From IMG/VR virus record IMGVR_UViG_3300042673_002246: a stretch of 64,000 nt of DNA. One strand, written 5' to 3'. Made by a program: the position numbers and the translations under genes. The stretch is from a virus. This document shows, piece after piece, positions 1 through 64,000 of the stretch. Under the pieces are notes generated by a model. It saw nothing but the letters and a program-made list of their open reading frames with translations, searched no databases and had not been told where the DNA came from. Within the stretch, counting starts at the first letter, position 1, and each line of letters opens with the position of its first letter.

Positions 1-362
1 TCACAGCCTCTGTAGAAAAAATCTACGAGGGTGGAAAGTCTCGCCCAACAGTTCTGTGTGCTCCTTCTGAAATAGGTGACATCACCTTGACAGCCCACTA
101 CGACGACGATAACGTCGCAGCCGATACGGCTGCAGGTATTGCGGCAAAGATTCAGACGCTGCGCAAGTATGTCGGTGTTGCTTACTACAACATTACGGTA
201 TCTACTTACGACTGCGACATCAAGGACCCAACAAACGACCGCTACTACTACGATGCGCTGTTGGTTGGTATTACGGAGCCAGAGGGCGACTCGTCCTCGG
301 GTGCTCCAGCTACCTTTGCTTTGACTTTCGCAATCTCAGACGTAACGTCAACATCTCGCTAA
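1..362 (+). CDS. Tail tube protein (T4 gp19-like, contractile tail), 5'-truncated
   Basis: The frame is open from nt 3 (TASVEKIYEGGKSRPTVLCAPSEIGDITLTAHYD...). The EKIYEGG...GDITLT pattern and the position before chaperone and tape measure fit a tube protein. Confidence 0.7.
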   Translation, partial: TASVEKIYEGGKSRPTVLCAPSEIGDITLTAHYDDDNVAADTAAGIAAKIQTLRKYVGVAYYNITVSTYDCDIKDPTNDRYYYDALLVGITEPEGDSSSGAPATFALTFAISDVTSTSR

Positions 363-410
363 ATTTGCTAGTTGCGCCACGAGGCGCACTGGTGTGATAG
401 TTTCTCATAC

Positions 411-962
411 ATGAGCGACAACACACTTTACACATCAGACGAAAACGAGCCAGCACGCAAGAAGGCAACAAAGGATGCTCAGTCATCCGGCCTTGTGCAG
501 ACCAAGGAAGAGTCACAACTAGAGCGTCTTCGCGCTGTGGTGAAGAAGAAGGTTGAACGTTCCTACGTTCTTATCCCTGTTCCGGAACGACCTGGCGTGA
601 GCATCAAAGTGAGCCCAAATATCACGCAAAGCCAAATGAAGAATTGGCGCAAAAATGCAGGTGAAGATTCGCGCAACGGTCTCGATGCAACAAAGTTTGC
701 TTGCTTGGTTATCGGTCACACCGCAACCGGAATCTTTATTGACGACGAAGAGGTGTTTGACGAAAATGGCAATTTCTTGAATTTCGCACATCCGATAATT
801 CTCGAAATGACAGAGGCAGCACGCCCTGTTCCAGACGCAGTTCGTGCGATGTTTGGCGTTGACCCACACGTGGAGTCTGCAGCACTTGCAATTCTTGATG
901 CCGCTGGATATTCGGATACGGTCGCAGCAGTGGACCCTACGAAGGAGTCTTCAGCGAATTAG
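411..962 (+). CDS. Tail assembly chaperone (G-like)
   Basis: Lies between tube and tape measure. ATG 411 (MSDNTLY) is preferred over the 372 start because a TGnTAGTTT element ends 7 nt upstream. Confidence 0.7.
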   Translation: MSDNTLYTSDENEPARKKATKDAQSSGLVQTKEESQLERLRAVVKKKVERSYVLIPVPERPGVSIKVSPNITQSQMKNWRKNAGEDSRNGLDATKFACLVIGHTATGIFIDDEEVFDENGNFLNFAHPIILEMTEAARPVPDAVRAMFGVDPHVESAALAILDAAGYSDTVAAVDPTKESSAN

Positions 963-1132
963 TTGAAGATTCCGCAATAAAGTCAGCAGCTCGACTCGGT
1001 GAGCTGTTCCACACAAATCCGCTAGACCTATTGGCTGTAGAGGATGTTGACTGGTTGATGCTTTTGGCCTGTGCTAAAGTTATATCTAACGACCGCGAAG
1101 AGCAAGAGCGTAAGTCGAAGACTCAGAGGTAG
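932..1132 (+). CDS. Tail assembly chaperone C-terminal extension (GT-like, -1 frame, no own start)
   Basis: The -1 frame is open across the G stop: GPYEGVFSELVEDSAIKSAARLGELFHTNPLDLLAVEDVDWLMLLACAKVISNDREEQERKSKTQR*. It is not in the ORF track. Confidence 0.6.
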   Translation, partial: GPYEGVFSELVEDSAIKSAARLGELFHTNPLDLLAVEDVDWLMLLACAKVISNDREEQERKSKTQR

Positions 1133-1207
1133 TACGGGAAACCCCAGAAACCCCATAGCTCGGCAGTTCCTTACACTCACGTGACTTAAAACTCACCTGG
1201 AGCAGTA

Positions 1208-4200
1208 ATGGCCGACGAGACAGTCAATATAAAAATAAAGATTGATGCGAAGACTCGTGAACTTCGCAAGGTCATGGCTGAGCTTGGCGCGCTCAAGAAG
1301 ATGGAGCGCCGTTTTGCTAGCGGTAGAACCATTGAAAACTACGCCCAATCCACCACCCGAAGTATTTCAGGTATGGCGTCAAAGTGGAAACGCAGTTTCG
1401 ATGAAATAGATGCTGCTACCAAGATGACTGGAAAGTTTCTTGGTGGCTTCTTGAAGCTCGCCATTAAGAGCGTAATTATAGAAATGGCGCTACTTTCAGC
1501 AACAATGATTGGAGTTCACGCACTCTTCAAGGCTGGTCAATTCTTGGTCAAGGCGTACCAAGGAGCTATGCAGTTTTTAGCTGGTGGGGCTGCCGCAGCT
1601 GCGATGGCAATAGGAACAGTTGCTGCAGCAATACGTGAGCAGCAGGCAGCAATGTTTGCATATAGAGGAAAGGGAGCAAAAGAGTTCGGTTCATCCATGA
1701 ATCAAACGAGAATGGCAATGCGAAACCTTCAATCAGATGTTTCGCTTGCAGGACTTGGTGTCGATTCGCTGAACAAGGCATTTGGCGTTATGTCTAAGAC
1801 CATGAATATGGCGCAGATAAATGCGAGCAATAAAACAATCCGAGCTTTGATGGATTTTGGTTCAGCAGGACAGGACCCAGCAAAAGCTGTTGAACAAGTT
1901 GCCGCAGTAGTCGCTGCTCTCTCTGACCAGAAAAAGGGAATCGGCGAGGTAATGGCCGAAGCAAAAAAACTCGGTCCAGAAATGCAAAAAGCACTGAAAG
2001 ATGCGAATATTAAAACGAAAGACCAGTTTAAAGAGCTTTTATTTTCTGGAAAGCTTGCTGAAAAAGGAGGTGTTGCTGGACAGTTTGAAGCAGTAAACAA
2101 CACACTCATCGGACAACTTAAAGCATATTTCGGAGTAATCCGTAGCGAATTTGCAGACTTCGGCGACCAGTTCCTTGAGCCAACCAAAAAAGCATTTGAA
2201 GAAGTATTTGGGATTATACGAAGAGACCTTGCTCGAGCAAGCGCAGCAATTGCCGGAGGTCCTGGATTCGATTCATTTACCGGTGGTTTTGTAACGGCAA
2301 TAGACAAGCTGTCCAACTGGATGGTCACGATGTTGCGGGAGTATTTACCAAAAGCACAAGGAATGTTTGAAAGAATGGGCAATTGGTTTTCTAACTTCCG
2401 CCGTGGTTGGAACTTGCTTCTCGATAAGCTACGACCTCTCATAGATGGCGCTAGAGTTTTGTACAAAGCGTGGGACCCAATCTGGGAAGCCATTAAGCGT
2501 GGCGCAGACAACCTTACTCTTTTCAGAGAATTGCTTATCAAGAATGAAGACAGTGTTGCCGAATTTGGGCAGCGCATAGGCGACTTGATTGACAGCTTGG
2601 CTAAATATTTCATGAACATGAAAAAAATGTTTGCTGACATGGCTCCTTTTATAAACGACCTTCTCGCCGGAGTAAAAATGATGTTCGACCTTTTGTCGAA
2701 AATGCAAACTCTCGGTGCTGGAAATGGTCTTGCGTCCGCCCTTGCGCCTCTATTTGGTTTTGCTATAGCGGCACGAGGAATGAAGAGCGTTAAGGGCATG
2801 ATGATGCCTGGCGTCGGCGCAATGAGTACCCAGCAAATGAACGTAACAGCAGGAACAGTAAATGTTGGAAGTGCTGCACTTACAGGACCAACTGGCCCTT
2901 CGGAAATGTCAAGACTCGCCAGCGGAGGAAGGGCTGCAGCTGTCAGTGGTTCGCCGGAAGCAAAAAAGGGTCTCGCCTCAGGACTGGCTACTGCTGGTAT
3001 GGCATCGAAAGCTGGAGGTTCACCGAAAGAATTTCCAGGAGCTGGCTCCATTACTCCATCCACCGGATTCTTTCAGGCCCTTGGCATAGGGTATCGAGAG
3101 CCAACCAATAACGGGATGGCAGCAGCAACAGCCCGAAGGATTGAGGGATACGCACGGCGTCGCGATGCTGCGCTCGGGTTTACAACTGGCCCTGGCATTG
3201 GTTCGCGAATTGGTGCATCAATCATGGCACGCACTAGGGACTATGCATCAGCAGCAGCAATGACCCCGGCAGAAAGGGGTGGTCTCAGCGCATCAGAATA
3301 TGCCGCTGGCGGAGTTGGTGGTGGCGCTACATACGGAGAAGCAATGCGCAACTCAATGACGAGGGCCGGAGCGCATGTTCGTTATGGGGCACTTGCAGGA
3401 GCCGATAGGGCTCAACTATTTGCGCGAAGAGTTGGTACTGCTGCTTCACGCGGCATGGACTACATGAGACAGGCTGCATATGACCCAAATCTAAAAAATG
3501 CTGACGGACAAACCGTGGGTGGATATGTAAACCTCCAGGAACAAAGAAATGCCATACGAGCAAACCGAGATTCAGCAATCGATGCACGCGGCGGAAAATT
3601 TCTCGCAAGGCAAGCAGAAAATATACGTGCCATGCGACAGAATTTACGCTTAGAAAGAAACATGACAAAATTCGGTGCAGCGCAGCAGAAATTCGGTAAG
3701 AGCTTCGGTGGTCGAATGGGTACTGCGATGGGGCTTGGAATGGCCAGCCAGTATGCGCCAGAAGAAATGCGTGGAGCAATGGCGCTCGGCGCAACCGTAT
3801 CGCAGCTTGACCCGCGACTTGGTATCGCGGTAGCTGGTATAGGTGGCGCCATGACTGCTCGTGGCGGACTCAAAGGCGGCCTTGCTGGAGCAGCTGGCGG
3901 AGCAGCGCTCGGCGCGCAGTTCGGAGGAGCATACGGAGCACTGGCTGGTGCGGTAATCGGAGGAGTATTTGGCGTAATCAAAGGCAGCATAAATAAAGGT
4001 GCTTATGAAATGAAGCAAGCCAGAGAAGTAGCTCGTGAAAGTATCAGGCAAATATTTTCCGGCATTGCAACTGCTGCTGGAACACAATTTGAAAGAAATA
4101 AAAGAACATACGAAGCTGGCGGCATGTTAAGCGGTGGCGGTGCGTTCGGCGATGTCGCCAAAGATTTTGTTTCCAGGAGGATGCGTGCAGCCACGGGAAT

Positions 4201-5920
4201 ACTCGCAATCTCAAGAACACAAAAACAAAAGGATTTGTATGGGAAGGGTGGCGGTCAAAAAACAATTGAAGAAGTCTTTCAGGAAGTATATGCAAATCAA
4301 GAGAAGCTAGGAATCAGCATTCCAAAAAGCAAATACGAAGAAATAATGGGCAAGGGCAAATCCGGCAGAGATAAGCGTGCATATGGGTTTTTGAATGAAC
4401 TTGGTTTTTCAGGTGTACAAGACGATAATCCATTTTTTCCAGATGACTACAGCAGTATGGAAAATGCAAGCATTGATGCAAAATTTCTTGCAAAAATGCA
4501 AGGATTTAAAGACATAGACAAGCAGGGCGACCTGCGCATGCAGTACCTTACAAAAATCACTGGAAAAAGCGGTGCGGAATTAGAAATTCTTGCAAAAAAT
4601 CTTGGTGTAAACATATACGACCCGACGGTTAAATTCAATGAATTGTTAAAAGCGCTTGGCGAGAATGTTGTGAAAACAGCGCAAGAACTCAAAAATGCAT
4701 TTGTTGATTTGTTCCTTGCAGCTGGAGATATATTTAGAAAACGTCGTGAAGGAAGAGAGTCCATACTTGCAATAAATTCTTCATCTCGAGGCCTTCGAGA
4801 CACGCTTGTTTCAGGAGGCTTGAGTGATACAGAAAAAACTGTTGCCGTAGAAGGTTATTTTGAAAATTATTTCCAGCAGATATTGGCCTCAACCGGTGGA
4901 GACCCTGTCGAAGCTTATCTTGCCACAGTTGGTTCATTTGGTACAGAAGGACAGGGCGTATATGCGCCTGGTCAGGTATTCGAGGGACAATATGGGGCCA
5001 TTAATCCAAGCTACCAAACTGGAATACAAGAAGTTAAAAAAGGAATAGGAAATCAATACGGTGGTCAATTGCAGGCCATGCTTGGAGAATTAGGTTTTAA
5101 CACTGACGCAAATATGGCTTCTCGACTAATCAGCGGTTTGAGCGACCAGGATATGACGAAGTTCTTGAATCTAACAAATAGGGGTGCGCTATTTACTGGA
5201 GATAAAGGCGACTATACAGACGAGGACATAAGAAACATTCTATCGACGGTTGGTCTTGGTGGACTAGCGCTTGAACGGACACCAGAAGAAGCACTTAATG
5301 AAATTGCCAACAAGACTGCCGACTTAGCTACGGCATCAGAAGGACTGAAGTCCGCAGTTGAAGAATTCAATGGATACCTAGATGGATTCTTTGAAAACAT
5401 GCAGGATAAACCAGAGTGGTGGTCAAAGTCTGCAATGGCTGAAATTATGAACCAGGACACCACAACTCCGCGTGGTGATACAACTTCAAGCAGGCTTTCG
5501 CAGACAATGGCCCGTCACGCAGCAATGGACAGCCAACTAACTGGCAAACGAAACGTAACATCCGCCTACAGAACAGTCGGACTTGGCTCAATCAATTCAG
5601 ACCATGTAACCGGAAGAGCGTATGACCTTACTGGCCAAAACCTTGGCGCATACTCGCGTCTTGTTCACGAAAACGGCGGGTTTGCAGAGTTCCACGGAAC
5701 GCAAGCAAATCGACACCTACATGTAGTCCCAGCTAGAGCTGGAGACACTTCATCTCCCATGGCGCCTATGGGGATGTCAACAATGACAGCAGGTAGTGGT
5801 GGAAGCACAAACTACTTCAACATCGAGATTAATGGAGCAACGCAGTCACCAGAGGCAATCGCAAACATGGTGATGGCAAAGATTGCTGAAAAAGAAAGAA
5901 ACGCCAGGGAGCGTAGCTAA
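1208..5920 (+). CDS. Tape measure protein with C-terminal M15-like zinc peptidase domain
   Basis: 1570 aa, Ala/Gly-rich helical sequence, follows the chaperone. The C-terminus has SAYR...SDHVTGRAYD...HLHV (H-x6-D plus HxH). Confidence 0.85.
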   Translation: MADETVNIKIKIDAKTRELRKVMAELGALKKMERRFASGRTIENYAQSTTRSISGMASKWKRSFDEIDAATKMTGKFLGGFLKLAIKSVIIEMALLSATMIGVHALFKAGQFLVKAYQGAMQFLAGGAAAAAMAIGTVAAAIREQQAAMFAYRGKGAKEFGSSMNQTRMAMRNLQSDVSLAGLGVDSLNKAFGVMSKTMNMAQINASNKTIRALMDFGSAGQDPAKAVEQVAAVVAALSDQKKGIGEVMAEAKKLGPEMQKALKDANIKTKDQFKELLFSGKLAEKGGVAGQFEAVNNTLIGQLKAYFGVIRSEFADFGDQFLEPTKKAFEEVFGIIRRDLARASAAIAGGPGFDSFTGGFVTAIDKLSNWMVTMLREYLPKAQGMFERMGNWFSNFRRGWNLLLDKLRPLIDGARVLYKAWDPIWEAIKRGADNLTLFRELLIKNEDSVAEFGQRIGDLIDSLAKYFMNMKKMFADMAPFINDLLAGVKMMFDLLSKMQTLGAGNGLASALAPLFGFAIAARGMKSVKGMMMPGVGAMSTQQMNVTAGTVNVGSAALTGPTGPSEMSRLASGGRAAAVSGSPEAKKGLASGLATAGMASKAGGSPKEFPGAGSITPSTGFFQALGIGYREPTNNGMAAATARRIEGYARRRDAALGFTTGPGIGSRIGASIMARTRDYASAAAMTPAERGGLSASEYAAGGVGGGATYGEAMRNSMTRAGAHVRYGALAGADRAQLFARRVGTAASRGMDYMRQAAYDPNLKNADGQTVGGYVNLQEQRNAIRANRDSAIDARGGKFLARQAENIRAMRQNLRLERNMTKFGAAQQKFGKSFGGRMGTAMGLGMASQYAPEEMRGAMALGATVSQLDPRLGIAVAGIGGAMTARGGLKGGLAGAAGGAALGAQFGGAYGALAGAVIGGVFGVIKGSINKGAYEMKQAREVARESIRQIFSGIATAAGTQFERNKRTYEAGGMLSGGGAFGDVAKDFVSRRMRAATGILAISRTQKQKDLYGKGGGQKTIEEVFQEVYANQEKLGISIPKSKYEEIMGKGKSGRDKRAYGFLNELGFSGVQDDNPFFPDDYSSMENASIDAKFLAKMQGFKDIDKQGDLRMQYLTKITGKSGAELEILAKNLGVNIYDPTVKFNELLKALGENVVKTAQELKNAFVDLFLAAGDIFRKRREGRESILAINSSSRGLRDTLVSGGLSDTEKTVAVEGYFENYFQQILASTGGDPVEAYLATVGSFGTEGQGVYAPGQVFEGQYGAINPSYQTGIQEVKKGIGNQYGGQLQAMLGELGFNTDANMASRLISGLSDQDMTKFLNLTNRGALFTGDKGDYTDEDIRNILSTVGLGGLALERTPEEALNEIANKTADLATASEGLKSAVEEFNGYLDGFFENMQDKPEWWSKSAMAEIMNQDTTTPRGDTTSSRLSQTMARHAAMDSQLTGKRNVTSAYRTVGLGSINSDHVTGRAYDLTGQNLGAYSRLVHENGGFAEFHGTQANRHLHVVPARAGDTSSPMAPMGMSTMTAGSGGSTNYFNIEINGATQSPEAIANMVMAKIAEKERNARERS

Positions 5921-7455
5921 TGGCCTCAACCGGAACAATCAGACTCTTTACTATTGGGTATACGGCTTCAGATTCGTTAAGCCTATTTAAGAACTACCCA
6001 CTTAAAAGAAAGTATATTCAAGTCGAAAATACGTCAACACCTGTTTTCCCGGAATCGTATTCTCTCGTGTCTGCGCAAAAATACTGGTTTCCATTTGCTG
6101 AAGTAACACCATCTGACGAAGAATACATAACATATACAAACGGGGATGAATATACATTTAGTGAACCAGACTTTCAACGGACCCCAGAGAATTCAGCAAA
6201 TCCGAATAAGAATAAAGTAAATGACTATTCTGTCGGAGCAAGAATAGTTTTTGGAAACGAAGTCTACGAGGCAGTAAATTACAAATTCAACTGGTCAGAC
6301 ACTGAGTTTGACTATTCAAAAAATCCATATCTTTCTGATTCCATTTATAAATGGAAAAAACTCAGCGACTCATCTAACACTTGGATACAGTATTGGTATC
6401 ATCCACAGTTAAAAAGATTCTTCCCATTGGCCAACACAAACGCGCTTCAGTCATTGCCGGACGTTGGGGACTTTGACGCATCAAAATGGTCATCTTTTAT
6501 AGGTGACTCAGCAGACTTGAATTTGACGAATTTTACTAATTCGCAGATAAAAGAACTCGTGTCTGGTGGGCTATCTCTTCTTGCAGCTAAAACGATAGTA
6601 CTTGATGCTGATACACGAATTTCTAAAATATATAGCGGAACGATTGCCATGGATACGTTGCGCAAAACCGGAGCAATACAGAACTACGAAAATGGATTAA
6701 GCACAAGTGGAACAACGGTTGTGGTATCTAAATCAACCGGTGGCTCAGAAGGGGAGGGTGGTGACTACTCATACTCCCTAGACCAGCCCCAGATGGTGCA
6801 GTTTTACAATAATCCAGATGGTTCAACAGCCCCAAGACCAGCACGTTTTGTTTTCGATTATCGCCCAAATAACGTTTCATATTCAAACATTGGCGCTGAA
6901 TGGACCGAGATTCCGCGAGTAAATAATACGCCTTTTGTTGACTTCAAGAACTTCAAACTAATGAAGATTAGTTTCGAATTTTTGGTTGGCGACAACAACA
7001 ACATCTTCACCTCATGTGACGAAAAATTACGTGAACTTCGTACTATGGCCATGCGGCCAGAACCTGTCATATTTTTAGGTTTTGACTCAATGTTCACCGA
7101 GCAACTCACCTACCCAACTTGGACCGGTGGAAGTGGAATCGTTTTTGCAATTGTCGATATGTCAATTACTTCTGTTCAGCGAACAAGGTCAAGTAATGAT
7201 TCTGTATTTAGCCAGACACCAACAGGTGAAATAAACAGAGCAACAGTAAATATGTCAATTTTAGAATTGCCTCTAGAAACGCCGCTTATAGCAGTACTTC
7301 CAAAAATTACTCCAAGTACTTCAACTCCCGGAGGAACAACCAACAATCCAGATGACTTATGCACTCAGATATTCACTAAAAATCCAGGAATACCAGCGAA
7401 TATTCGCGCAAAAATGCTGTCTACTGCTGGATGCCCTGGAATCCCAACTAAATAA
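5920..7455 (+). CDS. Baseplate/tube-initiator-like tail protein
   Basis: Coupled to the tape measure (TAATG). The C-half (FDYRPNNVSYS...WTEIPRVNNTP...ISFEFLV) resembles tube-initiator domains. Confidence 0.55.
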   Translation: MASTGTIRLFTIGYTASDSLSLFKNYPLKRKYIQVENTSTPVFPESYSLVSAQKYWFPFAEVTPSDEEYITYTNGDEYTFSEPDFQRTPENSANPNKNKVNDYSVGARIVFGNEVYEAVNYKFNWSDTEFDYSKNPYLSDSIYKWKKLSDSSNTWIQYWYHPQLKRFFPLANTNALQSLPDVGDFDASKWSSFIGDSADLNLTNFTNSQIKELVSGGLSLLAAKTIVLDADTRISKIYSGTIAMDTLRKTGAIQNYENGLSTSGTTVVVSKSTGGSEGEGGDYSYSLDQPQMVQFYNNPDGSTAPRPARFVFDYRPNNVSYSNIGAEWTEIPRVNNTPFVDFKNFKLMKISFEFLVGDNNNIFTSCDEKLRELRTMAMRPEPVIFLGFDSMFTEQLTYPTWTGGSGIVFAIVDMSITSVQRTRSSNDSVFSQTPTGEINRATVNMSILELPLETPLIAVLPKITPSTSTPGGTTNNPDDLCTQIFTKNPGIPANIRAKMLSTAGCPGIPTK

Positions 7456-7464
7456 TGAGAACGA

Positions 7465-9204
7465 ATGGCTGCTGACCTAACAACATTTGCTGGATGGCGC
7501 TACTCCCGTCAGTATAGGGGGCCATACCAGGGGAAGATTCTTATTGCCGACCTGTCAAACACGTCATCAAATGGTTATGCGGACATTTCAAAACTTGTTA
7601 CAAGTGTGAATGTTAGCTATTCGATGGATATGGCCTCTCAGTTGAGCTTTGAGCTGGTGGACCCAGAGCTACGCATGTCAGGACAAAATTTTTTCACTCT
7701 GGGCAGGGACATAATATATGAAACGCAAACACTTGGACGCATAGATGACGGGTCGGGAAGTGCTGCGCTCGTTAAACAGTTGTTTGAGATTTCCAAGGTG
7801 ACAGTATCCCAGGGCCCTGGCAGTAGTCCTACTTTTAGTATTGATTGCTACTCCAAGGCGATACAGCAAATGAAGAGAGATAAACGACCCGACACAATCA
7901 AAGGGCAAGGAACGGATTTCGTTAGGCGTGCAGCTGCAAAATACGGTTTAAAGTTTTACGGACAAGAAACAACAAAGAAGCAAAATATAACAAAAGCTTC
8001 TGGAGAAAAACAAGCAGAATCATTGTGGGATGTAATTACCCGTCTTGCTGGAGATGCAAAATTTGTTTGTTTTGAAACTGATGGATATTTAATATTTGCA
8101 TCAGAACAATTTCTTCTTCATAAATGGGGCACCAACGCAAGACAGGTACCGAAGTTTACTGTTGACAAAACAACTGGCCAAAAGAAACAAACTGGTAAAA
8201 AAACGCAACGATGGATACCCCTTCAGTATCCTAATCAAAGTACGCCTCAATTTCAGTATCTTGGTACACCAGGGTATTTTAAGTTGACACAATACCCAAG
8301 CATCACGAAGTCTGACAATGACCCGTATGCCGCAGATGGCTCCTGTGTTGTTGAGAGAACCAACGGAACGCAGATTCGACCAGGCATGACGGCGTATGTT
8401 GGCAACGTTCCGAACATGTCGGGTTTTTATATAATCGAATCTGTTTCATTTGACGAGATGTCTTCAGAGCCAGTAAGCGTCTCTTTTAGAACGCCGCAGC
8501 GTGATGAAGAAAAGAATAAACCAAAACTTCTGCCAATTGGCGTCACGTATCAACAAACATACGTTCCGTTTGCTGGGACACAGACCACTCCAGTAACTGT
8601 GGTCCAATCTGCAAAAAACGCAACAGGGAAAAAGATTACTTCAGAATCACTGGATGCACGCTTACTCCCGATACCTGACCAATCAAACCAATTGCGTTAC
8701 CCAAGAATGCAGTATGCAAACCTGACCATTACCTACCCAATGCTCAAGGGGGCAATAGCACAAGGCGGAGCAGGCCAAGCAAGCACAAATGATGCCGATT
8801 CAGTTCTATATACAGGCAACATAAATCTTTTCTCGCGTCCAGTTCTTCCATCAGGGTCTGATGCTCTGACAATATTTTCAATTACATACGAGTTTGAATT
8901 CGGAAGTGAATGGAGGGCAGTATTGCTCCCGGCCATATATACACAGGGTGGCGTGGCCGTACTAAAGAGCAGCGCAGAAGTAATAGCTAAATATAACGCT
9001 GACGGGGGATATCTTGGAACAGCAAAATACCTTGCTGTTGTTCGTGGTGAAACTAAGCAAAAAGCTATCTTGAATGCTCGTGATTATGCATATTTACTAT
9101 CCAAACAGCAGTCTCTGATACTAGATAAGCGTTTTCCTGAATACTCTGGGTCACGTGGTTCTATTCCAAATACGGCAGGCGATTCGACATCGCTATGGGT
9201 CTAG
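7465..9204 (+). CDS. Baseplate hub protein (gpD/gp27-like)
   Basis: Position in the operon and motifs SQLSFELVDP, ESLWDVITRLA, IRPGMT, GFYIIESV. Confidence 0.65.
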   Translation: MAADLTTFAGWRYSRQYRGPYQGKILIADLSNTSSNGYADISKLVTSVNVSYSMDMASQLSFELVDPELRMSGQNFFTLGRDIIYETQTLGRIDDGSGSAALVKQLFEISKVTVSQGPGSSPTFSIDCYSKAIQQMKRDKRPDTIKGQGTDFVRRAAAKYGLKFYGQETTKKQNITKASGEKQAESLWDVITRLAGDAKFVCFETDGYLIFASEQFLLHKWGTNARQVPKFTVDKTTGQKKQTGKKTQRWIPLQYPNQSTPQFQYLGTPGYFKLTQYPSITKSDNDPYAADGSCVVERTNGTQIRPGMTAYVGNVPNMSGFYIIESVSFDEMSSEPVSVSFRTPQRDEEKNKPKLLPIGVTYQQTYVPFAGTQTTPVTVVQSAKNATGKKITSESLDARLLPIPDQSNQLRYPRMQYANLTITYPMLKGAIAQGGAGQASTNDADSVLYTGNINLFSRPVLPSGSDALTIFSITYEFEFGSEWRAVLLPAIYTQGGVAVLKSSAEVIAKYNADGGYLGTAKYLAVVRGETKQKAILNARDYAYLLSKQQSLILDKRFPEYSGSRGSIPNTAGDSTSLWV

Positions 9205-9215
9205 GAGGATAAGCA

Positions 9216-9596
9216 ATGGCTCGTAATAGACCGGACATCGTTGATAATCAAAAAGCATCATCGCACCCGCTTAAGGCTGGTCGGATATTCACAGCAAATG
9301 TAACGGCAGTCAATAGTTCTGGGCAAATTAGTGTTTCCATTCCTGCTATTGGTTCAACATACGGTCCGATTACTCCAATTGGAACAACAACTCTTAACAA
9401 ATACTCAGTTGGAGATGTAGTGAAATGTTCATTCACGGATGAGTTCTTTAATGAAATAATGGTTTATGGGTCTGCAAAAATAAAAGCCGACGTTTATGCC
9501 TCAAAAGTTCTTTTTGAGCAATTGCAGGCAACCGTTAGCGCTCTTCAGACGCAAGTGGCAAATCTTCAAAGTCAACTTAATTCGCATAGTCATTAG
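9216..9596 (+). CDS. Baseplate spike-like protein (OB-fold plus coiled coil)
   Basis: After the hub and before gp25-like gene; AGGAGG RBS; coiled-coil C-terminus ending HSH. Confidence 0.5.
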   Translation: MARNRPDIVDNQKASSHPLKAGRIFTANVTAVNSSGQISVSIPAIGSTYGPITPIGTTTLNKYSVGDVVKCSFTDEFFNEIMVYGSAKIKADVYASKVLFEQLQATVSALQTQVANLQSQLNSHSH

Positions 9597-9607
9597 GAGG
9601 TGAAAAG

Positions 9608-9913
9608 ATGGACATGATTCAATTCCCGGTTCAATTTGATTCGACTGGTTTTAAAAAGCTAAGAGACGGAACAACTGACTATTATGCACAATTGCTTTCA
9701 ATTATTATTCTTACAGAACCAATGACCCATCCATTCACTCCAGCTTTTGGTGCTAACGACCCTGCGTTTAGGACTGTAGATAAAGGGCTATTTGTTTTAA
9801 ATGCGTCGAGGTATGTTCCAGAAATAAGAATAACCAATTTATCAACAACATCAAACGAAGGAAACACTGGTAAAACCAAAGTTTCTTTCGCTTTTGAAAT
9901 ACAAAGCTCGTAG
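9608..9913 (+). CDS. Baseplate wedge gp25/gpW-like
   Basis: 101 aa with P-x-FG and YVPEIRI motifs; immediately before baseplate J. Confidence 0.7.
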   Translation: MDMIQFPVQFDSTGFKKLRDGTTDYYAQLLSIIILTEPMTHPFTPAFGANDPAFRTVDKGLFVLNASRYVPEIRITNLSTTSNEGNTGKTKVSFAFEIQSS

Positions 9914-9920
9914 GTTTAAA

Positions 9921-11384
9921 ATGCCAGCAGATTTTTCAGAATACGTCAACCTCACAATTTTTGACAAGGAACCAGGCGACATTTATCGCGACTCGATTGA
10001 GTTGGCTCGACTCAGCTTGCCTGAATTCAATCTCCGTACTGGTTCTCCAGAAGACGCGATTTTTCAGGCAATGGCATATGTAAGTGCGTTGAATATTGCT
10101 GCAATAAACAGACTTCCAAATAGGCTTATGGCAGGAATTGTGGGAATGCTCGGATTTATTCGCCAGGAGGCTATTCCAGCAGAGATTGATGTCACCATCA
10201 CGCTCAACACATATGATGGCGGAACAATACCTGCTGGAACGGTTTTCAGCTTTGAAGCGTTGTTTGAAGATGAATTACAGGAATTTCCATTTCAGACAAC
10301 ATCTGCACTGGAACTGGAACCGACTGATTTGGAGATATCTGTAGATTATCCGAGCGCATCAGCAACCATTGTGTGTTTAACGCCAGGAATTATTCCACCA
10401 ATAGATGATGGAGCTCAGTTAAAAATACTTTCTTCTGGAACACAAATCCAAACAGTAACGGTTAGAACGCCTTCAAATTTTGCAAATGGAATTAACTCAG
10501 ACTCAGATACAGACTACCTATCACGAGCTACAACTTATTTGCGTTCTCTTACTTCGTCCCTCACAAGAGCAACACAAGTCGACTCATATGTTCTTTCTGA
10601 ATACCCAGACGTTATAAGTCGTGTCAAAACATATGACTTGACTAATGGCGATGATACAAGCGGCGACATAACTGTAAAAAGACAAGCCGGAGTCATAAAA
10701 ACATTCTTGGATAATAACCTGGCAACAATTCAGACAGCAGCACCACACCTATTCATAACTGGTGACACAATTGAATTAGAGGTTTTTGACCCTTCGGTAA
10801 GTGCAACATTTAATGGCTTGCATGAAATAACTGCTACCGGTTCAGATACGGTTAATTTCGTCAAAGTAGCAACAAACTCAGCAAGCACCACAGTTACTGC
10901 TTCTGCTTACGCTGGTCAGGATGTGTCTGGTTTCGTAACTGTTTTTGGATATGGCCTAAACACTTATTTAACATCAATTGAAAAAACAAACGTTGTTGCT
11001 GACATTCGCGCAAAATCAGTTGCTGGATTAACTTTTGAAATGTTAGACCCAGAAATTTGCACATTAGAAATTTCTGGAGAAGTTGTGATAAGTGAATCGT
11101 ATGATGCTGCATCCGTGGAGGGTGCCGTACTTAATGCGTTGGTCGACTTCATAAGTCCGGCAAAATATCCATACACCCAAGATAGAGTGAGACAGACACA
11201 GCTAATATCACTTATAAGCAATGTCCCTGGTGTGGTTTTTGTTGAATCACTCACGCTCTCTCCAACTGGTTCCGGTTGGTTGCCACAACTGGGCAACGAC
11301 TTGCTATTTCATAAAAAAGGCTCATTGCCAATAATTGCAGTTGAAGACATTGACCTTACGTTTACGGTATTGGAAATAAGTTAA
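9921..11384 (+). CDS. Baseplate J-like protein
   Basis: Motifs GTIPAGTVF, NGINSDSDTDYLSR, ISNVPGVVFV. Start placed at ATG 9921 (MPADF). Confidence 0.8.
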   Translation: MPADFSEYVNLTIFDKEPGDIYRDSIELARLSLPEFNLRTGSPEDAIFQAMAYVSALNIAAINRLPNRLMAGIVGMLGFIRQEAIPAEIDVTITLNTYDGGTIPAGTVFSFEALFEDELQEFPFQTTSALELEPTDLEISVDYPSASATIVCLTPGIIPPIDDGAQLKILSSGTQIQTVTVRTPSNFANGINSDSDTDYLSRATTYLRSLTSSLTRATQVDSYVLSEYPDVISRVKTYDLTNGDDTSGDITVKRQAGVIKTFLDNNLATIQTAAPHLFITGDTIELEVFDPSVSATFNGLHEITATGSDTVNFVKVATNSASTTVTASAYAGQDVSGFVTVFGYGLNTYLTSIEKTNVVADIRAKSVAGLTFEMLDPEICTLEISGEVVISESYDAASVEGAVLNALVDFISPAKYPYTQDRVRQTQLISLISNVPGVVFVESLTLSPTGSGWLPQLGNDLLFHKKGSLPIIAVEDIDLTFTVLEIS

Positions 11385-11386
11385 CA

Positions 11387-12598
11387 ATGGCTACAACACG
11401 TAACCTTTTGCCATACGATAGTGCGCTGCTTCGAGTAAATGATAGTGGACAAATTGTTGAACTCGGCGCATATTCAAACGATTGGGAATCAACTAACTCG
11501 GAATTAACAATAGTTTCAACTAACTTTTTGGTTGATACTCGTTACGTTCTGCAATTAAACCCATCATCTACTGGTGAAATATTAGTAACACTAGAAGATG
11601 TTCCATTATATCTCGAAGACAATGGACGAATTCTTTCCTTTAATATGCGAATCAAAGCGCTGTCTTCTGTCGATTTATCAACAATGATTTATCTTGATGG
11701 TTCATCAACTGGAATTGAAGGAAATATTCAGTCATTTAGCAGCGGTGAATACAACGCTATTCAGTCAAATAGAATAACCGTTCCGGATGATTCAGAGCTT
11801 CACACCTTAAGTGTAAGAATATCTATCACTGGACATAATGCGTCAAACATATGGTTGACATGTCCACACCTAATTCACGACCTGGATTTCTACTCTAATG
11901 ATTTCGTATCTGGAATACGAAATTTTCTACCTGATTTTTACTGGGAACTTGACTCATCTCAGTCATATCCGACTTATCCTTTTTTTAGACTTATTGACGT
12001 GCTTACATCTGCTGCTGGTGACACAAAATCTGAATACGAAGAGATGTACGGTCTTGAGGCCGAAGAGCTGGTAACACAGGACGAGGGAATTCTCAGTTGG
12101 GTTCAGAGTTCGCTTGTTTCTCCATCAGCGGCTCGAGACGCGTATTTGAGTTGGCTGGCTCAATTCAATGGGGAAAGAATCCATCGTAACTTTCAGTTAT
12201 CTGATGGGACTCTTTATTTCAATAACGCCGGTCTTCAGCGAGACTTTGTGGAGTGGCAGCTCTATGGGAGCCATTATGGAAGAGGTGCTGGGACAAGACA
12301 TGCAATGATTGAATCTGCAAAACAGATGACAATCAGGACAAAAGATGGAGAGGCTTCCACACAGTCTGTTTCGTTGACGCCATATTTCGGTGGAGACCCT
12401 TTTGCGATTCGCATTCAGACGCTAACAAACGAAACAATTGATGCAAATGTCGGTGAATCAAGCGATGCCATACTCCAATCAGTGAATATGGCTAGACCTA
12501 TGGGATACGTGGTTACTCACCAAACTATTGACGAATTCTTCTTAACACTTGATGACGTCACGTATGGTTTGCTTGATGGAAGCATCTCGTTCGGGTGA
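11387..12598 (+). CDS. Baseplate wedge / tail protein I-like
   Basis: Follows J; motifs FLPDFY, YLSWLAQFNG, GAGT, RPMG. Confidence 0.6.
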   Translation: MATTRNLLPYDSALLRVNDSGQIVELGAYSNDWESTNSELTIVSTNFLVDTRYVLQLNPSSTGEILVTLEDVPLYLEDNGRILSFNMRIKALSSVDLSTMIYLDGSSTGIEGNIQSFSSGEYNAIQSNRITVPDDSELHTLSVRISITGHNASNIWLTCPHLIHDLDFYSNDFVSGIRNFLPDFYWELDSSQSYPTYPFFRLIDVLTSAAGDTKSEYEEMYGLEAEELVTQDEGILSWVQSSLVSPSAARDAYLSWLAQFNGERIHRNFQLSDGTLYFNNAGLQRDFVEWQLYGSHYGRGAGTRHAMIESAKQMTIRTKDGEASTQSVSLTPYFGGDPFAIRIQTLTNETIDANVGESSDAILQSVNMARPMGYVVTHQTIDEFFLTLDDVTYGLLDGSISFG

Positions 12599-12651
12599 CC
12601 AGTATGAAACATAATGCTAAAATAAAACACAATAATTTAGGAGATTTCTAA

Positions 12652-13674
12652 ATGGCCGGTACAGGTGTAAGACTATTTCTATCTGGTGATACTGCATATG
12701 CAGCAGACATAAACACGTATCTCATGGACCAGGTGGTTGCGCGTTTCGCGACCACAGCAGCGCGCGATGCGGCGTTTGGCGACGGAATTCCCGTATCCCA
12801 AGGAGGAAGCGGCAAGCCAGCGCTGTCCGAAGGCCGCATTTGTTATATCGATGAATTGAACTTAATTCAATATTACAACGGCGCTTCGTGGCAGGACTCA
12901 GCGCAATTTACGGTTGGAGATGGTGCAATCACCACGCAAAAGCTAGCTGCCAACTCTGTAACATCTGACAAAATTGCCCCAGGCACGGTAATAGCAGCAG
13001 ATATTGCTGCTGGGACAATTACCGCAACAGAACTAGCAGATGGTGCTGTTACATCAGGAAAGATTCTTGACGGAACGATTGTCAACGCTGATATAAACAC
13101 TTCGGCGGCAATTGCATACAGCAAGTTGAACCTAGCAACATCTATCGTTAATGCTGATATAAATGCTTCTGCTGCGATAGATAAAACCAAAATATCTGGA
13201 ACAGCTGTGACCCTGGCTGACACTGGAGTGATTACCAGTGCGATGATTGAAAACGATTCGATTGTCAATGCCGACATCAAGAGTAACGCAGCAATTGCTT
13301 ATAGCAAATTGAGTCTGTCTGGTTCGATTACGACAACAGATTTAGCTACTGGTGCAGCTCGCTCTGGGTTTAGGTCACCGATTGTTGCTCAGCAAGGTGC
13401 GACACACACAATTGCGGCTTCCGATGTTGGTGGTTTAGTGGTGCTTTCGTCTTGTACTTCGGTTGTCATACCAACCTCTGATGCAACATTTACAGTTGGG
13501 GACAGAATAGATTTTCTTCAAACAGGCACACAAGTAGTTACATTTAGCGCCACATCCCCACAAACCGTTGGCGGGTTTGACGCTCAATTAAAACTTGGAG
13601 GACAGTTCGCAGTTGCAACACTTGTAAAGTATGCAGCAAATACATGGGTTCTAGTTGGAAATATAACGAGTTAA
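12652..13674 (+). CDS. Tail fibre protein with shared C-terminal domain (cassette 1 fibre)
   Basis: Actinophage-type N-terminus (AADINTYLMDQ...FATTAARD), IxxADI repeats, C-terminus ATLVKYAANTWVLVGN. Confidence 0.7.
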   Translation: MAGTGVRLFLSGDTAYAADINTYLMDQVVARFATTAARDAAFGDGIPVSQGGSGKPALSEGRICYIDELNLIQYYNGASWQDSAQFTVGDGAITTQKLAANSVTSDKIAPGTVIAADIAAGTITATELADGAVTSGKILDGTIVNADINTSAAIAYSKLNLATSIVNADINASAAIDKTKISGTAVTLADTGVITSAMIENDSIVNADIKSNAAIAYSKLSLSGSITTTDLATGAARSGFRSPIVAQQGATHTIAASDVGGLVVLSSCTSVVIPTSDATFTVGDRIDFLQTGTQVVTFSATSPQTVGGFDAQLKLGGQFAVATLVKYAANTWVLVGNITS

Positions 13675-13675
13675 C

Positions 13676-14776
13676 ATGATTCCTGGAATAGTTGAGGCAG
13701 GTGGGGGCAGAATCCTCCCAACAACGTCTGACGATTTTAATCGCGCAAACAGCACAGACATTACTGCTGCTGGAAAAAAATGGACAGAGACAAGTGGTGA
13801 CTGGGCAATCACCAGTAACCAACTGACCACCTCAACCGCCGCAGCTAGCTACCCGATAGCCACATTGCGAACTAATACAAAAAACGCAACAGTTAAAGTT
13901 GACAGAGCAAACGGGGATGGATGGGGTGCTGCATTCTGGGTGGTGGACCAAAACAACTGGTTTGCCGCCAACACGGAGATGACGCAATCAAGTGTTCAAA
14001 ACCCTGCTACTAGCGGCAGCTATGAACAGCAAACATTTACCGGAAACACGTGTAGCGGTGGGAAAATATATAACGGCGACAGTTCGTTCCCCCCGTTTGG
14101 TGGAACTTGCTACGACGTAGTTTGTATTAGTTACTCTGGGGGAACACCTGCAACGTATGAATATCGAACACCATCAGGACTGTCTTGCTATCAGGATGGA
14201 ATCCATTGTGGTGGTGGTTATGTTCTCTATGGCTATCAAGCCGGAGACGAATACCTCTGCGGTGGAACGTGTTGCTGCTCACTCGTAATGACAGACCCAG
14301 GAACGCCAGGGACATGCAATGAATATCAAATTCAAAACTGTTGTATATATCTTGATGCAACTGACCCTGGTTGCCCTGGTGCCTGCAATGGACAAAGCCC
14401 AAGACCGCAGTACACGACCACGACGGTATACTACACAAATCCTGAAACAAGAACCTGGACATACTCGCAAAAAGCAATAATAAGAAAAGCCGTTGCTGGA
14501 ACGGTTTCGATTGTTGCAAATACGAACACAGTCACATCTACCGAGACGGTTGCCGCGGCTGGGGCTGCTGGTAACCCAACAAGACCAACTTCACTAACCG
14601 TAACACTAGTCGGTGAAAGTATATCAATTTCAGCACCAGGGGCAGCAGGCGGAACAATAACAGGAAGCCATACCGCAACGGGGGCCAATAGAGGCAAAAA
14701 ACATGGCGTTTCTATTGCTCCAGCGACAGTCTCTCAGTCAAATGCTGTCGACAACTTTGTGTATACTAAACCGTAA
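13676..14776 (+). CDS. Putative fibre tip protein, beta-sandwich with Cys-rich insertion
   Basis: Starts MIPG; SDDFNRAN...DNF frame; 14 Cys concentrated in the central ~120 aa. Confidence 0.55.
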   Translation: MIPGIVEAGGGRILPTTSDDFNRANSTDITAAGKKWTETSGDWAITSNQLTTSTAAASYPIATLRTNTKNATVKVDRANGDGWGAAFWVVDQNNWFAANTEMTQSSVQNPATSGSYEQQTFTGNTCSGGKIYNGDSSFPPFGGTCYDVVCISYSGGTPATYEYRTPSGLSCYQDGIHCGGGYVLYGYQAGDEYLCGGTCCCSLVMTDPGTPGTCNEYQIQNCCIYLDATDPGCPGACNGQSPRPQYTTTTVYYTNPETRTWTYSQKAIIRKAVAGTVSIVANTNTVTSTETVAAAGAAGNPTRPTSLTVTLVGESISISAPGAAGGTITGSHTATGANRGKKHGVSIAPATVSQSNAVDNFVYTKP

Positions 14777-14934
14777 TGAGCGACACAGCAGTTAATTACG
14801 GGGAAGAGCGATTGAAGATATGCTTGGGGTGCCCGCGTTTATTCAGGCCGACAATGACCTGTAAGGAATGTGGTTGCTTCATGAAAGTAAAAACGAGACT
14901 TAAAACGGCAAAGTGCCCAATAGGAAAGTGGTAA
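14776..14934 (+). CDS. Small CxxC...CxxCGC...CPxxKW protein (DUF6171-like), 52 aa
   Basis: Manually translated: MSDTAVNYGEERLKICLGCPRLFRPTMTCKECGCFMKVKTRLKTAKCPIGKW. TAATG overlap with the upstream gene; paralogue at 38589-38816. Confidence 0.85.
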   Translation: MSDTAVNYGEERLKICLGCPRLFRPTMTCKECGCFMKVKTRLKTAKCPIGKW

Positions 14935-14938
14935 AAAC

Positions 14939-15271
14939 ATGGCTTTTACAATAATCACAACAACAAATGGTCCAGTGGTTAAGAGTGGTACGAATCACTA
15001 CACGCTCCACGATATTGCTGCATGTATTGATATTGCTGAAACAAACGCAACTTTTGTTGACGAAATGGGCACTCACATTGCCAATGAGTTGATGGCCGCA
15101 GCCACGGAATGGACGGAAGCATTTGTCGGCGGACTGCAACCATCACAGAACAAAGTTGTTTACTACATGAACTCTGGGGCGCATTTCAAAATGTTTGTCC
15201 AGCAGTATGATATGTACAAGCGGAACATGGAAAATCCACCGCCTGCGAGCGCCTCGGTTGTCGTTGAGTAA
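14939..15271 (+). CDS. Hypothetical protein
   Basis: 110-aa ORF tightly packed in the operon. Confidence 0.6.
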   Translation: MAFTIITTTNGPVVKSGTNHYTLHDIAACIDIAETNATFVDEMGTHIANELMAAATEWTEAFVGGLQPSQNKVVYYMNSGAHFKMFVQQYDMYKRNMENPPPASASVVVE

Positions 15272-16319
15272 AGCAGTCCAATTTCCTCCATTTTTTGGGA
15301 GCACGCCAAAAATTGGTAAATCAGAAGTACTAGAAATTGATTCAATTAATGACGTTCATCTTGGCGGCGGTGTTGTCTGTTTCAGAAATGCATTTAATCC
15401 GAACAAAGAACTCATTATGCCATGGGCTGACAGAAATGCACAGCTGGCGCATGAGCAAAGATGGAAATATCACACCGACAGCTCCGGTCAGAAATATGCG
15501 GTAAACGAGGACGGCAATAAATTCTCAATTGAACAGATAGAGGAAGTTCCAATTCGTGTTCTTCAGCCGGTACAGCAAGGCACCGAGCCGGAAGTTGTTG
15601 AGATATTCCAGAACTGGGAAGACCAAATTTATAAGTGCTTAATTAAGTACATTCACAGATTCCCATTTGCTCTCGGAACAATATGGTGGAGGAGCAGGGG
15701 GCACCTTCTGCGATACGACGAGGGTGATTATTTGGGAATCCATAACGATAATGACTCAAACTATAGGGCCACAAACGGTGAAAGATTTGTCCCCAAGGGG
15801 CAGGTGCAGATGCGTCAAGTTGTTGCCGTAATGGCATACATCAATGACTGCGTATCGAGCACATCCGAATTGGATGGAACAAACTACATAGGCGGGGAGT
15901 TGTTTTTTCCATACCTTGATATTGAGCACCAAGCAAAATCCGGAGATATAGTAATTTTTCCTTGCAACTTTATGGCCACCCATGGCGTCCACACTGTTAC
16001 GCATGGGAAACGATACGGGTATCTAGAGTTCTTTTCACAAGGTTCATCACATGATGACGTCTTAATAAATGTGTCGGAGCCAGATGCTGTTGATGACTGG
16101 TGTCGTCCGCATTGGATTGACTCCCTGTATGACGATTACTCCCTCTATGCAAAACACTCAGATTACGGTCAATCGGATTTTGATGAAGCAAGAACAAATC
16201 CTGTTTATCAGAATCGGGCGCTTGAGGGGGAAAACGGTTTATCTCGGCCGTATTACGCGAGCGATGTAATAAAAGAAACAGAAAACAGGGGTAAAGTTTA
16301 CCCCGACCAACTTATATAA
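15264..16319 (+). CDS. 2OG-Fe(II) oxygenase (P4H-like)
   Basis: HNDND...GGELFFP...HGVHTVTHGKRY. Start uncertain (TTG 15264 vs ORF-track 15195). Confidence 0.85.
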   Translation: MSKAVQFPPFFGSTPKIGKSEVLEIDSINDVHLGGGVVCFRNAFNPNKELIMPWADRNAQLAHEQRWKYHTDSSGQKYAVNEDGNKFSIEQIEEVPIRVLQPVQQGTEPEVVEIFQNWEDQIYKCLIKYIHRFPFALGTIWWRSRGHLLRYDEGDYLGIHNDNDSNYRATNGERFVPKGQVQMRQVVAVMAYINDCVSSTSELDGTNYIGGELFFPYLDIEHQAKSGDIVIFPCNFMATHGVHTVTHGKRYGYLEFFSQGSSHDDVLINVSEPDAVDDWCRPHWIDSLYDDYSLYAKHSDYGQSDFDEARTNPVYQNRALEGENGLSRPYYASDVIKETENRGKVYPDQLI

Positions 16320-16340
16320 GCAGTCCCTGAAGCACCATAT

Positions 16341-17171
16341 TCATCTCGGTTCCTGCCAAGATGGATAGTCACCTCTTGGCTTATCAAGTGAATTGTTCAT
16401 TGTTAAGTGTTTTCCAAAAGTATTGATTCCATGTATGAATCCCAAATGCTCTGGAAATTTTAAATCGATGCATATGTCTCTCAGTTTTCCGTCGCGAATC
16501 TGTTCCCAAATATAAACCATCGTTTCAGAGCCAGTTCTTCCATCCACGTAGAATTTTTCTGCTATTAGGTTTAGCATTTCATCTTCCCATTTGGGATTTT
16601 TTGGTGTTATTTTGTCTTGAAACAGATGCTCTTTTGGCGGCGACATACTGCCAGACGCAATGAGCCGATTTACGTATTTTGCTGGAGCGGCAGATACGTG
16701 GACATCAAAAAGCCCGCCCGACAACAATGCCGCTGCTTCCCGTGCTGATGGTCCTGAAAGAATCATGAGTCGATGCTTTTTATCAGTTAAAGCTTCATCT
16801 TCAATGGGGTACCCCCTAATTGCTCCCTCACAGTAGTTATCTGTTAGGCCAGAAACGATGGTCCTCCACTGGTGTTCTTCCTCGTCTCCATTCAAAGAAT
16901 TTAAGTCAATATACAAACCTTTGTATTTGTTTATTAATACATTTCTTGGTGTTTCCATGGCTGCATCATTTGTGCCTATGCAGATAATCGCCCCACACTC
17001 ATCAGCAAGCTTCTCCAAAGTGAATAAATTATTTATTCCGCAATCCGATGCTCTGTGTATAGTCTCCATTGACCTATCCATCGATGCGAAAAATACAGAA
17101 TGTCCTGCTAATTGCAATGACTTTGCGATTGTTGCACCCATTTTCCCGGGAGAATTAATTCCAATTTTCAT
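16341..17171 (-). CDS. NAD(P)-binding Rossmann oxidoreductase (6PGD/3-hydroxyacid dehydrogenase-like N-terminus)
   Basis: MKIGINSPGKMGATIA...YIDLNS. Confidence 0.65.
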   Translation of the reverse strand: MKIGINSPGKMGATIAKSLQLAGHSVFFASMDRSMETIHRASDCGINNLFTLEKLADECGAIICIGTNDAAMETPRNVLINKYKGLYIDLNSLNGDEEEHQWRTIVSGLTDNYCEGAIRGYPIEDEALTDKKHRLMILSGPSAREAAALLSGGLFDVHVSAAPAKYVNRLIASGSMSPPKEHLFQDKITPKNPKWEDEMLNLIAEKFYVDGRTGSETMVYIWEQIRDGKLRDICIDLKFPEHLGFIHGINTFGKHLTMNNSLDKPRGDYPSWQEPR

Positions 17172-17180
17172 TGATACGCC

Positions 17181-17957
17181 TCACTTTATTGGACCAACAG
17201 GAACAAACTGTTGGACCGAATTTGCTGAATGACTAGTAATAAAATCAAGATGATACGAAAAGTTCTGCAATTCTTGTCTTTTATGTTCTGCCGGTGGGCT
17301 TATATCGAGAACGCCGTGGCAGAACCAGGAAAGATAAGCAAATCTCTCTCCCGTTTCTATTGGTGTTATCTCATGGCAACCAGAAAAGTTAGAAGGGTAC
17401 ACAACGATTGAACCAAACTTGGGGAATACGGTTATGCCCCATGGGCGGAAACTTAGATTTCCACCTGTGTATTTATCGTTTAGGAAAATGCTACACGTAA
17501 GAGTATTTGCTATTGGTGCCAATGAGATTGGAGTCAAACCATCATCTGCGTATGGGAGATTTGCGTCGGAATGTGGTCCTATCATTTGTCCCGGAAGATA
17601 CCTAATTACATGACCCCTGGTCCGCCATTTTACGGCACCTGCGGCAGATGGGAATATCTCCAAGTACTTACTGACACAGTTGGTTCCGGAGTCCTCCAAA
17701 TCGCTCAAGGTTTGAAAATCTTTTTTTTCTATTCCCAAATGATTTACATTTAAGTATCTATGTGGGGCAATCTTTGCTTGTTCTAAATTGTGGTTATACC
17801 CACCAGAATTTTTTAAATTCTCATTACCCAAATTTGAGTAACCCTCATGGTTGGTGGACAGGAGGAGGTTTTCAAGATACTTATCGACATCTTGTTGTGT
17901 TGACTTTATTGCATTGTCAAACTGAACAATTCCATTTCCTAGATGCGTTATGTTCAT
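17181..17957 (-). CDS. 2OG-Fe(II) oxygenase (P4H-like)
   Basis: HSDAN...YTGGNLSF...HEITPIETGERF. Confidence 0.85.
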   Translation of the reverse strand: MNITHLGNGIVQFDNAIKSTQQDVDKYLENLLLSTNHEGYSNLGNENLKNSGGYNHNLEQAKIAPHRYLNVNHLGIEKKDFQTLSDLEDSGTNCVSKYLEIFPSAAGAVKWRTRGHVIRYLPGQMIGPHSDANLPYADDGLTPISLAPIANTLTCSIFLNDKYTGGNLSFRPWGITVFPKFGSIVVYPSNFSGCHEITPIETGERFAYLSWFCHGVLDISPPAEHKRQELQNFSYHLDFITSHSANSVQQFVPVGPIK

Positions 17958-18865
17958 TAAAAACCGTCCGAAACCAGAGACATGGCATAGAAGTGTTTAT
18001 CTGGCCCACAATTTTGTATGTATTCTCTAAAGTCTTTGCGCAAGTTGGGTAGGTAAACGTTTGTAGAAACCTTTGCAATTTCTGGTTCCTTAACAGGGTC
18101 TGCGATGTGCTCGTGATATTCGCTATTTGGGCTTCCGTGTGAATACCAACCCAAATATGAATATCTCTCCCCCCTGGAAACTGGAAGCACTTCATGTGAT
18201 GCTATGTAATTTGATGGGAACATTAGTATGTCCCCCTTTCGTGGTTTGTAATTTATATTTAGTTCGTTAAAGAAATGGTGTCCTCCAGCAAATGAATTTA
18301 CAGCATCATCGCCAGATTCATCGCAATCGTTAATGTAGACAATGCAGGATAGTGTATTTCTTGTTGCTAGCTGGTCGGATGGGTGTTCGTATCCATAGAC
18401 GTAGTCGGCGCTTGTGTCTGAATGGACGCCAAGGTATTGGCGATTACCCACAACTCCAGATGGTGGAGATGAATACCTAACGATATGCCCCTTAACCTTC
18501 CACCAAATATTTTTGTAAGAAAGGGGATATCTGAGCATGTATTTGAGCAAATACCTATCTTTCGAGTCCTCCCAAAACTCAAGCATTTCCCTAAACTTAT
18601 CTGAACATTGCTGATGGGCGGACGAACACCTACTTGGCATCGATGCAAATGTGTCGTAATCAAAAATGTAGCCGCTCATATTTACTAGCGCTTTTTCGCC
18701 AGTTTCGGGATGAATTGTTTCGGTGTACATAGCGGAGGCGTCTCTGTCGACAAGCTCCCTACAGGAATTAATAGCAAATTCCCAGTCAAAGTCGATAGCC
18801 GACGGAAACAGACAAACACCAGCACCAAGTTCCATCATTTCTACGTCATTAAACTTATTAACCAT
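17957..18865 (-). CDS. 2OG-Fe(II) oxygenase (P4H-like)
   Basis: HSDTS...FAGGHHFF...HEVLPVSRGERY. Start probably ATG 18865. Confidence 0.85.
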   Translation of the reverse strand: MVNKFNDVEMMELGAGVCLFPSAIDFDWEFAINSCRELVDRDASAMYTETIHPETGEKALVNMSGYIFDYDTFASMPSRCSSAHQQCSDKFREMLEFWEDSKDRYLLKYMLRYPLSYKNIWWKVKGHIVRYSSPPSGVVGNRQYLGVHSDTSADYVYGYEHPSDQLATRNTLSCIVYINDCDESGDDAVNSFAGGHHFFNELNINYKPRKGDILMFPSNYIASHEVLPVSRGERYSYLGWYSHGSPNSEYHEHIADPVKEPEIAKVSTNVYLPNLRKDFREYIQNCGPDKHFYAMSLVSDGF

Positions 18866-19691
18866 GGTCATTGCTCCGAGACCTGTGCGCTGCTGCTCTT
18901 GCTGGTGGCATTCCGGAATACTTGCCGTTGATGTATTCATCATAGTCTTCAGTGATTGAGCTCAACCAAACTTGTCCACCTGTGTCTGAAATCTCCAACT
19001 GTGGGTTTATCCCTTTTTCTTGAGATTCTGAGCCCTGGGCAAACCAGGCAAGGTACGTGAGTCTTTCTCCACTTGTGATAGTGGATATCTCATGGGCGGC
19101 TACGTAATTAGCCGGAAACAAAAGTATGTTTCCTTTTTGCGGTTTGATTGCAACGTCTGCATACGGAAATAACATTTCACCGCCACAAAACGCTCCTGGC
19201 GCTGGGGTTTCCGACCAGTCGTTAATGAAAACTATTGCACTCAGAACGTTTCTAGTTGCGTGTTCCTTGCTGGGCATTTTTCCATATCTGTAGTTCACAT
19301 CATTATCCGAATGAAGCCCCAGTGAACCACCGGTTGAATAAGAGAGGATATGTCCAGAAGTTCTCCACCACAGGCAGCTAAGGATTGCTGGAAACATTTC
19401 AATGTACTGCAAAAGACAGGAATATATCGCTGGCTCAAATTCGTTGTATATTTCGCTACCCAACCCTTGTAGTCTGAGTGGAGCTTTTGCCATGTCCTGC
19501 AGGCTATAAATAAAACCGCCCTGATTTAGCGCGTGGATTGGATTTCCGTTTTCATCTAGGACAACGGTAAAATTTTCTTCTATTGCCTTTTGCTTCAACT
19601 TCTCTATCTTGTCTGAAAATTTACTGAATTCGATGTTCGCAGCGGCCACAAACTCGATTATTCCATGACCATGATTTATCACGGAGCTCAT
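18858..19691 (-). CDS. 2OG-Fe(II) oxygenase (P4H-like)
   Basis: HSDND...GGEMLFP...HEISTITSGERL. Confidence 0.85.
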   Translation of the reverse strand: MSSVINHGHGIIEFVAAANIEFSKFSDKIEKLKQKAIEENFTVVLDENGNPIHALNQGGFIYSLQDMAKAPLRLQGLGSEIYNEFEPAIYSCLLQYIEMFPAILSCLWWRTSGHILSYSTGGSLGLHSDNDVNYRYGKMPSKEHATRNVLSAIVFINDWSETPAPGAFCGGEMLFPYADVAIKPQKGNILLFPANYVAAHEISTITSGERLTYLAWFAQGSESQEKGINPQLEISDTGGQVWLSSITEDYDEYINGKYSGMPPARAAAHRSRSNDHG

Positions 19692-20302
19692 AGCAGGGAC
19701 CTTATGGCTTGTTTTATTGAATTATCCTCCCCGAATAAAGCCTGCTCCGATATCGGTGATTCCGCCCAATTAAATCGACCAACATAAACGCCTTCTCGTG
19801 ATGTTAAGAATTTTTCCCAATTGTTCGGAACCCTCATTGCAACTTCCCCCGCTCTATTTCTTCCAGCAGCCGCAGCGGCACTCAAGTCGGCCATGCTGTC
19901 GTTAAAATTTCTTATTAGCTCTCCATTTAGGAATGAGTAAACGTCATGCCTATTTTGCCCGTTAACGTCTATTTTTTCTGCTATCGGAAATGTAACGTAG
20001 GGATAATTTTTTTTTATATTTTCAAAAATTTCCAAATTGTCGCCATTCTCCATGTTCCCAAATTGGTTGCATGGGTAACCGACGACGCTAAAACCGCTAT
20101 CACAAAATTCTTCATGAAGTTTTTGCAATTCCCAAAAATTTTTAGCTGTTCTTGCATAAGACCATAGACGACTGCACTTTGGCGAGTATCCGGTCTTTGA
20201 TACAACGTTTACATGGAGGAGCACTTTACCCCTTAACTGTCCAAGCAAATTTGGACAGCCATCCAAAGAGCTTATTTCTATATCAAAAATCGATTTACTC
20301 AT
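19688..20302 (-). CDS. Glutathione peroxidase-like protein (atypical active site)
   Basis: GKVLLHVNVVSKTG, GYPCNQFG, KIDVNG, NWEKFL. Start MSKSIFD at 20302. Confidence 0.85.
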   Translation of the reverse strand: MSKSIFDIEISSLDGCPNLLGQLRGKVLLHVNVVSKTGYSPKCSRLWSYARTAKNFWELQKLHEEFCDSGFSVVGYPCNQFGNMENGDNLEIFENIKKNYPYVTFPIAEKIDVNGQNRHDVYSFLNGELIRNFNDSMADLSAAAAAGRNRAGEVAMRVPNNWEKFLTSREGVYVGRFNWAESPISEQALFGEDNSIKQAIRSLL

Positions 20303-20594
20303 CCTCTGACACCGTACATGAGATTTTGGTATTAAGAAATTCACCTATTCTTAGAAAACCGCTTCCAGATTCCGTATCAATATCGATTTGTACCGTCGTA
20401 ATAATTGGTGCCTCTAGTTCAAATCTGCTACTTATACTCTTTCCGTTATTGCCGATGACCACATTTTCTCCAGGCACCACGTGGGTTCCCCTGCTATGGT
20501 TGATTGCAATTGAGCCATCTTCGGAAAGAGTTAATCTGCAAACTTCTTCCCCAAATGGTGTATCAACGGAGATATCCCAAGACCCCAAAATCAT
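20295..20594 (-). CDS. Hypothetical protein
   Basis: 99 aa, GSWDISVDTPFG, within the operon. Confidence 0.6.
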   Translation of the reverse strand: MILGSWDISVDTPFGEEVCRLTLSEDGSIAINHSRGTHVVPGENVVIGNNGKSISSRFELEAPIITTVQIDIDTESGSGFLRIGEFLNTKISCTVSEDE

Positions 20595-20601
20595 GGCATC
20601 G

Positions 20602-21210
20602 TTACTGTGAATTGCGGCCTCTTGCCCAAGGACTCATGTCCGGGTATACCGTTGTATTTGGAATTCTTGGGTGGAGGTTAAAGCTTACGCAAACTCTAGG
20701 TTTGTCTTCATTGTGTCTTTCTGTCTGATGGGGAACAAATGAGTTGAAAAATACAATCTTCCCTGTTTCTGGTTCTATTTTTGTAACCATGTTGTATGCG
20801 TTCATGGCTTCTCCGTAAAGGCAAAGTCGGCATCCTGGACCAACAGCATCGATGTAAATAACACCAGACCAGTACTCGCTTGGAAAAAGATGCGCATTCG
20901 AACTATGTCTATGGTAAGGAGTTGATTGTCCTTTTTCTAAAATTCCACACCATATGTCTGCAAGGACAACGTCGCCAAGTACTTCGTTGGCCCTATGCTC
21001 AATCATGTCACGCAAACCCTGACACTCTTTTGTGTTTGGCAGAACGTAATCAACCCCACTCTGCACGTCAACAAATTCTTTTGCATCTGGGAAATCTGGA
21101 TGTATTCTAGATTCCAAAATTTGAGACGCTATTACCGAATAATCAATTCCTTTAATGAATGATTCATGGGCTCTGATTGGAACTAACCAAATCCAGCCAT
21201 TGTTATTCAT
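20602..21210 (-). CDS. Putative 2OG-Fe(II) oxygenase (TIGR02466-like)
   Basis: HRHS...SGVIYI...FFNSFVPHQT...RVCVSFN. Confidence 0.8.
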   Translation of the reverse strand: MNNNGWIWLVPIRAHESFIKGIDYSVIASQILESRIHPDFPDAKEFVDVQSGVDYVLPNTKECQGLRDMIEHRANEVLGDVVLADIWCGILEKGQSTPYHRHSSNAHLFPSEYWSGVIYIDAVGPGCRLCLYGEAMNAYNMVTKIEPETGKIVFFNSFVPHQTERHNEDKPRVCVSFNLHPRIPNTTVYPDMSPWARGRNSQ

Positions 21211-21874
21211 GCGCAAAATCTCCTGTTGCTAGCCCCATTGGGGGAACATCTTTTGTCCATACATTAATGACCATTACTTGCCTTAGTCTAGACCCTGCTG
21301 GTGTCGTGTTATGTACCACATGGCCGGAATCAAATACTACGAGCCTGTTCCCCTTGTACCTAATCCTCTCTCTTTCATTTGGTGGAGAAGACGCGTATGC
21401 GGCAAGTACAGATGGCTCCAAGGCCAACGTTGAGCCATCCTCCAACCTTGAGTTGTGGATTTCGAGAAAGCCACCGTCATCATTATCGCATCCATACCAA
21501 ACACAGCCAATCCGCGGTCCGTAAAACGTACCTGTCAACAGATATGCAAATGTATCCTCATCTACATGCTCCCCTATGAACTGACCTGGTTCGAATGTCC
21601 TGGTCCAGTATTCGAAACCAATGACCTCTTCAATCGGAAAAGGTAATCTCTTTTTCCAGATTTCTTTTATAACTAAATGCTTGAGGCTTCTTGGTTGGCT
21701 TTTCCCCCATCCATCCCAAAACATATAGGACGATAGCTCCTTGGAATCCCCGTGATACGAGTTGAGACTTGTCGCTATTTGTTGACCATCTTCATATTTC
21801 GACGCGAAAAAAGTTTCATCGCGCAAGACTTGTTCGTACAATTCTGCCGGAACGCAGTTATCTTCAACGAACAT
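21203..21874 (-). CDS. 2OG-Fe(II) oxygenase
   Basis: FEYWTR, HVDED, GGFLEI, NRLVVFD..H...R. Confidence 0.8.
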   Translation of the reverse strand: MFVEDNCVPAELYEQVLRDETFFASKYEDGQQIATSLNSYHGDSKELSSYMFWDGWGKSQPRSLKHLVIKEIWKKRLPFPIEEVIGFEYWTRTFEPGQFIGEHVDEDTFAYLLTGTFYGPRIGCVWYGCDNDDGGFLEIHNSRLEDGSTLALEPSVLAAYASSPPNERERIRYKGNRLVVFDSGHVVHNTTPAGSRLRQVMVINVWTKDVPPMGLATGDFAHE

Positions 21875-21877
21875 AAT

Positions 21878-22594
21878 TTATAAAAACTTTTCATTCGGAA
21901 ATTTACTTCTGAGGTAAGCAAGGTCAAAGTCGAACATCAAAACAAGACGTCTTGATGTACCATCATGTCTTACCGAGTGCTCAAACGGCGGGCCATCCTT
22001 GAAAGCAAGAATCTTGCCTTCTTCCCAACTTTTTGTTTCGTCGCCTACGGTTATTCTACAGTCCTTATCGTTTATTAGGCACAGGTGACTTCTCATTAGT
22101 TGGTCAGAACCAAAATGCGGATTTACTACCGCCCCAGGATGCATTATGCTGAACATTCCGCCAGAACATTGGTTGCTGTCAGCGAACTCAGCAACTATCG
22201 AGTTAAACGTTTTGAATTGTTTCCTAACGTGCTCTAGGTGTGTTTCTAGATTGGCTTTTGTTTTCCACCTCAGTATTTTTTTTACCATTTCCGTATTTGC
22301 CCACTGCTTGGGGTCACTTGCTGGTGGAGTTCCGGCAACCGCTACGTCCCAGGAGCCTGTATAAAGCTTTCGCCTATCCCCTTCCGGCAAGTCTGATTGT
22401 GGATTTTCGTACCTTGCGTGAGAGAGGGTAACATTTGGGGCAGGCAGAGAAACCTTGTTATCGGAGTATGGGTGTTGAGTGTTTTCGTAAACGATGTACT
22501 CGTCACGTATCTTTTCCCAGTTTTTCTCAATCTGCACACACACGGGCAAGGACCTGATTAATTCATCCCAGAACCTTGGCTGCAAGTCACTCAT
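21878..22594 (-). CDS. Aspartyl/asparaginyl beta-hydroxylase family protein
   Basis: FSIMHPGAVVNPHFG, RSHLCL, WEEGKILAF, HSVRH, RLVLMFD. Confidence 0.85.
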   Translation of the reverse strand: MSDLQPRFWDELIRSLPVCVQIEKNWEKIRDEYIVYENTQHPYSDNKVSLPAPNVTLSHARYENPQSDLPEGDRRKLYTGSWDVAVAGTPPASDPKQWANTEMVKKILRWKTKANLETHLEHVRKQFKTFNSIVAEFADSNQCSGGMFSIMHPGAVVNPHFGSDQLMRSHLCLINDKDCRITVGDETKSWEEGKILAFKDGPPFEHSVRHDGTSRRLVLMFDFDLAYLRSKFPNEKFL

Positions 22595-22630
22595 TTTTTG
22601 ATACTAACACGTTTCACGTGCTTAAAGATT

Positions 22631-23356
22631 TTAATTTTTAATGAAAACCGTTTGTCCGTATCCGTTGGCCAGGTGGTATGTGTGCCCGTCGCTGTTTTTA
22701 AGAATTTCATGCATGCTTGAATATGGGTGAATATGAAAGTCTTCCCTGTAAAGCTTCGTATTGTGATTGGACATGCCAATCAGTAGAACACCACCAGGAT
22801 TCAGTGATTCAACCAAATCTTTAACAAGTTTGTCATTGCCCACAAGAGACCAACCCCAGCAAATGGCCATGTCAAATGTGTTTTCAGATATTTCATTTGG
22901 CTCGACGACGCAGTATTCGTTAAGCTCATTGATGCCCGGGCCAGGTAATTCTAGTTCCCCGGCAATATGCTCCAAAAAGAACAATGAGTGATTATTCACA
23001 AAACACAAGTCTGTGTCTGGAAATTTTGCTTTATACATACTCCAAAGTAGTATTTCTGCATCGACGAATAACAAGGAATTTGGCTTCTTTGTCATTAGAA
23101 CTTGTTCTTGAGCGATGTATTCAGCTTCGATTATCGCTGCCCATTCTGGTTCCATTCCCTTAATGAGTTCATAAATCCAGTATGTGTTCAGTCCTGCTAC
23201 AGCAACATTTCTCTTGTCAAGATTGATTGATGAAAGCCAGCTTGATACCGCGCTTCCTGCATCGCTCATCAACTGAGCAAAATCAATATTGTTGCTAAAT
23301 TGGGTCTTTGATGACTGCTGCGTCACCAGAGCGCTCCTAATTGCAAAATTATCCAT
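22631..23356 (-). CDS. Divergent SAM-methyltransferase-like protein
   Basis: FDMAIC...LVESLNPGGVLLI; motif I is not obvious. Confidence 0.5.
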   Translation of the reverse strand: MDNFAIRSALVTQQSSKTQFSNNIDFAQLMSDAGSAVSSWLSSINLDKRNVAVAGLNTYWIYELIKGMEPEWAAIIEAEYIAQEQVLMTKKPNSLLFVDAEILLWSMYKAKFPDTDLCFVNNHSLFFLEHIAGELELPGPGINELNEYCVVEPNEISENTFDMAICWGWSLVGNDKLVKDLVESLNPGGVLLIGMSNHNTKLYREDFHIHPYSSMHEILKNSDGHTYHLANGYGQTVFIKN

Positions 23357-23657
23357 TTTGGATTACCGCCAATACAACTTGTCTCTGGAACCAGAGATGC
23401 CTTGCCCTATTTGTTAGTAGAAAATTTCTTTTACGCGTTAAGTCGTAGTATGGTTTTCCCTGTTGGTTAAATGTCGAACTGCTCATGTGAAATGACTGTC
23501 TCAGACTAAAAAAAATGTCGTCGAACTCGACTTCGGATATTTGATTGAACTCCATACCGGCTATGTACATTATCTTTGCGAGTTCGCGCTCTATTTCCTG
23601 CAAGTGCGAAGCAGCATCGAAGAGAGGCTCTTCACCGTGTTGTCTAGTCTGTTTCAT
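23349..23657 (-). CDS. Hypothetical protein
   Basis: 102-aa ORF overlapping its neighbours. Confidence 0.6.
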   Translation of the reverse strand: MKQTRQHGEEPLFDAASHLQEIERELAKIMYIAGMEFNQISEVEFDDIFFSLRQSFHMSSSTFNQQGKPYYDLTRKRNFLLTNRARHLWFQRQVVLAVIQNG

Positions 23658-23952
23658 CTGTAAATTCCTCGGTCCAGTCGTCGTTTATATCAATCGGGTC
23701 TTGTCCAAATTGGGACATTGGGTCATTCCCCTGTAGGCGCTCACAAAATAATGCAGCGCCGTCCGGAAGAACGAAAGAAAAAGTTTTTGGGTTCCAGTGC
23801 AAAACATTTTCTGTTCTATCTGGATTGTCCATTGGGTTGGTTATGTCTGGTTCTGATTTTGACTGCTCAGGACAGATGTTGTATTGCCCTGTAGCGATGG
23901 CAGCGTCCACCAGCGGAACATTCCTTTTGATTGGCGGTAAATTCAGCTCCAC
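23644..23952 (-). CDS. Hypothetical protein
   Basis: 102-aa acidic ORF within the operon. Confidence 0.55.
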   Translation of the reverse strand: MELNLPPIKRNVPLVDAAIATGQYNICPEQSKSEPDITNPMDNPDRTENVLHWNPKTFSFVLPDGAALFCERLQGNDPMSQFGQDPIDINDDWTEEFTDETD

Positions 23953-23962
23953 AATGAAACCA

Positions 23963-24178
23963 CTACGAGAGTCGCTGCAGAGACTCTATTTGTCTAATCA
24001 GATTGTTGAAAGACTTGTATCTTGTTGCGTCTGATTCTGGAGTCTCTGGGTTTTCAAAATTCTCATCAAGTGTTTCTGGATTGACGCCAAGAGAAAGGGC
24101 AAGTACGTATATCGAGTATTCAAGATATTGCTTTGCTTCTTGTCGTGCTTGTTGTTTTTGTTCATCCGAAAGCGCCAT
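23963..24178 (-). CDS. Small helical protein (paralogue family)
   Basis: 71 aa, LGVNPETL motif, GGAG RBS. Confidence 0.65.
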   Translation of the reverse strand: MALSDEQKQQARQEAKQYLEYSIYVLALSLGVNPETLDENFENPETPESDATRYKSFNNLIRQIESLQRLS

Positions 24179-24190
24179 GTTGATTTTCTC

Positions 24191-24436
24191 CTATTTAAGT
24201 GTGTCCATTGTCAGATTCGATGCTTGTCTAAAGTGGCCGACTTGGCGCAATAACTTTTCTTTGCGAGTTGGTCTATCAGAATCACGAACATTAAGGTTTT
24301 CCATAACTTCATCTTCGGATATCTCAAGAGGGTCTATGGCGCTCAGAAGCAATGTATGAATCTGGGCGTTAATCAGCTGCTGATGCAGTCTAAACCCAGC
24401 AGCAATCTTTGCCTGTTTGCTAATCCCAAATTGCAT
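24191..24436 (-). CDS. Small helical protein (paralogue family)
   Basis: 81 aa, AIDPLEI motif. Confidence 0.55.
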   Translation of the reverse strand: MQFGISKQAKIAAGFRLHQQLINAQIHTLLLSAIDPLEISEDEVMENLNVRDSDRPTRKEKLLRQVGHFRQASNLTMDTLK

Positions 24437-24442
24437 TTTTGC

Positions 24443-24667
24443 CTACGAGTTAAGTTCATTCAGCTTGCGCTTAATCAGTTTTACTGCATTTATTGACTCA
24501 TTGAGGATTGGGACCTCGAAATTGTGCTCAGCCTCAAGAATAAATGTGTCTGGGTCTATTCCGTGCCCAATCAGTCTTTCAAACAACACCTTTTCGGCGT
24601 CCCTAAGGCTGCGCTCAAATATCCCGCGCTTCTCGTTATTTGTCAATTGAGACGAAAATTCCATCAC
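24443..24667 (-). CDS. Small helical protein (paralogue family)
   Basis: 74 aa, HGIDPDTF motif. Confidence 0.65.
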   Translation of the reverse strand: MMEFSSQLTNNEKRGIFERSLRDAEKVLFERLIGHGIDPDTFILEAEHNFEVPILNESINAVKLIKRKLNELNS

Positions 24668-24707
24668 CTATCTCCGATTGTGTTGTTTGCTTTGAATCAT
24701 ACCACCA

Positions 24708-25415
24708 TTATACTATGGGCTCCGAAAGTGCTGGCAGCCCAGCAAATGTTGGGCCTATTTGATTTCCGTCCGCGTCAAGACCTGTCTTAATGCCCTTTGT
24801 CCAAGTCCATGGGCGTTCGATATTGTTCTGCGACTTGAGTTGACCATATTTTGACCTTGCCTCCACCAGCTCCTTATCGTCCCATAGTGTCACTACCTCG
24901 AATTCTGCGTCTTTAATGATTTGAGGCGAGTAGATGTTAAAAAAACACAAAGGCGAACCGGCTGGGAAAACTACTTCCTGATTTTCTTTTGTTATCTTCC
25001 AGTTCATTTGAACTTCGTCAGGCCACCACCACGAAGGAATCGTTGCTGACAGCCCGACAGCGCCGTCTATAAAGTAATTTGGAGAGCCCGAAATCCAAGT
25101 CTCATACCCTGGCTCGGTGTTTATAATCCATCCCATGTGTAGGGAAATGGTTCCTATTATTGATGATGTGGCTTGCTTTCTGCCGCTTTTAGTAAATTCG
25201 CCTGCAAGTATTTCGGGGGGAGTGTTTCCGCCGGACCATTTAATTACAAGGTCCTCCTCCATCTGCACTTCCCATCCCATTACATTCGCCACGGAGACTG
25301 GCATGCATTGATAAGCGTGTTTTTTATGTGTCTCGTCCATCCAGTCTCTCTTTAATCTTGACTGAACTATCCGAGGTGGATTTGGGTCTGTTCTTTTTAA
25401 AACTATCTTGCTCAT
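24708..25415 (-). CDS. DUF6065-like protein
   Basis: RDWMDET...HAYQCMP...AN..GW, GSPNYF, MNWKIT. Confidence 0.7.
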   Translation of the reverse strand: MSKIVLKRTDPNPPRIVQSRLKRDWMDETHKKHAYQCMPVSVANVMGWEVQMEEDLVIKWSGGNTPPEILAGEFTKSGRKQATSSIIGTISLHMGWIINTEPGYETWISGSPNYFIDGAVGLSATIPSWWWPDEVQMNWKITKENQEVVFPAGSPLCFFNIYSPQIIKDAEFEVVTLWDDKELVEARSKYGQLKSQNNIERPWTWTKGIKTGLDADGNQIGPTFAGLPALSEPIV

Positions 25416-26131
25416 TTCTTTACCGACATATCAATACTTGTTCCAGACGAAACCCCAGCCCCATATGTTGCCTTTGAGCCGTCAATATTCTCCCCGTAGC
25501 CATGTTTGTGAGTTCTGTCGTTGTAGTCAAACATGGTCACTGCCGCATACTTTGTTCCAGAAACAACAGGTCGCGACGCGTGGGCATACGTAAACGTAGA
25601 TGGGAACATTACGTTGTCCCCAGCGGCAAACTTCACGTTTAGGTCAAGATATGGGAACCAAAGCTCACCCCCCTCGTAGTCGTCATTTATGTATATGACT
25701 GACGAAACTGTACAGTTATAAGAAAATCCATGGTCTGTGTGAACGTTGAAGTGCTGACCAGGCTTATATCGCACATAATTTATGGCTTCACGATAATCCA
25801 TTTTGATGTTAAATCTTTGCTGATAGTCGTTAAGACATGCCGTTAATATTTCAACGGTATCTTCGTATACTGAGCGAAGTCCGGAAAATTCTTGTGGCAA
25901 GTTTGCTATATGGGCATCTCCCAATTTACAATCAACGCAGTCTCTGTATTCTGGCATTTTTTGTTGGTCGCCAACGAGTGCATCCATCCACATATACGGC
26001 GCGGTTTCACTGGACCCAATCGCCTCTTCAATTCTCTCCGGTATGTTCAATTCCCGTGGGAGCGCATTGCGATAGACGATTATTGCCAATCTCGGGTCTC
26101 CAATAAACTCAACCTCGATATTTCTTACCAT
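25412..26131 (-). CDS. 2OG-Fe(II) oxygenase (P4H-like)
   Basis: HTDHG...NDDYEGGELWFP...HASRPVVSGTKY. Confidence 0.9.
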   Translation of the reverse strand: MVRNIEVEFIGDPRLAIIVYRNALPRELNIPERIEEAIGSSETAPYMWMDALVGDQQKMPEYRDCVDCKLGDAHIANLPQEFSGLRSVYEDTVEILTACLNDYQQRFNIKMDYREAINYVRYKPGQHFNVHTDHGFSYNCTVSSVIYINDDYEGGELWFPYLDLNVKFAAGDNVMFPSTFTYAHASRPVVSGTKYAAVTMFDYNDRTHKHGYGENIDGSKATYGAGVSSGTSIDMSVKK

Positions 26132-26663
26132 ATTGGTTGCTCCTTTTTTGTTTATGTTTCATAGAAAACCACATTGGGCATGCCCACCTATCCCCTCCGT
26201 ATACATTATCTACATAATGAGCAAATTCAATACCGCCACCATAAATTACAACCCGGCCTGGGGATGGCTTCACGGTATTGCCCGTATCGGCAAAAACAAG
26301 TTCCCCCCCATTGAATTCTTGGTTCAAATACAGAACCGCAGACACATCAAAGTCCTCACACCCAAGCTTTGGTGAGCCATCCAAATTCTGCCTGTCTGCG
26401 TGCAGTGTTGGGACATGAAGTCCAGATTTGCTGACAAAAATTCCGGGCATTCTATGCTCAAGTTCAATGTCATATTTTTTCTCTGCGGCTGCCATGACAA
26501 CCCATGATGCAAATATCAATGACTCGGCGGCTTCAAAATCTTCTGTCAGTAGTCTGTCAATTCCAATACTTTCGCCAATTTTTACTGCCGCCGACAATAT
26601 TTTGGAAATAGTCGTATCTTCAAAAAGCGAATCTATGATATGTACTTTGTCTACTCTATTCAT
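26109..26663 (-). CDS. 2OG-Fe(II) oxygenase (P4H-like)
   Basis: HADRQ...FNGGELVF...HYVDNVYGGDRW. Start likely ATG 26663. Confidence 0.85.
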   Translation of the reverse strand: MNRVDKVHIIDSLFEDTTISKILSAAVKIGESIGIDRLLTEDFEAAESLIFASWVVMAAAEKKYDIELEHRMPGIFVSKSGLHVPTLHADRQNLDGSPKLGCEDFDVSAVLYLNQEFNGGELVFADTGNTVKPSPGRVVIYGGGIEFAHYVDNVYGGDRWACPMWFSMKHKQKRSNQYGKKYRG

Positions 26664-27291
26664 CCACAACAGTATAGAACGATGGGGTCGTATATCTCTC
26701 CCCAGATTCAACCATGCTTACCCCGTGTAAGTACCCAACATCACCAGGATGTATCACTGCCAAGCCGGGTTTTGGTCTAACGGTAATCCCGTGCTGTGGG
26801 TAATACAAATCGCCACCCTCAAAGTCGTCATTGTAATAGAACAATGAATTGATGTCGTAATCCGTGAAGGCGTTTGGTCTTCCGTCATTTAGTTGCTTAT
26901 CGGCATGGGGGCGCTGCTCTATGCCTGCCCGCCATTTCATTATCACCGGAGGGCGCACTGAAACAGAAACCTGAAAAAGCTCTTCGATGAGGTTCTTCAT
27001 TTTGTAGATGTATTTATCAACAATTTCATAAACCTCCGAGTTCAGCTCCTTTAAAATTTCAGAACTGCACTGCCTGTCGTTCCAGTATTCTGCGTTATAC
27101 AAACATGTTCCATCTTCCGCATAAACGCTTTCGGCTGTGTTGTTCCATTTATTTATTGTTGGGCAAAATTTCTGAACTAAGAGCAAGTCTTCTAGTTCGA
27201 TAAAATTTTCAATTATGTGGATGTTCTCTGGTCCGCTGCCAAAATGCCCGGGTTTTATCTTCCAGGGTGAATCGATATCAATCATTTCCAT
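26656..27291 (-). CDS. 2OG-Fe(II) oxygenase (P4H-like)
   Basis: HADKQ...NDDFEGGDLYYP...HGVSMVESGERY. Confidence 0.9.
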   Translation of the reverse strand: MEMIDIDSPWKIKPGHFGSGPENIHIIENFIELEDLLLVQKFCPTINKWNNTAESVYAEDGTCLYNAEYWNDRQCSSEILKELNSEVYEIVDKYIYKMKNLIEELFQVSVSVRPPVIMKWRAGIEQRPHADKQLNDGRPNAFTDYDINSLFYYNDDFEGGDLYYPQHGITVRPKPGLAVIHPGDVGYLHGVSMVESGERYTTPSFYTVVDE

Positions 27292-28066
27292 GTGATTTCC
27301 TTTGGGACGTTATATGTTCATACAACATAACATCCAATTTGCTTCTTTCAAGTATTTCCTTTTTTTGTGACGGGCTCGGTTTTATTCCAGCTCGGACCGA
27401 TGAGTTCATTTTTTCTAAACCCAACCCTACAAATTCAACATTGAATTTATCCTTAAATTGATAAGTCAAATATTTTTCTACGGCCATTCGCTCGTTCATT
27501 TCAAAAATTGTAATGTCTTTAATTCTGTCTATTAGTTCTTTTTCTCCAGTAGGTAAATCGGACTCGACAAACCATGCACCATTAGGCTGAATACTAACCC
27601 CTGGTGATTCATCCCCAACATCTAAGACTGCATTGATTTCAACCATCCTGCACGTAAGCATCTTGGTTTGCAAATTTCCGTCAGATGAAAACAATTTACA
27701 TCCAAAAATTGTTTCGTATTTTCCGTCTAAGAACTTGTCAAGAATTTCGTTTGTAAATTCCCTTCGGGACGACATGGCCCTGTATGCAGCAATGCTGACA
27801 AAATGGTCTACCGGCTCCCTTATAACGGAGAACGTCTCCAGGCTGCTGTCGTTGTGTAAAATTGGATTGATTGCAAAATGACCACTAATTGTGGGCCATT
27901 CGCTCATTGTTATGTGATTATATGAAAATTCAAAAATCCCAGGGGTTTGGTTTTCGTATTTATCAAGACCCTTTTTGTATCTATCCAGTTCAAACGATTT
28001 ATGTATTGCGTAAAGTATTCCGGTCCCAGATGTGCGCGGTATATGCAGATGATAAAGATTACCCAT
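27278..28066 (-). CDS. Sulfotransferase family protein
   Basis: HLHIPRTSGT (5'-PSB loop) and IREPVDHFVS (3'-PB). Confidence 0.75.
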   Translation of the reverse strand: MGNLYHLHIPRTSGTGILYAIHKSFELDRYKKGLDKYENQTPGIFEFSYNHITMSEWPTISGHFAINPILHNDSSLETFSVIREPVDHFVSIAAYRAMSSRREFTNEILDKFLDGKYETIFGCKLFSSDGNLQTKMLTCRMVEINAVLDVGDESPGVSIQPNGAWFVESDLPTGEKELIDRIKDITIFEMNERMAVEKYLTYQFKDKFNVEFVGLGLEKMNSSVRAGIKPSPSQKKEILERSKLDVMLYEHITSQRKSHGND

Positions 28067-28643
28067 TTTGGGCCATCTCTATTAATTTCCTGTGTTTTTC
28101 TGGAACCCAGAAGTGGGGAGATGTATATCTAACTCCTTCTATCACTTGCCTTACGCCATGGAGGTAATAACTGCTGGATGGAAAAAATATCAAAGAACCC
28201 TCTTTTGGTTTTAGTTCAAGTCCGTGTTGCGGAAAATATATTTCCCCACCTGTGTAATTCTGATTTATATAAATTACGGAACCGTAATCAACTATGTATG
28301 TTCCGTTTGGCGTGCCGTCTAGGTCTTCGCCATCCGCGTGAAGACCTTGACTCTCCCCAGAGTCCCATCTTCGTATGCCCGGTCTTGCTGTCTCTAGGAT
28401 TCTCCCAAATTTAAACTCAATCATTTTCTTTACGTCATCAACGTATGATTGCATTATTTCATAGAGTTCGGGGTTATCCTTCTGCATTTTTTTGTATGTG
28501 GATATCTTGTCATTACCGCCCTTTGACCATGACTCCCACTCATTGATTGAATAGCAATAGCGATATGCAAGTTCGACGTGTTCGGGCGTCATAAAATTTT
28601 CTACTACAACTATGTTTGATTTGTCGGCAGCTGCAGCTCTCAT
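28059..28643 (-). CDS. 2OG-Fe(II) oxygenase (P4H-like)
   Basis: HADGE...YTGGEIYFP...HGVRQVIEGVRY. Confidence 0.9.
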   Translation of the reverse strand: MRAAAADKSNIVVVENFMTPEHVELAYRYCYSINEWESWSKGGNDKISTYKKMQKDNPELYEIMQSYVDDVKKMIEFKFGRILETARPGIRRWDSGESQGLHADGEDLDGTPNGTYIVDYGSVIYINQNYTGGEIYFPQHGLELKPKEGSLIFFPSSSYYLHGVRQVIEGVRYTSPHFWVPEKHRKLIEMAQNG

Positions 28644-28653
28644 GGCTACAACC

Positions 28654-29589
28654 TTATCTATTTTGCAAAAACTCGTCTATATCAGCGCTTATGAGCTGCA
28701 ACGAAAAATCTATGCCTTTTCTCTGGGTGATATTTGGCCAAGCGGTACCAGTTTTTGAGTACGAGATGTGGCCAGGTTCTTCTACGTGTTCAGTTTTTGG
28801 CTTGTAGTAACGACGTCCATTTTCATCGTATCTTTCTTCAAGCCATGGAAACATTTCTCCGTCTGGATTTCTCTCCCCAAGCAAAAATCCATTTGCATAA
28901 CGCTTGATTCTTGTTCCAGTTCTATCGATAAGGAACTTTTCAAAATTGCCTCGGAGAGGATAAAACCCACGTTTTCCTGTATCAACTTTTGCGTAACCAT
29001 CTGGTGTTAGCTCATTCGAGAAAGACCAAGGTATTTCCTCATAATGGTATGGCACTCCGTTTGGTTGGAGGTCTGCTTTGTATGCTCCAGTTAAGTACCA
29101 CCACAGGTCGTGCTGTTCTTGCATTTTAATTTTTCCTGGAACAAAATTCTCATCGTAGGTATGTTTATCAAATCTTCCATTTGTTAATTCAGAAAATTGA
29201 TACGTAACACCAAAATTCTCTTTCGCGTACTGTTCAGACAATTGGCCCGGCGTGATATCTAGTTCATTTTTATCCAAGTACGCCTGGAGACCTTCTTGAA
29301 ATTCGGGATATCCGTGGCAAACAAAATCATCAACAACAACCGCAAGAATATCAAAATCATCTTCGTTTTTGTATTTTTGATTTAATTCTTCGATTACGGA
29401 GTGTTGTGGAATATTCCCACATCCAGCCGACACATTAAAAATAAGAGTAACTTTTCCCTTGCGGTTTTTTAGTATGTCTGATGATTTTCCATCAGCTGAC
29501 GACAAATTAATGTCATATATGGAAAACGGAAGAACCGTGTCACTCCAATCATTTTCCGCAATTGGCGCTTCTTGTATTTCGCAGTCCAT
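28654..29589 (-). CDS. Glutathione peroxidase-like protein
   Basis: GKVTLIFNVSAGCGN, GNFEKFLIDRTG. Start overlaps the TGA of the PPFF gene. Confidence 0.8.
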   Translation of the reverse strand: MDCEIQEAPIAENDWSDTVLPFSIYDINLSSADGKSSDILKNRKGKVTLIFNVSAGCGNIPQHSVIEELNQKYKNEDDFDILAVVVDDFVCHGYPEFQEGLQAYLDKNELDITPGQLSEQYAKENFGVTYQFSELTNGRFDKHTYDENFVPGKIKMQEQHDLWWYLTGAYKADLQPNGVPYHYEEIPWSFSNELTPDGYAKVDTGKRGFYPLRGNFEKFLIDRTGTRIKRYANGFLLGERNPDGEMFPWLEERYDENGRRYYKPKTEHVEEPGHISYSKTGTAWPNITQRKGIDFSLQLISADIDEFLQNR

Positions 29590-30833
29590 CACTTAAACCC
29601 TGGTGGGAAAAACGGCGGGAAGAAAGGTGGGAAAAATGGCGGGAAGAAAGGTGGGAAGAACGGTGGAAAGAAAGGCGGGAAAAATGGCGGGAAAAATGGA
29701 GGAAAGTATGGAGGGAAATATGGAGGGAAATATGGAGGAGCTACCGGGCTTACTGAACCAGACGAAGCAGAGGTCTGGAATCCGTAGCTATTGGTTGCTC
29801 TTACGGTGAATGTATAGGCAGTACCGTTGGTGAGACCTGTAACGGTAATAGGAGAAGTTCCAGAGGCCTGAACGTTTCCTGGCGATGAAATTGCAGTGAA
29901 TGTTGTGGAACCAGTTCCCGCAGCTCCTGCAGTAAATGAGACAGTCACTTGAGCGTTTCCTGCAGCACCAGATACCCCAGTTGGTGCACCCGGCCTGTTT
30001 CCTGCCGTCACCGAGTTTGACGCAGCAGAAGTTGCTGAACCATACACAGAAGATGCGGTAACGGTAAATGTATATGCTTGACCTGCGGTTAAACCCGTAG
30101 CCCTAATTGGGCTTGTTCCGGTAAAGGTCAATGCCCCAGGACTCGTTGTTACTGTGTATGTGGGAGAACCAGTTCCAGTCGCGCCTGGTGTGAATGGAAC
30201 ATCAATCGCCCTATCTACGTTTTGAACAATTACAGCGGTGCCTATTGCTGGGGCAGTTGGTTTGTTCCCGGCAACTACTGAGTTTGATGCAGCAGAAGTT
30301 GCTGCACCGAACAAGTTTGATGCGGTAACAGTAAATGTGTAAGAGGTTCCAGCAGTTAGGCCAGTCACTCTAATAGGACTGGAGCCAGTTGCGGTAATTC
30401 CTTCCGGCGAAGATGTTGCCGTAAACGTTGTCGCTCCAGTACCAGCTGCACCAGCCGTATAAGCAACGTCTATAGCTCTATCTGTGTTTGCAACGATTGA
30501 TGCAGTTCCGATTGTAGGAGCACCTGGGTTTTGGCCGATTGCAACAGATGATGTGGAAACAGAATCTGATGGAACGCCATAATTTGTTGTTGCAACAAGA
30601 GAGAATGTATAGCTCGTACCAGCAGTAAGACCAGTTACTGTTATTGGCGAACTTGAGGCGGAGGCGCTAATGCTTCCCGGGTTTGATGTAGCGGTATAGG
30701 TTATTGCATCTTTACCTATATACTCAGACGGCGTAAAAGATATTGAAGCCACAGTGCCCACGCCGGTATTCGTCGCTGTGACGTTAGTTGGCGTAGTTGG
30801 CTTTTTCCCACCACTGTCTTTTATTGCTTCCAT
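29589..30833 (-). CDS. Fibronectin type III repeat virion protein with C-terminal (PPYF)3(PPFF)8 tail (cassette 2 tip)
   Basis: Four FN3-like repeats (SPI.VTGLT.G..YTF.V.A.N) followed by the Pro/Phe tetrapeptide repeat. Confidence 0.8.
   Translation of the reverse strand: MEAIKDSGGKKPTTPTNVTATNTGVGTVASISFTPSEYIGKDAITYTATSNPGSISASASSSPITVTGLTAGTSYTFSLVATTNYGVPSDSVSTSSVAIGQNPGAPTIGTASIVANTDRAIDVAYTAGAAGTGATTFTATSSPEGITATGSSPIRVTGLTAGTSYTFTVTASNLFGAATSAASNSVVAGNKPTAPAIGTAVIVQNVDRAIDVPFTPGATGTGSPTYTVTTSPGALTFTGTSPIRATGLTAGQAYTFTVTASSVYGSATSAASNSVTAGNRPGAPTGVSGAAGNAQVTVSFTAGAAGTGSTTFTAISSPGNVQASGTSPITVTGLTNGTAYTFTVRATNSYGFQTSASSGSVSPVAPPYFPPYFPPYFPPFFPPFFPPFFPPFFPPFFPPFFPPFFPPFFPPGFK
29601..29738 (-). 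repeat. 12-bp coding tandem repeat encoding (PPYF)3(PPFF)8PP
   Basis: The units differ at synonymous positions (cca/ccg/cct/ccc, ttt/ttc). Confidence 0.95.
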
Positions 30834-30836
30834 GGT

Positions 30837-31613
30837 TTATGCCGAAAGGTCTCCGATGAGCACCCAGGTGTCAGCTGCTCTTTTTATCAGCGTAGCACCT
30901 GACCACTGCGCTCGCATTTTGCGTCCAGGTGTTGCGTTAATGGTCACCCCTGAACCCTGCGTAACAGTGCACTGACCTGCCCCTGTTTGAATAACCGTGA
31001 TATGCGTTCCAGTTGCAAAAAACACCGATGAATCAGGGGGGACTGTCAAGGTATTAGCTGTGGCAACGTTCATCTCGATAATCTTATTTCTATCCGAAAG
31101 AACAAGCGTGTAGCTAGCCGCCTGAGCGTTTGTCAATGGTTCTGCTAACTTATTCCTTCCTATACCAGCGTCGGATGAAATGTCACCATCGACTATTGTG
31201 CCGTCTTCAATCATGTACGAAGTAATGACCGCTTGGTCGGTTAGAACAACCGCTGTTCCAGCAATTTTTTCTGGGTTGATTTCTGCGCCGTTGGCAATAT
31301 GAGTATCGCTAATAGCGTCATCAATAATCGTCAGTGAACCTGTGTGGAACAATTGCACGTCTCCGGATATGGCGGTTGAAGTAGCAACACCGGATGAGTT
31401 ATACATAACAATCTTGCCAGGGTCACTATCTACAAGTCTGTTGAGAGGGACGGAATCCTCGGTTAGAGACGAACCAGCAACAGCGCCCGAAGAAAACATT
31501 GCTGATGGGATTGTTACAAGAACCCAACCAGAACCGTTGAAGGTCCAGGTCTTACCCGAACTTACGTGAAGGTCGCCTGATTGTGCACCTGATGGAAAGT
31601 CAATTGCTGGCAT
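30837..31613 (-). CDS. Fibre/adaptor protein with shared C-terminal domain (cassette 2 fibre)
   Basis: Starts MPAIDFPS (ATG 31613); ends RAQWSGATLIKRAADTWVLIGDL. Confidence 0.7.
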   Translation of the reverse strand: MPAIDFPSGAQSGDLHVSSGKTWTFNGSGWVLVTIPSAMFSSGAVAGSSLTEDSVPLNRLVDSDPGKIVMYNSSGVATSTAISGDVQLFHTGSLTIIDDAISDTHIANGAEINPEKIAGTAVVLTDQAVITSYMIEDGTIVDGDISSDAGIGRNKLAEPLTNAQAASYTLVLSDRNKIIEMNVATANTLTVPPDSSVFFATGTHITVIQTGAGQCTVTQGSGVTINATPGRKMRAQWSGATLIKRAADTWVLIGDLSA

Positions 31614-31615
31614 GT

Positions 31616-34381
31616 TTAGGCCTGTGCTTCCGTCCAAGATAGACGGGCAAACACGGTTGCTGATGCCGAACCGATGTTTCTAGCAACAATATGCAGCGTG
31701 TCTGGTCCGTCTGGATATATACCTGTTGTTGTTGATGTCGTACCGCCACCAAGAACAGAGTTGCCAAGGTCACGAACGTCCTCAAGGCTAATCTGAACAC
31801 CACCAATACCACCAGTGAAGAAACCGCCAGTAACTTCACCACCGCTCACTTGAGCATCAACTGCGGAATAATCTGCAATTTGAGCCAAGCTCGAGGTAAC
31901 TGTGGTCGGTTTTGACCATGTTCTTGAAACGGTCGGAACTCCGTTGAGAATCGCCGTGATTAGAAGGTTTGACGTACTTGAAGTTGTCGTTACGTCCAGG
32001 TTGCGGAGTACGAGTTGCATTCTGTTCACCAGCTCACGCTCACCGAAAGCAGCCGATGTTCCATTATCTGCCGACGGTGACACACGTATAGCCAATAGTG
32101 CTTTTGTTGCGCCAGACGCAATCGCGATACCGGTTGTCTGGCCATATGTAAACACGAGCGATTTGTCGTCATCGAATCTTCCGTCCATAATCGCTGAGGT
32201 TCCCCAGTGAGAAATGGAAGGAGCATAAGTTGGGAATGCCAACTCAACGCCCACTGGATTTGATGCTGAGTATGTGAATGCAAGTGCCGCATTTGTACCC
32301 ATCGGAATTGCGCTTACTGTTGGGTTCGCGCCAGTTACTGCCGCGCTCAGTTTGATATTGTTTCCAGAAATTTGCTGAATAAACGTACCATCAGGCACGT
32401 CTGTTCCAGTAACTCTCTGACCAACTTGTAATCCGGAGTTGGAGGCCACTGTTCCGTCGTTGGCTCCAGCCGCAATTGTTATGGCAAGGGAAGCGTTTCC
32501 TGTTTGCTGTCTTGTTAGACCAGTGAACGTTGTAGCAGTCTTTCCTGTGTAGTTAATAAATTCATAACCAGTTGCCGTATTGAATACACACAATGTGCCG
32601 GCACTTGGAAATCCAGTCGTACTGCCAACATTCATGGTCGTTGTTTCAGAATCGGATAATGTTCCGGTTAGCTGAGTGTGTGGTGGCTGACTAAGACTTT
32701 CGTATCTTGCTGGAAGGTTTCCAGAGCGCATATACGCTTCAGCGTTTGTATTGTTATTAACTATTTTATGGGCGTACGTTACTTTTCCGTCTTTTGCCCG
32801 CATTCCCCAGCGAATAAAACCAGCACCATACCACGAATAGTCAATGTAGAACATCTGCATTCTTGAAAGGTCAACGTTGTAGCCGGAAGCTCCCGTTCCG
32901 TCGAACTTGTCTAGATTCCATTCAGCTTGTGGATACTTTGTGTCCACTGTTTTGGAAACTGAAACCATGGTTGAAGTAGAACCACGCCATGCTGGGCTAA
33001 TTGTCATCGATGTATTGCTTGCAATATCTGTAACCCTGTATGACATGCCTCGAGCAACGATGTAATCTCCGATTTCTAGCTGTCCTGCATATCTCGTTGG
33101 GAACGCTGCGTTTGTTTGAGTCACGGTGCATGAGCCATTTGTGAATGATGACTTACCAGAAATCTGGAATGTTGATGAACGTTTTACGGCCCACAACGTT
33201 TGCCCGTCAAATTCAAAGAACACTCCGTTTTGGTCGTCAAACAAACCAATTCTGTTTACGTTTCCATACCAACCTGCAACGGTAATGTAATAAGGACCAG
33301 AAGCAAGAACGTTCGTTCCAGTCGAAGTTGCTGGAGTATACGTAAATGTATTGTACCCAGTAATCGTATAAACGGTTGTTGTACCGTTAAAGATTGCCTC
33401 ATTGGCGCCAAAAATAGTTATTGTCGAGCCTGGGTAGAGGTTGTGCTTCTCTTTGGTTTGCACAGTTACCAAGTTTGTTGATGAGTTGTAGTTGAGTTGG
33501 TCCAGCTGAAGGTCTGGTTTAAGGAGCGTTCCAGATGACATCTGGATTCCCTTTCCTGACTGATAACGGAAGTAACGACGTGTTTGACGTGTGGCTAGTT
33601 CGTAGTTTGAAGTTCCATTATTTGAGAAGATAACTCCACCATCAAAAGGTCTGTGCAGGAAGTTGCCCGATGGAGCCACATATACAGATGCCGACGATGC
33701 AGTCAATGTTCCAGTTGGAGCAACTGGTGCATGATAAACAAACTGTGTTGAGCTTATAATTCTTGAAACAAAGTTCGCACCGTTTGGAGGATTTGAGCCA
33801 GATGTTGTAATTCCTGTTACAGCAACTTCGTTGCCTATCGAAAGACCATGCGGGATTGTTGTTGTCACCGTAACAGCTGTTCCAGAATATGAAACAGTTG
33901 GAGCTCCACCAATTTTTGCGTTTGTAAAAATAACACCAGTAAAAATTGCAGTTTTGTTTGCATCAAGAATTGATGTCAGTGCTCCAGTATTGACAGCTTT
34001 ACCTGTATAGGTAAATGACGTGTTGGTGGTTACAGACTCAATAAGGTAGGCACCGTTAGCAATTGATAGCTGCGTATCTCTGACGGTAATTGGTGTCCCA
34101 ACAGCAAGTCCGGTTGTGTCGGTGAGTGAAACGGTAACTGTTCTCGACGATGTATTCATCGTAATCGCAGTAATTGTTGTTACCGGACTTGACGAGTCAT
34201 AAATAAACGGGCGCGCACCTACTGTCGTTAGGTTTTCCCACTTTGAAATTTGAGTTCCGTATTCAAAGTCGGTGTCAATCAGTGACTGTGGCTGGGATAC
34301 GCGGAGCTTCTGTACTGGGTCGTACAGCACTTCCTCTGGAGTAATCGGCGTCAAGCCAGGAGGTATTTGATTAAGACCCAT
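31616..34381 (-). CDS. Large virion structural/fibre protein
   Basis: 921 aa, Thr/Ser/Gly-rich beta sequence; LRVSQPQSLIDTDFEYG, HGLSIG, YSWYGAG. Confidence 0.6.
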   Translation of the reverse strand: MGLNQIPPGLTPITPEEVLYDPVQKLRVSQPQSLIDTDFEYGTQISKWENLTTVGARPFIYDSSSPVTTITAITMNTSSRTVTVSLTDTTGLAVGTPITVRDTQLSIANGAYLIESVTTNTSFTYTGKAVNTGALTSILDANKTAIFTGVIFTNAKIGGAPTVSYSGTAVTVTTTIPHGLSIGNEVAVTGITTSGSNPPNGANFVSRIISSTQFVYHAPVAPTGTLTASSASVYVAPSGNFLHRPFDGGVIFSNNGTSNYELATRQTRRYFRYQSGKGIQMSSGTLLKPDLQLDQLNYNSSTNLVTVQTKEKHNLYPGSTITIFGANEAIFNGTTTVYTITGYNTFTYTPATSTGTNVLASGPYYITVAGWYGNVNRIGLFDDQNGVFFEFDGQTLWAVKRSSTFQISGKSSFTNGSCTVTQTNAAFPTRYAGQLEIGDYIVARGMSYRVTDIASNTSMTISPAWRGSTSTMVSVSKTVDTKYPQAEWNLDKFDGTGASGYNVDLSRMQMFYIDYSWYGAGFIRWGMRAKDGKVTYAHKIVNNNTNAEAYMRSGNLPARYESLSQPPHTQLTGTLSDSETTTMNVGSTTGFPSAGTLCVFNTATGYEFINYTGKTATTFTGLTRQQTGNASLAITIAAGANDGTVASNSGLQVGQRVTGTDVPDGTFIQQISGNNIKLSAAVTGANPTVSAIPMGTNAALAFTYSASNPVGVELAFPTYAPSISHWGTSAIMDGRFDDDKSLVFTYGQTTGIAIASGATKALLAIRVSPSADNGTSAAFGERELVNRMQLVLRNLDVTTTSSTSNLLITAILNGVPTVSRTWSKPTTVTSSLAQIADYSAVDAQVSGGEVTGGFFTGGIGGVQISLEDVRDLGNSVLGGGTTSTTTGIYPDGPDTLHIVARNIGSASATVFARLSWTEAQA

Positions 34382-34692
34382 TACGCTATCTCCATCCCGC
34401 TGATGTGAAATTTAATATCAGTTGAGTTTGCATTTCCAGTAATTGTGTCGCCAGCCGCAAGAACCTGCTTTAGGTCAAGCGAAATAACCGAATTTCCTGG
34501 TATCTCCAAGGTTGGAACAAGAGGAATTCCGTCGAGATTGAGCGAGTATGTTCCTCCAGCTACGGCGTTATTGGCCACAACAACATTAGTTACTACAGTG
34601 GTCGTCAGGGACGGCACGGTATAAAGCGTTGTCGCCGGGGTAGTGTAAACAGTTGCAGCGCCCCTGAATAGGACCTTAGCTGTATTAGCCAT
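34381..34692 (-). CDS. Small virion protein
   Basis: 103 aa, TTLYTVPS...ISGMEI; coupled to the next gene. Confidence 0.6.
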   Translation of the reverse strand: MANTAKVLFRGAATVYTTPATTLYTVPSLTTTVVTNVVVANNAVAGGTYSLNLDGIPLVPTLEIPGNSVISLDLKQVLAAGDTITGNANSTDIKFHISGMEIA

Positions 34693-34708
34693 TTATTGCT
34701 CCAGTCAT

Positions 34709-37700
34709 TTAGAACGCTCCCATGATAGACGCTACGTTGACGTCGTCGGTGCTAGTCGAGCGAGATACAAGCACCCATGAACCGTTGTAATACACAAATA
34801 CTTCGTTTGTCGTGTTTTTAAACCAGAACTGTCCGTTGGCCGGATTTTCTGGAGAGCTAGACCCAATGACTGCACCAATTCCAGAAGCACCAATTTCAAT
34901 CCAGTAGGAATCGTAATAAACAAACGTTATGGCCGAGTCCGTCTCAAACCAGAAGTCTCCATCGTCTGGGGCTGCTGGAGGGGTAGTCCCCAGCGTCATT
35001 TTTGCGCCCTGGTCAATTATTTTATAGGTGCTTCCATCTCTGGTGGATTCCCATCTATCCAGCGTTTCGTTCCATCTAATTTCAACGCTTGCGCTTGAAC
35101 CTCTGTCAATTTTTATTGCTCCGTTAAGAGTTGGAGCGCCAACCGTGCCAGCATTAAGAACAATCTCGCCGCTGGCAACATTTAGGGATGCTTGATTAGT
35201 TACTTCCTGGTTTGTTGCAAAAAGGTTAGTTACGACAAGTGTGTCGAATTGCACGGATGCACTAGTACCGACAGCTTGTCCAATGGAAATTGTTGGAGTG
35301 GCAGATTCCCCAGAGTTGTCCGTAATCGTTATACCTGTTCCAGCAACCAGATTGGCTACATAGTTGCCAGTTGTGTCGGTTCCCATTACTACGGAGTTTG
35401 GTTGAATCGCTGTCGACATTGTCACATTGCCAAGGTCGGTGAAAGTCACCGAACCAGAAACATCGCCAGAAAGCGTCAGAATTGGCGATACACCAGTAAT
35501 AACTGGGCTAGTTAAAGTTTTGTTTGTTAACGTATCCGTGGTATCAGTACCGACAAGAGTCGTTGTTGCATCTGGGAAAGATATAACCCTGTCTGCTGTT
35601 GGGTTTGCAAATGTGATTACTGTTTCAAATTCGTCTGGCGTTGAGCCTTCAAAAGTAATGCCTCCGCCAAATTTGACTTCCGGGCTTCCAGACGAGATTG
35701 ACGAAGAAGGGGTTTCGACGGGTGTGTATCTGAACTGATACGCAGACGAGACTTGGGCAACAGTAAAGCTGCCGTTGTAGCCTTCTTGTGTCGCTCCAGA
35801 AACCGTAATCCTTGCTCCGACATAAAGGCCGTGCTCGGAAAGAGTATTCACGGTGGCAAGATTGGTTCCAGCGTTATAGGTAAGGTTTCCGTTGACGGTT
35901 AGGTTTGTATTGCCTATTGAAAGGCCAGCAAACTGTGGTGAATCTCCAGAGCCAACAGATTGACCAATACTTATAGTTGGTGTTCCTGCTTCCTGTGCGA
36001 CGCCGTTTGTCAGCGACACGCCAGTTCCGGCTATAACCGAGGCAACATAGTTTCCGCTCGTATCGGTATTGAGGTCAACCAAATCAGGGACCCAGGCTGT
36101 CCCATTGTATTTCAGGAATTGATTAGCAGTTGGCGTTGGTGCAGTGACGTCCGAAAGGCCGTCTATACCATGATTGGATATTGAAGAAACTGTTGCGGCG
36201 TTTCCGGATATGCTTCCGTCCACAGAGCCAGTCACATTTCCAATCAAATTTCCAGTTACGTTTCCTAAAACGTTTCCTGTTACGTTTCCAAGAAGGTTTC
36301 CGCTAACGCTTCCAGTAACATCTCCTATGACATTTCCGGTTAGGTTTCCTGTCACGTCTCCGACATGCAAACCAGTAGACTGTCCGGCCAGTGTTCCGAT
36401 AACATCTCCGGTTAATGTTCCATAGAACCCACCACTAGCACTACCGTCTAACGCCCCAAAAACCGTTCCTGTTAAATCACCAACAACATTTCCGGTATGT
36501 GTGCCGATTAGATTTCCGTGAAATTCGGAGGCATATATATTGTTATTGGCGGTTATATCTTCAAAGAAAATCGGATTAAGCAAATCTGCTTTATCGTTTA
36601 TTTGTTCTTGAATATTTGCGCTCGCGCTACTGAGGTAATCGAGCTGGAGTTTGGTCGTTGTTAATTCAAATAGCTTGTTCAGGTCTGACGTCGTTGCTTG
36701 GAGGCCTGTTATGTCTTCGACTCCAAGACTTATGCTTGCTGAACCATCAAACAGTTTTGTTCCAATAAACACTGGCTGGGTAATTGAATTTGCCTGTTCG
36801 GCAATCCCATTTAAATAGCCAGTAATTCCTGCAAAAACAACGCTTGCGCTTGGTGCGACATCCTGACCAATTGAAAGCTGATTTCCAAATTTTGTAATAC
36901 CAGTTCCTGCGAGAATTGGTGCTGTTCCGGAAAATTGTGTAAATGATATTGCGTCTGTTCCAATGACATGTTCGCCATCGGTTCCGGTGCCAGAAGTAAA
37001 TACAAGAAATCCTTGATTTGCATTTGCCGAACCAGTCGAGACGTATAATGCGTCTCCTGCGTGTGGAGTTGCGAAATGAGTACTACCATCAAAGTCATCA
37101 GAACGAGTAAGCACCCACGGAACGGAGACGCTTCCCTGAGTTGTTACATCGTAAACTCCGTTATGGACAGCGTTTGCTTGATTTTTTACAAGAATTCTAT
37201 TTCCAGTTGAAGCATTAGTTCCATCCACGACAAGTCGCGCATTTGCTCCAGCAGTTAGAGTTGCCCCAATTCCATCAATGCTGTTGTCATAGGTCGGGTT
37301 GTTTGGCAAAGCTGCATCAGTGGCAAGTGTGGCAAATTCATGCCAGTTAATTGACGCTGCTATTCCGTCAACATAGGCTTTTGTTGCGACATGTTTATCA
37401 TCGACTGGCAGGTTGTTAATTGTTGCTTGAGCAAATGTTGGTGAAGCAGTTGTTGCAACGCTCTGGGGGATTGAAATTGTTGGCGTCGAACCAGAACCTG
37501 AGTTTCCGGTTATTGTTAGGCCTGTGCCAGCAACAAGGGACTGAACATATGATGTGCTGTCTAGTGAACCGTAAAAATAATCAAGCTCAGTCCAAGAACT
37601 AGTCCCATCACCAAGCTTTATCTTGCCAGTGTCGGACTCTAGGCCTATTTCTCCAGCGGAGAGTACTGGGTCAACCGATGTCCATGTAGCTGCGAGGTCA

Positions 37701-37729
37701 CGACGGAAAAGTATCTTTTTATACGCCAT
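34709..37729 (-). CDS. Tail fibre protein with Mtd_N/hyaluronidase-like N-terminus and G-x-[VL]-x-G repeats
   Basis: RRDLAATWTSVDPVLSAGEIGLESDTGKIKLGDG; ATKAYVD; GNVTGNL repeats; DTTGNYV modules. Confidence 0.75.
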   Translation of the reverse strand: MAYKKILFRRDLAATWTSVDPVLSAGEIGLESDTGKIKLGDGTSSWTELDYFYGSLDSTSYVQSLVAGTGLTITGNSGSGSTPTISIPQSVATTASPTFAQATINNLPVDDKHVATKAYVDGIAASINWHEFATLATDAALPNNPTYDNSIDGIGATLTAGANARLVVDGTNASTGNRILVKNQANAVHNGVYDVTTQGSVSVPWVLTRSDDFDGSTHFATPHAGDALYVSTGSANANQGFLVFTSGTGTDGEHVIGTDAISFTQFSGTAPILAGTGITKFGNQLSIGQDVAPSASVVFAGITGYLNGIAEQANSITQPVFIGTKLFDGSASISLGVEDITGLQATTSDLNKLFELTTTKLQLDYLSSASANIQEQINDKADLLNPIFFEDITANNNIYASEFHGNLIGTHTGNVVGDLTGTVFGALDGSASGGFYGTLTGDVIGTLAGQSTGLHVGDVTGNLTGNVIGDVTGSVSGNLLGNVTGNVLGNVTGNLIGNVTGSVDGSISGNAATVSSISNHGIDGLSDVTAPTPTANQFLKYNGTAWVPDLVDLNTDTSGNYVASVIAGTGVSLTNGVAQEAGTPTISIGQSVGSGDSPQFAGLSIGNTNLTVNGNLTYNAGTNLATVNTLSEHGLYVGARITVSGATQEGYNGSFTVAQVSSAYQFRYTPVETPSSSISSGSPEVKFGGGITFEGSTPDEFETVITFANPTADRVISFPDATTTLVGTDTTDTLTNKTLTSPVITGVSPILTLSGDVSGSVTFTDLGNVTMSTAIQPNSVVMGTDTTGNYVANLVAGTGITITDNSGESATPTISIGQAVGTSASVQFDTLVVTNLFATNQEVTNQASLNVASGEIVLNAGTVGAPTLNGAIKIDRGSSASVEIRWNETLDRWESTRDGSTYKIIDQGAKMTLGTTPPAAPDDGDFWFETDSAITFVYYDSYWIEIGASGIGAVIGSSSPENPANGQFWFKNTTNEVFVYYNGSWVLVSRSTSTDDVNVASIMGAF

Positions 37730-37911
37730 TAAGCATCGCCTCCGTCAGCAACCTGTGAATCGCTTGCCTCGTCAATTTCAATATTGGCAAATCCACCGTC
37801 AATTATTGCAGATTTAAATCTTTGCCAACGGAACCCGTTCCAGCTCCAGGATTTACCTGCAACAGAAAATTCGTCATTTATTGACGGTGATGAAGGGAAT
37901 ACGATTGGCAT
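37729..37911 (-). CDS. Small virion protein (FP...W.WNG..W module)
   Basis: Resembles the N-terminus of 30837-31613; TAATG coupling. Confidence 0.65.
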   Translation of the reverse strand: MPIVFPSSPSINDEFSVAGKSWSWNGFRWQRFKSAIIDGGFANIEIDEASDSQVADGGDA

Positions 37912-37973
37912 ACGGCCAATTATCTCACAAGACGGTCTTTAATCGGCTCTAATCTGTTTTTTTCGCTAGCTTT

Positions 37974-38561
37974 TTACCACCAGTTGGCGATTGAGTACTT
38001 GATGCCACTGATTACTGGTTTTGCCTCATGCCTGAATGGTGCTCCAGATGGAAAAATTACAACATCCCCTGCTACTGGCTGATATGTGAAATTTAAATCC
38101 TGAAAATACAGTTCGCCACCTTCGTAATTGTCGTTTAGGTATGCAACTGCAGAGGCGTAGCGTCTGGTTTTTTCACCATCATCAAGGTGAGATACATAAT
38201 GCTCACCAATTGCATATTTTAGTATTTGGTATCCATTTGTGGATTGGAACTTGATTGAAAGACCAAATTTTGCCGCAAAGTTTTGGACACAAGGAAGGAT
38301 GTATTCGTGAATTTTATTCGCCAGCATAACCTCTGCCGACGACTCGTCTCCCCTTTGAGTTGGCGTTGGAGTGAACATCAATTGGTTTGTTCTTACTTCA
38401 GAAACAAATACCTTCCCCTCGGTGTCAATTACTGTCGATTTAGTCCAATCGCCTCGGCTGTCTTTCGAGATGCTTAACAGCTCAGAGGCTTCTATTATCT
38501 CAGAGGGGTTGATAATTACATTTCTGTAAACACATACGCCATTCACATTGATGTACTTCAT
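37974..38561 (-). CDS. 2OG-Fe(II) oxygenase (P4H-like)
   Basis: HLDDG...NDNYEGGELYF...HEAKPVISGIKY. Confidence 0.9.
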   Translation of the reverse strand: MKYINVNGVCVYRNVIINPSEIIEASELLSISKDSRGDWTKSTVIDTEGKVFVSEVRTNQLMFTPTPTQRGDESSAEVMLANKIHEYILPCVQNFAAKFGLSIKFQSTNGYQILKYAIGEHYVSHLDDGEKTRRYASAVAYLNDNYEGGELYFQDLNFTYQPVAGDVVIFPSGAPFRHEAKPVISGIKYSIANWW

Positions 38562-38588
38562 TGCAAAACCCTTACATTCTGGTTGGGG

Positions 38589-38816
38589 CTACCACTTTTG
38601 CAAGGGGCACGTTGCTTCTTGTATCTTCACCTTTAACTTCATGAAGCATCCGCATTCTCTACACTGGCTGGTGACCGCAAGCAGGCTTGGACATTCTCGG
38701 CAAATCGAAAATCTTCTTTCTGCCTCTTCATCTGTGGTTTTTTCTATGTTTGGGTTAACAACATCCCACGGGCGTGTATCTCCAAGTTTTTTCTTCCACT
38801 CTTGATAGGCAGACAT
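38589..38816 (-). CDS. Small CxxC...CxxCGC...CPxxKW protein (DUF6171-like)
   Basis: ICRECP...CRECGCFMKLK...CPLQKW. Confidence 0.85.
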   Translation of the reverse strand: MSAYQEWKKKLGDTRPWDVVNPNIEKTTDEEAERRFSICRECPSLLAVTSQCRECGCFMKLKVKIQEATCPLQKW

Positions 38817-38817
38817 C

Positions 38818-39348
38818 TTACGGCTCTACTGTAAAATCTTTTTCAACCGTATAAAAAACATTGCTCAAGTGGGTCAGGAACCCTGCTCCAGCTTCGTTTA
38901 CTGGAACATCTAACACCAATGGGACAGTCAGCGCAGCACGTTCCGCTCTAGGCATGGCTCTAAATTCTTCCACTGTGTATCCGTACGCATGAGCTTCTTC
39001 GTTAATGAATTTCTCTTCGATGCGAAGAGCCACCTGAGTTGCAATTCCCTTCCCTCTGTGGTCTGGATGAACCAGCATCAAAAGAGGATGACGAACGCCT
39101 GCGTCGTCAACGTATCTAGCAACCACGCAAAGAAGCAGGCCGTCTCCGTCTTGTCTGTAGAGCGTGAAATAAACATCTCTAGGATTATCGTCGCCAAAAA
39201 CAGATGGAATTTTTGTTGGTTCAATAAAATCCCTATACCCAGGAATACCAAATTCACCGAATTTGTTTTCCCAATTAAACCAACCTTGGAATGTGTATTC
39301 TGGCTCTGTTGGTTCTCTTGGTGTCCAGATTTCTTCAGCGTTGCTCAT
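38818..39348 (-). CDS. GNAT-family acetyltransferase-like protein
   Basis: VHPDHRGKGIAT acetyl-CoA motif A. Confidence 0.7.
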   Translation of the reverse strand: MSNAEEIWTPREPTEPEYTFQGWFNWENKFGEFGIPGYRDFIEPTKIPSVFGDDNPRDVYFTLYRQDGDGLLLCVVARYVDDAGVRHPLLMLVHPDHRGKGIATQVALRIEEKFINEEAHAYGYTVEEFRAMPRAERAALTVPLVLDVPVNEAGAGFLTHLSNVFYTVEKDFTVEP

Positions 39349-39384
39349 GATTAAATCCTACTGCATTCCTGATTGTTTGTTCGA

Positions 39385-40356
39385 CTAACAACAAATTGGG
39401 CCAAGTTTAGGGTCTATAAAGCATCCACCGCAGCATATTCCGCAATCAGGAGGAGGAGCAGGAGGCGGCGAAGGAGGCGGCGAAGGAGGCGGCGAAGGAG
39501 GCGGCGAAGGAGCTGGTGGTGTCACATAACCGCAAACGCCGTTTCTATAAGCTCCGTTGTAGCCACCCTCACCAGGGCAAGCTCCTCCACCACAAGTTCC
39601 GTATATGTAGTACTCGTAGCTCATTGTTCCGTCGCATGTCCAACCAAAACCGGCTGGGTCTAAATGTGAAAACTGACCGTATTGTCTTCTTGCTACACCA
39701 TCGCACGAGCATGGCGGAGGAGGTGGTGGCCCTGGGACCACTGGTGTTGCTCCACTTGAAACAGCTGACCTTGTACTCTGACCAGTAGCGTTGACTGCAA
39801 TAACTGTAAAATAGTATGCGGTTCCATTGCTTAATCCAGTAACGGTATAAGACGTGGATGTCGAACCAGTGTTTACAGAGTTTGACCAACTTTGAATAGC
39901 AGCAGATGATGTTGACCAGTAAACAATATAACTAGTAATAGCTGCACCGTTATTTGCTGGTTCGCTCCACGATACAGTTACTTGACCATTACCAGCAGAA
40001 ACAGTTGGTTGAGCTGGGGCAGTTGGAACTCCTGCAACAAGTGATGAAGATGAAGTTACAGCAGATAAAGATTCAACAGAAGACTGAGACTCAATTGTGA
40101 CTGCTGAAAACGTGTAGCTAACGCCATTGCTTAATCCAGTCAGAGACATGGACCCAGACGTTCCACTTGTGGCTTCAGAAACAGAACTTACACCAGTATT
40201 TGAAGTAACCCTGAATTTAACTGACCCAGATTTACCTTTGTAACCAGTGTGATTGACGACTATGTCGCTTGCACCTCCCAGGGCGTTTGGTACAACAGAT
40301 ATCGAGTCTGGTGGGTCAATAAACTTTCCACCACTGGCTTGATTGCCCGGAATCAC
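39385..40356 (-). CDS. FN3 virion protein with Pro/Cys-rich C-terminus (cassette 3 tip)
   Basis: Starts MIPG; two FN3-like domains; PPPPPP, (SPPP)4 and 12 Cys. Confidence 0.75.
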   Translation of the reverse strand: MIPGNQASGGKFIDPPDSISVVPNALGGASDIVVNHTGYKGKSGSVKFRVTSNTGVSSVSEATSGTSGSMSLTGLSNGVSYTFSAVTIESQSSVESLSAVTSSSSLVAGVPTAPAQPTVSAGNGQVTVSWSEPANNGAAITSYIVYWSTSSAAIQSWSNSVNTGSTSTSYTVTGLSNGTAYYFTVIAVNATGQSTRSAVSSGATPVVPGPPPPPPCSCDGVARRQYGQFSHLDPAGFGWTCDGTMSYEYYIYGTCGGGACPGEGGYNGAYRNGVCGYVTPPAPSPPPSPPPSPPPSPPPAPPPDCGICCGGCFIDPKLGPICC

Positions 40357-43300
40357 GATGCCGCCAAGTCACCTATAACAAACCACTCGTTTGCATTTTC
40401 TGTTTTGACTATTGTGCATGAAGAGTATCTTGCTCTTAGGAAAAGACCAGGAGTTGCCAAGAGCGTTACTCCAGCGCCTGCAAGAATTCTTGTCTTACCA
40501 GTTCCGCGCTGAACAATGGTGATGCTCGTACCAGTCACAAAAGCAACACTCGAAGCCGGTGGAACGGTCAGGTCATTGGCGGAGCTTGAATCCATAATGA
40601 TGATTGTTTCGGCAGCATCACCAGCAGCAAGTGTGTAGTTGCCGGCCTTTGCACTGAGTGTTTGAATACCCGTTGTTGAAACTGAGGCAGTAGAACCTTC
40701 GCCCTGTGTGTGGGAGATGGAAATTCCATTTCCAGCAGACACGTTGAGCATGTAGTTGCCAGTTGTATCTGTTCCAAGTTCAATACCGTTTGCCTTAATG
40801 GTAAATGGACCATCGCTGTAATCAAATTTACTGCCGTCGTACTGGATTATTCCTGGAGCGGTTGTGCTGGCCAAGCGATGCGTAGCAGCAGTTTTACCTG
40901 TTACTCGACCATAGGAATCGACTTCAACTCCCGTGAATATCATGCTGGCAGAATTGTTATCTTGGAAAGAATTGGATACTGATACGGTTGCAAGGTCGAT
41001 GTCGTCTGTGCTTACTACAATTCTTGAAGAATCAGCGGTTCCAATATTCAGTGCCGTTCCACTGAACGCCATTCCGTTACCCGCCATAACAACCTGTGCA
41101 GCATTGAATGCAGTGTATGTGATGTTGTCAGTTCCAATAACAATTGGACTTGTTGAACTGTTATTTATAAAACCATACCCAGCATTGGTATTGCCACCCA
41201 TAACAAAGCAGAAGTCTCCAGAAGCCATTTCTCCAGATATGCTATTGTCAGCATCTGTTGCTCTTGTTATTACCCAAGGAGCACTTGCGCTGCCGACTGC
41301 CGTAATAGTGTAGATACCATTTTGTTTTGAGTCAGTCTGCGATTTAACAAGAATTCTGCTTCCAACAACTACCGAGGCTCCATCAATAGTACCAATTGAA
41401 CCATTTGTTGCTTTTGTTAGAGTTGCACCAACGCCAGCAGTTCCGTTGTTGTATGTTCCAGCGAGGTTACCACTTGTTGCAGCAACCACTGATGCATGGA
41501 AGTTAATACCTGACGCGGCATTATCTACATACTGTTTTGTTGCTGCTTGAAGTGCTAAAGATGGGTCTGCGGCGAGTGTGACTGTTCCTGTTGCGGTAAC
41601 GTTTGAAAATGTGACAGAAGCAGAAGTGCCTACATCCTGTCCGATTGCAATGGTTGCGTTTGAACCTTCACCTGGAGTATGCGTGATTGTTACGCCAGTG
41701 CCCTGGGTAATGTCGGACATATAGTTTCCAACAGTGTCTGTTCCAAGGTTGATTGCGTCGTTGACCCATAGGGCTGAGGCGCTGTTGTACCGCAAGAATT
41801 GACCGTCGGTCACACCGTTGATTTTTACGTTGTGGAGTTCTTCAAGTTCGTATCCGTTTTGGCACTTGACATACATAATGCCGTTTCCATTGTTCGCCCT
41901 AGTGACAACACCAATAAAAACTAAGTGGTTTGGAGCGGTTGGTTTTGTTGTTGTAAAAGTTCCAGCCGTTGAGCCAAGCCAAAGAACATCGCCTGATGCA
42001 TAGGAGCCAAGAGACAGACCACTCACATATCCAAGTGTTGTTACTGCTACATCTGAACCTGCCGCCCCACCAACTGCAACAACTCCGACAGTTTTTGATG
42101 AAGTCGCTTCAGAGGAATTGGATGCTCTCTTTACAGAAGCCCTATCTCCAGCAGCCCCAAATAGATAAACTACTTCGCCGATACTCAAAGCATTTGCTTC
42201 AGCGTTCCTTGCATATGTAACAGTCGGGGCATACTCATTAACCCAGTTTGTTCCGTTGTAGGTTAATGACTGATGATTTAACGGGCTTGTGATTACAACA
42301 TCTGAAATTTCATCAAGGCTCACACCAGAGTTAACAACGCTTGCGCTGATGGTTATGTCTGTAGTTCCGTTAAAAGAAGCAGAACCGCTTAAGTCTCCAG
42401 CGAGCGAGATGGTTCGTGCGGTTTCTAACGCGCTTGCAGTAGACGCATTCCCAGTAACATCTCCTACGAGGTCTGCTGTTACATTTGCAAAAGTCACTGA
42501 AGCGGAAGTGCCAACAGCCTGTCCAATAGCAACCGTTGGACTTGAGCCTTCACCAGGAGTATGCGTTACCGTGACACCAGTGCCTGCGGTTAGGTCGTTT
42601 ACATAGTTGCCAGTTGTATCAACACCCAGGGCGATGCTGTTCGGCTGAAGCGTTGTTGAGATATTTACGCTTGCAGAACCATCGAACATGACCGAGCCAG
42701 AAACATCTCCACTCAATGCGATTATGTGGGAACCAAACAAATTTGAAACAGTGTCGTTGTACCAGTCAAGGCCGTCAAATGCTAAAACATCGCCAGCGTT
42801 TGCGTTGTCAATGTATACATTGTCCAGTTCTTCAACTGTTAGGAATTCTGGTGTGAGCGTTACCTGAATCCACGAACCTGAGTAATATGTATAAAGTTCA
42901 AGTTCGCTTGAGTTATACCAAAAGTCGCCGACTCTTATCTCGTCAGTAGGTTCCGTGTCAGAGACTGTAATGAAGTGGATTGTTTCGTTAATCCAAGCAG
43001 AAGCAGAGTTCTTGTAAACAAGGAAATCACCCTCTTCTACGTTGTTAATTGTTACATCACCAATGTCATTGAGGCTGTTGATTGTTGGTATTGACGCCCA
43101 CTCAACTCCAGCAGATGCTGAGCTACTTGCTTTTAGGAAGTAGCCTTCTGCTCCAACACCCAAACGAAGAAGATTGGTTCCATCAGTAACGAGCAAGTCG
43201 CCTTTGGTGGTGAGTTTGCTTACAAGTTCGTTTGCTTCGTCTGCGTCATTGGCGGTGAATACTGGGTAAATAACCGAACCAATTGGGTGCTCGGATGCGG

Positions 43301-43532
43301 TGGTGTCGTCTTGGGCTCTTGTCAGGGTTAGGGTTGAGCCAGAAATCGTTGCCAAACACTTTTCTTCATATATCGAAGATGGTCGGATTACTACGTAAAA
43401 CGGGATGCCAGCAATGGATGGCCATCCAGTTGTTGCCGCAATGTCAACAGTTGTGCCAACGTTCGTCAGCAGCGTTGTTGTCGTCGTGTTGCGCGCTGCA
43501 CCCGAATATTGTTTGCGTGTAAATGCTGCCAT
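40353..43532 (-). CDS. Long tail fibre protein with shared C-terminal domain (cassette 3 fibre)
   Basis: 1059 aa; DTTGNY modules, ATKQYVD; ends RARYSSCTIVKTENANEWFVIGDL. Confidence 0.75.
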   Translation of the reverse strand: MAAFTRKQYSGAARNTTTTTLLTNVGTTVDIAATTGWPSIAGIPFYVVIRPSSIYEEKCLATISGSTLTLTRAQDDTTASEHPIGSVIYPVFTANDADEANELVSKLTTKGDLLVTDGTNLLRLGVGAEGYFLKASSSASAGVEWASIPTINSLNDIGDVTINNVEEGDFLVYKNSASAWINETIHFITVSDTEPTDEIRVGDFWYNSSELELYTYYSGSWIQVTLTPEFLTVEELDNVYIDNANAGDVLAFDGLDWYNDTVSNLFGSHIIALSGDVSGSVMFDGSASVNISTTLQPNSIALGVDTTGNYVNDLTAGTGVTVTHTPGEGSSPTVAIGQAVGTSASVTFANVTADLVGDVTGNASTASALETARTISLAGDLSGSASFNGTTDITISASVVNSGVSLDEISDVVITSPLNHQSLTYNGTNWVNEYAPTVTYARNAEANALSIGEVVYLFGAAGDRASVKRASNSSEATSSKTVGVVAVGGAAGSDVAVTTLGYVSGLSLGSYASGDVLWLGSTAGTFTTTKPTAPNHLVFIGVVTRANNGNGIMYVKCQNGYELEELHNVKINGVTDGQFLRYNSASALWVNDAINLGTDTVGNYMSDITQGTGVTITHTPGEGSNATIAIGQDVGTSASVTFSNVTATGTVTLAADPSLALQAATKQYVDNAASGINFHASVVAATSGNLAGTYNNGTAGVGATLTKATNGSIGTIDGASVVVGSRILVKSQTDSKQNGIYTITAVGSASAPWVITRATDADNSISGEMASGDFCFVMGGNTNAGYGFINNSSTSPIVIGTDNITYTAFNAAQVVMAGNGMAFSGTALNIGTADSSRIVVSTDDIDLATVSVSNSFQDNNSASMIFTGVEVDSYGRVTGKTAATHRLASTTAPGIIQYDGSKFDYSDGPFTIKANGIELGTDTTGNYMLNVSAGNGISISHTQGEGSTASVSTTGIQTLSAKAGNYTLAAGDAAETIIIMDSSSANDLTVPPASSVAFVTGTSITIVQRGTGKTRILAGAGVTLLATPGLFLRARYSSCTIVKTENANEWFVIGDLAAS

Positions 43533-43555
43533 GATTACTCCTAGTTTACTTCATC

Positions 43556-46279
43556 TCAACTAATGAGAGCCTGAATACCCCAGTATCCAGCTGTAATTCC
43601 CTGGATTGGGTCTGTGTCATAACTTGCTGTTTCGCTTGAATGGCCTGTTCCACTCGCGGTTCTTGGTGCGGTGTGCAATCCAACTGCAGTGTCTCCTGCG
43701 GTTGCTCCACCTTGACCAGTTGCAGTAAGCGGTGTTGTTATTAATTGCGTTACTGATTGAGAACTCTGACCACTTGCTGATGCGGTTCTAATAATCGTTA
43801 GCAATTGAGCTAATGATGATGAACCAGTTCCATTTCCACTTGCGCCTCTTGGTGCAGTATGCAAACCGTTCGCTTCATCGCCAGCCGCGGCCCCACCAAA
43901 TGCTGTTGCCTGACGGAGATTGCTGTGAAGACTTGAGGCAAATGAACCGCTTGTTCCGGAACCATTTGCATTTCGGAGATGTGAATGCAACCCAACTGCT
44001 TCGTCGCCAGCTGTTGCAGAACCAGTACCCAAAGCTGTCCTGAGGTTTGAGTACAAGATGGTGTTGTTTGAATTTCCAAAACCAGAACCAGAAGCGGTTC
44101 TGATAAATGTTGTGACGATTGATGTCGCCGAATCTCCAGTTCCATTTCCATCTGCTGTTCTTGGTGCAATATGAAGACCATTTGCTGTATCGCCTGCAGT
44201 CGCACCGCCAGAAGCAGTTGCTGAACGAAGATTGCTTTGTAGAGTCGCATTGCTTGAACCGCTTATTCCATTGCCGGTTGCAGTTCTTGGTGCTGTATGC
44301 AGGCCAACTGCAGTATCTCCAGCTGTGGCAGAACCAGAACCAGTAGCAGCTCTTGGTGCAACGTGTAGACCAGTTGCTGTTTGACTTGATGTTCCAACAG
44401 ATACAGATGTTCTATAAAGAATCTTGAATTCATTCGTGCTCTCCGTGCCAGAGCCAGAACCAGTTGCGTTTCTTGGAGCTGTGTGCAGGCCAACTGCTTC
44501 GTCTCCAGCTGTCGCTCCACCTGATGCACTTGCGGAACGAAGATTGGTATAAAGGATTGAGGCACTAGAGCCACCAGTCCCTTCGCCAGTTGCCGTTCGA
44601 GGTGCGGTGTGCAATCCAATGGCTTCATCGCCAGCTGTTGCCGAACCAGAACCTTGAGCAGTTCTAATATTCGAATATAGAACCGAGTTGTTGGATGAAC
44701 CAAGTCCAGAACCGTTTGCAGTACGAATGAAAGTAGTGATAATTGAAGTCGATGAATCACCAGAGCCAGAACCGTCTGCAGTTCTTGGTGCAATATGTAG
44801 TCCGTCTGAACTTTCAAAACTCTGACCAGAAGCATTCGCTGTTCTAACAGGAGTCTTAATTGAAGACGAAGTTGAAGAGCCATCACCATCTCCGCTTGCG
44901 GTTCGGATTGAGGTATGAAGGATGAGTGCTTCATCGTTGGCGGTCGCACCACCGTCTCCGTATGCAGTTCTCAGTTTTCCGTACCTGAAAGATGCAAGCG
45001 AGTCAGAGACCCCTGATGCAGAACCGGTTCTATGAACAGTTCGCAATTCACTAGATGTTGACGAACCGACACCATTGGCAGATGCAGTTCTGAAGAATGT
45101 TGCTCTTTCTTCAGATACAGATGAACCTGCCCCATCAGCAGTTGCTGCTCTTGGTGCAGTGTGCAGTCCTGTCGCCGTATCTCCGGCAGTAGCCGAACCA
45201 GAACCATATGCCGTTCTGAGATTTGAATGAACAATTGCGTTATTTGACGAACCAGTTCCAGAAGCAGATGCTGTTCTGAGATGGGTGAACAGTTGAGAAA
45301 CTGATGAATCTCCATCACCAGAACCGCTTGCTGTTCTTGGTGATGTGTGTAGACCATCTGAAGACTCAGATGACTGTCCTGCAGCAGAAGCTGTTCTAAC
45401 AGGTGTCTTGAACGAAGATGAATTTTCAGAACCGCTTCCAGAAGCACTTGCGGTTCTAAGGCTTGAATGAAGAATTAGGGCAGTGTCACCTGCGGTTGCA
45501 GAACCTGAACCTTGAGCGGTTCTAAGGTTTGAGTAGAGAATTGAGTTGTTAGATGTTCCAGAACCACTAGCTGAAGCAGTCCGGAGATGGGTATGTAGGG
45601 CGAGAACAAGCGAGTCGCCATTTCCTGAACCAGTAACACTTCTTGGGGAAATAATGAGTCGTATTGCAGACTCGTTTGACTGGCCGGATGCGCTTGCCGT
45701 TCTTGGCGAGGTGTGTAGACCAATAGCGGTTGAATTGCTCGTTGCGGAACCAGTTGCGGAAACAACGGATGTTCTAACTCTGGTTGAAGATTCGCTTGAT
45801 GTCCCAGACCCAGATGCGCTTCTTGGCGCGGTGTGTAGGCCAATTGCCGAATCTCCAGGCGTGGCACCACCACTAGCAGTTGCAGACCTAAGGAACGTAA
45901 TGACTTCGCTAAGGTTGGACGAGGAGCCCGTTGCACTTCCAGATGCCGTTCTTGGTGAGGTATGCAAGCCGTCGGCAGTGCTATCTCCATTCGCAGAAGC
46001 AGACGCTTGACGTGGTGCAGTGTGAAGTCCAATCGCTTGGTCCCCAGCTGTTGCGGAGCCAGAACCAGTTGCGCCACGTGGTGATACATGGAGCGAGATG
46101 ACTGTATGACTGGATATGCCAGACGCTGACGCAGTCCGTATTGCCGTATGAAGTTGGGATACGGAAGAAGAACCACTGCCAGCAGCGGAGGCATTCTCCG
46201 ATACTGTTTTAAATCCTACATAGAACGACGAGGTCCCTCGGAATGGTTCCGAGAAACCAATTATCTCTTGTTCATCCAT
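43556..46279 (-). CDS. Repeat-rich virion fibre-like protein (about 40 repeats of 21-23 aa)
   Basis: GLHTAPRTASGSGSATAGD-type repeats along almost the whole length. Confidence 0.7.
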   Translation of the reverse strand: MDEQEIIGFSEPFRGTSSFYVGFKTVSENASAAGSGSSSVSQLHTAIRTASASGISSHTVISLHVSPRGATGSGSATAGDQAIGLHTAPRQASASANGDSTADGLHTSPRTASGSATGSSSNLSEVITFLRSATASGGATPGDSAIGLHTAPRSASGSGTSSESSTRVRTSVVSATGSATSNSTAIGLHTSPRTASASGQSNESAIRLIISPRSVTGSGNGDSLVLALHTHLRTASASGSGTSNNSILYSNLRTAQGSGSATAGDTALILHSSLRTASASGSGSENSSSFKTPVRTASAAGQSSESSDGLHTSPRTASGSGDGDSSVSQLFTHLRTASASGTGSSNNAIVHSNLRTAYGSGSATAGDTATGLHTAPRAATADGAGSSVSEERATFFRTASANGVGSSTSSELRTVHRTGSASGVSDSLASFRYGKLRTAYGDGGATANDEALILHTSIRTASGDGDGSSTSSSIKTPVRTANASGQSFESSDGLHIAPRTADGSGSGDSSTSIITTFIRTANGSGLGSSNNSVLYSNIRTAQGSGSATAGDEAIGLHTAPRTATGEGTGGSSASILYTNLRSASASGGATAGDEAVGLHTAPRNATGSGSGTESTNEFKILYRTSVSVGTSSQTATGLHVAPRAATGSGSATAGDTAVGLHTAPRTATGNGISGSSNATLQSNLRSATASGGATAGDTANGLHIAPRTADGNGTGDSATSIVTTFIRTASGSGFGNSNNTILYSNLRTALGTGSATAGDEAVGLHSHLRNANGSGTSGSFASSLHSNLRQATAFGGAAAGDEANGLHTAPRGASGNGTGSSSLAQLLTIIRTASASGQSSQSVTQLITTPLTATGQGGATAGDTAVGLHTAPRTASGTGHSSETASYDTDPIQGITAGYWGIQALIS

Positions 46280-46300
46280 GAGGGGTTACTCCCCTCTGGC

Positions 46301-46669
46301 TTACTCGAGTGTCAGCGTAAGGGAAGTGATTTCGAACGTGTCGCCAGCAGTAACTGAAGCGTTCGCAGAAAGAGCACCGTACCAGAGGCAGTTACCAGCA
46401 GTTGAGTTATCCCACAGCGACCAGTGCGAGTATGTCTCTGTAGCAGCAACGAGCGTCCACTCAACAGTTGCAGTTGATGTCTTTGAGCCACCAGAAGCGG
46501 CACCAAAAGAAACTGCCTTGCGTGTTGTCTCGGTTGCTGGGTTGCCAGTTCCGTTTTCGCCTGGGTCTCCAAGATGAAGCTTGAGATAAGTAGCAGAAGC
46601 CGAGTATGCAGAACCCGAACCGTCCAAGGTATCGAGTAGCTCGTTTTCTAGGAAGTTTGAAATTGTCAT
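46301..46669 (-). CDS. Virion structural protein (minor tail-like)
   Basis: SNFLENELLD...YLKLHLGDPGE...GDTF. Confidence 0.65.
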   Translation of the reverse strand: MTISNFLENELLDTLDGSGSAYSASATYLKLHLGDPGENGTGNPATETTRKAVSFGAASGGSKTSTATVEWTLVAATETYSHWSLWDNSTAGNCLWYGALSANASVTAGDTFEITSLTLTLE

Positions 46670-46725
46670 GTGATTGATACCTTTTTGCTAGGGACCGGTT
46701 AATACCGCTTGCTACAAGAATACAC

Positions 46726-47163
46726 CTAAGGGGTGAACTCTATTTGAACTGATAGGTCGGCCCCTGGATTTAATGACCCTATTTGGTCAATGTCAACTGT
46801 TAAATAATCACCAGTCGTCAATTCCGTAACGTTTGGTGTTGAAGTTGAGACGAGAGTTTGTCCTGCAAAAATTTTTGGCCTGCTTGCCTGGGTAGTGAAT
46901 ATTGTCGTTCCGTTTTTGTTCACGTCTATCACTAGGTCAGACCCGGTCGGTGCGGTACCAACCGAAGCTCTTACGTTCCCGATTGTTATTGGGCCAGGAA
47001 TGTAAAATTTTGCTCTTCCCGTCCCGGTGCTCAATGTTCCCGGAACAGTGAATACCTGAACTTGATACGTAAACTGTTGAACACCGGGTGCGCGTGTCGT
47101 GGTAACAAGAACTCGGTTTGGGATTTCAGTTGTGATTACTTGGACTACGTTTTCGCCTGTCAT
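46726..47163 (-). CDS. Virion structural protein
   Basis: VGTAPTGSDLVIDVNKNGTTIF...GDYLTVDIDQIGS. Confidence 0.6.
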   Translation of the reverse strand: MTGENVVQVITTEIPNRVLVTTTRAPGVQQFTYQVQVFTVPGTLSTGTGRAKFYIPGPITIGNVRASVGTAPTGSDLVIDVNKNGTTIFTTQASRPKIFAGQTLVSTSTPNVTELTTGDYLTVDIDQIGSLNPGADLSVQIEFTP

Positions 47164-47570
47164 CGCGTCACCTCTTGTGAAAGAATGAAGTCGCCCTGCA
47201 GTATTCTGTCTATTTCGTTTGTTGGCGAGATTATTTCAATGTCGTAAACACCAGACATGGTTATTGCTCGGGTGTCCTCGGCCCTTATAAAAAGGGTTAT
47301 CGTTCCATCCTCCGGGTCTGGGTTGCCGAGCGTAATTCTATTTGTAGCAAGATTCTGGGTCGTCAGTTCTGTAATTGTTGTTGCCGACTCCATATATCTT
47401 CTGACTTGCATTCTTGCGGTATACCCGGTGAGGTCCCACGGAAGAAACTCTGGGCACACCTCAGCTCCGCCGCAGCCATTGGCGTAGTCAGGATTTGTGT
47501 ACTGCAGCGTCAATTGAAGGTCAAAAGTTGACCCTTGCTGACAAGTGATGTTGTATCTTCCCGCGACCAT
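47160..47570 (-). CDS. Virion structural protein (BppU-like Ig fold)
   Basis: YNITCQQGSTF, DLTGYTARMQVR, GVYDIEI, RILQG; GGAGAAAG RBS before ATG 47570. Confidence 0.65.
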   Translation of the reverse strand: MVAGRYNITCQQGSTFDLQLTLQYTNPDYANGCGGAEVCPEFLPWDLTGYTARMQVRRYMESATTITELTTQNLATNRITLGNPDPEDGTITLFIRAEDTRAITMSGVYDIEIISPTNEIDRILQGDFILSQEVTR

Positions 47571-47643
47571 TGACACGGCTTTCTCCAATCATTGACCTAC
47601 AAGATTGTAGATGAGAACACGCCGGGCTGGTCGGCAATCCGCC

Positions 47644-47862
47644 TTACAAAACTGAAGCGGAGTCCTTATTTGGCCCAACCTTCTTGAGACCCATGCTCAT
47701 CGCGACCGACAAGGCAACGGCAACAACGCCAACTTTTAGGTTTGAAGCATTAACTAGCCCGTCAAAATCTGCTCCGGTGGCCAGCCATGAGCCAAGGTAA
47801 CCCTGGGCAAATGTTCTTGCTGCTCTCTCAACAACGTCTTTCATGAATGCTTGATTCATCAT
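47644..47862 (-). CDS. Holin (r1t-like)
   Basis: VERAARTFAQ motif and two hydrophobic segments. Confidence 0.7.
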   Translation of the reverse strand: MMNQAFMKDVVERAARTFAQGYLGSWLATGADFDGLVNASNLKVGVVAVALSVAMSMGLKKVGPNKDSASVL

Positions 47863-47979
47863 GTTCTCCCATTTTTGAATAGATGACACAACAATAATAT
47901 CACATGTATTTTTTTATTCGCCGTGAACCAATTACTGCTCTCGCTGCGCTATTTATAAATTAGTATCTTTAAAACGCCT

Positions 47980-49071
47980 ATGAAAAAACCACAAAAACCA
48001 ACAATCGCATTTCTTACCCATGACTGGTCGTGGGGAACGAACCCACTACAACCAAATGGGTGTGCTTGGTATAGGTGTAAGTTGCCTGCGGATGAATTGA
48101 ATAAGCGTGGCTGGTTTTCTTCTGTTGGATTCCCAGGTTTCACAACACAGCGTGGTTTCGGAATGCTTGTCGAAGGAGATAAAGCAGTTCACGGTTGGGA
48201 CATTATAGTTTTTAAATTATTGATGCAACAAGAAGTACTAGATGCCATGCCACTTGCCCGTGCGATGGGTCAAAAAATCGTAGTTGATGTTGACGATTGG
48301 TTTGATGGGTTGTCTGAATCAAATAGGGCTTTTGAGGCAACACATCCAGATAAAAATCCAAAATCAAATCGCGAAATATATTCTAAAATAATTCTTTCTG
48401 CTGACGCCGTAATCACATCAACGCCATTCTTGTTCGACTACTACGCAAAACAACGAGATAATGTTTTTCTCGTCCGAAACGGGATAGACCTGCCTAGGTG
48501 GCAAAAAAAACAATTTCGCTCGAATAAAAAAACAAAAGTTGGCTGGGTTGGAGCTACGCATTGGCGCTCAAACGACCTAGAGCAATTATCTCCATTTCTT
48601 GGACAATACCTAGAGATAAGAAATCTTGGATTTCATCACTCCGGACACAGCACCACTGCGCCACAGGCAAACCATATGTTTGGCATTCCTGATTCAATTA
48701 CGAAAATGTCGCCAATGGTTCCAATTCTTTCGTACCCATCACTTTTTCAACACATTGACATTGGGCTGATACCGCTGAACAACATCTCTTTCAATCATGC
48801 AAAATCTTTTATTAAGGGACTGGAATATGCTGCAGCTGGTGTGCCTTTTGTTTCATCCTATTCGCCTGAATATGAGCTCCTTGCCAACCAGGGGATAGGA
48901 CGGGTTGCTCGTTCAACGTCTGAATGGGTTTATCATTTAGATGAGCTCCTCGACGCAAGAATGAGAAAAGATGAAATCGACGAAAATTACGAACTTCTTA
49001 AAGATTTCACCATGGATAAGCGTGGTGACGACTGGGATGCAACGTTTCGCGTAATATTGGAGAAGATATGA
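47980..49071 (+). CDS. Glycosyltransferase (GT-B, GT4-like)
   Basis: VDVDD, ADAVITST, VGWVG, DIGLIPL...KSFIKGLEYAAAGVP. Confidence 0.85.
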   Translation: MKKPQKPTIAFLTHDWSWGTNPLQPNGCAWYRCKLPADELNKRGWFSSVGFPGFTTQRGFGMLVEGDKAVHGWDIIVFKLLMQQEVLDAMPLARAMGQKIVVDVDDWFDGLSESNRAFEATHPDKNPKSNREIYSKIILSADAVITSTPFLFDYYAKQRDNVFLVRNGIDLPRWQKKQFRSNKKTKVGWVGATHWRSNDLEQLSPFLGQYLEIRNLGFHHSGHSTTAPQANHMFGIPDSITKMSPMVPILSYPSLFQHIDIGLIPLNNISFNHAKSFIKGLEYAAAGVPFVSSYSPEYELLANQGIGRVARSTSEWVYHLDELLDARMRKDEIDENYELLKDFTMDKRGDDWDATFRVILEKI

Positions 49072-49886
49072 GTACGACAGAATTCCTTGAACAGCAGTAC
49101 GCAGAACTAACCGTTCCGGCACCAGAACCAGGCCCAGCTGACTGGAATGACAACGGCTTCGTGATTAAAAAAGGACTTCTTCCAGAAGAACTAATGGAAC
49201 GCTACGAAGCTTGCTGGATTGAAAACAACGCAGAATACGTAGACGGTCAATTCTCAATGACTCGACCTGGAGGTTGGCCAGACTGCACGCCATACAGAAG
49301 ACACCCAGAGGTAATGGAAATCCTTACGTTCAAGGGAATTAACGACACAATGGAAGAGCTCATTGGCGAACCGGCGGCCGTTCACCTTAACCTGACTGGA
49401 TGGGTTACAACAACAAGAAACTGGCATCAAGATACATACCTAAATCCAGAACATGTAGGAGATTTTTATGTTGCAATATGGATTGCGCTTGAAACAATCA
49501 ATCCAGATTCTGGTCCGTTTCAACTAATACCTGGCTCACACAGGTGGCCTACGGTAACACGGGAAAAAATTCTCCAGGTACTTCCGCCGGAAAAACGAGA
49601 TTATCGATGGCCTACATACAGCGAAGAAATTCTTACCCCTATATTTACTCATCAAATTGAAAAGCGTAATGCTGAAGTTTTAACATACCTGCCAGAACGC
49701 GGTGACGTTTTATTTTGGCATGGACGACTTCTTCACAGGGGTTCTTTACCAAACCAAACGGGAATGATTAGAAAATCACTTATTGCCCATTATTCCGGAA
49801 TTAATCATAGAAGTGACATGCCAAAAGCAGAGCGCCACGGAGATGGTTGGTACTTCCCAATCGATGGCGGAAATGTAGGACGATAA
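49068..49886 (+). CDS. Phytanoyl-CoA dioxygenase (PhyH)-family 2OG-Fe(II) oxygenase
   Basis: WHQD, WIALE, GPFQLIPGSH, GDVLFWHGRLLHRG. Confidence 0.9.
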   Translation: MSTTEFLEQQYAELTVPAPEPGPADWNDNGFVIKKGLLPEELMERYEACWIENNAEYVDGQFSMTRPGGWPDCTPYRRHPEVMEILTFKGINDTMEELIGEPAAVHLNLTGWVTTTRNWHQDTYLNPEHVGDFYVAIWIALETINPDSGPFQLIPGSHRWPTVTREKILQVLPPEKRDYRWPTYSEEILTPIFTHQIEKRNAEVLTYLPERGDVLFWHGRLLHRGSLPNQTGMIRKSLIAHYSGINHRSDMPKAERHGDGWYFPIDGGNVGR

Positions 49887-50461
49887 TGAATTTACTTAAT
49901 GCCGGCTGTGGAACTCATTACGCAAAAGGATGGGTCAATACCGATACATGGGTTACTGAGGACACGCGACCAGACGTTCGTGTTGAGCCCGGCAAACCCT
50001 ATCCATTTGACGACAATTATTTTGACGCAGTATTTCTTGGGCATGTGCTTGAGCACATTCCATGGAAAGAAGTGCCTGCATTCGTTTCCGATATGAAACG
50101 AATAGCAAAACCTGGAGCACAGTTCCTTATTTGTGGACCAGACGTCAGACGAACAATCAAGCGATGGGCTCAGGGACAAGAGCCATGGGAAATGGTCTTG
50201 TCAGTCATGGAGCACCTTGATGTTGAAGATACGCATGTTCCCGGCCTTGAGTGGTGGGATGGTGCGCACCACCACTGGAACTGTCATCACGACAGAGTTT
50301 GGAAACTCTTACATCAGGCTGGATTTACTGAAATGCAAGACGTTTTTGACGTCATACCCAAAGACCCATCTGGCAGCAGCTGGATGAACGATGGTATCAA
50401 GTGGCCAGTTGTTGGTCATTGGCATTGGCACTTCGCAATTATGTGCACAAACAACAAATGA
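49886..50461 (+). CDS. SAM-dependent methyltransferase (type 11)
   Basis: LNAGCG, PFDDNYFD, HVLEH. Confidence 0.85.
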   Translation: MNLLNAGCGTHYAKGWVNTDTWVTEDTRPDVRVEPGKPYPFDDNYFDAVFLGHVLEHIPWKEVPAFVSDMKRIAKPGAQFLICGPDVRRTIKRWAQGQEPWEMVLSVMEHLDVEDTHVPGLEWWDGAHHHWNCHHDRVWKLLHQAGFTEMQDVFDVIPKDPSGSSWMNDGIKWPVVGHWHWHFAIMCTNNK

Positions 50462-50554
50462 CGCAAGTTGCTTTTATTTAAATTGATTTAATAAATTATA
50501 TTTAGCACACTCCAAAAAAATGCTAGAATTAGTGGTATTTTTTTGGAGGTGTAG

Positions 50555-53500
50555 GTGTTCAGAAGGCGTAACCGTGTAAACAAACCTGCTCTTGTGATGG
50601 CAGTTCCGTCAGTATTTTTTCTGCTTATCTCGATTTTTGGTTTTTCCGTGCCCGCTGGGGCGACATTCACCACAAATACTCAAATATCCAATGGACAAGC
50701 CTTCCTTCAAGGAGAGTATGCCGAAGTTGGCGTACGAGCCAACGGAGCCTTTGGCTCAACGAGCGTTCCTTCGGGTTTCCACGCAAACCCAACAAACTGC
50801 CTCGGATTCCGAGTTGACCGTGAAATGGACGGCTGGGGTGAAACAACGGATGACGGAGACTACTTCTGTCCAGGCTCACCTTTTGAGGGCTGGCAAATGA
50901 AGGTTGCTGGGAGTATTGGCAAAAACGACCACGGTCAAACACTTATCGCAGGTGCGGTTTCTGACATTCAAGACTCTGGCTCGTCTCAATGCGTTTCTTG
51001 GATTAGTGCCAGCCCATTCAACGGCGTAAGTGTTTCGCAAAGGTACTGCGTTCCAACGGCAGGGCAAGCGCTTCATACGGACGTGACTCTTACCAACACA
51101 ACCGAGTCCGCAATTAGTGATGTGTATTTTGGTCGAGGCTTTGACCCAGACAACGCAACTGGCTCTGGCTCTATGACTTGTGCTGGTGGAACCGTGAGTA
51201 CATCAATGTTCCAGTCTTGCAACGGTGTAACTGGTCAAGGAACAGAAGCACAAGCAACAGCAAGGTGGGGAAATAACGCATTTATTGCTCTTCAGTCATT
51301 TGACGCTCGTGCTCGTGTTGCTAGACAAACTGGTGGATTTTCTTCCCCAGACCCTGCTGACATTTGGAACGCTGGAAACACACTTGCAACTAGCGGAACA
51401 TATCTTGGCAATGTTGGAGAAATGTATGCCGACGCAGGAATATACGTTGCCCTGAATGTTCCAACACTTGGAGCTGGCTCTTCAACTTCGTTCCGCATTA
51501 GCTATGTTCTTTCGGCTGATGGAAACAATGCCCCAGTTCTTGGCTCTCCGGTTGTAAGCGGTATTGGCCAGACTTCTGCGACTATTGCTTCAACAGTTAA
51601 CCCAAAGGGTTTCTCTACCACAGCAGAATTGGTCTACTCAACTGACCCGGACTTTGGAACTTCTAGCACAATATCAATGGGGACTTTTACTGGTTCAGAT
51701 GAAGTAGCTATTGATGCAGAGATTACTGGTCTTGACCCAAGCGAAACCTACTACGCAAAGATTGTTGCAACTAATGAAACTGGAACAACAGAGTCTGCTG
51801 TATTTGACTTTGAAACCCTTGCAGCTACTGCGCCAATAGTTTCATCAGAGGAACCAACTGTCACAGTTGATGACGGTCCTGTGACGCTGTCCGGAACGCT
51901 AAACCCCAATGGATTTAGTTCTACAGCTGTATTTCAATACAGCACGACGGCTGACTTCTCTGGAACTGTCGTTGACATTCCGGTCTCTGGAACTTTTACT
52001 GGCACATCTCTTTCAACCGTATCAACAGTTGTTGAAGGCTTGACTGGTTCAACCACCTACTACTTCAGACTAAAAGTCACTAATGCTTCAGGCTCGGCAT
52101 ATGGCTCAACTCTTTCTTTTGTTCCTGCCGACATTCCTGCCCCCACTGCTGCTTACCTGAATCCAGTTACAAACCTGACGGCTGTTGCAAACGCAGACGG
52201 AAGTGTTGACCTTGATTGGGATGCATCGGCGGCAAGCAATACCGCCATCTATGGTTACTCGGTTAGTTTTTATGACCTAACCGTGATTGGTGGAGCCACG
52301 TCAGGAGGCTGGGGAGTTTGGACTAATCAAGGAACCAACTACTCGTTAAGCACTGGGATGTTTTCTGGAAGTAATCCTGTCACGACTGGATATGGACCAG
52401 TTCGTTTCGGTATCAAAGCGGGAAATCAGAGTTGTTTCTCCAACGAAGGAGTGGGTCCGTGCGTGTACGGACCAGAAGTGACTGTTGATGCAACTGTTCT
52501 TGACCCGACTCCAGTAACTACTACTACTACTACTACTACAACTACGACCAGTACGACTGTCGCTCCTGTCGTCGTGACTCCCCCATACGGTACAACAGTG
52601 CCACTCCCGCAATACCCAGAGCCTGAAACAGAATCCACAACGGTGCCGCTTCCCGTAGAAACAGAACCTGGAATCGAATTGCCGACAGAGACAATTCCAG
52701 AATATTCAGAACCAATTGGAATAGACCCAACAGAAACCGAAACGGTAGTAATAATAATTCCACCAGATGATTATACCGTCACAGACATAGAAGACAACGA
52801 GCCAATCACGACGGTCATACTGGACAATATTCTTGAAGATACGTTCACTACCGATATTGACGCTGACGAGGTTGGCACTGTTCTTGACACACTTCTTGGC
52901 GCAGAACTTACCGACACTCAGTTTGACAATGTCCTAGAAGCCGTGTTTACCGAAGATGTTTCGGCAGATGTATTCACCGAAGCACTGACGACGATGCTGG
53001 ATGCAGACATCACTAGCGCACAGTTGACGGCAGTTTTGGATTCAGCGTTCTCAGAAGATACTTCTGCTGAGAATATGGTGTCGGCTTTGGTGTCAATCTT
53101 TGATGGTCCGCTTAGTTCTGGCGACCTAGACACAGTTATGGCAGCCGTATTTGACGAAGATATATCGGTTGCGGACACTATGACCGTACTTGGAGACTTG
53201 CTTGAAACAAACCTAAGCGCGTCAGAAACAGAAGCAATCTTTGACAGCGTGTTTGACAGTGACCTTTCCGACGCAGAAACCATTGACCTCATCGTTGATG
53301 TGTTGGAGGAAGAACTCACCTCAGAGTTGTTGAACACTGTTCTTGGTGCGGTCTTTGACGAAGAAGTAAGCAACGAGGTTTTGATTGAAACCTTCACCGC
53401 AGTCTTGGGTAATGAACTAGACGCTGAGTCTGTTGGTGTAATCGTGGATGTGTTGGAATCTGACACGATTTCAAGCGAGCAGGTCGGACAAGTCGTCACG

Positions 53501-54193
53501 TTGGTAATTGAGCAAGAGGGTGGCATTGAGTCAGGACAAGCAACCGAACTTGCAACTAGCGCCAAGGTTCTCGAAAGCATTGACGGCGAACAAGCAGCCT
53601 CAGTGTTTAACGCAATCGTTGTTGCCGAAGTTTCCGAAGAAGCGGGTGCTGCAATTTCAGAAGCACTCACCGAGGCGCCAACCGATGTTAAGGAATCATT
53701 TGAAGAAGAAATCAACGTATTCGCCGGAGTGTTTGATACGTATACCGCATTGGGTTCTTCTATAGATGTTGGTACAAGAAGAAGCGTAATTGCGGTAAAC
53801 TTGGTGACCAGTACTGTGGCTCTAGCCGCTGCTGCTGGTGGAATACCAACCCCAGGCTCTAGTCCATCTAGCCCATCTGGCCCAAGACAAGACGTTGCGG
53901 TCCGCAGGGAGGACGAAGAAGCCGAGGAAGGTGGAGCAATCGAGGGCGAAGGTCCTGAATGGATTAAGAGAATATCTATTTACAAATACGAAGATGGAGT
54001 AAGAGTTATGGACTGGAAGAATTTCACTAAGAAATTTGTTTACGGAGTGATGGGCTCTGGATTCACTCTTGCTGGGGCAGTGGTGATGTACTTCACATTG
54101 TCCGGGTTTACCCAGCAGGTAGCGCTATGGGGTACGTCAATCGCATTTGCTTGCGCGATGTACCTCCACATGAAAGAGCCAGATGGGGAATAA
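50555..54193 (+). CDS. Giant secreted, C-terminally membrane-anchored surface protein (FN3, Thr-rich linker, acidic 17-aa repeats)
   Basis: Basic plus hydrophobic signal peptide ending AGA; FN3-like units; poly-Thr; two C-terminal hydrophobic helices. Confidence 0.7.
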   Translation: MFRRRNRVNKPALVMAVPSVFFLLISIFGFSVPAGATFTTNTQISNGQAFLQGEYAEVGVRANGAFGSTSVPSGFHANPTNCLGFRVDREMDGWGETTDDGDYFCPGSPFEGWQMKVAGSIGKNDHGQTLIAGAVSDIQDSGSSQCVSWISASPFNGVSVSQRYCVPTAGQALHTDVTLTNTTESAISDVYFGRGFDPDNATGSGSMTCAGGTVSTSMFQSCNGVTGQGTEAQATARWGNNAFIALQSFDARARVARQTGGFSSPDPADIWNAGNTLATSGTYLGNVGEMYADAGIYVALNVPTLGAGSSTSFRISYVLSADGNNAPVLGSPVVSGIGQTSATIASTVNPKGFSTTAELVYSTDPDFGTSSTISMGTFTGSDEVAIDAEITGLDPSETYYAKIVATNETGTTESAVFDFETLAATAPIVSSEEPTVTVDDGPVTLSGTLNPNGFSSTAVFQYSTTADFSGTVVDIPVSGTFTGTSLSTVSTVVEGLTGSTTYYFRLKVTNASGSAYGSTLSFVPADIPAPTAAYLNPVTNLTAVANADGSVDLDWDASAASNTAIYGYSVSFYDLTVIGGATSGGWGVWTNQGTNYSLSTGMFSGSNPVTTGYGPVRFGIKAGNQSCFSNEGVGPCVYGPEVTVDATVLDPTPVTTTTTTTTTTTSTTVAPVVVTPPYGTTVPLPQYPEPETESTTVPLPVETEPGIELPTETIPEYSEPIGIDPTETETVVIIIPPDDYTVTDIEDNEPITTVILDNILEDTFTTDIDADEVGTVLDTLLGAELTDTQFDNVLEAVFTEDVSADVFTEALTTMLDADITSAQLTAVLDSAFSEDTSAENMVSALVSIFDGPLSSGDLDTVMAAVFDEDISVADTMTVLGDLLETNLSASETEAIFDSVFDSDLSDAETIDLIVDVLEEELTSELLNTVLGAVFDEEVSNEVLIETFTAVLGNELDAESVGVIVDVLESDTISSEQVGQVVTLVIEQEGGIESGQATELATSAKVLESIDGEQAASVFNAIVVAEVSEEAGAAISEALTEAPTDVKESFEEEINVFAGVFDTYTALGSSIDVGTRRSVIAVNLVTSTVALAAAAGGIPTPGSSPSSPSGPRQDVAVRREDEEAEEGGAIEGEGPEWIKRISIYKYEDGVRVMDWKNFTKKFVYGVMGSGFTLAGAVVMYFTLSGFTQQVALWGTSIAFACAMYLHMKEPDGE

Positions 54194-54289
54194 GTACTCA
54201 ATTTAGTAACTTATTATTATCCAACTTTTGTTGTAAAATCTTTTAGCGTTCTTTAGCGCTCTCAGTTATTTGCACGAAAAGAGTTGACA

Positions 54290-55051
54290 ATGAGCAAGCT
54301 TGCATGGGATTACATCGTCCCCGTAGTTCTTCCAAAAGACCTTAAAGGCATCGAACCAGGAAAGCTCCCTGCCAATCTTTTAAGAGCTGTCCCAGGCGGT
54401 GGGAAAATGCATTGGATTGCTGCATCCGCATGGACGGCAATGGTTGAGAAAGCAAAAGCTGAAGGTGTTGAACTAAAACCGACTTCCAGCGGCGATACAT
54501 ATAGAGATTACGAGAGCCAAAAAAAAGGATTTCTCACCAGATACCAGCTTGAGCCAGTAGCCGGTACCAGCACAAAAACATTTGAGGGGAAGACTTGGTA
54601 TCTCAAGAAGGGTATGGCGATGCTTGCCACGCCGGGTAAATCGCAGCATAACCTCGGCTTGGCCGTTGACGTTCATTCAGCATCAGAACCAAAGCGCCTC
54701 AACTGGCTTATTGCAAATGTTAAAGAGTTTGGTTTCTCATGGGAAGTGGTTCCATCAGAGCCATGGCACCTTCGATATGTCAACGGCGACAATGTTCCGG
54801 CATCTGTAAAAGCATGGATGGACGCAAACGGAGTAGTTGCTCCAGCAGGTGGTGCTCCAGCCCCAGCATCTGGTAGCAACGACATAAGCAAGCTCCAAGA
54901 AGCACTTAAGGCTAAGGGTTTCTATAAGGGCGCAATCAACGGGCAAAAAGATGCCGCAACCGACGAAGCAATTAAGGCGTTTAAAATTGCCAACAATCTT
55001 GCAGCTGACTCGGTAGCTGGTCCAAAAGTAAAAGAACTTCTCGGCCTTTAA
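54290..55051 (+). CDS. Endolysin: M15B/VanY-like peptidase plus peptidoglycan-binding domain
   Basis: YR...SQHNLGLAVD...EPWH; C-terminus LQEALKAKGFY...AIKAFK...DSVAGP. Confidence 0.85.
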   Translation: MSKLAWDYIVPVVLPKDLKGIEPGKLPANLLRAVPGGGKMHWIAASAWTAMVEKAKAEGVELKPTSSGDTYRDYESQKKGFLTRYQLEPVAGTSTKTFEGKTWYLKKGMAMLATPGKSQHNLGLAVDVHSASEPKRLNWLIANVKEFGFSWEVVPSEPWHLRYVNGDNVPASVKAWMDANGVVAPAGGAPAPASGSNDISKLQEALKAKGFYKGAINGQKDAATDEAIKAFKIANNLAADSVAGPKVKELLGL

Positions 55052-55067
55052 CAACAATCGAGGGACT

Positions 55068-55319
55068 ATGCAACAAGCAATTCTTCCAGCAATAATCACA
55101 GGGTGTTTCGGAATTCTTATTGCCCTTGTGCAAAAGGGCAGAAAAGAAAACACACGCGACCACGGAATTGTCGCCGAACGCCTAGAAGCACTGCGTGAAG
55201 ATATTCACGATATTGATTTAGATATAGCTGTAATTGAAGCAAAAATAGATGGCCATATCAACGACCATGCCGTTGGTTTGGTTAGCGAGATACGACACAA
55301 GAAAAAGAGCAAGGTATGA
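55068..55319 (+). CDS. Lysis-cassette membrane protein (1 TM plus coiled coil)
   Basis: Follows the endolysin; N-terminal hydrophobic helix. Confidence 0.6.
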   Translation: MQQAILPAIITGCFGILIALVQKGRKENTRDHGIVAERLEALREDIHDIDLDIAVIEAKIDGHINDHAVGLVSEIRHKKKSKV

Positions 55320-55606
55320 ATAACTTAAAGCACATCGTGCTTAGAATTCTTGCTGTTTTTGCATCAAATGCTCTTGGCGTCATCGGAGCTGGTGCAATTG
55401 CTGGAATCCCACTGTGGAAAGCATGCTTTGTTGCCGGCATAGGCGGCGTAGCAACTGTTGTGGAAAGACTCGCTCGTGCATATATGGATGACGGTAAACT
55501 CTCTGTTGCAGAAATAGACGGAGCCTTCAGCCAGGCCAGACAAGAGGTCGAGGCAAAAGCGGAAGAGGCATCTGCGACTAAGAAAGAAAAATCAGCAACT
55601 GCATAA
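55316..55606 (+). CDS. Putative holin
   Basis: Two hydrophobic segments, charged C-terminus, ATGA coupling. Confidence 0.6.
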   Translation: MNNLKHIVLRILAVFASNALGVIGAGAIAGIPLWKACFVAGIGGVATVVERLARAYMDDGKLSVAEIDGAFSQARQEVEAKAEEASATKKEKSATA

Positions 55607-55710
55607 TTTGCTGCAACTAAATACCTACACCTATTTGACATTTTGCTGTGATAACTTTTTGTTGTCCCACCGCGCCCAAGGTCGAACCACAATTTTGAAA
55701 TTTATCCGAA

Positions 55711-56073
55711 ATGCCCGCACCTAAAGAGATAGAACAACTATGGCACTGTGATGGCCACGAACTTCTTCTTAGGATAAACCGTGCTGAACTCGAAATACTC
55801 TCCATCTTCTGTCCACATGAGGAAAAAGATGGGCCATGCAAGAATCGGAAAGGCGAGTGCATAGTCTCAACACACATCACCAGATACGGGATGGACTGCA
55901 ATGGTGGCGTATCTCCGGCAATGGAGAAGCTATCTCTCTGCTGGACGCTTATAGGAGATGTAGATGATATCGATTCTTCACAGCTGTGGTTTATGCCGAC
56001 ATCCGACGATGTGTTTCAAGCATGGATTATTGCGAACAACGAAGACGAAGAAACTACTGAGAGCGATACTTAG
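55711..56073 (+). CDS. Hypothetical protein
   Basis: 120-aa Cys-containing ORF. Confidence 0.6.
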   Translation: MPAPKEIEQLWHCDGHELLLRINRAELEILSIFCPHEEKDGPCKNRKGECIVSTHITRYGMDCNGGVSPAMEKLSLCWTLIGDVDDIDSSQLWFMPTSDDVFQAWIIANNEDEETTESDT

Positions 56074-56518
56074 ATTTTTGACTTGCTCGTCTATTTTTAA
56101 TTAATCTCATCCTGTTTTCGACAGCAATAAGTATTTCTTCTTCTTCGTCATACTTGTCCATGCTGTCTGATTTTGCAATATTTGATATCTGCTTATTTGT
56201 ATTAGCTACATACCTTTTGCCAAGAAATCTTTCTTTTTGACCGCGGTAAACAGCGGCTGATTTAAAAATCTGCTCAATTCCATTTTCTGTTATGAGCCAC
56301 TCATCCTCTGATGCCCGGGATATGTAGCCATTTTTCTCCAAAGACTTTAATTGCTCTTTAGCGCGAGAGATTCCAGTTTCATGGAACACACCCCGAAGGC
56401 ATTCTTTTAATTGAATTGCGCTAAATGACCGTCCGTAAGACTTCATCATTTTTGCGAAGCAAAGGGTGTTGTACCCAGCTGAGTTGTAAACGACTAATCC
56501 TTTTGTTGAGCCTGGCAT
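56054..56518 (-). CDS. Winged-helix-like protein
   Basis: LKSLEKNGYI...WLITENG. Confidence 0.55.
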   Translation of the reverse strand: MPGSTKGLVVYNSAGYNTLCFAKMMKSYGRSFSAIQLKECLRGVFHETGISRAKEQLKSLEKNGYISRASEDEWLITENGIEQIFKSAAVYRGQKERFLGKRYVANTNKQISNIAKSDSMDKYDEEEEILIAVENRMRLIKNRRASQKSKYRSQ

Positions 56519-56532
56519 GAGCTGGAAGCGTA

Positions 56533-56982
56533 TTAGAAGGGTTCTTGTTCTACAACTTCATCTTCGTTTTTTTCTTGCGTTGAGTACATCGATTCAATCG
56601 CATTGGCAAAATGTCGTATATCAGGTTGCTCAAGAACGAGATTTTGGTTAACCCGATAAATATTTTGGCGATTGACTTTTGTCTTTGTAATTAGACCAGC
56701 ATTAATCAGCTGCTTAACTGTTTTGTCAATCATGGTTTCGCTTAAATCTAAGTATACAGAAATTGCGCGAATAGTCATAGTCGGGTCTTCAATTATCGCA
56801 ATCAACACACGTCCAGGTGTTGATAGAAGACCTATGTCAGAATCACGATGGTAACGCAAAACCTTCTTGCTGTCTAATGCGCGAAGTATTTTCTCAAGCG
56901 TTTCTTCCGTCGACTCCCCAGGTCTCGCATCGATAACTTCTTCCAAAGCTTTTTTAATGTCTTCAGTTTTTTGTGCCCTCAT
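56533..56982 (-). CDS. MarR-like winged HTH regulator
   Basis: PTMTIRAISVYLDLSETMIDKTVKQLINAGLI. Confidence 0.75.
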   Translation of the reverse strand: MRAQKTEDIKKALEEVIDARPGESTEETLEKILRALDSKKVLRYHRDSDIGLLSTPGRVLIAIIEDPTMTIRAISVYLDLSETMIDKTVKQLINAGLITKTKVNRQNIYRVNQNLVLEQPDIRHFANAIESMYSTQEKNEDEVVEQEPF

Positions 56983-57101
56983 GACATGTCACCCGCTCCC
57001 CACGTCCATGGTGTACTATCAATTGGGGTCACGACAGAGGTCACACCACAATTCACAGTCGGTAAACGATTCATACCAAGAGAGAGTAGCAGGTGGGGAT
57101 A

Positions 57102-57371
57102 ATGCTAAAAGATGCATTGAATTCGCTAAAGGCGACGCAGGGTAAACAACAGCTATGTAAGTTGGGAAGATTGGTCACTGACCTCGAAGACGATGAATCA
57201 CAGCTTCTTATTGACATCCTGCGTAGCGACGTGTCCACAATGAATTTAGTTCGGACACTGAAGTCAGAAGGCATATCGCTAAGTCGAGAATTTCTCGGAG
57301 AGAAAAGAAATTGCTTCAAAGATGACGATGAAGCACGGACATGCTGCATAGCAGAGAGGCTAAAGAAATGA
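57102..57371 (+). CDS. Hypothetical protein
   Basis: Coupled to the phosphoesterase gene (ATGA). Confidence 0.6.
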   Translation: MLKDALNSLKATQGKQQLCKLGRLVTDLEDDESQLLIDILRSDVSTMNLVRTLKSEGISLSREFLGEKRNCFKDDDEARTCCIAERLKK

Positions 57372-58585
57372 CCACAAAGAAAAAGCCAACATCAAAACTG
57401 GGTGAAAAATTAAAAGCCGTCAAGGTGGCCCAGCAAAAAGAAGATGCTAGCGCCAAGGCTCTCGGTGATATCGCAGCGATGCTCAAGGCCAAAAACATCG
57501 ACCCGTCCGAAATTGGGACTATTAACAAAGTGTCGTTGTATCAGACGGTAACAAAGAACGAATTGGGCGAGACGGAAGTCCATAATTTGCAAGCAATTCA
57601 GTTCAGCCCCACTTGGGACCAGGGGCCACAGTGGCCACTAATTGAACAAGGCCCCAAGATACAACTACAAAAGTCAACGACAAAAGTCACCCGTCCGAAA
57701 GGCTGGGAAGAGGCTGTCATCGTACCTGATATACAAATCGGCTTTTACCGTAAATCATTGGATTCTATGGACCTGGAACCAATCCACGACGAGCAGGCAA
57801 TAGCAGTAGCCTTGAAACTGATTGAAGACATCCAGCCAAATCAAGTGGTGATGGTCGGAGACAACTTAGACTTTGCAGAATTCGGCAAATTTTTGACTGC
57901 TGCTCCGTTTAAGCAACTAGTTCAGGCAGCTATCGACAGGGCAACAATGCTTTGTGCCCAAATTAGGTCAGCTGCACCAAATGCAAAAATCTCGTGGATT
58001 GCCGGCAACCACGAAGCCAGAATGGCGAGATATGTCCAAACCAACGCCGAAGCCGCCTTCGGAATCACTAGAGGCAAACTCAATGACGAATTGAGGGATA
58101 ACTGGCCAGCCATGTCGGTTCCATACCTTTGTCGAATGGACGAGTTCGGGGTTGACTATATTCCTGGATACCCAGAGTCCTATGTCAGCCTGAATGAAAA
58201 CCTGATGGTTATCCACGGACACAAGGTTACGTCCAATGGTTCAACGACCAGTAAGTACCTAAATGACGCCCATGTGTCGGTGATATACGGACATATCCAC
58301 AGGACAGAGTATGCCTTCCGCACTCGTCTGTCCAAGAATGGTCCAAGAACCATCATGGCGGCAAGTCCTGGCTGTCTCTGCAGGATAGACGGCGCAGTTC
58401 CTTCCACGAAATCTGGCGCAGATGAATTCGGACGTCCTATGCTCATGGGAGCAGAGAACTGGCAACAGGGAATGGCAGTAGTCCAGTACCAGCCGCCAGG
58501 GGTAGGCAACGAATGGTTCAACTACGAGCCAATGTGGATTTATAACGGACGAGGATTCTTCCGAGGCAAGGAGTACAGCGCATGA
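57368..58585 (+). CDS. Calcineurin-like metallophosphoesterase
   Basis: PDIQ, GDNLD, GNHE, HGH, GHIH. Confidence 0.85.
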   Translation: MTTKKKPTSKLGEKLKAVKVAQQKEDASAKALGDIAAMLKAKNIDPSEIGTINKVSLYQTVTKNELGETEVHNLQAIQFSPTWDQGPQWPLIEQGPKIQLQKSTTKVTRPKGWEEAVIVPDIQIGFYRKSLDSMDLEPIHDEQAIAVALKLIEDIQPNQVVMVGDNLDFAEFGKFLTAAPFKQLVQAAIDRATMLCAQIRSAAPNAKISWIAGNHEARMARYVQTNAEAAFGITRGKLNDELRDNWPAMSVPYLCRMDEFGVDYIPGYPESYVSLNENLMVIHGHKVTSNGSTTSKYLNDAHVSVIYGHIHRTEYAFRTRLSKNGPRTIMAASPGCLCRIDGAVPSTKSGADEFGRPMLMGAENWQQGMAVVQYQPPGVGNEWFNYEPMWIYNGRGFFRGKEYSA

Positions 58586-58827
58586 GTTCAAACGACCTTC
58601 CGCAAGAGTGGAGCGACTATTCAAAAGAAAACCTCCTCGAGGACATGGAACTTCTGAGGAAACAAGGTTTGATTGAAGTAGTAGGGATAAATAGTGACGG
58701 TGATTGGCTGTACGCCCTCACCGAATCAACAAGAAAGTTAATTGACGAAAACAAGTCAGACGACCCTTGGGCTGTGATATCACAACTACTCATCGATGAA
58801 CTACCGAATAGAGACGATATCAGTTGA
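58582..58827 (+). CDS. Hypothetical protein (winged-helix-like)
   Basis: LRKQGLIEV...YALTE; coupled on both sides. Confidence 0.55.
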   Translation: MSSNDLPQEWSDYSKENLLEDMELLRKQGLIEVVGINSDGDWLYALTESTRKLIDENKSDDPWAVISQLLIDELPNRDDIS

Positions 58828-59450
58828 CAACAATAATCGGCATTCAGGGAGATGGGTTCTGTATAGCGACCGCTGATTCGCGTATCGCTGAGACCGATGC
58901 CGAGTCAAATTTGATTTCGCAAATTGTCGGTCTAAAAGAGAACAACAGCAAATTAGGGATTAACGGTAAGTACATACTCGGCGCTGCCGGCGACCTGCGG
59001 GCAATAAATATCCTGCATCATGCATTCAGCCCACCAACTCCGCCCCCAAATCTCAAAGGCAAGAAGCTTGACCATTTTGTTACAGTTAAATTTATCCCAA
59101 GCTTGAGAGAATGCTTCGAAGCACAGGGATATGCCTCACCCGACAACGATTCAAAACAACATATCGCCGAACACGCTTCAACGATATTCATGGCTGTCAA
59201 TGGACAGATTTACATCATTGACGGTGACTACTCATGGATTTCAGACTCCAGTGGGATGTTTGCCATCGGAAGCGGCGCTCAGTACGCACTCGGAGCGATG
59301 TTCGCCATGCAACCGAAAGGCAAGATGACTGTTGGTGCAGCGCGAAAGCTTGCACTAAAAGCAATCGCCGCATCTGCCAAGTTCGACCCCTATACCGGTG
59401 CTCCGTACCATACGTTTTCACAGGGATTAGATAAAACCACTGACCGCTAG
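58824..59450 (+). CDS. Proteasome beta/HslV-like Ntn peptidase
   Basis: (M)TTIIG...ADSR...K...AIGSGAQYALG...D.YTG. Confidence 0.8.
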   Translation: MTTIIGIQGDGFCIATADSRIAETDAESNLISQIVGLKENNSKLGINGKYILGAAGDLRAINILHHAFSPPTPPPNLKGKKLDHFVTVKFIPSLRECFEAQGYASPDNDSKQHIAEHASTIFMAVNGQIYIIDGDYSWISDSSGMFAIGSGAQYALGAMFAMQPKGKMTVGAARKLALKAIAASAKFDPYTGAPYHTFSQGLDKTTDR

Positions 59451-59600
59451 TTACTTCTGGATAAATTTATCCTGACTCAGATGACTAGATAAGTCCATTT
59501 AGGACAAGAAAGAAAGCGCCGCTTTTTCCTTTCACGGATTACAAAGGCCGCGTAATCCCCTAGGACCGCATAACGCAATCCGTTATGCCTAGAGACTAGA

Positions 59601-59668
59601 TAGGGGTAAGGCAGAGCAATGGGGTGCCAGTAGGGGCAAGGCATAGTTGCAGGGGGGGTAAGGCATAG
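59601..59668 (+). repeat. Three direct repeats GGGGYAAGGCAKAG upstream of whiB
   Basis: taggggtaaggcagag (59601), taggggcaaggcatag (59631), gggggtaaggcatag (59654). Confidence 0.75.
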
Positions 59669-59771
59669 TACGAACCAAAACCAACATCCACTTGACCACC
59701 ACCTACCAGCAATTACCTAGTAGTAATTATCCAAAGAGATAAGAAATTCATCTTTTCTCTGAGGAGATTTT

Positions 59772-60122
59772 GTGACAAGCAAGAAAGAAATATCCAAACA
59801 AAAATTACCCAATAAAAATACCCAACCATTTTCAGAGATAGCTATACCTGCGAAAGATTGGTTTCAACTGGCAGCCTGTAGGGGAAAGACCGAACTAATG
59901 TTTCCCAAACAACATAAGGATATTACTTACATTGCACAGGCAAGAACCATCTGTAGGGCGTGCCCGGTTCGAGACAAGTGTTTAGAGTACGCACTTGAGT
60001 TTCCACCTGCTGATATGCACGGTGTTTGGGCAGGACTAACGAGCAGACAGCTTGCAGCAGAACAGAGAAGAAGAAAGATAAAGCCAACACGGCCAACGCT
60101 TGCACAGATGTGGGGAAATTAA
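59772..60122 (+). CDS. whiB: WhiB-family Fe-S transcription factor
   Basis: AAC...ICRACPVRDKC...HGVWAG plus basic tail; GAGGAG RBS. Confidence 0.92.
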   Translation: MTSKKEISKQKLPNKNTQPFSEIAIPAKDWFQLAACRGKTELMFPKQHKDITYIAQARTICRACPVRDKCLEYALEFPPADMHGVWAGLTSRQLAAEQRRRKIKPTRPTLAQMWGN

Positions 60123-60124
60123 AT

Positions 60125-60230
60125 GTCCACCCGGGCACCTCACTTGAGGAGGGGTCATGCACCCGACGCAAGGAGTCGTCGGTAGACGATGGCATAACCA
60201 CCAAGCGAGTTAATTCCGGCCCGAGTGGAC
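60125..60230 (-). ncRNA. Candidate structured small RNA (about 106 nt)
   Basis: 12-bp closing stem and three internal hairpins; TGCTAGGTT element 6 nt upstream. Confidence 0.5.
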
Positions 60231-60341
60231 GAGAGTAACCTAGCACAGCAGATGGCCGGCATCTAATAAAAGGCGAAAAAAGACCAAAAATCCTGCGCCG
60301 GCGGTCCTAAAAATTTTTTTTCGAAATTTTGTAATTACAAA

Positions 60342-60686
60342 TTACATAATGCGCAAGTTGCAAGTCTCACAAAATTGCCACTCATTTAATTGGGTAATTT
60401 TTTGCAGGCAATCTTTTTTGCCGCACGGCTTTAGTAATTGTTCCCCGCGCACGTACGCCAACACTTGCTCTTCCACTGTTGGTATTGAGAATTGCGCAGA
60501 GCCAGGAGCAGGGAATCCCTTTTGGTTGCGTACGAATTCATAGAGTGCATAGATGCACAATTGATTTACAGATATTCCCTGTTTAGTTGCGTACTCAACT
60601 ATCTCGTTTTTCACCCGGCCTTTTAGTCGGATGTTCAGCGTTACATAGCTGTCGAGATGTTTAGTCTTTTTGCTTTTAGCGCCCAT
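60342..60686 (-). CDS. Ribbon-helix-helix plus Zn-ribbon protein
   Basis: VTLNIRL...GISVNQLC; C-terminal C..C / CxxC. Confidence 0.7.
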   Translation of the reverse strand: MGAKSKKTKHLDSYVTLNIRLKGRVKNEIVEYATKQGISVNQLCIYALYEFVRNQKGFPAPGSAQFSIPTVEEQVLAYVRGEQLLKPCGKKDCLQKITQLNEWQFCETCNLRIM

Positions 60687-60843
60687 CTCGCTCGACCAAC
60701 GACTCTATGTACGCAGTCAAGCTCAAGTCGACGGCGCCGGCCTGATGCATGAGTTTTTCTTTAAATTCTTTTGTGACGCGCAATGTCAGCGTCACTACTG
60801 GCTTCGTTGGTATAAGAGCTGGTCTGCCTGGGTTTCTCTTCAC
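60676..60843 (-). CDS. Ribbon-helix-helix protein, 55 aa (not in ORF track)
   Basis: Manually translated: MKRNPGRPALIPTKPVVTLTLRVTKEFKEKLMHQAGAVDLSLTAYIESLVERDGR. Confidence 0.75.
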   Translation of the reverse strand: MKRNPGRPALIPTKPVVTLTLRVTKEFKEKLMHQAGAVDLSLTAYIESLVERDGR

Positions 60844-60990
60844 AAACCAGAAGCTAGCCCAGGACGACAGACCTCATTGCAACTACTAGCGAGACAACAA
60901 TAAATATCTTCAGCAGGAAAGCAATCCTGGAATACATTACAGCATAAATAAAAAGACTAGAAAAAAATAGGTAAATTATTGTTGGGGTAT

Positions 60991-61473
60991 TCATTTACTA
61001 CTATCCAATTCAGGAACTGAGTACCGGTCCATATCTAGTTCATTGACGATTCGTTCATATGTACGACAGAATGCTTCTCTGTCTGAATTGGTGTGCATTC
61101 CCCAGGCAGCGTCTCCCAGTGCCCTTACTGTAGAGCGGAGGGCGTCTGACATCTCAACTGGGTTACCTACACCAGAATTGACGTTAGAAATTACGGTAAG
61201 GAATTTACCCCAAGCAACAAGGGGGTCATCGAATGAGGTCATTTTTGTACGCCTATTTATTGTGGCACGGCGTATCTCGCCAGGCCTGGGCATGAACTGG
61301 GCACTGACCGCAATCTGGAGGAAAGCCTTCTTTGTCTCGTCGTACTCCAGGTCATGGAGTAAATCGTGCCAGGACGAATACAGGGTCATTAGTCTGTCTT
61401 CTGCCGAGGGGAGTGTTTGGTTGTAGGTGGCATAGGCCTGCTCTACCAATTGAACTAATTCGGTTTTAGTCAC
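60991..61473 (-). CDS. Replicative helicase loader/inhibitor-like protein (SPP1 G39P-like)
   Basis: WHDLLHDLEY...FMPRPGEIRR; follows a replication-initiator-like gene. Confidence 0.6.
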   Translation of the reverse strand: MTKTELVQLVEQAYATYNQTLPSAEDRLMTLYSSWHDLLHDLEYDETKKAFLQIAVSAQFMPRPGEIRRATINRRTKMTSFDDPLVAWGKFLTVISNVNSGVGNPVEMSDALRSTVRALGDAAWGMHTNSDREAFCRTYERIVNELDMDRYSVPELDSSK

Positions 61474-61565
61474 TCGTCATCCTCTTCTTCATTGCAGCGT
61501 AGGGGTCGGGTAATCCTATCCATCTCACAGTCGCATGGGGGTTTGCTCTTGCCGGCAATAATCAT
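61470..61565 (-). CDS. 31-aa microprotein
   Basis: MIIAGKSKPPCDCEMDRITRPLRCNEEEDDE; ATGA overlap upstream and GTGA overlap downstream. Confidence 0.55.
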   Translation of the reverse strand: MIIAGKSKPPCDCEMDRITRPLRCNEEEDDE

Positions 61566-61960
61566 TTATCCCCACTTATCCATTTATCTCGAGCTGTGTT
61601 GCCTGTCTTTTCTTCCAGCTTCCTTAGGAACATCTCGACGTGCTGTGCATCAATGAAGATGTTATGGATGTCGTTGTACTTCTTCCCGTTGGGGTTCTTG
61701 CCCATATGCCAATCAGAGACAAGGCATCCGTCTATAGCGTCCTTGCAGGACTTGATTCCGTAGTTCTTGATAGCCCATCCAATTCTTGCCGCGCGTTTGG
61801 CGTCCAGGACTGCAGCTCTTTTGGAATGGCGTTCTTTCCAATAGTCGAAAACTATTTTCTTTGCATCTTCAGAAATTGTTTCCGCCGCCGTGCGTTGGTC
61901 TTTGGTGTGCTGATTCGGACCGCGCTTCTTCTTCTCTCTGGGGAAGAGCTCATCAACCAT
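61562..61960 (-). CDS. Phage replication initiator C-terminal-domain-like protein
   Basis: VFDYWKE...AIDGC...WHMGKN..GKKYNDI..IF. Confidence 0.55.
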   Translation of the reverse strand: MVDELFPREKKKRGPNQHTKDQRTAAETISEDAKKIVFDYWKERHSKRAAVLDAKRAARIGWAIKNYGIKSCKDAIDGCLVSDWHMGKNPNGKKYNDIHNIFIDAQHVEMFLRKLEEKTGNTARDKWISGDK

Positions 61961-61966
61961 AGACAC

Positions 61967-61995
61967 ATCCTATCGTTGCTTTCCGCCACCGTCAA
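61967..61995 (-). promoter_or_regulatory. Sigma70/SigA-type promoter, leaderless transcript
   Basis: TTGACG-N17-TAGGAT, then 6 nt, then ATG 61960. Confidence 0.65.
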
Positions 61996-62149
61996 TACTT
62001 ATCGACACAGAAATGGTACAAACAGGAAAAAAAATTTTGCTTAATTTTCAATTGAGTAAAACTAAATTTCGTAAATGAAAACACTCTAAAGATTGGATTA
62101 ATCCAAAACTATTCTTACTTTCAACCAAGGAATAAATCCTTGAATGAAT

Positions 62150-62175
62150 AAAGAAGAACCCCTCCTTTGGAGGGG
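62150..62175 (-). terminator. Rho-independent terminator
   Basis: 7-bp GC-rich stem followed by a U-rich tract on the minus strand. Confidence 0.6.
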
Positions 62176-62314
62176 GTGTGGGGGAACCTTTGAAATTTTG
62201 CCAACTTTCGTGGGGGCGTGGCCGGCTAAGCCTTTTGTTTCCAAAAGGTTTTCAGGGCATGTAGGTTTTCCCACGTAATGTGTCGACACGTTGGACCGAC
62301 CTATTGGTCGATGG
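62150..62314 (-). ncRNA. Candidate small RNA (about 165 nt) with promoter and intrinsic terminator
   Basis: Promoter at 62321-62349; hairpins including CCTTTTG-GAAA-CAAAAGG; terminator CCCCTCC-AAA-GGAGGGG-TTCTTCTTT. Confidence 0.55.
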
Positions 62315-62320
62315 CGGTTC

Positions 62321-62349
62321 AAGCTAGCAGAGTCTTCCACCACCGTCAA
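62321..62349 (-). promoter_or_regulatory. Sigma70/SigA-type promoter with extended -10
   Basis: TTGACG-N17-TAGCTT preceded by TG; shares TTGACGGTGGYGGAA with the promoter at 61967-61995. Confidence 0.65.
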
Positions 62350-62443
62350 CCACCCAGGGCAAATTCTTTTCAGAATCTTTTCAGTTTTTTTATTTCTTGA
62401 AATATTTACATGGAGTCTTTAAAAATCGTGCTATGTTAGCGGG

Positions 62444-62546
62444 GCTCCTTCCGGAGTTACCCCCTTTCACCGGAATGGAGTTAACCCCAGGGTTGAGTCT
62501 TTCTGTTTTCTGGTAGGTGGTGACGGAAGTTGACTCCCCTGGGGTT
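62444..62546 (+). ncRNA. Candidate two-hairpin small RNA (about 103 nt)
   Basis: TGCTATGTT (62429-62437) plus 6 nt; two long stems whose G-U pairs favour the + strand. Confidence 0.5.
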
Positions 62547-62572
62547 TCCTTTAACCCGGAGAGCTCGAGCGG

Positions 62573-63022
62573 CTATTCGTCAGATTCTGGCTTTTTCCAC
62601 ATCCCTGAGTTAGGTCCGCCTAACTCTCTGTCCTGGAATGACCAACCAATCAATCCCCATGGGCCTGGCTTCTTTTTGCGTTTGGCCATCTTTTCTTCGA
62701 GAATGTGGGTAATGTCGATATCGAAGTCTGTCCTTCGATTATTGGTCGGGTGGTTCCATCGAGACTTCATCTGTTCGTACGCAATCTTTTGGGAAAGCTC
62801 ATGCAGCTCCATGCCATCGGGCGTCTTATTTCTTTCTTTTTCTAGCCTCCACGAGTCGAGCTCAGTGATGAGAGTTTTGGCCGCCTGGTCCAGCATCGCG
62901 TTCATTTTTTCCTCAGCTTCGTAATAGCGCTTTATGTCCCTTCGTCGCCGAAGCGTGCGCGAATCAAAAAACCACAAAATTGCAAAAACCAGATGCAGGC
63001 CCAGAGATACGTAAACGTTCAT
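62573..63022 (-). CDS. Hypothetical membrane-anchored protein
   Basis: N-terminal hydrophobic helix followed by a coiled coil. Confidence 0.6.
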   Translation of the reverse strand: MNVYVSLGLHLVFAILWFFDSRTLRRRRDIKRYYEAEEKMNAMLDQAAKTLITELDSWRLEKERNKTPDGMELHELSQKIAYEQMKSRWNHPTNNRRTDFDIDITHILEEKMAKRKKKPGPWGLIGWSFQDRELGGPNSGMWKKPESDE

Positions 63023-63204
63023 GAATTTTCCTCATTTTCTTCTTTTTCTTCAGCCGGCAGCCGGCCGCCAGATTCTTTTAAAATCTTATCTTTTTTGATT
63101 TCGCCCTCGAGCCACAACGCGTCCGCCTCGAGCTCAGCTTTCATTTCGATGATGTCTTCGCATTCGATGTCAGACATTCCAGAAAAGTTAAATTTTCCCA
63201 TCAT
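63019..63204 (-). CDS. Hypothetical protein
   Basis: 61-aa acidic ORF, overlaps both neighbours. Confidence 0.5.
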   Translation of the reverse strand: MMGKFNFSGMSDIECEDIIEMKAELEADALWLEGEIKKDKILKESGGRLPAEEKEENEENS

Positions 63205-63418
63205 CCCCCCAGTGCCAGGCGCTCCCGATTACGGCCAAAGTATTTTGATTAATAATATCCCCGCAGCGGTAACACACGTACGACTCTTCGTCCCAGCCGC
63301 TGCCGATTTCTGGTTCTAACATTTCGCCTTTTTCGTTACATGGATAAAAGCCGTCGGCCCCTGGATTGTTCCCACAATCACAGACCCACCAATCAATGGC
63401 TGCTTCTTTTATCGCCAT
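63188..63418 (-). CDS. Small Cys-containing hypothetical protein
   Basis: MAIKEAAIDWWVCDCGN...CYRCG; TAATG coupling and GGAGG RBS. Confidence 0.65.
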   Translation of the reverse strand: MAIKEAAIDWWVCDCGNNPGADGFYPCNEKGEMLEPEIGSGWDEESYVCYRCGDIINQNTLAVIGSAWHWGDDGKI

Positions 63419-63828
63419 TATGCATCCTCCTTGGGTACATATTTGTTTTTCTTTTTTTCGTATAAATACTCGGTCATTGTCAGCTTTGCGATGAGTCCCC
63501 AGTCGCCATCTTTTAGTACATTTTTCAATGCGCGCATGAGGCCTGCTTTCCATTTGGACCGCTGCCCACCATTTAGATAACGAGATAGTAATCTTCCTGA
63601 AGACATTTCTGGATAGAGAACATTGCGCCAGTTGAGTGGGCACTCTTTAAAATTTGATGATTTAAGCATGTGTCCAACGCGCTTTTCCAGGCAGCCAATG
63701 CAAAGCATCCCGCCGCGCTTATGCATGCCAGCTCGTTTCCAGATGGCGTCCGTAGACATGTAGTACTCATTAATTTCAACTGTGTCTACACCGCAGTCAA
63801 CACAGAGCGCACCTTTATCGGTTGGCAT
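63418..63828 (-). CDS. Zn-finger-like hypothetical protein
   Basis: CVDCG...LCIGCLEKR. Confidence 0.65.
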   Translation of the reverse strand: MPTDKGALCVDCGVDTVEINEYYMSTDAIWKRAGMHKRGGMLCIGCLEKRVGHMLKSSNFKECPLNWRNVLYPEMSSGRLLSRYLNGGQRSKWKAGLMRALKNVLKDGDWGLIAKLTMTEYLYEKKKNKYVPKEDA

Positions 63829-64000
63829 AGTACTCCCGCTCTGCGTCGGAGTCTTTTCGGTAGTACTCGTACATAGCTCTGGTTGAATCGTGTTCGCCCC
63901 AGTTCTCGTACTCGATTCGAGACCGTTCCTGTCTGTCTCGTTTCTTGTTAGCGCGACGCTTGCCAGCTGAGTAGATAATTGCTGCGCGTATCAGGCCCAT
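63815..64000 (-). CDS. Hypothetical protein
   Basis: 61-aa ORF at the window edge; may extend upstream. Confidence 0.45.
   Translation of the reverse strand: MGLIRAAIIYSAGKRRANKKRDRQERSRIEYENWGEHDSTRAMYEYYRKDSDAEREYYANR

Follow-up and report, generated by a model that had tools for sequence, protein, structure and literature searches.

A proposed modular fibre-tip system in an uncultured phage, with oxygenase and DUF6171 genes matched to tip chemistry

In T-even phages (gp37-gp38), a separate adhesin gene follows the long-fibre gene. Branched receptor-binding complexes of other phages are organised by XD domains, of which XD1 is a spacer in TSP4 and gp10, with docking performed by XD2 and XD3 (PMC8825819). 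The best-studied viral P4H is that of chlorovirus PBCV-1, a virus described as encoding Pro-rich repeat ORFs of its own (Eriksson et al. 1999, as summarized in PMC9301287 and PMC7019647); hydroxyproline was not detected in its virions (PMC7019647). Viral P4HA genes have been treated as 'AMGs' (PMC9301287), and T4-like cyanophages carry multi-copy 2OG-Fe(II) oxygenases whose role 'remains cryptic' and for which a metabolic or DNA-repair interpretation was given (PMC3037559). We found no published description of a matched pairing between fibre tips and enzymes.

Here we analyse a window of 64,000 nucleotides from an uncultured 154-kb phage; the presence of whiB points to an actinobacterial host. 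We propose, with a probability of about 0.5, that the window encodes a modular fibre-tip system in which the genes after each tip would serve that tip, in two sub-modules.

Three fibre genes and their tips

As the first-pass annotation had noticed, three fibre genes in the window end in the same ~100-aa domain. Fibre 1 (12652-13674, + strand, 340 aa; PHROG tail-fibre and minor-tail matches) is the final gene of a + strand tail/baseplate operon, and the shared domain forms its C-terminal ~110 aa (HMM match at residues 227-340). Fibre 2 (30837-31637, - strand) is 266 aa long if it starts at a TTG and 258 aa if it starts at the ATG of position 31613, and fibre 3 (40353-43532, - strand; domain found by BLASTP and HMM) measures 1059 aa. 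BLASTP relates fibre 1 to fibre 2 (E 2e-22) and fibre 2 to fibre 3 (E 6e-24, 49% over 98 aa); fibres 1 and 3 are related via fibre 2 only.

Residues 165-266 of fibre 2 were modelled by AF2 at a pLDDT of ~93, and the shared domain has fold matches to XD1-type domains, including TSP4-N residues 80-182 (Z 9.8), and to the KP1 baseplate protein (Z 10.5). In these models the domain is a beta-sandwich with an XD1-like / gp9-middle-domain fold. The proposal that it acts as a docking adaptor found no support, since the fold matches XD1 and not XD2 or XD3, the domains known to dock (PMC8825819). We infer that the tips attach to this domain.

A tip gene directly follows each fibre gene, at +1 nt (13674/13676), +3 nt (30837/30833) and with a 4-nt overlap (40353/40356). 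The tips open as had been described, with MIPG..GG or M.....SGGK: MIPGIVEAGGG in tip 1, MEAIKDSGGKK in tip 2 and (GTG)IPGNQASGGK in tip 3. The unusual segments noticed in them were also found. Tip 1 (13676-14776, + strand, 366 aa) carries its 14 Cys within residues 126-237 and is not Pro-rich; it has no Pfam or PHROG match, and its homologues stand after C-domain fibres in four other loci (L012, L014, L017 and L022). Tip 2 (29589-30833, - strand, 414 aa; fn3 E 2e-17) consists of FN3 domains and then a C-terminal Pro repeat, (PPYF)3(PPFF)8 at residues 366-409 followed by PPGFK, written in varied codons, and contains zero Cys. Tip 3 (39385-40356, - strand, 323 aa, GTG start; fn3 E 2e-16) combines a P6 run, 12 Cys and (SPPP)4. 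When tip 2 is compared with its counterpart in the closest relative (G001, a complete genome 91-98% identical to the window), 0 of 52 tail residues differ, while in the FN3 part 37 of 362 do, and we therefore consider the tail to be under strong constraint.

The tip could also be a precursor in the RiPP sense, with a repeat tail that is tailored, cut and released as a peptide instead of being kept on the virion. This we regard as very improbable. A Hint/intein-like self-cleaving domain after the (PFFP)n tail in related phages (L026, PF14890 E 3e-6) does point to tail-end processing in some members, but its cleavage would leave the tail in place and take off the domain behind it. The tips are multi-FN3 proteins standing behind fibres, and neither a leader peptidase nor a recognition element nor an exporter came up in Pfam or PHROG; nor was a leader or a release protease seen for the tips. 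For such folded FN3 proteins of 320-410 aa, the term RiPP-like, used in the first-pass annotation, is an analogy only.

Genes behind the tips

The window encodes 12 2OG-Fe(II) oxygenases, 10 above the Pfam gathering score (8 PF13640, 1 PF13759, 1 PF05118) and 2 below it, together with two GSHPx-like genes, one DUF6065, two DUF6171 paralogues and one GNAT. The enzyme calls made earlier from the sequence are borne out, that of a sulfotransferase by feature similarity alone (see below). The HxD...H...R/K motif is present in 10 of the 12 oxygenases, the remaining two belonging to other 2OG families, and the Pfam families are of protein-hydroxylase types (PF13640, PF05118), not AlkB or TET/JBP. Judged by motif and family, the oxygenases look active and protein-directed. 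Their PDB sequence matches comprise B. anthracis P4H, P3H1, PiuC and entry 4iw3, which we take to be the Pseudomonas EF-Tu prolyl hydroxylase. Similarity to the P4Hs in the PDB is weak (E 2.5e-5 at best).

Behind tip 1, the start of a 52-aa DUF6171 gene with 6 Cys (14776-14934, + strand; PF19668 31.4 bits, cut-off 27) overlaps the tip stop (TAATG), and DUF6171 is also conserved behind the tip 1 homologue in L014. The 110-aa protein that follows (14939-15271, + strand) has no assigned role; it is conserved together with the tip-1-type cassette, with homologues of 103-104 aa at the same position in all four loci named above. Next comes a 2OG-Fe(II) oxygenase (15195-16319, + strand, start codon uncertain; PF13640 33.1 bits, HxD...H...K/R present), which other phages lack in their cassette-1-type loci. 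Related as a paralogue to the oxygenases at 17181-19691 (E 1e-45 to ox18858), it is best read as a member of the central island. Because the + strand operon, ending at 16319, and the - strand operon, ending at 16341, are convergent, cassettes 1 and 2 enclose one shared island, and this single 14-kb island (15195-29592) contains 11 of the 12 oxygenases. The division into three separate enzyme cassettes, and the assignment of a P4H to the first of them, consequently had to be given up.

The distal half of the island (16341-24667, - strand; Pfam and motif check) comprises a weak NAD-binding-like gene, oxygenases at 17181-17957, 17957-18943, 18858-19691, 20602-21216 and 21203-21874, a GSHPx gene (19688-20344), an Asp/Arg (elsewhere termed Asp/Asn) beta-hydroxylase-type gene (21878-22594), a gene without assigned function (22631-23356) and five small ORFs. 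Homologues of distal-half genes are present in the arrays of 11-22 other loci. DUF6065 (24708-25415, - strand; PF19541 E 4e-43, AF2 pLDDT 88) is the most frequent non-oxygenase partner of such arrays, occurring in 90 of ~200 loci. Its fold is a dUTPase-like beta-barrel that matched dUTPase chains at Z 8-10.4; a by-eye check of its invariant residues revealed no dUTPase motifs.

The array core (25412-28643, - strand; Pfam) is written in overlapping reading frames, with oxygenases at 25412-26131, 26109-26711, 26656-27291 and 28059-28643; the types ox26656, ox25412 and ox28059 are carried by 105, 102 and 63 loci. A sulfotransferase-like gene lies at 27278-28066, with no Pfam or PHROG match, its sole support being ESM-Atlas feature similarity to PF03567 clusters (0.97). 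The first enzyme gene behind tip 2 encodes a GPx-like protein of 312 aa (28654-29592, - strand; PF00255 28.4 bits), in which the peroxidatic Cys is kept (NVSAGCG). A 4-nt overlap joins its start to the tip 2 stop, and this type occurs in 30 loci.

Tip 3 is followed by a GNAT acetyltransferase-like gene (38818-39348, - strand, 176 aa; PF00583 24.6 bits, cut-off 20.7), of a kind found in just 2 other loci, by a 75-aa DUF6171 (38589-38816, - strand; PF19668 38.1 bits, phrog_13558 E 9e-16) paralogous to that at 14776-14934, and by a P4H-like oxygenase (37974-38561, - strand; PF13640 57.9 bits, B. anthracis P4H E 2.5e-5). Beyond the cassettes, at 47980-49071, there is a weak GT-like gene.

Linkage of tips and enzymes across phages

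We retrieved viral loci by a (PPFF)4 DNA pattern alone, which matched at least 119 viral stretches. Among the matches listed, an oxygenase lies within 3 kb downstream in 69 of 83 informative (PPFF)n loci and is absent there from the other 14, and where the repeat is at the C-terminus the figure is 38 of 41. In the first batch, an oxygenase was upstream in only 2 of 32 (PPFF)4 loci, and a fibre with the shared domain stood just upstream in 32 of 42. Across 596 Gb of prokaryote genomes the same pattern gave only 10 matches, each on a MAG contig; in the five with a fibre domain in view on the repeat protein, the layout is the same as in the phages.

In a tip-blind retrieval, fibres were collected by the shared domain alone and their tips clustered at 70% identity. 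Oxygenases stand behind 16 of the 18 Pro-type tip clusters but behind none of the other 19, and DUF6171 behind 10 of 17 Cys-type clusters (missing from 7) but behind just 1 of the other 20. Fisher tests of the two associations gave p 7e-6 and 7e-4, for interrelated loci whose fibre-domain tree holds just 3-4 independent contrasts on supported branches, where a sign test cannot reach significance. All eight Pro-only clusters have oxygenases only, and four of seven Cys-only clusters have DUF6171 only. Oxygenases thus pair with Pro-rich tips, and DUF6171 with Cys-rich ones.

The module has been kept in other genomic contexts: DUF6065 identity drops to 26%, and on contigs reaching ~93 kb the array sits between fibre/tip genes and ribonucleotide reductase. 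This neighbourhood would suit an auxiliary-metabolism or nucleotide-modification block (2OG turnover, small-molecule oxidation, DNA or nucleotide chemistry) unrelated to the virion, as would the DUF6065 fold (Z ~10), the GPx-like, weak NAD-binding and SDR-like genes in arrays, and the 2OG/N-stress or DNA-repair roles ascribed to cyanophage oxygenases (PMC3037559). We think this improbable: such a block leaves the matching to tip chemistry unexplained, the Pfam families are those of protein hydroxylases, DUF6065 showed no dUTPase motifs by eye among its invariant residues, and the window's island lies between two fibre operons, distant from replication genes.

The closest relative lacks window positions 37955-42747, which cover the distal part of fibre 3, tip 3, GNAT, DUF6171 and the P4H; the boundary at 37955 falls 19 nt past the P4H stop. 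In their place are 926 bp, giving a 554-aa fibre in which only the first ~260 aa of fibre 3 are conserved and the C-terminus is different. One cassette was thus exchanged as a single block between near-identical genomes. All 11 P4H-type paralogues of that genome lie within 97350-110797, between its two fibre-tip pairs.

Ribosomal proteins and EF-Tu are reported substrates of P4H-type enzymes, and the presumed EF-Tu hydroxylase 4iw3 is among the PDB matches. The targets of the island might be proteins other than the tips, for example further parts of the virion, proteins of the host envelope or translation factors of the host, its place behind the tips marking the end of a late structural operon and a recombination-tolerant spot. 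The numerous cyanophage oxygenases with no known fibre link (PMC3037559), the few independent contrasts and the (PPFF)n loci devoid of a nearby oxygenase fit this explanation. We consider it unlikely, although less so than a metabolic block, as it accounts neither for the split between Pro-type and other tips behind the same fibre domain, nor for the strictly downstream position, nor for the joint loss of P4H and tip 3.

We therefore favour enzymes serving the adjacent tip over generic auxiliary genes, because the linkage is strongly conserved, chemistry-specific and swapped as a block. This core of the first-pass annotation draws its support from comparative genomics alone, stripped of its RiPP-like label, docking adaptor and three cassettes. 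In the modular fibre-tip system that we propose, each fibre is coupled in translation to a small protein, its distal tip. Behind tips that end in a Pro-rich tail, whether (PPFF)n or poly-Pro/SPPP, stand P4H-type 2OG-Fe(II) oxygenases and DUF6065, to which the window adds its GPx-like and sulfotransferase-like genes. The oxygenases most likely hydroxylate the tip tail post-translationally, during late gene expression; the tip as substrate, and the choice of modified residues, are inferred. Behind tips with a Cys-rich knob stands the 6-Cys DUF6171, which most likely helps the knob to bind metal or to fold through disulfides, and tips with both features carry both accessory sets, as in cassette 3.

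Several observations speak against this reading, among them the undetected hydroxyproline in PBCV-1 virions, the (PPFF)n loci and Cys-type tip clusters that lack the matching partner, the relatedness of the loci and the weak PDB similarity to P4Hs. Up to 10 different oxygenases are hard to explain for a 4-residue repeat; DUF6065, the most constant partner, has a fold that hints at nucleotides; and an oxygenase lies 419 nt downstream of tip 1, which is not Pro-rich.

Comparison with known systems

Hundreds of environmental phages repeat this pairing of tips and enzymes. The proline-hydroxylase-like genes that are common in viruses, and that have lacked an explanation, therefore probably serve to modify the phages' own fibres. 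The many paralogous 2OG oxygenases per genome recall the cyanophage and viral P4HA cases (PMC3037559, PMC9301287); the difference here is a specific neighbouring candidate substrate. PBCV-1 likewise combines a P4H-type 2OG oxygenase with viral proline-repeat proteins as presumed substrates, but it infects eukaryotes, encodes only one such enzyme and does not place it next to a substrate gene, whereas the phages here have arrays of up to ~10 oxygenases and DUF6065 directly behind a fibre-associated (PPFF)n protein. The Ser-Pro3 repeats of tip 3 adjoin a P4H-type enzyme, which recalls the pathway of plant and algal hydroxyproline-rich glycoproteins (extensin); in contrast to that pathway, the phage cassettes contain no Hyp O-glycosyltransferase, and their dominant motif is PPFF, not SPPPP.

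On the structural side, the XD1/gp9-middle fold is shared with the gp10-like XD branched receptor-binding complexes (T4 gp10 and gp9, CBA120 TSP4-N; PMC8825819), and unlike in TSP4 and gp10 the XD1-like domain of this phage lies at the very C-terminus, its distal face free. The XD1-type fold is also glycan-binding in CpaA and StcE. As in T-even gp37-gp38, a small hypervariable distal protein stands right after the fibre gene and is exchanged along with the end of the fibre, presumably as a cassette for host range; the two systems have no known sequence relation, and the tips described here are distinguished by FN3 domains, Pro- or Cys-rich ends and dedicated enzymes.

Fibre-tip pairs and their surroundings

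Fibre 1 (12652-13674, + strand), fibre 2 (30837-31637, - strand) and fibre 3 (40353-43532, - strand) end in the same C-terminal domain of ~100 aa, as the first-pass annotation had reported. BLASTP links fibre 1 to fibre 2 (E 2e-22) and fibre 2 to fibre 3 (E 6e-24, 49% identity), fibres 1 and 3 being connected via fibre 2 only. A tip gene stands directly behind each fibre (gaps of +1 nt and +3 nt, and a 4-nt overlap), and the tips have the contents first described for them: 14 cysteines in tip 1; (PPYF)3(PPFF)8 and then PPGFK, written in varied codons, in tip 2; and a P6 run, (SPPP)4 and 12 cysteines in tip 3. All three are FN3 proteins of 323-414 aa. A PHROG scan assigned no family to the tips, to the sulfotransferase-like gene or to the DUF6065 gene.

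The fibre domain was found in 255 records from cultured phages, chiefly Gordonia minor tail proteins, and in at least 435 IMG/VR loci. It forms the extreme C-terminus of the fibre in 78 of the 80 loci examined, and in most loci the next gene starts between -31 and +67 nt away. An AlphaFold model of the fibre 2 domain, computed on a 20-row alignment (pLDDT ~93 for residues 165-266), predicts an XD beta-sandwich fold. Its structural matches were the C-terminal domain of the Pa223 capsid spike (Z 14.1, rmsd 1.9 over 97 aligned residues), the KP1 baseplate protein (Z 10.5), residues 80-182 of CBA120 TSP4-N (Z 9.8), CpaA (Z 8.9) and StcE (Z 6.7), with T4 gp9 and gp10 retrieved by Foldseek.

The closest relative genome, G001, is an IMG/VR contig of 153,913 bp rated 100% complete and collinear with the window at 91-98% identity. 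Between the two, the tail of tip 2 (29589-29744, 52 codons) differs by 4 nt and 0 residues, and the FN3 part of the same gene by 221 of 1086 nt and 37 residues; the tail is thus far better conserved than the rest of its own gene, at the DNA level included. Ahead of its final residue the tail is free of Lys and Arg.

Upstream of these genes lies a + strand tail operon with a tape-measure-like ORF of 1570 aa and a baseplate-J homologue (9894-11384, +). Promoter and terminator scans of 12000-47000 gave counts not above those of shuffled sequence. A gene for a WhiB-family transcription factor (59772-60122, +; PF02467, E 2.5e-15) suggests an actinobacterial host, and is the sole host clue that we found. 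Just upstream of fibre 3, a 907-aa protein (43556-46279, -) without a Pfam match carries dozens of 'GLHTAPRTASG(S/N)G'-like repeats; its counterpart in G001 has 705 aa, so that repeat copy number differs between near-identical genomes. A further fibre of 1006 aa (34709-37729, -) combines an Mtd_N domain with a long Gly-zipper-like (GN[VL]TG)n region, and an Mtd_N fibre (L220:5031-6818) also stands upstream of a tip and an oxygenase array in a related ~93-kb lineage. A second possible tailoring trio (47980-54193, +) immediately precedes a 1212-aa FN3 protein whose N-terminus is hydrophobic. Its members are a weakly matching glycosyltransferase-like gene (E 1e-3), a PhyH-family 2OG dioxygenase (49068-49886, +; E 1e-18) and a SAM methyltransferase, and an endolysin (VanY + PG_binding, 54284-55051) follows this region. 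The PhyH-type dioxygenase is of a family distinct from the prolyl-4-hydroxylase-like (P4H-type) paralogues.

Accessory genes matched to tip chemistry

Pfam places 12 2OG-Fe(II) oxygenases, including one of the Asp/Arg beta-hydroxylase type, in the cassettes, each cassette being a fibre with its tip and the enzyme genes downstream. Ten exceed the gathering score (8 PF13640, 1 PF13759, 1 PF05118), and 21203-21874 (24.9 bits) and 26656-27291 (22.8 bits) fall below the cut-off of 27. HxD...H and a basic 2OG-binding residue (R/K) stand at the expected spacing in 10 of the 12; the remaining two, 20602-21216 and 21878-22594, are members of other 2OG families and have variant motifs. The cassettes also hold DUF6065, GNAT, two GSHPx-like genes and a pair of DUF6171 paralogues. 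The earlier enzyme calls were mostly confirmed by Pfam; the 'sulfotransferase' was recovered only through feature similarity to PF03567 clusters in the ESM-Atlas (0.97). Of the GSHPx-like genes, the strong match (19688-20344, -; E 4e-26) has Thr at the usual peroxidatic Cys/Sec site (NVVSKTG); the weaker one (28654-29592, -), directly after tip 2, retains the Cys (NVSAGCG).

The division into three enzyme cassettes did not survive. Cassettes 1 and 2 enclose a single island (15195-29592) with 11 of the 12 oxygenases, because the + strand operon ends at 16319 and the - strand operon at 16341. The oxygenase at 15195-16319 has paralogues at the far end of the - strand operon (E 1e-45), and in G001 all 11 P4H-type paralogues lie between its two fibre-tip pairs. 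The cassette-1 type, with a fibre, an MIPG Cys-tip, DUF6171 (in L014) and a 104-aa protein, is also present in ~95-kb contigs that encode a contractile tail, and there no oxygenase follows it, which places the oxygenase at 15195-16319 outside that cassette. One DUF6171 gene is a previously unlisted 52-aa ORF (14776-14934, +; PF19668). With the cut-off at 27 bits, it scores 31.4 and its paralogue 38.1, and both conserve CxxC...CxxCGC...C.

The first-pass annotation had staked its proposal on a conserved linkage of these genes across genomes, and the linkage held whether we started from the fibre domain or from the tail motif. For the former, 80 loci were retrieved by the fibre domain alone and their ORFs searched with the window's 12 oxygenases, giving 181 oxygenase ORFs, nearly all 3' of the fibre and on its strand. 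The tips in these loci very often consist of FN3 domains and then a (PFFP/PPFF)n tail with up to 72 prolines.

We clustered the tips at 70% identity, requiring at least 4 kb of downstream sequence, and obtained 37 clusters, classed as Pro-type (PPFF/PFFP or poly-Pro), Cys-type (Cys-rich knob), both or neither; one oxygenase-positive tip without a PPFF repeat has poly-Pro runs (P8, P7) and was scored Pro-type. Oxygenases follow all 8 Pro-only clusters, 8 of the 10 with both features, and none of the 7 Cys-only clusters or the 12 with neither; the corresponding counts for DUF6171 are 0, 6, 4 and 1. Oxygenases thus follow 16 of 18 Pro-type clusters against 0 of 19 others (Fisher p 7e-6), and DUF6171 follows 10 of 17 Cys-type clusters, leaving 7 of 17 without it, against 1 of 20 others (Fisher p 7e-4), these p values being inflated because the loci are related to each other. 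An independent-pairs test, run on a fibre-domain tree built by maximum likelihood, gave the same direction in 2.4 of 3 and 2.9 of 4 contrasts, the 3-4 supported contrasts being too few for significance, as a sign test requires 6 or more concordant ones.

Starting from the tail motif, a degenerate DNA pattern for (PPFF)4 retrieved at least 119 viral stretches. Among the matches listed, an oxygenase lies within 3 kb downstream in 69 of 83 informative viral (PPFF)n loci, 14 of the 83 being without one, and in 38 of the 41 loci whose repeat is C-terminal. In the first batch an oxygenase was found upstream in only 2 of 32 loci, and a fibre with the shared domain ends just upstream in 32 of 42. The same pattern matched 10 stretches only in 596 Gb of prokaryote genomes, all of them MAG contigs, and the 5 with a fibre domain in view of the repeat protein show the same fibre/PPFF-tip layout. 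These contigs (L211, L213-L216) bear the labels Verrucomicrobiales, Gammaproteobacteria, Cyclobacteriaceae and Acidibacter, which are unreliable for host because the contigs probably come from phages and were binned into MAGs; L211, L213 and L215, where downstream DNA suffices, contain oxygenases.

Across ~200 loci, the gene families of the window recur as follows: the fibre domain in 124, the 26656-type oxygenase (types being named by start coordinate) in 105, the 25412 type in 102, DUF6065 in 90, the 28059 type in 63, DUF6171 in 43 and the GPx-like family in 30. Among cultured phages, Megablast gave no DNA-level match to 12652-20344, tblastn with DUF6065 gave none, and tblastn with the oxygenase at 26656-27291 gave 5 weak matches only, to marine single-cell viruses and Synechococcus phage S-SKS1. 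The absence of DUF6065 and the few, weak oxygenase matches mean that no isolate with the module was found.

Window positions 37955-42747 are absent from G001. They take in three-quarters of fibre 3, at its distal end, together with tip 3, GNAT, DUF6171 and P4H. In G001, 926 bp instead finish a fibre of 554 aa whose C-terminus is unrelated, and on the right the boundary falls 19 nt past the P4H stop. Fibre end, tip and enzymes therefore behave as one exchangeable unit. The module also persists in other genomic settings: contigs of up to ~93 kb carry a fibre and a tip, next oxygenases/DUF6065 and finally ribonucleotide reductase.

We propose, with a probability of about one half, that these are fibre-end cassettes whose accessory genes are matched to tip chemistry, the oxygenases and DUF6065 modifying the Pro tail and DUF6171 serving the Cys knob. 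P4H-type oxygenases, together with DUF6065, would hydroxylate the Pro-rich C-terminal tail late in infection, DUF6171 would aid the Cys-rich knob, and the GPx-like, sulfotransferase-like and GNAT genes would be lineage-specific additions. The gene content of the oxygenase-free cassette-1 loci fits this rule. Separately, an apparent tie between the sulfotransferase and Tyr-containing repeats (Fisher p 8e-4) was discarded as confounded, all 15 positives belonging to the window's own sub-lineage.

Candidate substrates of the enzymes

The oxygenases resemble solved P4Hs only weakly (B. anthracis P4H 5hv0/3itq, E 2.5e-5; P3H1, E 7e-4; then 4iw3 and PiuC). This counts against a modified Pro tail, as do the (PPFF)n loci with no oxygenase nearby. 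In PBCV-1, the classic viral P4H case, hydroxyproline was not found in virions (PMC7019647), another weak point. That the enzymes act on other proteins we regard as unlikely.

The predicted fold of DUF6065 (24708-25415) also speaks against the tail as substrate. The model (pLDDT 88) is a dUTPase-like jelly-roll beta barrel with Z ~10; of the 14 representative chains with Z >= 8, 13 are dUTPases and one is pp71 of HCMV, a protein with the dUTPase fold, and the Foldseek probability is 1.00. An island serving small-molecule or nucleotide chemistry would suit such a fold, and the literature regards viral P4Hs and 2OG oxygenases as genes of metabolism or as cryptic (PMC9301287, PMC3037559); in the ~93-kb lineage ribonucleotide reductase borders the array. 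The residues invariant in a 43-sequence alignment (R23 W25 M26 H33 A34 Y35 C37 P39 N44 G47 N113 G221), judged by eye, bear no likeness to the five conserved dUTPase motifs, and we consider this alternative quite improbable.

Identity to the window copy of DUF6065 falls to 26% in other contexts. A profile search returned 1855 protein clusters, and among the 120 matches listed the names are 'hypothetical protein' or none, which provides no independent context from bacteria. In the ~93-kb lineage a 256-aa ORF (L041:13112-13882) is a remote second DUF6065 (hhalign 94%), and each copy follows a 25412-type oxygenase, an arrangement that suggests tandem oxygenase-DUF6065 pairs.

What stands at the end of the repeat tails takes three forms: 'PPxFK' as the C-terminus, a knob rich in Cys, or a domain of the Hint/intein-like kind. 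The last, of ~150 aa, follows FN3-(PFFP)n in related phages (L026:2550-3956; L059:8893-10188; L040:4023-4922 and 4936-5763; L051:6657-8063), with Cys directly after the repeat and HNK or HNS at the end. L026 matches PF14890 with E 3e-6 and 27.5 bits, under the gathering score of 35.8; in L059, L040 and L051 the Cys start and the HNK/HNS end are the only Hint signs. Self-cleavage by such a domain would free the repeat as a C-terminus, like the 'PPxFK' ends elsewhere.

Implications and known systems

A wider and more tentative possibility is that the fibre tips of many environmental phages are built by enzymatic chemistry, with oxidised (PPFF)n, DUF6171-helped Cys knobs and cassette exchange for host range. 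In small FN3 tips, the (PPFF)n that forms the free C-terminus would be heavily oxidised by a dedicated P4H-type array with DUF6065, the likely sites being Pro and possibly Phe or Lys, with sulfation or acetylation in some lineages; fibre end, tip and matching enzymes would be swapped as one host-range cassette.

Here and in hundreds of related loci, a concrete candidate substrate is encoded beside viral oxygenase genes. If the proposal is true, it would be the first pathway by which a phage receptor-binding organelle is tailored post-translationally, and it would account for a large fraction of the viral P4H and 2OG-oxygenase genes that are called 'cryptic' and counted as auxiliary metabolic genes (AMGs), so that virome AMG counts for P4H would need reinterpretation. 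For a large group of uncultured phages, recognition of the host would then hinge on chemistry invisible in gene sequence alone, and (PPFF)n, DUF6065 and DUF6171 would for the first time each be placed in a functional context. Our literature search found no paper joining PPFF or PFFP with phage, nor any with DUF6065 or DUF6171.

The proposed tailoring pathway had been called RiPP-like. RiPP clusters combine a short leader-core precursor with a recognition element and a release protease; the tips are instead FN3 proteins of the length given above, and Pfam and PHROG scans found no protease, RRE or exporter family in the cassettes. The likeness to RiPP clusters is one of logic only. That the tail is a released peptide is very improbable.

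The proposed docking of the tip by the fibre domain is plausible, since a domain at the very end of the fibre has its distal face free. Homologues of the XD1 domain include gp9, gp10, CpaA and StcE; XD1 is a spacer in TSP4, gp10 and gp9 and a glycan binder in CpaA and StcE, and the docking domains are XD2 and XD3 (PMC8825819). The fibre domain, in contrast, matches XD1, and gene adjacency is the one argument for partner binding here; a glycan-binding role is equally plausible. A complex prediction with fibre 2 residues 150-266 and tip 2 residues 1-100, both as alignments, scored 0.00 and counts neither way.

The extensin-type HRGP pathway combines Ser-Pro(3-4) repeats and a P4H with Hyp O-glycosyltransferases. 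Cassette 3 holds (SPPP)4 and a P4H; a glycosyltransferase occurs in none of the cassettes, the weak GT-like match lying at 47980-49071.

What the first reader, a model, noticed from the sequence alone, without database searches (positions are those of the whole stretch)
29589..29738. (PPYF)3(PPFF)8 tail on an FN3 protein, placed directly ahead of the hydroxylase operon
Seen: 11 tetrapeptide units with varied synonymous codons, so the repeat is maintained at protein level rather than by recent slippage. Its stop codon overlaps the start of the GPx-like gene. Known: PPFF occurs in the cyclic peptides antamanide and cyclolinopeptide A, and mussel adhesive proteins use hydroxyproline and DOPA in Pro/Tyr repeats. 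Inference: this is a polyproline/aromatic substrate for Pro (and perhaps Phe/Tyr) hydroxylation, giving an adhesive or receptor-binding tip, or a cleavable multi-core peptide precursor.
Basis: partly seen in the sequence, partly recalled or inferred. Interest (0 to 1): 0.85.

Follow-up and report, generated by a model that had tools for sequence, protein, structure and literature searches.

The report
Proline-phenylalanine tail with matched phage hydroxylases
An uncultured phage puts a 48-residue Pro-Pro-Tyr/Phe-Phe tail on a fibre-locus protein, and across many phages this undescribed tail sits just upstream of collagen-type proline-hydroxylase-like genes, so it is probably their substrate, though no chemistry has been shown.

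Summary
Window 29589-30833 (minus strand) encodes four FN3 domains followed by (PPYF)3(PPFF)8-PPGF-K. Codons vary synonymously, and the stop overlaps the start of a glutathione-peroxidase-like gene.

The tail is one case of a widespread, undescribed phage module.
- At least 119 IMG/VR contigs carry in-frame PP[F/Y/H/W]F arrays.
- 62 of 73 have P4H-like 2OG oxygenases or DUF6065 within 3 kb downstream, against 1 of 46 upstream.
- In the reverse test, 50 of 51 DUF6065 loci have such a tail gene upstream.
- In the nearest complete genome, all seven PF13640 genes lie directly downstream of the tail gene.

New here:
- In 51 cassettes, an extra P4H-like orthologue is present exactly when the tail contains single-proline (F-P-F) units. 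The two traits change together about three times on the tree.
- Some tails are followed by self-cleaving Hint/BIL or S74 chaperone domains.
- The second aromatic position is Phe in 99% of units.
- DUF6065 has a dUTPase-like fold.

I read the tail as a non-globular rod or tether that these enzymes hydroxylate. That step is inferred, not shown. The multi-core peptide-precursor idea is not supported. This scan found the same module before on other DNA, and I found no publication describing it.

The parts
29589..30833 (-). Fibre-locus accessory protein, 414 aa: four FN3 domains plus a Pro-Pro-aromatic-Phe tail
   Evidence: ORF and translation. Pfam fn3 E 2.1e-17. AF2 models the last FN3 with block-mean pLDDT 72-93.
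29595..29738 (-). The tail: (PPYF)3(PPFF)8PPGF, followed by Lys (29592-29594) and TGA (29589-29591)
   Evidence: AF2 gives pLDDT 55-63 and no regular secondary structure. Homologous tails are aligned in A2.
30837..31637 (-). Fibre-tip-like protein (start codon uncertain); the conserved upstream neighbour of tail genes
   Evidence: Its C-terminus matches the ends of PHROG tail and virion proteins (phrog_18179, 8780, 16053). A homologue lies directly upstream of the tail gene in 51 of 76 loci.
31616..34381 (-). Large virion structural or fibre protein
   Evidence: phrog_5838 E 2.3e-273. It is 42-45% identical to virion structural proteins of S-PM2, S-H9-1 and other Kyanoviridae.
28654..29589 (-). 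Glutathione-peroxidase-fold protein with an insertion of about 110 aa; its start overlaps the stop of the tail gene
   Evidence: Pfam GSHPx 28.4 bits, cut-off 27. PDB GPx matches at residues 21-97 and 205-233. The NVSAGCG motif is visible.
28059..28643 (-). 2OG-Fe(II) oxygenase, PKHD/prolyl-hydroxylase-like
   Evidence: PF13640 33.8 bits. Matches 3dkq at E 4.2e-9, and P3H1 and PBCV-1 P4H weakly.
27278..28066 (-). Conserved cassette protein of unknown family
   Evidence: No Pfam or PHROG match. Homologues occupy the same position in close cassettes (L027, L038, L047, L084).
26656..27291 (-). 2OG-Fe(II) oxygenase (ox26656 type), a near-constant cassette member
   Evidence: phrog_61 E 2.9e-15. 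Weak matches to P3H1, PiuC and B. anthracis P4H. 86 best hits in the loci.
26109..26711 (-). 2OG-Fe(II) oxygenase
   Evidence: PF13640 38 bits.
25412..26131 (-). P4H-like oxygenase; the orthologue found in all but one of the 51 cassettes examined (group A)
   Evidence: PF13640 41.5 bits. B. anthracis P4H 3itq/5hv0 at E 2.4e-5. H131, D133, H184 and K194 are invariant in 35 sequences. Tree.
24708..25415 (-). DUF6065 protein, core cassette member, with a dUTPase-like beta fold
   Evidence: PF19541 147.9 bits. AF2 pLDDT 89.9. Foldseek top hits are all dUTPases.
17181..23356 (-). Rest of the co-oriented island: Asp/Asn beta-hydroxylase-like gene, five more 2OG oxygenases, a second GPx-like gene and unknowns
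   Evidence: Pfam.

Best explanation
The 414-aa protein is an accessory protein of the tail-fibre gene cluster of an uncultured T4-like myovirus whose host is unknown. Its 48-residue tail belongs to an undescribed phage module: arrays of Pro-Pro-[Phe/Tyr/His/Trp]-Phe units, mixed in some lineages with Pro-Phe-Phe units, 12 to 142 residues long. The array is non-globular. It acts as a rod or tether placed after surface-type domains (FN3, PASTA). It may end free (...PPxFK), carry a Cys-rich knob, or be followed by a self-removing Hint/BIL or S74 chaperone domain.

Shown here: the module is encoded between a fibre-tip-like gene and a co-oriented, tightly packed set of P4H-like 2OG/Fe(II) oxygenases plus DUF6065. 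This order is kept across lineages whose DUF6065 proteins are only about 25% identical. An extra P4H-like orthologue is present exactly when the tail has single-proline units.

Inferred: during late infection the oxygenases hydroxylate prolines of the tail, with different paralogues serving different proline contexts and perhaps aromatic side chains. This would make an otherwise very hydrophobic Pro/Phe polymer soluble and fix it in an extended polyproline-II-like form, as hydroxyproline does in extensins and collagen. The overlapping GPx-fold protein may deal with peroxide from uncoupled turnover or act on the Tyr units. The finished tail would serve as a spacer or adhesive end of a fibre accessory protein.
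For: Occurrence.

Neighbourhood.
- Where 3 kb or more of flank is available, 62 of 73 have oxygenase or DUF6065 homologues downstream, 60 of them on the same strand, against 1 of 46 upstream.
- In the reverse direction, 50 of 51 loci found through DUF6065 alone, with 5 kb or more of upstream flank, have a PP[FY]F ORF upstream on the same strand.
- The nearest complete genome, G001 (153.9 kb), has all seven PF13640 matches at 97.8-110.5 kb and the tail at 111.76-111.86 kb.

Enzyme type.
- The universal enzyme keeps HxD...H with Lys ten residues after the second His. Its best solved relative is B. anthracis P4H.

Co-variation.
- In 51 cassettes, tails with at least one F-P-F unit have two ox25412-type genes (28 of 28), and strict PP tails have one or none (23 of 23).
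- The extra gene forms its own well-supported orthologous group, found only with such tails.
- On the DUF6065 tree both traits change three times, always together.

Position-specific constraint.
- Position 4 is Phe in 99.2% of units. Tyr, His and Trp occur only at position 3.

Fibre context.
- Neighbours match PHROG tail and virion families.
- L036 has ...PPAFK followed directly by a Peptidase_S74 chaperone domain.
- At least 11 tails are followed by a Hint/BIL domain.

Second case in the window.
- The FN3 protein at 39385-40356 ends in PPPPPP/(SPPP)4 plus a Cys knob, and a P4H-like gene lies about 0.8 kb downstream at 37974-38561.
Against: No modification has been observed, so the evidence is genomic only.
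- The co-variation rests on only 2-3 independent contrasts (sign test not significant) and on quick trees that carry long-branch warnings.
- 11 of 73 tail ORFs have no oxygenase within 3 kb. These are mostly large proteins with internal arrays.
- Cultured cyanomyoviruses with many related oxygenases have no such tail (0 of 5 genomes), so this enzyme superfamily has other roles in phages.
- In the one viral precedent, PBCV-1, hydroxyproline was not detected in virions (PMC7019647).
- Known P4Hs act on X-Pro-Gly or poly-Pro/Ser-Pro contexts. Activity next to bulky Phe is untested.
- The cassette also sits beside other possible substrates, such as the fibre-tip protein and Cys-rich tips.
Confidence: 0.55

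Rival explanations
1. The tail is an unmodified structural spacer or hydrophobic tether. The neighbouring oxygenases act on something else, such as other fibre proteins, host envelope or cytoplasmic targets, or 2OG/nitrogen metabolism. The shared neighbourhood only reflects a co-inherited variable island next to the fibre genes.
For: The literature proposes metabolic or DNA-repair roles for cyanophage 2OG oxygenases and says their function has not been investigated (PMC3037559; PMC9602691). Cultured cyanomyoviruses have the enzymes without the tails. 11 of 73 tails lack nearby oxygenases. AF2 sees no fold that would require modification.
Against: The order is strictly one-sided and on the same strand across very divergent lineages, even though the N- and C-terminal domains of the tail protein are shuffled. 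The reverse association is near-perfect. The extra orthologue tracks the tail's proline context. In G001 the oxygenases occur nowhere else in the genome.
Confidence: 0.3
2. The tail is mainly a hydrophobic adhesive or anchoring end. It would bind the host envelope, or dock the protein onto the virion or fibre. Hint-bearing relatives would use a C-terminal thioester to attach it covalently. Hydroxylation, if any, would be secondary.
For: The composition is extreme, about 48% Pro and 47% Phe. Many members have a free ...PPxFK end. Self-cleaving Hint/BIL and S74 domains lie exactly at the tail's end in relatives. The N-terminal domains are of adhesin type (FN3; PASTA in P0006).
Against: Many arrays are internal, lying between FN3 domains or before Cys knobs, which fits a spacer better than a terminal anchor. 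This reading does not explain the dedicated enzyme set or its co-variation with the tail. It is not exclusive of the best explanation.
Confidence: 0.1
3. The gene is a precursor of many small Pro-Pro-Phe-Phe peptides, a multi-core RiPP in the manner of antamanide or cyclolinopeptide, cut out and tailored by the neighbouring enzymes.
Against: The units are contiguous, with no recognition or cleavage spacers. No protease, macrocyclase or leader-binding protein was found among the cassette genes that were scanned; several small ORFs were not scanned. The array is fused to FN3 and other virion-type domains and to fibre maturation domains. The locus is a tail-fibre cluster.
Confidence: 0.03
4. The array is a non-functional low-complexity slippage product or a wrong reading frame.
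For: Simple-sequence DNA with partial 24- and 36-nt periodicity. Short ORFs exist on the opposite strand.
Against: The frame is continuous with four FN3 domains. Codons vary synonymously. The same peptide array is kept in 118 distinct proteins from contigs with 24-50% G+C, with Phe fixed at position 4.
Confidence: 0.01

Closest known systems
Chlorovirus PBCV-1 prolyl 4-hydroxylase (PDB 5c5t) and the virus's own proline-rich repeat ORFs (Eriksson et al. 1999, cited in PMC7019647)
   Same: A virus-encoded small P4H-type 2OG oxygenase together with virus-encoded proline-rich tandem repeats that are its presumed substrates. The biological role is unproven in both cases.
   Different: PBCV-1 is a eukaryotic virus with a single enzyme. 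Its repeats are of the Pro-Ala-Pro-Lys type (from my own knowledge of that paper). I know of no conserved repeat-enzyme operon there. Here the repeat is Pro-Pro-aromatic-Phe, sits in a fibre-locus protein and is followed by up to a dozen oxygenases plus DUF6065. Sequence similarity to 5c5t is only marginal (E 0.06-0.17).
Plant and algal hydroxyproline-rich glycoproteins (extensins) with their P4Hs and cross-linking peroxidases
   Same: Extended proline-rich rods with interspersed Tyr, hydroxylated by poly-Pro-accepting P4Hs. A peroxidase-type protein is associated. The window also has an (SPPP)4 protein next to a P4H-like gene.
   Different: The tail has no Ser-Pro(3-5) motif. Half of its residues are Phe. 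The peroxidase here has a GPx fold, not a class III haem peroxidase. Glycosylation was not examined. This is an analogy, not homology.
Bacterial and phage collagen-like proteins with Bacillus anthracis-type P4H (PDB 3itq, 5hv0)
   Same: The best solved relative of the universal cassette enzyme is B. anthracis P4H (E 2.4e-5). Collagen-like segments are common in phage fibres and are sometimes followed by S74 chaperone domains.
   Different: The tail has no Gly at every third residue, so it cannot form a collagen triple helix. The period is 4, or mixed 3 and 4.
2OG-Fe(II) oxygenase arrays of cultured cyanomyoviruses (Syn9, S-SCSM1 and others)
   Same: Same enzyme superfamily. All 276 phage records matching the window's enzyme are cyanophage-type records. 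The function of these arrays is unexplained in the literature.
   Different: Identity is only 25-45%. The cultured phage collection has no DUF6065. Five cultured genomes have no PP[FY]F tail.
Hint/bacterial intein-like (BIL) domains and Peptidase_S74 intramolecular chaperones at the C-termini of fibre and surface proteins
   Same: In relatives the tail is followed directly by one of these self-removing domains, as in endosialidase and T5-type fibres or BIL proteins.
   Different: The window's own protein has neither domain. It ends at the point where those domains would cleave (...PPGFK).

Membership tests
Fibronectin type III domain (PF00041) | Profile match above the curated cut-off; beta-sandwich of about 90 aa | tested here: met
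   63.5 bits against a cut-off of 25. AF2 models the last unit as seven strands with block-mean pLDDT 72-93.
P4H-type 2OG-Fe(II) oxygenase (PF13640) | Profile match, HxD...H iron triad, and Lys ten residues after the second His for 2OG binding | tested here: met
   Window 25412-26131 scores 41.5 bits against a cut-off of 27. H131, D133, H184 and K194 are invariant in 35 homologues. B. anthracis P4H matches at E 2.4e-5.
P4H-type 2OG-Fe(II) oxygenase (PF13640) | Prolyl hydroxylase activity on a peptide substrate | not testable with these tools
   Needs an enzyme assay or mass spectrometry.
Collagen-like protein | Gly at every third residue (Gly-X-Y)n | tested here: not met
   The tail contains one Gly in 48 residues and has period 4.
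Extensin / HRGP | Ser-Pro(3-5) repeats with Tyr cross-link motifs | tested here: not met
   The tail has no Ser-Pro runs. A different protein in the window (39385-40356) does carry (SPPP)4.
Multi-core RiPP precursor | Leader or recognition sequence, cleavage sites flanking each core, and a protease or macrocyclase in the cluster | tested here: not met
   The units are contiguous. No such enzyme was found among the cassette genes scanned against Pfam or PHROGs; several small ORFs were not scanned.
Glutathione peroxidase (PF00255), for the overlapping downstream gene | Profile match and a peroxidatic Cys in the NVAS.CG motif | tested here: met
   28.4 bits against a cut-off of 27, which is marginal. 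NVSAGCG is present. PDB GPx matches fall in two blocks around an insertion of about 110 aa. The rest of the catalytic tetrad was not verified.
DUF6065 (PF19541) | Profile match above the cut-off | tested here: met
   147.9 bits against a cut-off of 26.6.
Trimeric dUTPase | Fold similarity and the conserved dUTPase motifs | tested here: inconclusive
   For DUF6065, Foldseek gives E 4e-6 and TM 0.64-0.71 by target, but identity is only 9-16% and only about 130 of 235 residues are covered. No sequence-level match to dUTPases. The motifs were not checked.
Peptidase_S74 intramolecular chaperone (in relative L036) | Profile match starting at the conserved Ser directly after the stalk | tested here: met
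   43.6 bits against a cut-off of 22, starting at residue 126, directly after ...PPAFK.
Hint / bacterial intein-like domain (in at least 11 relatives) | N-terminal Cys or Ser nucleophile, and a profile match to Hint or intein families | tested here: inconclusive
   The profile of 11 sequences matches BIL domain 2lwy at E 2.2e-7 and several mini-inteins. Cys or Ser stands at position 1, and two members (L033, L055) carry His-Asn at or near the end. Single-sequence Pfam matches stay below the curated cut-offs.

The most novel reading that the evidence does not exclude
Phages of this group make a previously unknown post-translationally hydroxylated Pro/aromatic fibre polymer. It would be a functional analogue of collagen or extensin built from Pro-Pro-aromatic-Phe units. 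Separate P4H-like orthologues would serve each proline context. Relatives would be matured by self-cleaving Hint or S74 domains. A GPx-fold protein might cross-link the Tyr units. This would give the large, unexplained 2OG-oxygenase arrays of aquatic phages a concrete role in building virions.
Probability: 0.35. Interest if true: 0.85.

Novelty: new variant of a known kind. Interest (0 to 1): 0.72.

Why it matters
Aquatic myoviruses carry many 2OG-Fe(II) oxygenase genes. Their function has been guessed at (nitrogen metabolism, DNA repair) but, according to the literature read here, never investigated. This locus offers a specific substrate that can be synthesised and a paired-enzyme prediction: orthologue A for F-P-P-F contexts and orthologue B for F-P-F contexts. 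A simple co-expression and mass-spectrometry experiment can test both.

If confirmed, it would show that phages hydroxylate their own fibre proteins, and it would define a new proline/aromatic structural repeat. The DUF6065 family is large, with at least 1,807 clusters at 90% identity, all unnamed. A functional context for it would annotate a sizeable piece of viral dark matter.

Tried and rejected
- Predicted complex of the universal P4H-like enzyme (alignment A3) with the tail (A2, residues 78-130) and Fe: no verdict, score 0.00, controls not run. This is not evidence either way.
- AF2 of the last FN3 plus tail: the tail has pLDDT 55-63 and no regular structure.
- tblastn of the whole protein and of DUF6065 against 50,697 cultured phage records: no match. 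The low-complexity filter may hide the tail itself.
- Megablast of the 9.7-kb region: only a 156-nt hit to S-H9-2.
- Literature searches for PPFF with phage, for DUF6065, and for hydroxyproline in phage fibres: nothing relevant.
- psbA and hli were sought in the nearest complete genome and not found, so I do not call it a cyanophage.
- Scans for sigma-70-type promoters, intrinsic terminators and the T4 late-promoter motif gave nothing above chance between the tail gene and the oxygenases.
- A link between the GPx-like gene and Tyr-rich tails (9 of 21 against 4 of 52) is suggestive, but relatedness is not controlled, so I do not rely on it.
- A 12-residue Tyr super-period is present in some relatives (unit spacing of 3 seen 35 times) but not in this window's tail, and block duplication of DNA could produce it.
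- The atlas search for DUF6065 returned only unnamed viral clusters.
Full report
**Observation.** Window 29589-30833 on the minus strand is a 414-codon ORF. Its product ends ...SPVA-(PPYF)3-(PPFF)8-PPGF-K-stop. A six-frame scan finds this array at 29595-29738 and nowhere else in the window. Pfam assigns fn3 at 63.5 bits, and the sequence shows four FN3-like units. Pro and Phe codons vary synonymously between units. Tandem Repeats Finder reports 80% match at period 12, 85% at 24 and 79% at 36. The DNA is therefore not a fresh slippage array, although multi-unit blocks have been copied. The stop TGA overlaps the GTG/ATG of the next ORF, 28654-29589. That ORF has a glutathione-peroxidase fold with an insertion of about 110 residues.

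**Setting.** Upstream on the same strand lie fibre and virion genes.
- A 1006-aa protein whose N-terminus matches tail-fibre PHROGs.
- A 921-aa protein in phrog_5838, 42-45% identical to virion structural proteins of S-PM2, S-H9-1 and other Kyanoviridae.
- A 266-aa protein whose C-terminus matches the ends of PHROG tail proteins.

Downstream, packed with small gaps or overlaps, are the following genes.
- The GPx-like gene.
- Four PF13640-type oxygenases, an unknown protein and DUF6065.
- Then an Asp/Asn beta-hydroxylase-like gene, five more 2OG oxygenases and a second GPx-like gene.

Promoter and terminator scans show nothing above chance inside this run. The window's own assembly is not held. 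The nearest record, G001, is a 153.9-kb viral genome rated complete. It has neither psbA nor hli, so I call the phage a T4-like myovirus related to cyanomyoviruses, with host unknown.

**The tail is a widespread module.**
- Read in frame, these give 118 distinct proteins with arrays of 12-142 residues, about 48% Pro and 47% Phe.
- Within four-residue units, position 4 is Phe in 99.2%. Position 3 is Phe 74%, Tyr 17%, His 2% and Trp 1%. This asymmetry points to a position-specific constraint rather than mere composition.
- Some lineages mix in three-residue Pro-Phe-Phe units.
- What flanks the array varies. Before it come one to four FN3 domains, a small domain of about 60 aa, a PASTA domain or other surface-type repeats. 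After it come nothing (...PPxFK-stop, as here), a Cys-rich knob, more FN3 domains, or a self-removing domain.
- L036 reads ...PPAFK and then a Peptidase_S74 chaperone domain from its first residue.
- At least 11 proteins continue with a 150-170-aa domain that starts with Cys or Ser. As a profile this domain matches a bacterial intein-like domain (2lwy, E 2.2e-7) and mini-inteins.
- In 185,579 species genomes only 22 stretches match the pattern. Just six are real tails, all on MAG contigs carrying the same phage cassette.
- Cultured phages lack DUF6065 and the protein. Five cultured cyanomyoviruses have no PP[FY]F pair.

**Link to the oxygenases.** I searched the ORFs of the 119 loci with the window's island proteins.
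- The order fibre-tip-like gene, tail gene, oxygenases plus DUF6065 recurs on one strand.
- With 3 kb or more of flank, 62 of 73 tail ORFs have an oxygenase or DUF6065 homologue downstream (60 on the same strand), against 1 of 46 upstream. The fibre-tip-like gene is directly upstream in 51 of 76.
- The loci range from 24 to 50% G+C. Their DUF6065 proteins fall to about 25% identity with the window's, so this is not one recent lineage.
- In the reverse test, 80 loci were fetched through DUF6065 alone (58-100% identity). Of those with 5 kb or more of upstream flank, 50 of 51 carry a PP[FY]F ORF upstream on the same strand.
- In G001 all seven PF13640 matches lie at 97.8-110.5 kb and the tail at 111.76-111.86 kb.

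**Enzymes.** The most constant oxygenase (window 25412-26131) keeps H131, D133, H184 and K194 in 35 homologues. This is the P4H arrangement, with Lys ten residues after the second His. Its best solved relative is Bacillus anthracis P4H (E 2.4e-5). The other two tested resemble PKHD-type hydroxylases, prolyl 3-hydroxylase 1 and P4Hs, more weakly. DUF6065 folds confidently (pLDDT 89.9). Its structural neighbours are all trimeric dUTPases at 9-16% identity, and it has no sequence-level relative in the PDB. Its role is unknown. The family has at least 1,807 unnamed clusters.

**Co-variation.** I examined 51 cassettes in which the genes between the tail gene and DUF6065 are fully visible.
- Every tail with at least one single-proline unit (F-P-F) has two ox25412-type genes (28 of 28).
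- Every strict Pro-Pro tail has one or none (23 of 23).
- A tree of these enzymes splits them at 99% SH-aLRT into two groups. One holds the single genes, including the window's, plus one gene of each pair. The other holds only the extra genes, normally the first gene after the tail.
- On the DUF6065 tree both traits need three changes and change together.
- Only two or three independent contrasts exist, so the sign test is not significant. The trees are quick ones with long-branch warnings.
- I take this as suggestive enzyme-substrate matching, not proof.

**Mechanism.** The tail is probably an extended, non-globular rod or tether. AF2 gives no regular structure for it, with pLDDT 55-63. The P4H-like enzymes probably hydroxylate its prolines before assembly, which would make the Pro/Phe polymer soluble and stiff, as hydroxyproline does in extensins and collagen (established chemistry, my own knowledge). 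The self-removing S74 and Hint domains in relatives suggest that a free, or thioester-activated, tail end matters. The S74 case hints at trimeric assembly. These last points are inference. A second FN3 protein in the window ends in PPPPPP/(SPPP)4 plus a Cys knob and has a P4H-like gene about 0.8 kb downstream. So proline-rich ends paired with P4H-like genes occur twice here.

**Against.**
- No chemistry has been shown.
- The complex prediction gave no verdict (listed under tried and rejected only).
- Hydroxyproline was not found in PBCV-1 virions (PMC7019647).
- Related oxygenases exist in cultured cyanophages that lack such tails.
- 11 of 73 tails lack nearby oxygenases.
- The multi-core peptide-precursor idea fails its defining features: no cleavage spacers, no protease or cyclase, and a virion-type domain context.

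**Novelty.** Full-text searches found no description of the repeat, of DUF6065, or of hydroxylated phage fibres. The cyanophage literature calls the function of the oxygenases uninvestigated (PMC9602691; PMC3037559). The closest known system is PBCV-1 P4H with its proline-rich viral repeats. This scan has already reported the same module on other genomes with the same reading. Their description of the hosts as lake phages was not tested here.
- the reverse association;
- the whole-genome localisation in G001;
- the position-4 Phe rule;
- the Hint and S74 fusions;
- the DUF6065 fold;
- the orthologue and proline-context co-variation.

Noticed in passing
window 24708-25415 (-): The DUF6065 protein is the most constant non-oxygenase member of the cassette. 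It folds confidently (pLDDT 89.9), and its structural neighbours are all trimeric dUTPases at 9-16% identity. R23, W25, M26, H33, A34, Y35, C37, P39, N44, G47, N113 and G221 are invariant in 35 homologues. The family has at least 1,807 unnamed metagenomic clusters.
   Followed up: partly
L033:6902-7390, L043:517-981, L055:3349-3858, L062:3863-4321, L067:8066-8515, L091, L111, L112, L115, L025, L007: In at least 11 relatives the Pro/Phe array is followed directly by a 150-170-aa Hint/bacterial-intein-like domain. It has a Cys or Ser first residue; two members (L033, L055) have His-Asn at or near the end, and little or no C-extein follows. This suggests self-cleavage, or thioester-mediated ligation, of the tail's C-terminus.
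   Followed up: partly
L036:1085-1771 (-): A small tail protein reads ...PPAFK and then a Peptidase_S74 intramolecular chaperone domain (Pfam E 3.7e-11). Autocleavage would leave the same ...PPxFK end that the window's protein has naturally. Several other relatives carry short SDxRLK-like remnants after the tail.
   Followed up: partly
window 39385-40356 (-) and 37974-38561 (-): A second FN3 protein in the window ends in PGPPPPPP, (SPPP)4 and a 12-Cys knob. A P4H-like oxygenase (phrog_61, E 5e-27) lies about 0.8 kb downstream. This is a second pairing of a proline-rich end with a hydroxylase in the same window.
   Followed up: partly
window 28654-29589 (-): The GPx-fold protein keeps the peroxidatic-Cys motif NVSAGCG, but its GPx core is split by an insertion of about 110 aa (PDB matches at residues 21-97 and 205-233). 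Across loci, GPx-like genes occur more often beside Tyr-rich tails (9 of 21 against 4 of 52), but relatedness is not controlled.
   Followed up: partly
L216, L221, L225/L233, L228, L229 (genome contigs): Contigs binned into Verrucomicrobiales, Gammaproteobacteria, Acidibacter and Cyclobacteriaceae MAGs carry the full phage cassette (tail, fibre-tip gene, oxygenases). They are probably phage contigs mis-binned into MAGs, so they give no reliable host assignment.
   Followed up: no
G001 (nearest complete viral genome, 153.9 kb): It has no psbA and no hli, although its fibre proteins and oxygenases find their only cultured relatives among cyanomyoviruses. The host of this phage group is open.
   Followed up: partly
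window 29562-29809 (+): Three short plus-strand ORFs (64-71 aa) cross the repeat DNA on the opposite strand. They do not extend beyond the repeat area and are most likely artefacts of the repeat.
   Followed up: yes
window 29595-29738 (-) and relatives: Eleven or more consecutive Pro-Pro motifs should stall ribosomes without elongation factor P (general knowledge). I did not examine whether this slows translation of the tail or matters for modification.
   Followed up: no

Follow-up and report, generated by a model that had tools for sequence, protein, structure and literature searches.

A separate RNA gene probably lies on the minus strand at 60125-60230 of the window, that is, of the whole 64,000-nucleotide stretch of DNA that was analysed, beside whiB in the ~154-kb genome of a large freshwater phage. 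The preliminary description of this locus had proposed a regulatory sRNA built around a four-way junction. We were able to retain the first half of that proposal, as a separately promoted and strand-specific structured RNA gene with a conserved -10 element, wobble-only changes among its copies and a conservation above that of whiB, but not the four-way architecture. The element, which we call the type A RNA, makes a compact and well-delimited candidate, consisting of a promoter, a 106-nt rod and two invariant seeds. To our knowledge, phage regulatory RNAs are poorly charted beyond the enterobacterial model phages, and we know of next to nothing for phages of uncultured freshwater bacteria.

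The closest IMG/VR record is a 153.9-kb contig rated 100% complete, which is 99% identical to the window across the locus. The element lies within the 219-bp gap separating the convergent whiB and RHH genes. The neighbouring gene, taken earlier to be whiB, was confirmed as such by its Pfam match, and the stem does end beside it as described, 2 nt (a 3-nt offset) from the stop codon at 60120-60122. Beyond the RHH gene, the minus strand continues with replication-type genes having helicase-loader and initiator-like PHROG matches, because of which the region appears to be early or regulatory. The features of the locus, and of the corresponding position in relatives, are collected in Table 1.

Table 1. 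Features of the type A locus in the window and contents of the same position in relatives (positions in relatives are preceded by the locus name)
Feature	Position	Strand	Details
Structured RNA type A, unbranched rod	60125..60230	-	106 nt; 12+9+8+6 bp
Closing stem, 5' strand	60219..60230	-	12 bp; pairs with 60125-60136; pair probabilities 0.96-1.0
Internal loop 1	60210..60218	-	9 nt, CGGAAUUAA; variants CAGGAUUAA, CGGGAUUAA; GU 60137-60138 opposite
Helix 2	60139..60209	-	9 bp (60201-60209 with 60139-60147), around the inner rod; pair probabilities in text
Helix 3	60153..60199	-	8 bp (60192-60199 with 60153-60160); encloses internal loop 2 (60183-60191, variable) and apical hairpin
Apical hairpin CCGACG-ACUCCUUG-CGUCGG	60163..60182	-	loop 60169-60176 invariant
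C-rich internal motif CCUCCUC	60146..60152	-	invariant in all copies; CCUCC bulge 60148-60152 plus two weak pairs
Extended -10 promoter element	60237..60247	-	TGTGCTAGGTT (TGn + TAGGTT); TGTGCTA[A/G]G[T/G]T across 9/9 distinct copies
Spacer ACTCTC	60231..60236	-	6 nt, pyrimidine-rich; from -10 element to predicted start G60230
Tail 3' of stem	60105..60124	-	AUUUAAUUUCCCC...; antisense to final whiB codons and stop; partly U-rich
whiB-like gene	59772..60122	+	116 aa; convergent with RNA gene; Pfam PF02467, E 2.5e-15
RHH (Arc/HicB-like) + C-terminal Cys4 protein gene	60342..60686	-	114 aa; upstream on the RNA's strand
A-tract / GC core (CGCCGGCG palindrome) / T-tract element	60275..60322	.	after RHH gene; left border of variable slot
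Type B RNA	16/80 whiB-relative loci, e.g. L013:~3400-3470, L027, L058, L060	minus relative to whiB	64-69 nt; core CACACAAAAAGG...GCUAACGG
Type C RNA, branched	L009/L010 downstream of whiB; L134:~3480-3570		85-90 nt; contains GCUCCUGC
Type D hairpin + tRNA (anticodon UGU)	L021, L042	-	T-loop-like CAUUGUUCGAACC; covarying stem; promoter before hairpin
tRNA alone	L050 (L050:3544-3615), L051, L053	minus (L050)	same slot
Slot tRNA, anticodon loop CUUGUAA (UGU)	L021:3411-3482, L042:3469-3540, L050:3544-3615	-	same slot as type A
No recognised cassette within 700 nt	e.g. L029, L035, L043		slot content

On the minus strand the element has a predicted folding energy of -52.0 kcal/mol over 106 nt and of -53.5 kcal/mol over 116 nt, the latter with a z-score of -4.99, and none of 200 dinucleotide shuffles was equally stable; the plus strand reaches -44.9 kcal/mol, with a z-score of -3.1. 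The minimum-energy, centroid and RNAalifold structures concur on a single unbranched rod. From base to tip, this comprises the 12-bp closing stem, an internal loop of 9 nt facing GU, a 9-bp helix, a bulged U opposite CCUCC, an 8-bp helix, a second 9-nt/GU internal loop and the apical hairpin. The closing stem is the one first described, in which ACTCTC is followed by GTCCACTCGGGC (60230-60219) pairing with GCCCGGGTGGAC (60136-60125), and it does contain one strand-specific U-G pair, in whose place the plus strand would have a C-A mismatch. The rod helices have ensemble probabilities of 0.95-1.0, bar two terminal pairs; in helix 2, seven pairs reach 0.95-0.99, while the innermost two have 0.64 and 0.29.

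The three hairpins that the junction was said to enclose fared differently. Only CCGACG-ACTCCTTG-CGTCGG is present, whereas GGTGG/CCATC and CCTC/GAGG have an ensemble probability of 0.0. The junction as originally drawn has an energy of -42.2 kcal/mol, and the best structure in which those helices are forced has -44.7 kcal/mol, which places the branched fold 7-10 kcal/mol above the rod. Natural variants leave the rod helices paired, and the variant in L007 disrupts one pair of the GGUGG/CCAUC junction hairpin. We therefore reject the four-way junction, on grounds of energy, of ensemble probabilities and of how the variants are distributed. As a separate observation, internal loop 1 (60210-60218) has 8-bp complementarity to the tail at 60105-60124 just 3' of the closing stem, and the loop 1 and tail variants of other lineages retain partial complementarity; an intramolecular pseudoknot formed by this pairing is sterically doubtful.

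Relatives were collected by searches anchored on the WhiB and RHH proteins, from which 100 IMG/VR loci were obtained, and by DNA-pattern scans of 2.9 million viral contigs, a metagenome set and 185,579 species genomes, together with a covariance model (R1) built from the copies. Type A copies were found on seven IMG/VR contigs, on four metagenome contigs and on one 4.7-kb contig of a metagenome-assembled genome (MAG) labelled Pseudomonadota. The latter carries a phage-type whiB of 88% identity and looks like a misbinned phage fragment. These copies amount to nine distinct sequences with at least 91% identity, each lying 2-3 nt from the stop codon of whiB; the element is single-copy both in the window and in the complete relative G001. 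R1 identified no distant homologue or second copy in 58 whiB-relative sources or in G001, and no distant homologue on 24 non-family contigs matched by a loop-only pattern or on L135. A blastn search of the GenBank phage collection gave no match to the element.

In the alignment of the nine distinct sequences all 324 stem cells form standard pairs, and sliding the 3' partners by 1-3 columns lowers pairing to 33-47%. Each of five one-sided changes (C-to-U, U-to-C and three A/G) leaves a pair intact on the minus strand by virtue of G-U wobble, and would give a mismatch if the plus strand were the one that folds. The C-to-U change lies in the closing stem, A/G changes in helix 2 alternate between U-A and U-G, and in helix 3 a U-to-C and an A-to-G change stay paired. 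In addition, the apical stem of L134 carries a compensatory double transversion from C-G to A-U. Of the pair-preserving changes named here, three fall in helices 2 and 3, which exist only in the rod. G-U pairs on the minus strand number six in most copies and four in that of the window, and all of them would be C-A mismatches on the plus strand. In a covariation shuffle control, 52 of 500 shuffles attained the observed score at this low diversity (at least 91% identity), which is not significant. The covariation is weak because the family is shallow, and we regard it as suggestive, not as decisive.

Selective constraint on the RNA is evident when it is compared with whiB. Between L004 and L137 the RNA has no difference in 106 positions and whiB has 41 in 351 (27 of the 117 third positions), giving a binomial P of ~2e-6, and several other lineage pairs give P values of 1e-3 to 1e-5. 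The window's copy has four private changes in the RNA, and its whiB is one base different from that of L004; hence the evolution or movement of the cassette is partly uncoupled from whiB. The strong conservation of the RNA could also reflect recent horizontal exchange of the cassette in place of selection. The open reading frames across the element were rejected as coding. Changes among the copies are mostly non-synonymous in a plus-strand 18-codon frame (60157-60213, SD GAGGAGG), which is probably no gene both for this reason and since its SD is the complement of CCUCCUC. A minus-strand frame of 35 aa loses its ATG in L008, and one of 107 aa was discarded along with the others, for non-synonymous changes or a lost start.

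The promoter is conserved along with the RNA. The motif TGCTAGGTT is found at 60245-60237 on the minus strand, where it had been pointed out before, and the TG preceding it makes it an extended -10. Identity in the flank alignment starts exactly at TGTGCTA, 6 nt before the stem base, and the DNA upstream cannot be aligned among four lineages (the window group, L007, L134 and L137/L138). All copies thus have TGTGCTARGKT in front of unrelated upstream sequences, which points to a promoter belonging to the RNA. In L137/L138 there is a small promoter-proximal duplication of the TGTGCTA element, TGTGCTACTTGTGCTAAG. The motif TGCTANNTT is not enriched across the window (7 seen against 10 expected); its weight comes from positional conservation and not from counts. 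Transcription would start at or near G60230 off the extended -10 TGTGCTAGGTT, for which a conserved -35 is not needed.

Could the element be a miniature inverted-repeat mobile DNA, in which ~80 bp are flanked by terminal inverted repeats of 12 bp, or else a recombination site, and have no function as an RNA? Its inverted termini, its cassette-like presence and absence, a phylogeny discordant with that of whiB and the duplication in L137/L138 are all compatible with such an origin. Yet it occurs as a single copy per 154-kb genome, all copies across the viral contigs, the metagenome set and the 185,579 genomes are adjacent to whiB, and the internal helices are kept by wobble changes that suit one strand. 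We consider this explanation extremely unlikely. The multiple dispersed copies and the target-site duplications of a MITE-like element were not found among these sequences.

The tail following the stem may be the termination zone of the transcript. It changes from AUUUAAUUU to AUCUAUCCU in L007 and L008, its U-tract is poor and differs between lineages, and a terminator scanner reported no site on either strand at 60100-60240. An intrinsic terminator in the strict sense (a short GC-rich hairpin with a loop of 3-8 nt, followed by a U-run) was therefore rejected, there being no scanner site and no conservation of the tail. It is a broader proposal that the palindrome is only a terminator or 3'-end stabiliser for whiB and/or the RHH operon and that there is no separate RNA gene. 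The likeness to a bidirectional intrinsic terminator is real: the element sits between convergent genes, straight after the whiB stop, with a GC-rich closing stem and then a partly U-rich tail, and its plus strand folds well too (z -3.1). Terminators of Actinobacteria, moreover, often lack U-tracts. However, the closing stem encloses an 82-nt conserved insert, has a dedicated promoter and shows strand-asymmetric stability, and a 106-nt rod of four helices with invariant loops exceeds by far what a terminator needs. It is the minus strand that is favoured by the wobble pairs (six in most copies, four in the window's) and by every variant position. On that strand, the gene upstream is already followed by the A/T-tract element, 40 nt earlier, and the conserved -10 lies between that element and the rod. 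Finally, L029, L035 and L043 do without the rod, which indicates that whiB does not need it as a terminator. We therefore judge a role confined to termination or 3'-end stabilisation to be quite unlikely. Most relatives have the A/T-tract element (60275-60322 in the window) at the corresponding place. Its folding is weak (z -1.5 and +0.2), for which reason it was rejected as a strong terminator and is named terminator-like only.

The position next to whiB is occupied by cassettes. In relatives whose WhiB is 70-82% identical it holds other contents (Table 1), so that at least four unrelated structured RNAs, as well as a tRNA, make use of this one intergenic slot beside a phage whiB regulator. 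We regard this reuse as the more interesting by-product of the analysis. The type B RNA has a closing stem that covaries between lineages, a TAnnnT promoter of its own and a pyrimidine-rich tail, and in these relatives a tiny hydrophobic plus-strand ORF (~19 aa) lies between the RNA and whiB. The closing stem of type C also covaries (GCCGGCAG against GCCAGCAG, with matching partners), and L134 carries type C in tandem with type A, immediately upstream of the type A promoter. Rfam contained no match to type B, C or D.

These cassettes share one arrangement of their promoters. In 10 of the 11 cassettes examined, the distance from the start of TAnnnT to the first base of the closing stem is 12-13 nt; in the exception, L009, the hexamer lies 10 nt before the seed used and ~11 nt before the first paired base. 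Each family has a pyrimidine-rich spacer after the hexamer, and the hexamer sequences differ. The same -10 geometry is thus found in four unrelated RNA cassette families of the slot, and this is the strongest argument that they are independent transcription units starting from the stem base. Provided that these RNAs are expressed, the slot would be an obvious place to look for new RNA families and would offer a handle on how these phages tune host translation or their own; otherwise, the element would be no more than an elaborate hairpin between convergent genes.

The adjacency of all nine distinct copies to the whiB stop codon (2-3 nt) is also what one would see if the RNA were a cis-antisense or convergent-transcription regulator, in which duplex formation (RNase III) or polymerase collision tunes WhiB and the rod insulates the two units. 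There is no plus-strand terminator from the whiB stop to the element, the sole terminator-like one being beyond it at 60275-60322; the whiB 3' UTR would therefore traverse the element and form a perfect complement of the sRNA. Complementarity also exists between loop 1 and the tail, which runs antisense to the final codons of whiB. On the other hand, relatives with an orthologous whiB have unrelated RNAs, a tRNA or no cassette in this slot, and because of this variation it appears to be a permissive insertion site and not a device specific to whiB. Moreover, the type B relatives place their small plus-strand ORF between RNA and whiB, and a perfect antisense partner needs no strict conservation of its loops. 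Control of whiB in cis is, in our opinion, unlikely.

We prefer the reading in which type A is a stand-alone phage sRNA of ~106-110 nt with its own promoter, whose invariant motifs pair with purine-rich ribosome-binding sites; it is held tentatively, at not quite an even chance. Two parts of the RNA, the apical loop ACUCCUUG (60176-60169) and CCUCCUC (60152-60146), are identical in the nine distinct copies and predicted to be single-stranded, as conserved seeds would be. The exposed CUCCU remarked on earlier was found twice, with predicted unpaired probabilities of 0.88 in the apical loop and 0.79 in CCUCCUC; two or more CUCCU occur in 1.1% of shuffles, a statistic that was chosen post hoc. 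The anti-Shine-Dalgarno core at the 3' end of 16S rRNA is CCUCCUU, and both ACUCCUUG and CCUCCUC match it in its core.

For the stand-alone sRNA it would not be unreasonable to hypothesise the following course of events. The transcript would fold into the very stable unbranched rod, its 5' and 3' ends locked in the closing stem, which probably also halts or stabilises it beside the whiB stop codon. Its unpaired pyrimidine motifs would then act in trans on mRNAs of the host or the phage, pairing with their purine-rich ribosome-binding sites and so blocking the initiation of translation, with no chaperone needed. Such a base-pairing mechanism directed at Shine-Dalgarno sequences is plausible by analogy. 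Conserved or extended complementarity to a target was not found in the 64-kb window, where matches of 9-10 nt are at chance level. The best candidate is the SD of ORF 58582 (GCAAGGAGU), which pairs with the entire apical loop over 9 nt, again at chance level, and the divergent carrier L138 lacks this site in the 3.2 kb upstream of its whiB. The SD of whiB itself (UGAGGAG) was rejected, having only a 7-nt match, as were the G-rich repeats upstream of whiB, which match the apical loop over only 6 nt. A generic anti-SD seed would be unspecific, because the phage's own genes use GGAG-type SDs.

The RNA might instead act through a protein, as a decoy or scaffold that sequesters a host factor, a defence sensor or a phage protein. 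Type A is mostly duplex, with extremely conserved helices and locked ends, and its two internal loops are alike, each being closed by a G-C and a C-G pair and having a 5' strand of 9 nt that faces a 3' GU. No target was found, and relatives have tRNAs in the slot, a setting in which phages such as T4 carry small stable RNAs (species 1 and 2). The 9-nt strands of the internal loops are, however, the most variable positions of the RNA, which fits poorly with specific protein recognition there, and the invariant parts are pyrimidine motifs. In addition, we saw no gene for a potential partner whose presence follows that of the cassette, and the genes on either side are of DNA-binding types. We regard protein binding as rather unlikely to be the role of the RNA.

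The preferred reading, a base-pairing sRNA, can be extended to the slot as a whole, which would then be a dedicated, exchangeable small-RNA socket in a widespread group of large freshwater phages, with type A as a new kind of effector RNA, a double anti-SD mimic. Under this proposal recombination would exchange unrelated promoter-plus-RNA cassettes (A, B, C, D and tRNA) at the slot, and type A would sequester ribosome-binding sites, or a host factor recognising them, such that host translation is reprogrammed. The extension as a whole is very unlikely in our estimation.

In order to place the type A RNA among known families, the whole window was searched with Rfam 15 (6C, SRP, 6S, Y RNA, tRNA and riboswitches among its families) at gathering thresholds, which gave no match; at E values up to 10, the region 59900-60500 returned noise only (mir-67 with 15.9 bits against a GA of 53, U11 and astro_FSE). 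ARAGORN identified no tRNA gene and there was no match to RF00005, and a branched fold is, as given above, 7-10 kcal/mol worse than the rod. No paper on the type A RNA or on the whiB-adjacent slot was found in a literature search. Matching no known RNA family, it appears best filed as a narrow new phage-encoded structured small RNA.

Among described systems, 6C (RF01066; B11 in M. tuberculosis) is similar in being small and highly structured, with exposed C-rich loops for G-rich mRNA sites (PMC6486639). The 6C sRNA pairs with mRNAs through its C-rich loops independently of a chaperone (PMC6486639). The likely host phylum of the phage also fits. There is no sequence or covariance-model similarity, however, and 6C is not listed even at E values up to 10. 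Its build is also different, with two separate hairpins whose loops have at least six C, followed by a terminator, whereas type A is one nested rod with the motifs ACUCCUUG and CCUCCUC and no C6 loops. Type A is furthermore phage-encoded and confined to a handful of contigs.

Other parallels come from phages themselves. DicF, lambda OOP and P22 Sar are phage or prophage base-pairing sRNAs, which are shorter, less structured and linked to Hfq in enterobacteria. Like them, type A is a short non-coding unit with its own promoter in an early or regulatory region, near to and convergent with a regulator gene, and both cis antisense and trans action are possible; it differs in its locked-end rod and in having no defined target. 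The T4 species 1 and 2 RNAs and, near phage tRNAs, GOLLD and ROOL are small stable RNAs of phage tRNA regions. These resemble type A in that its slot bears a tRNA gene in relatives and in their structure with paired ends. Type A differs in that it is not tRNA-like and has its own promoter in place of processing from a tRNA precursor, while GOLLD and ROOL are several-fold larger and gave no match.

WhiB is a marker of Actinomycetota. A host call through WhiB itself was rejected, since its top matches are misbinned phage contigs and the cellular ones reach only 36-39% identity. The true cellular matches are from Actinomycetota, in addition to one short segment of 53% identity (34 residues) in a Microbacterium MAG. 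As far as these comparisons go, Actinomycetota is the likely host phylum.

Some further features were noticed around the locus. A perfect 12-bp palindrome, TTGTAATTACAA, lies at 60329-60340, immediately after the RHH stop codon; many relatives retain it in slightly varied form, and it resembles an operator. Of the 13 GCCGGC sites in the window, eight are grouped in a 5-kb regulatory region (58001-63065), and GCCGGC(GAT) is found again just upstream of the RNA promoters in the relatives L013, L027, L021, L042 and L081. Two other structured non-coding units lie further along the window, each with TGCTAnnTT 6-7 nt upstream. The first, at 62150-62314 on the minus strand, folds at -54.5 kcal/mol (z -3.96) and terminates in a clear intrinsic terminator (62175-62159), and the second, at 62444-62560 on the plus strand, folds at -52.1 kcal/mol (z -3.89).
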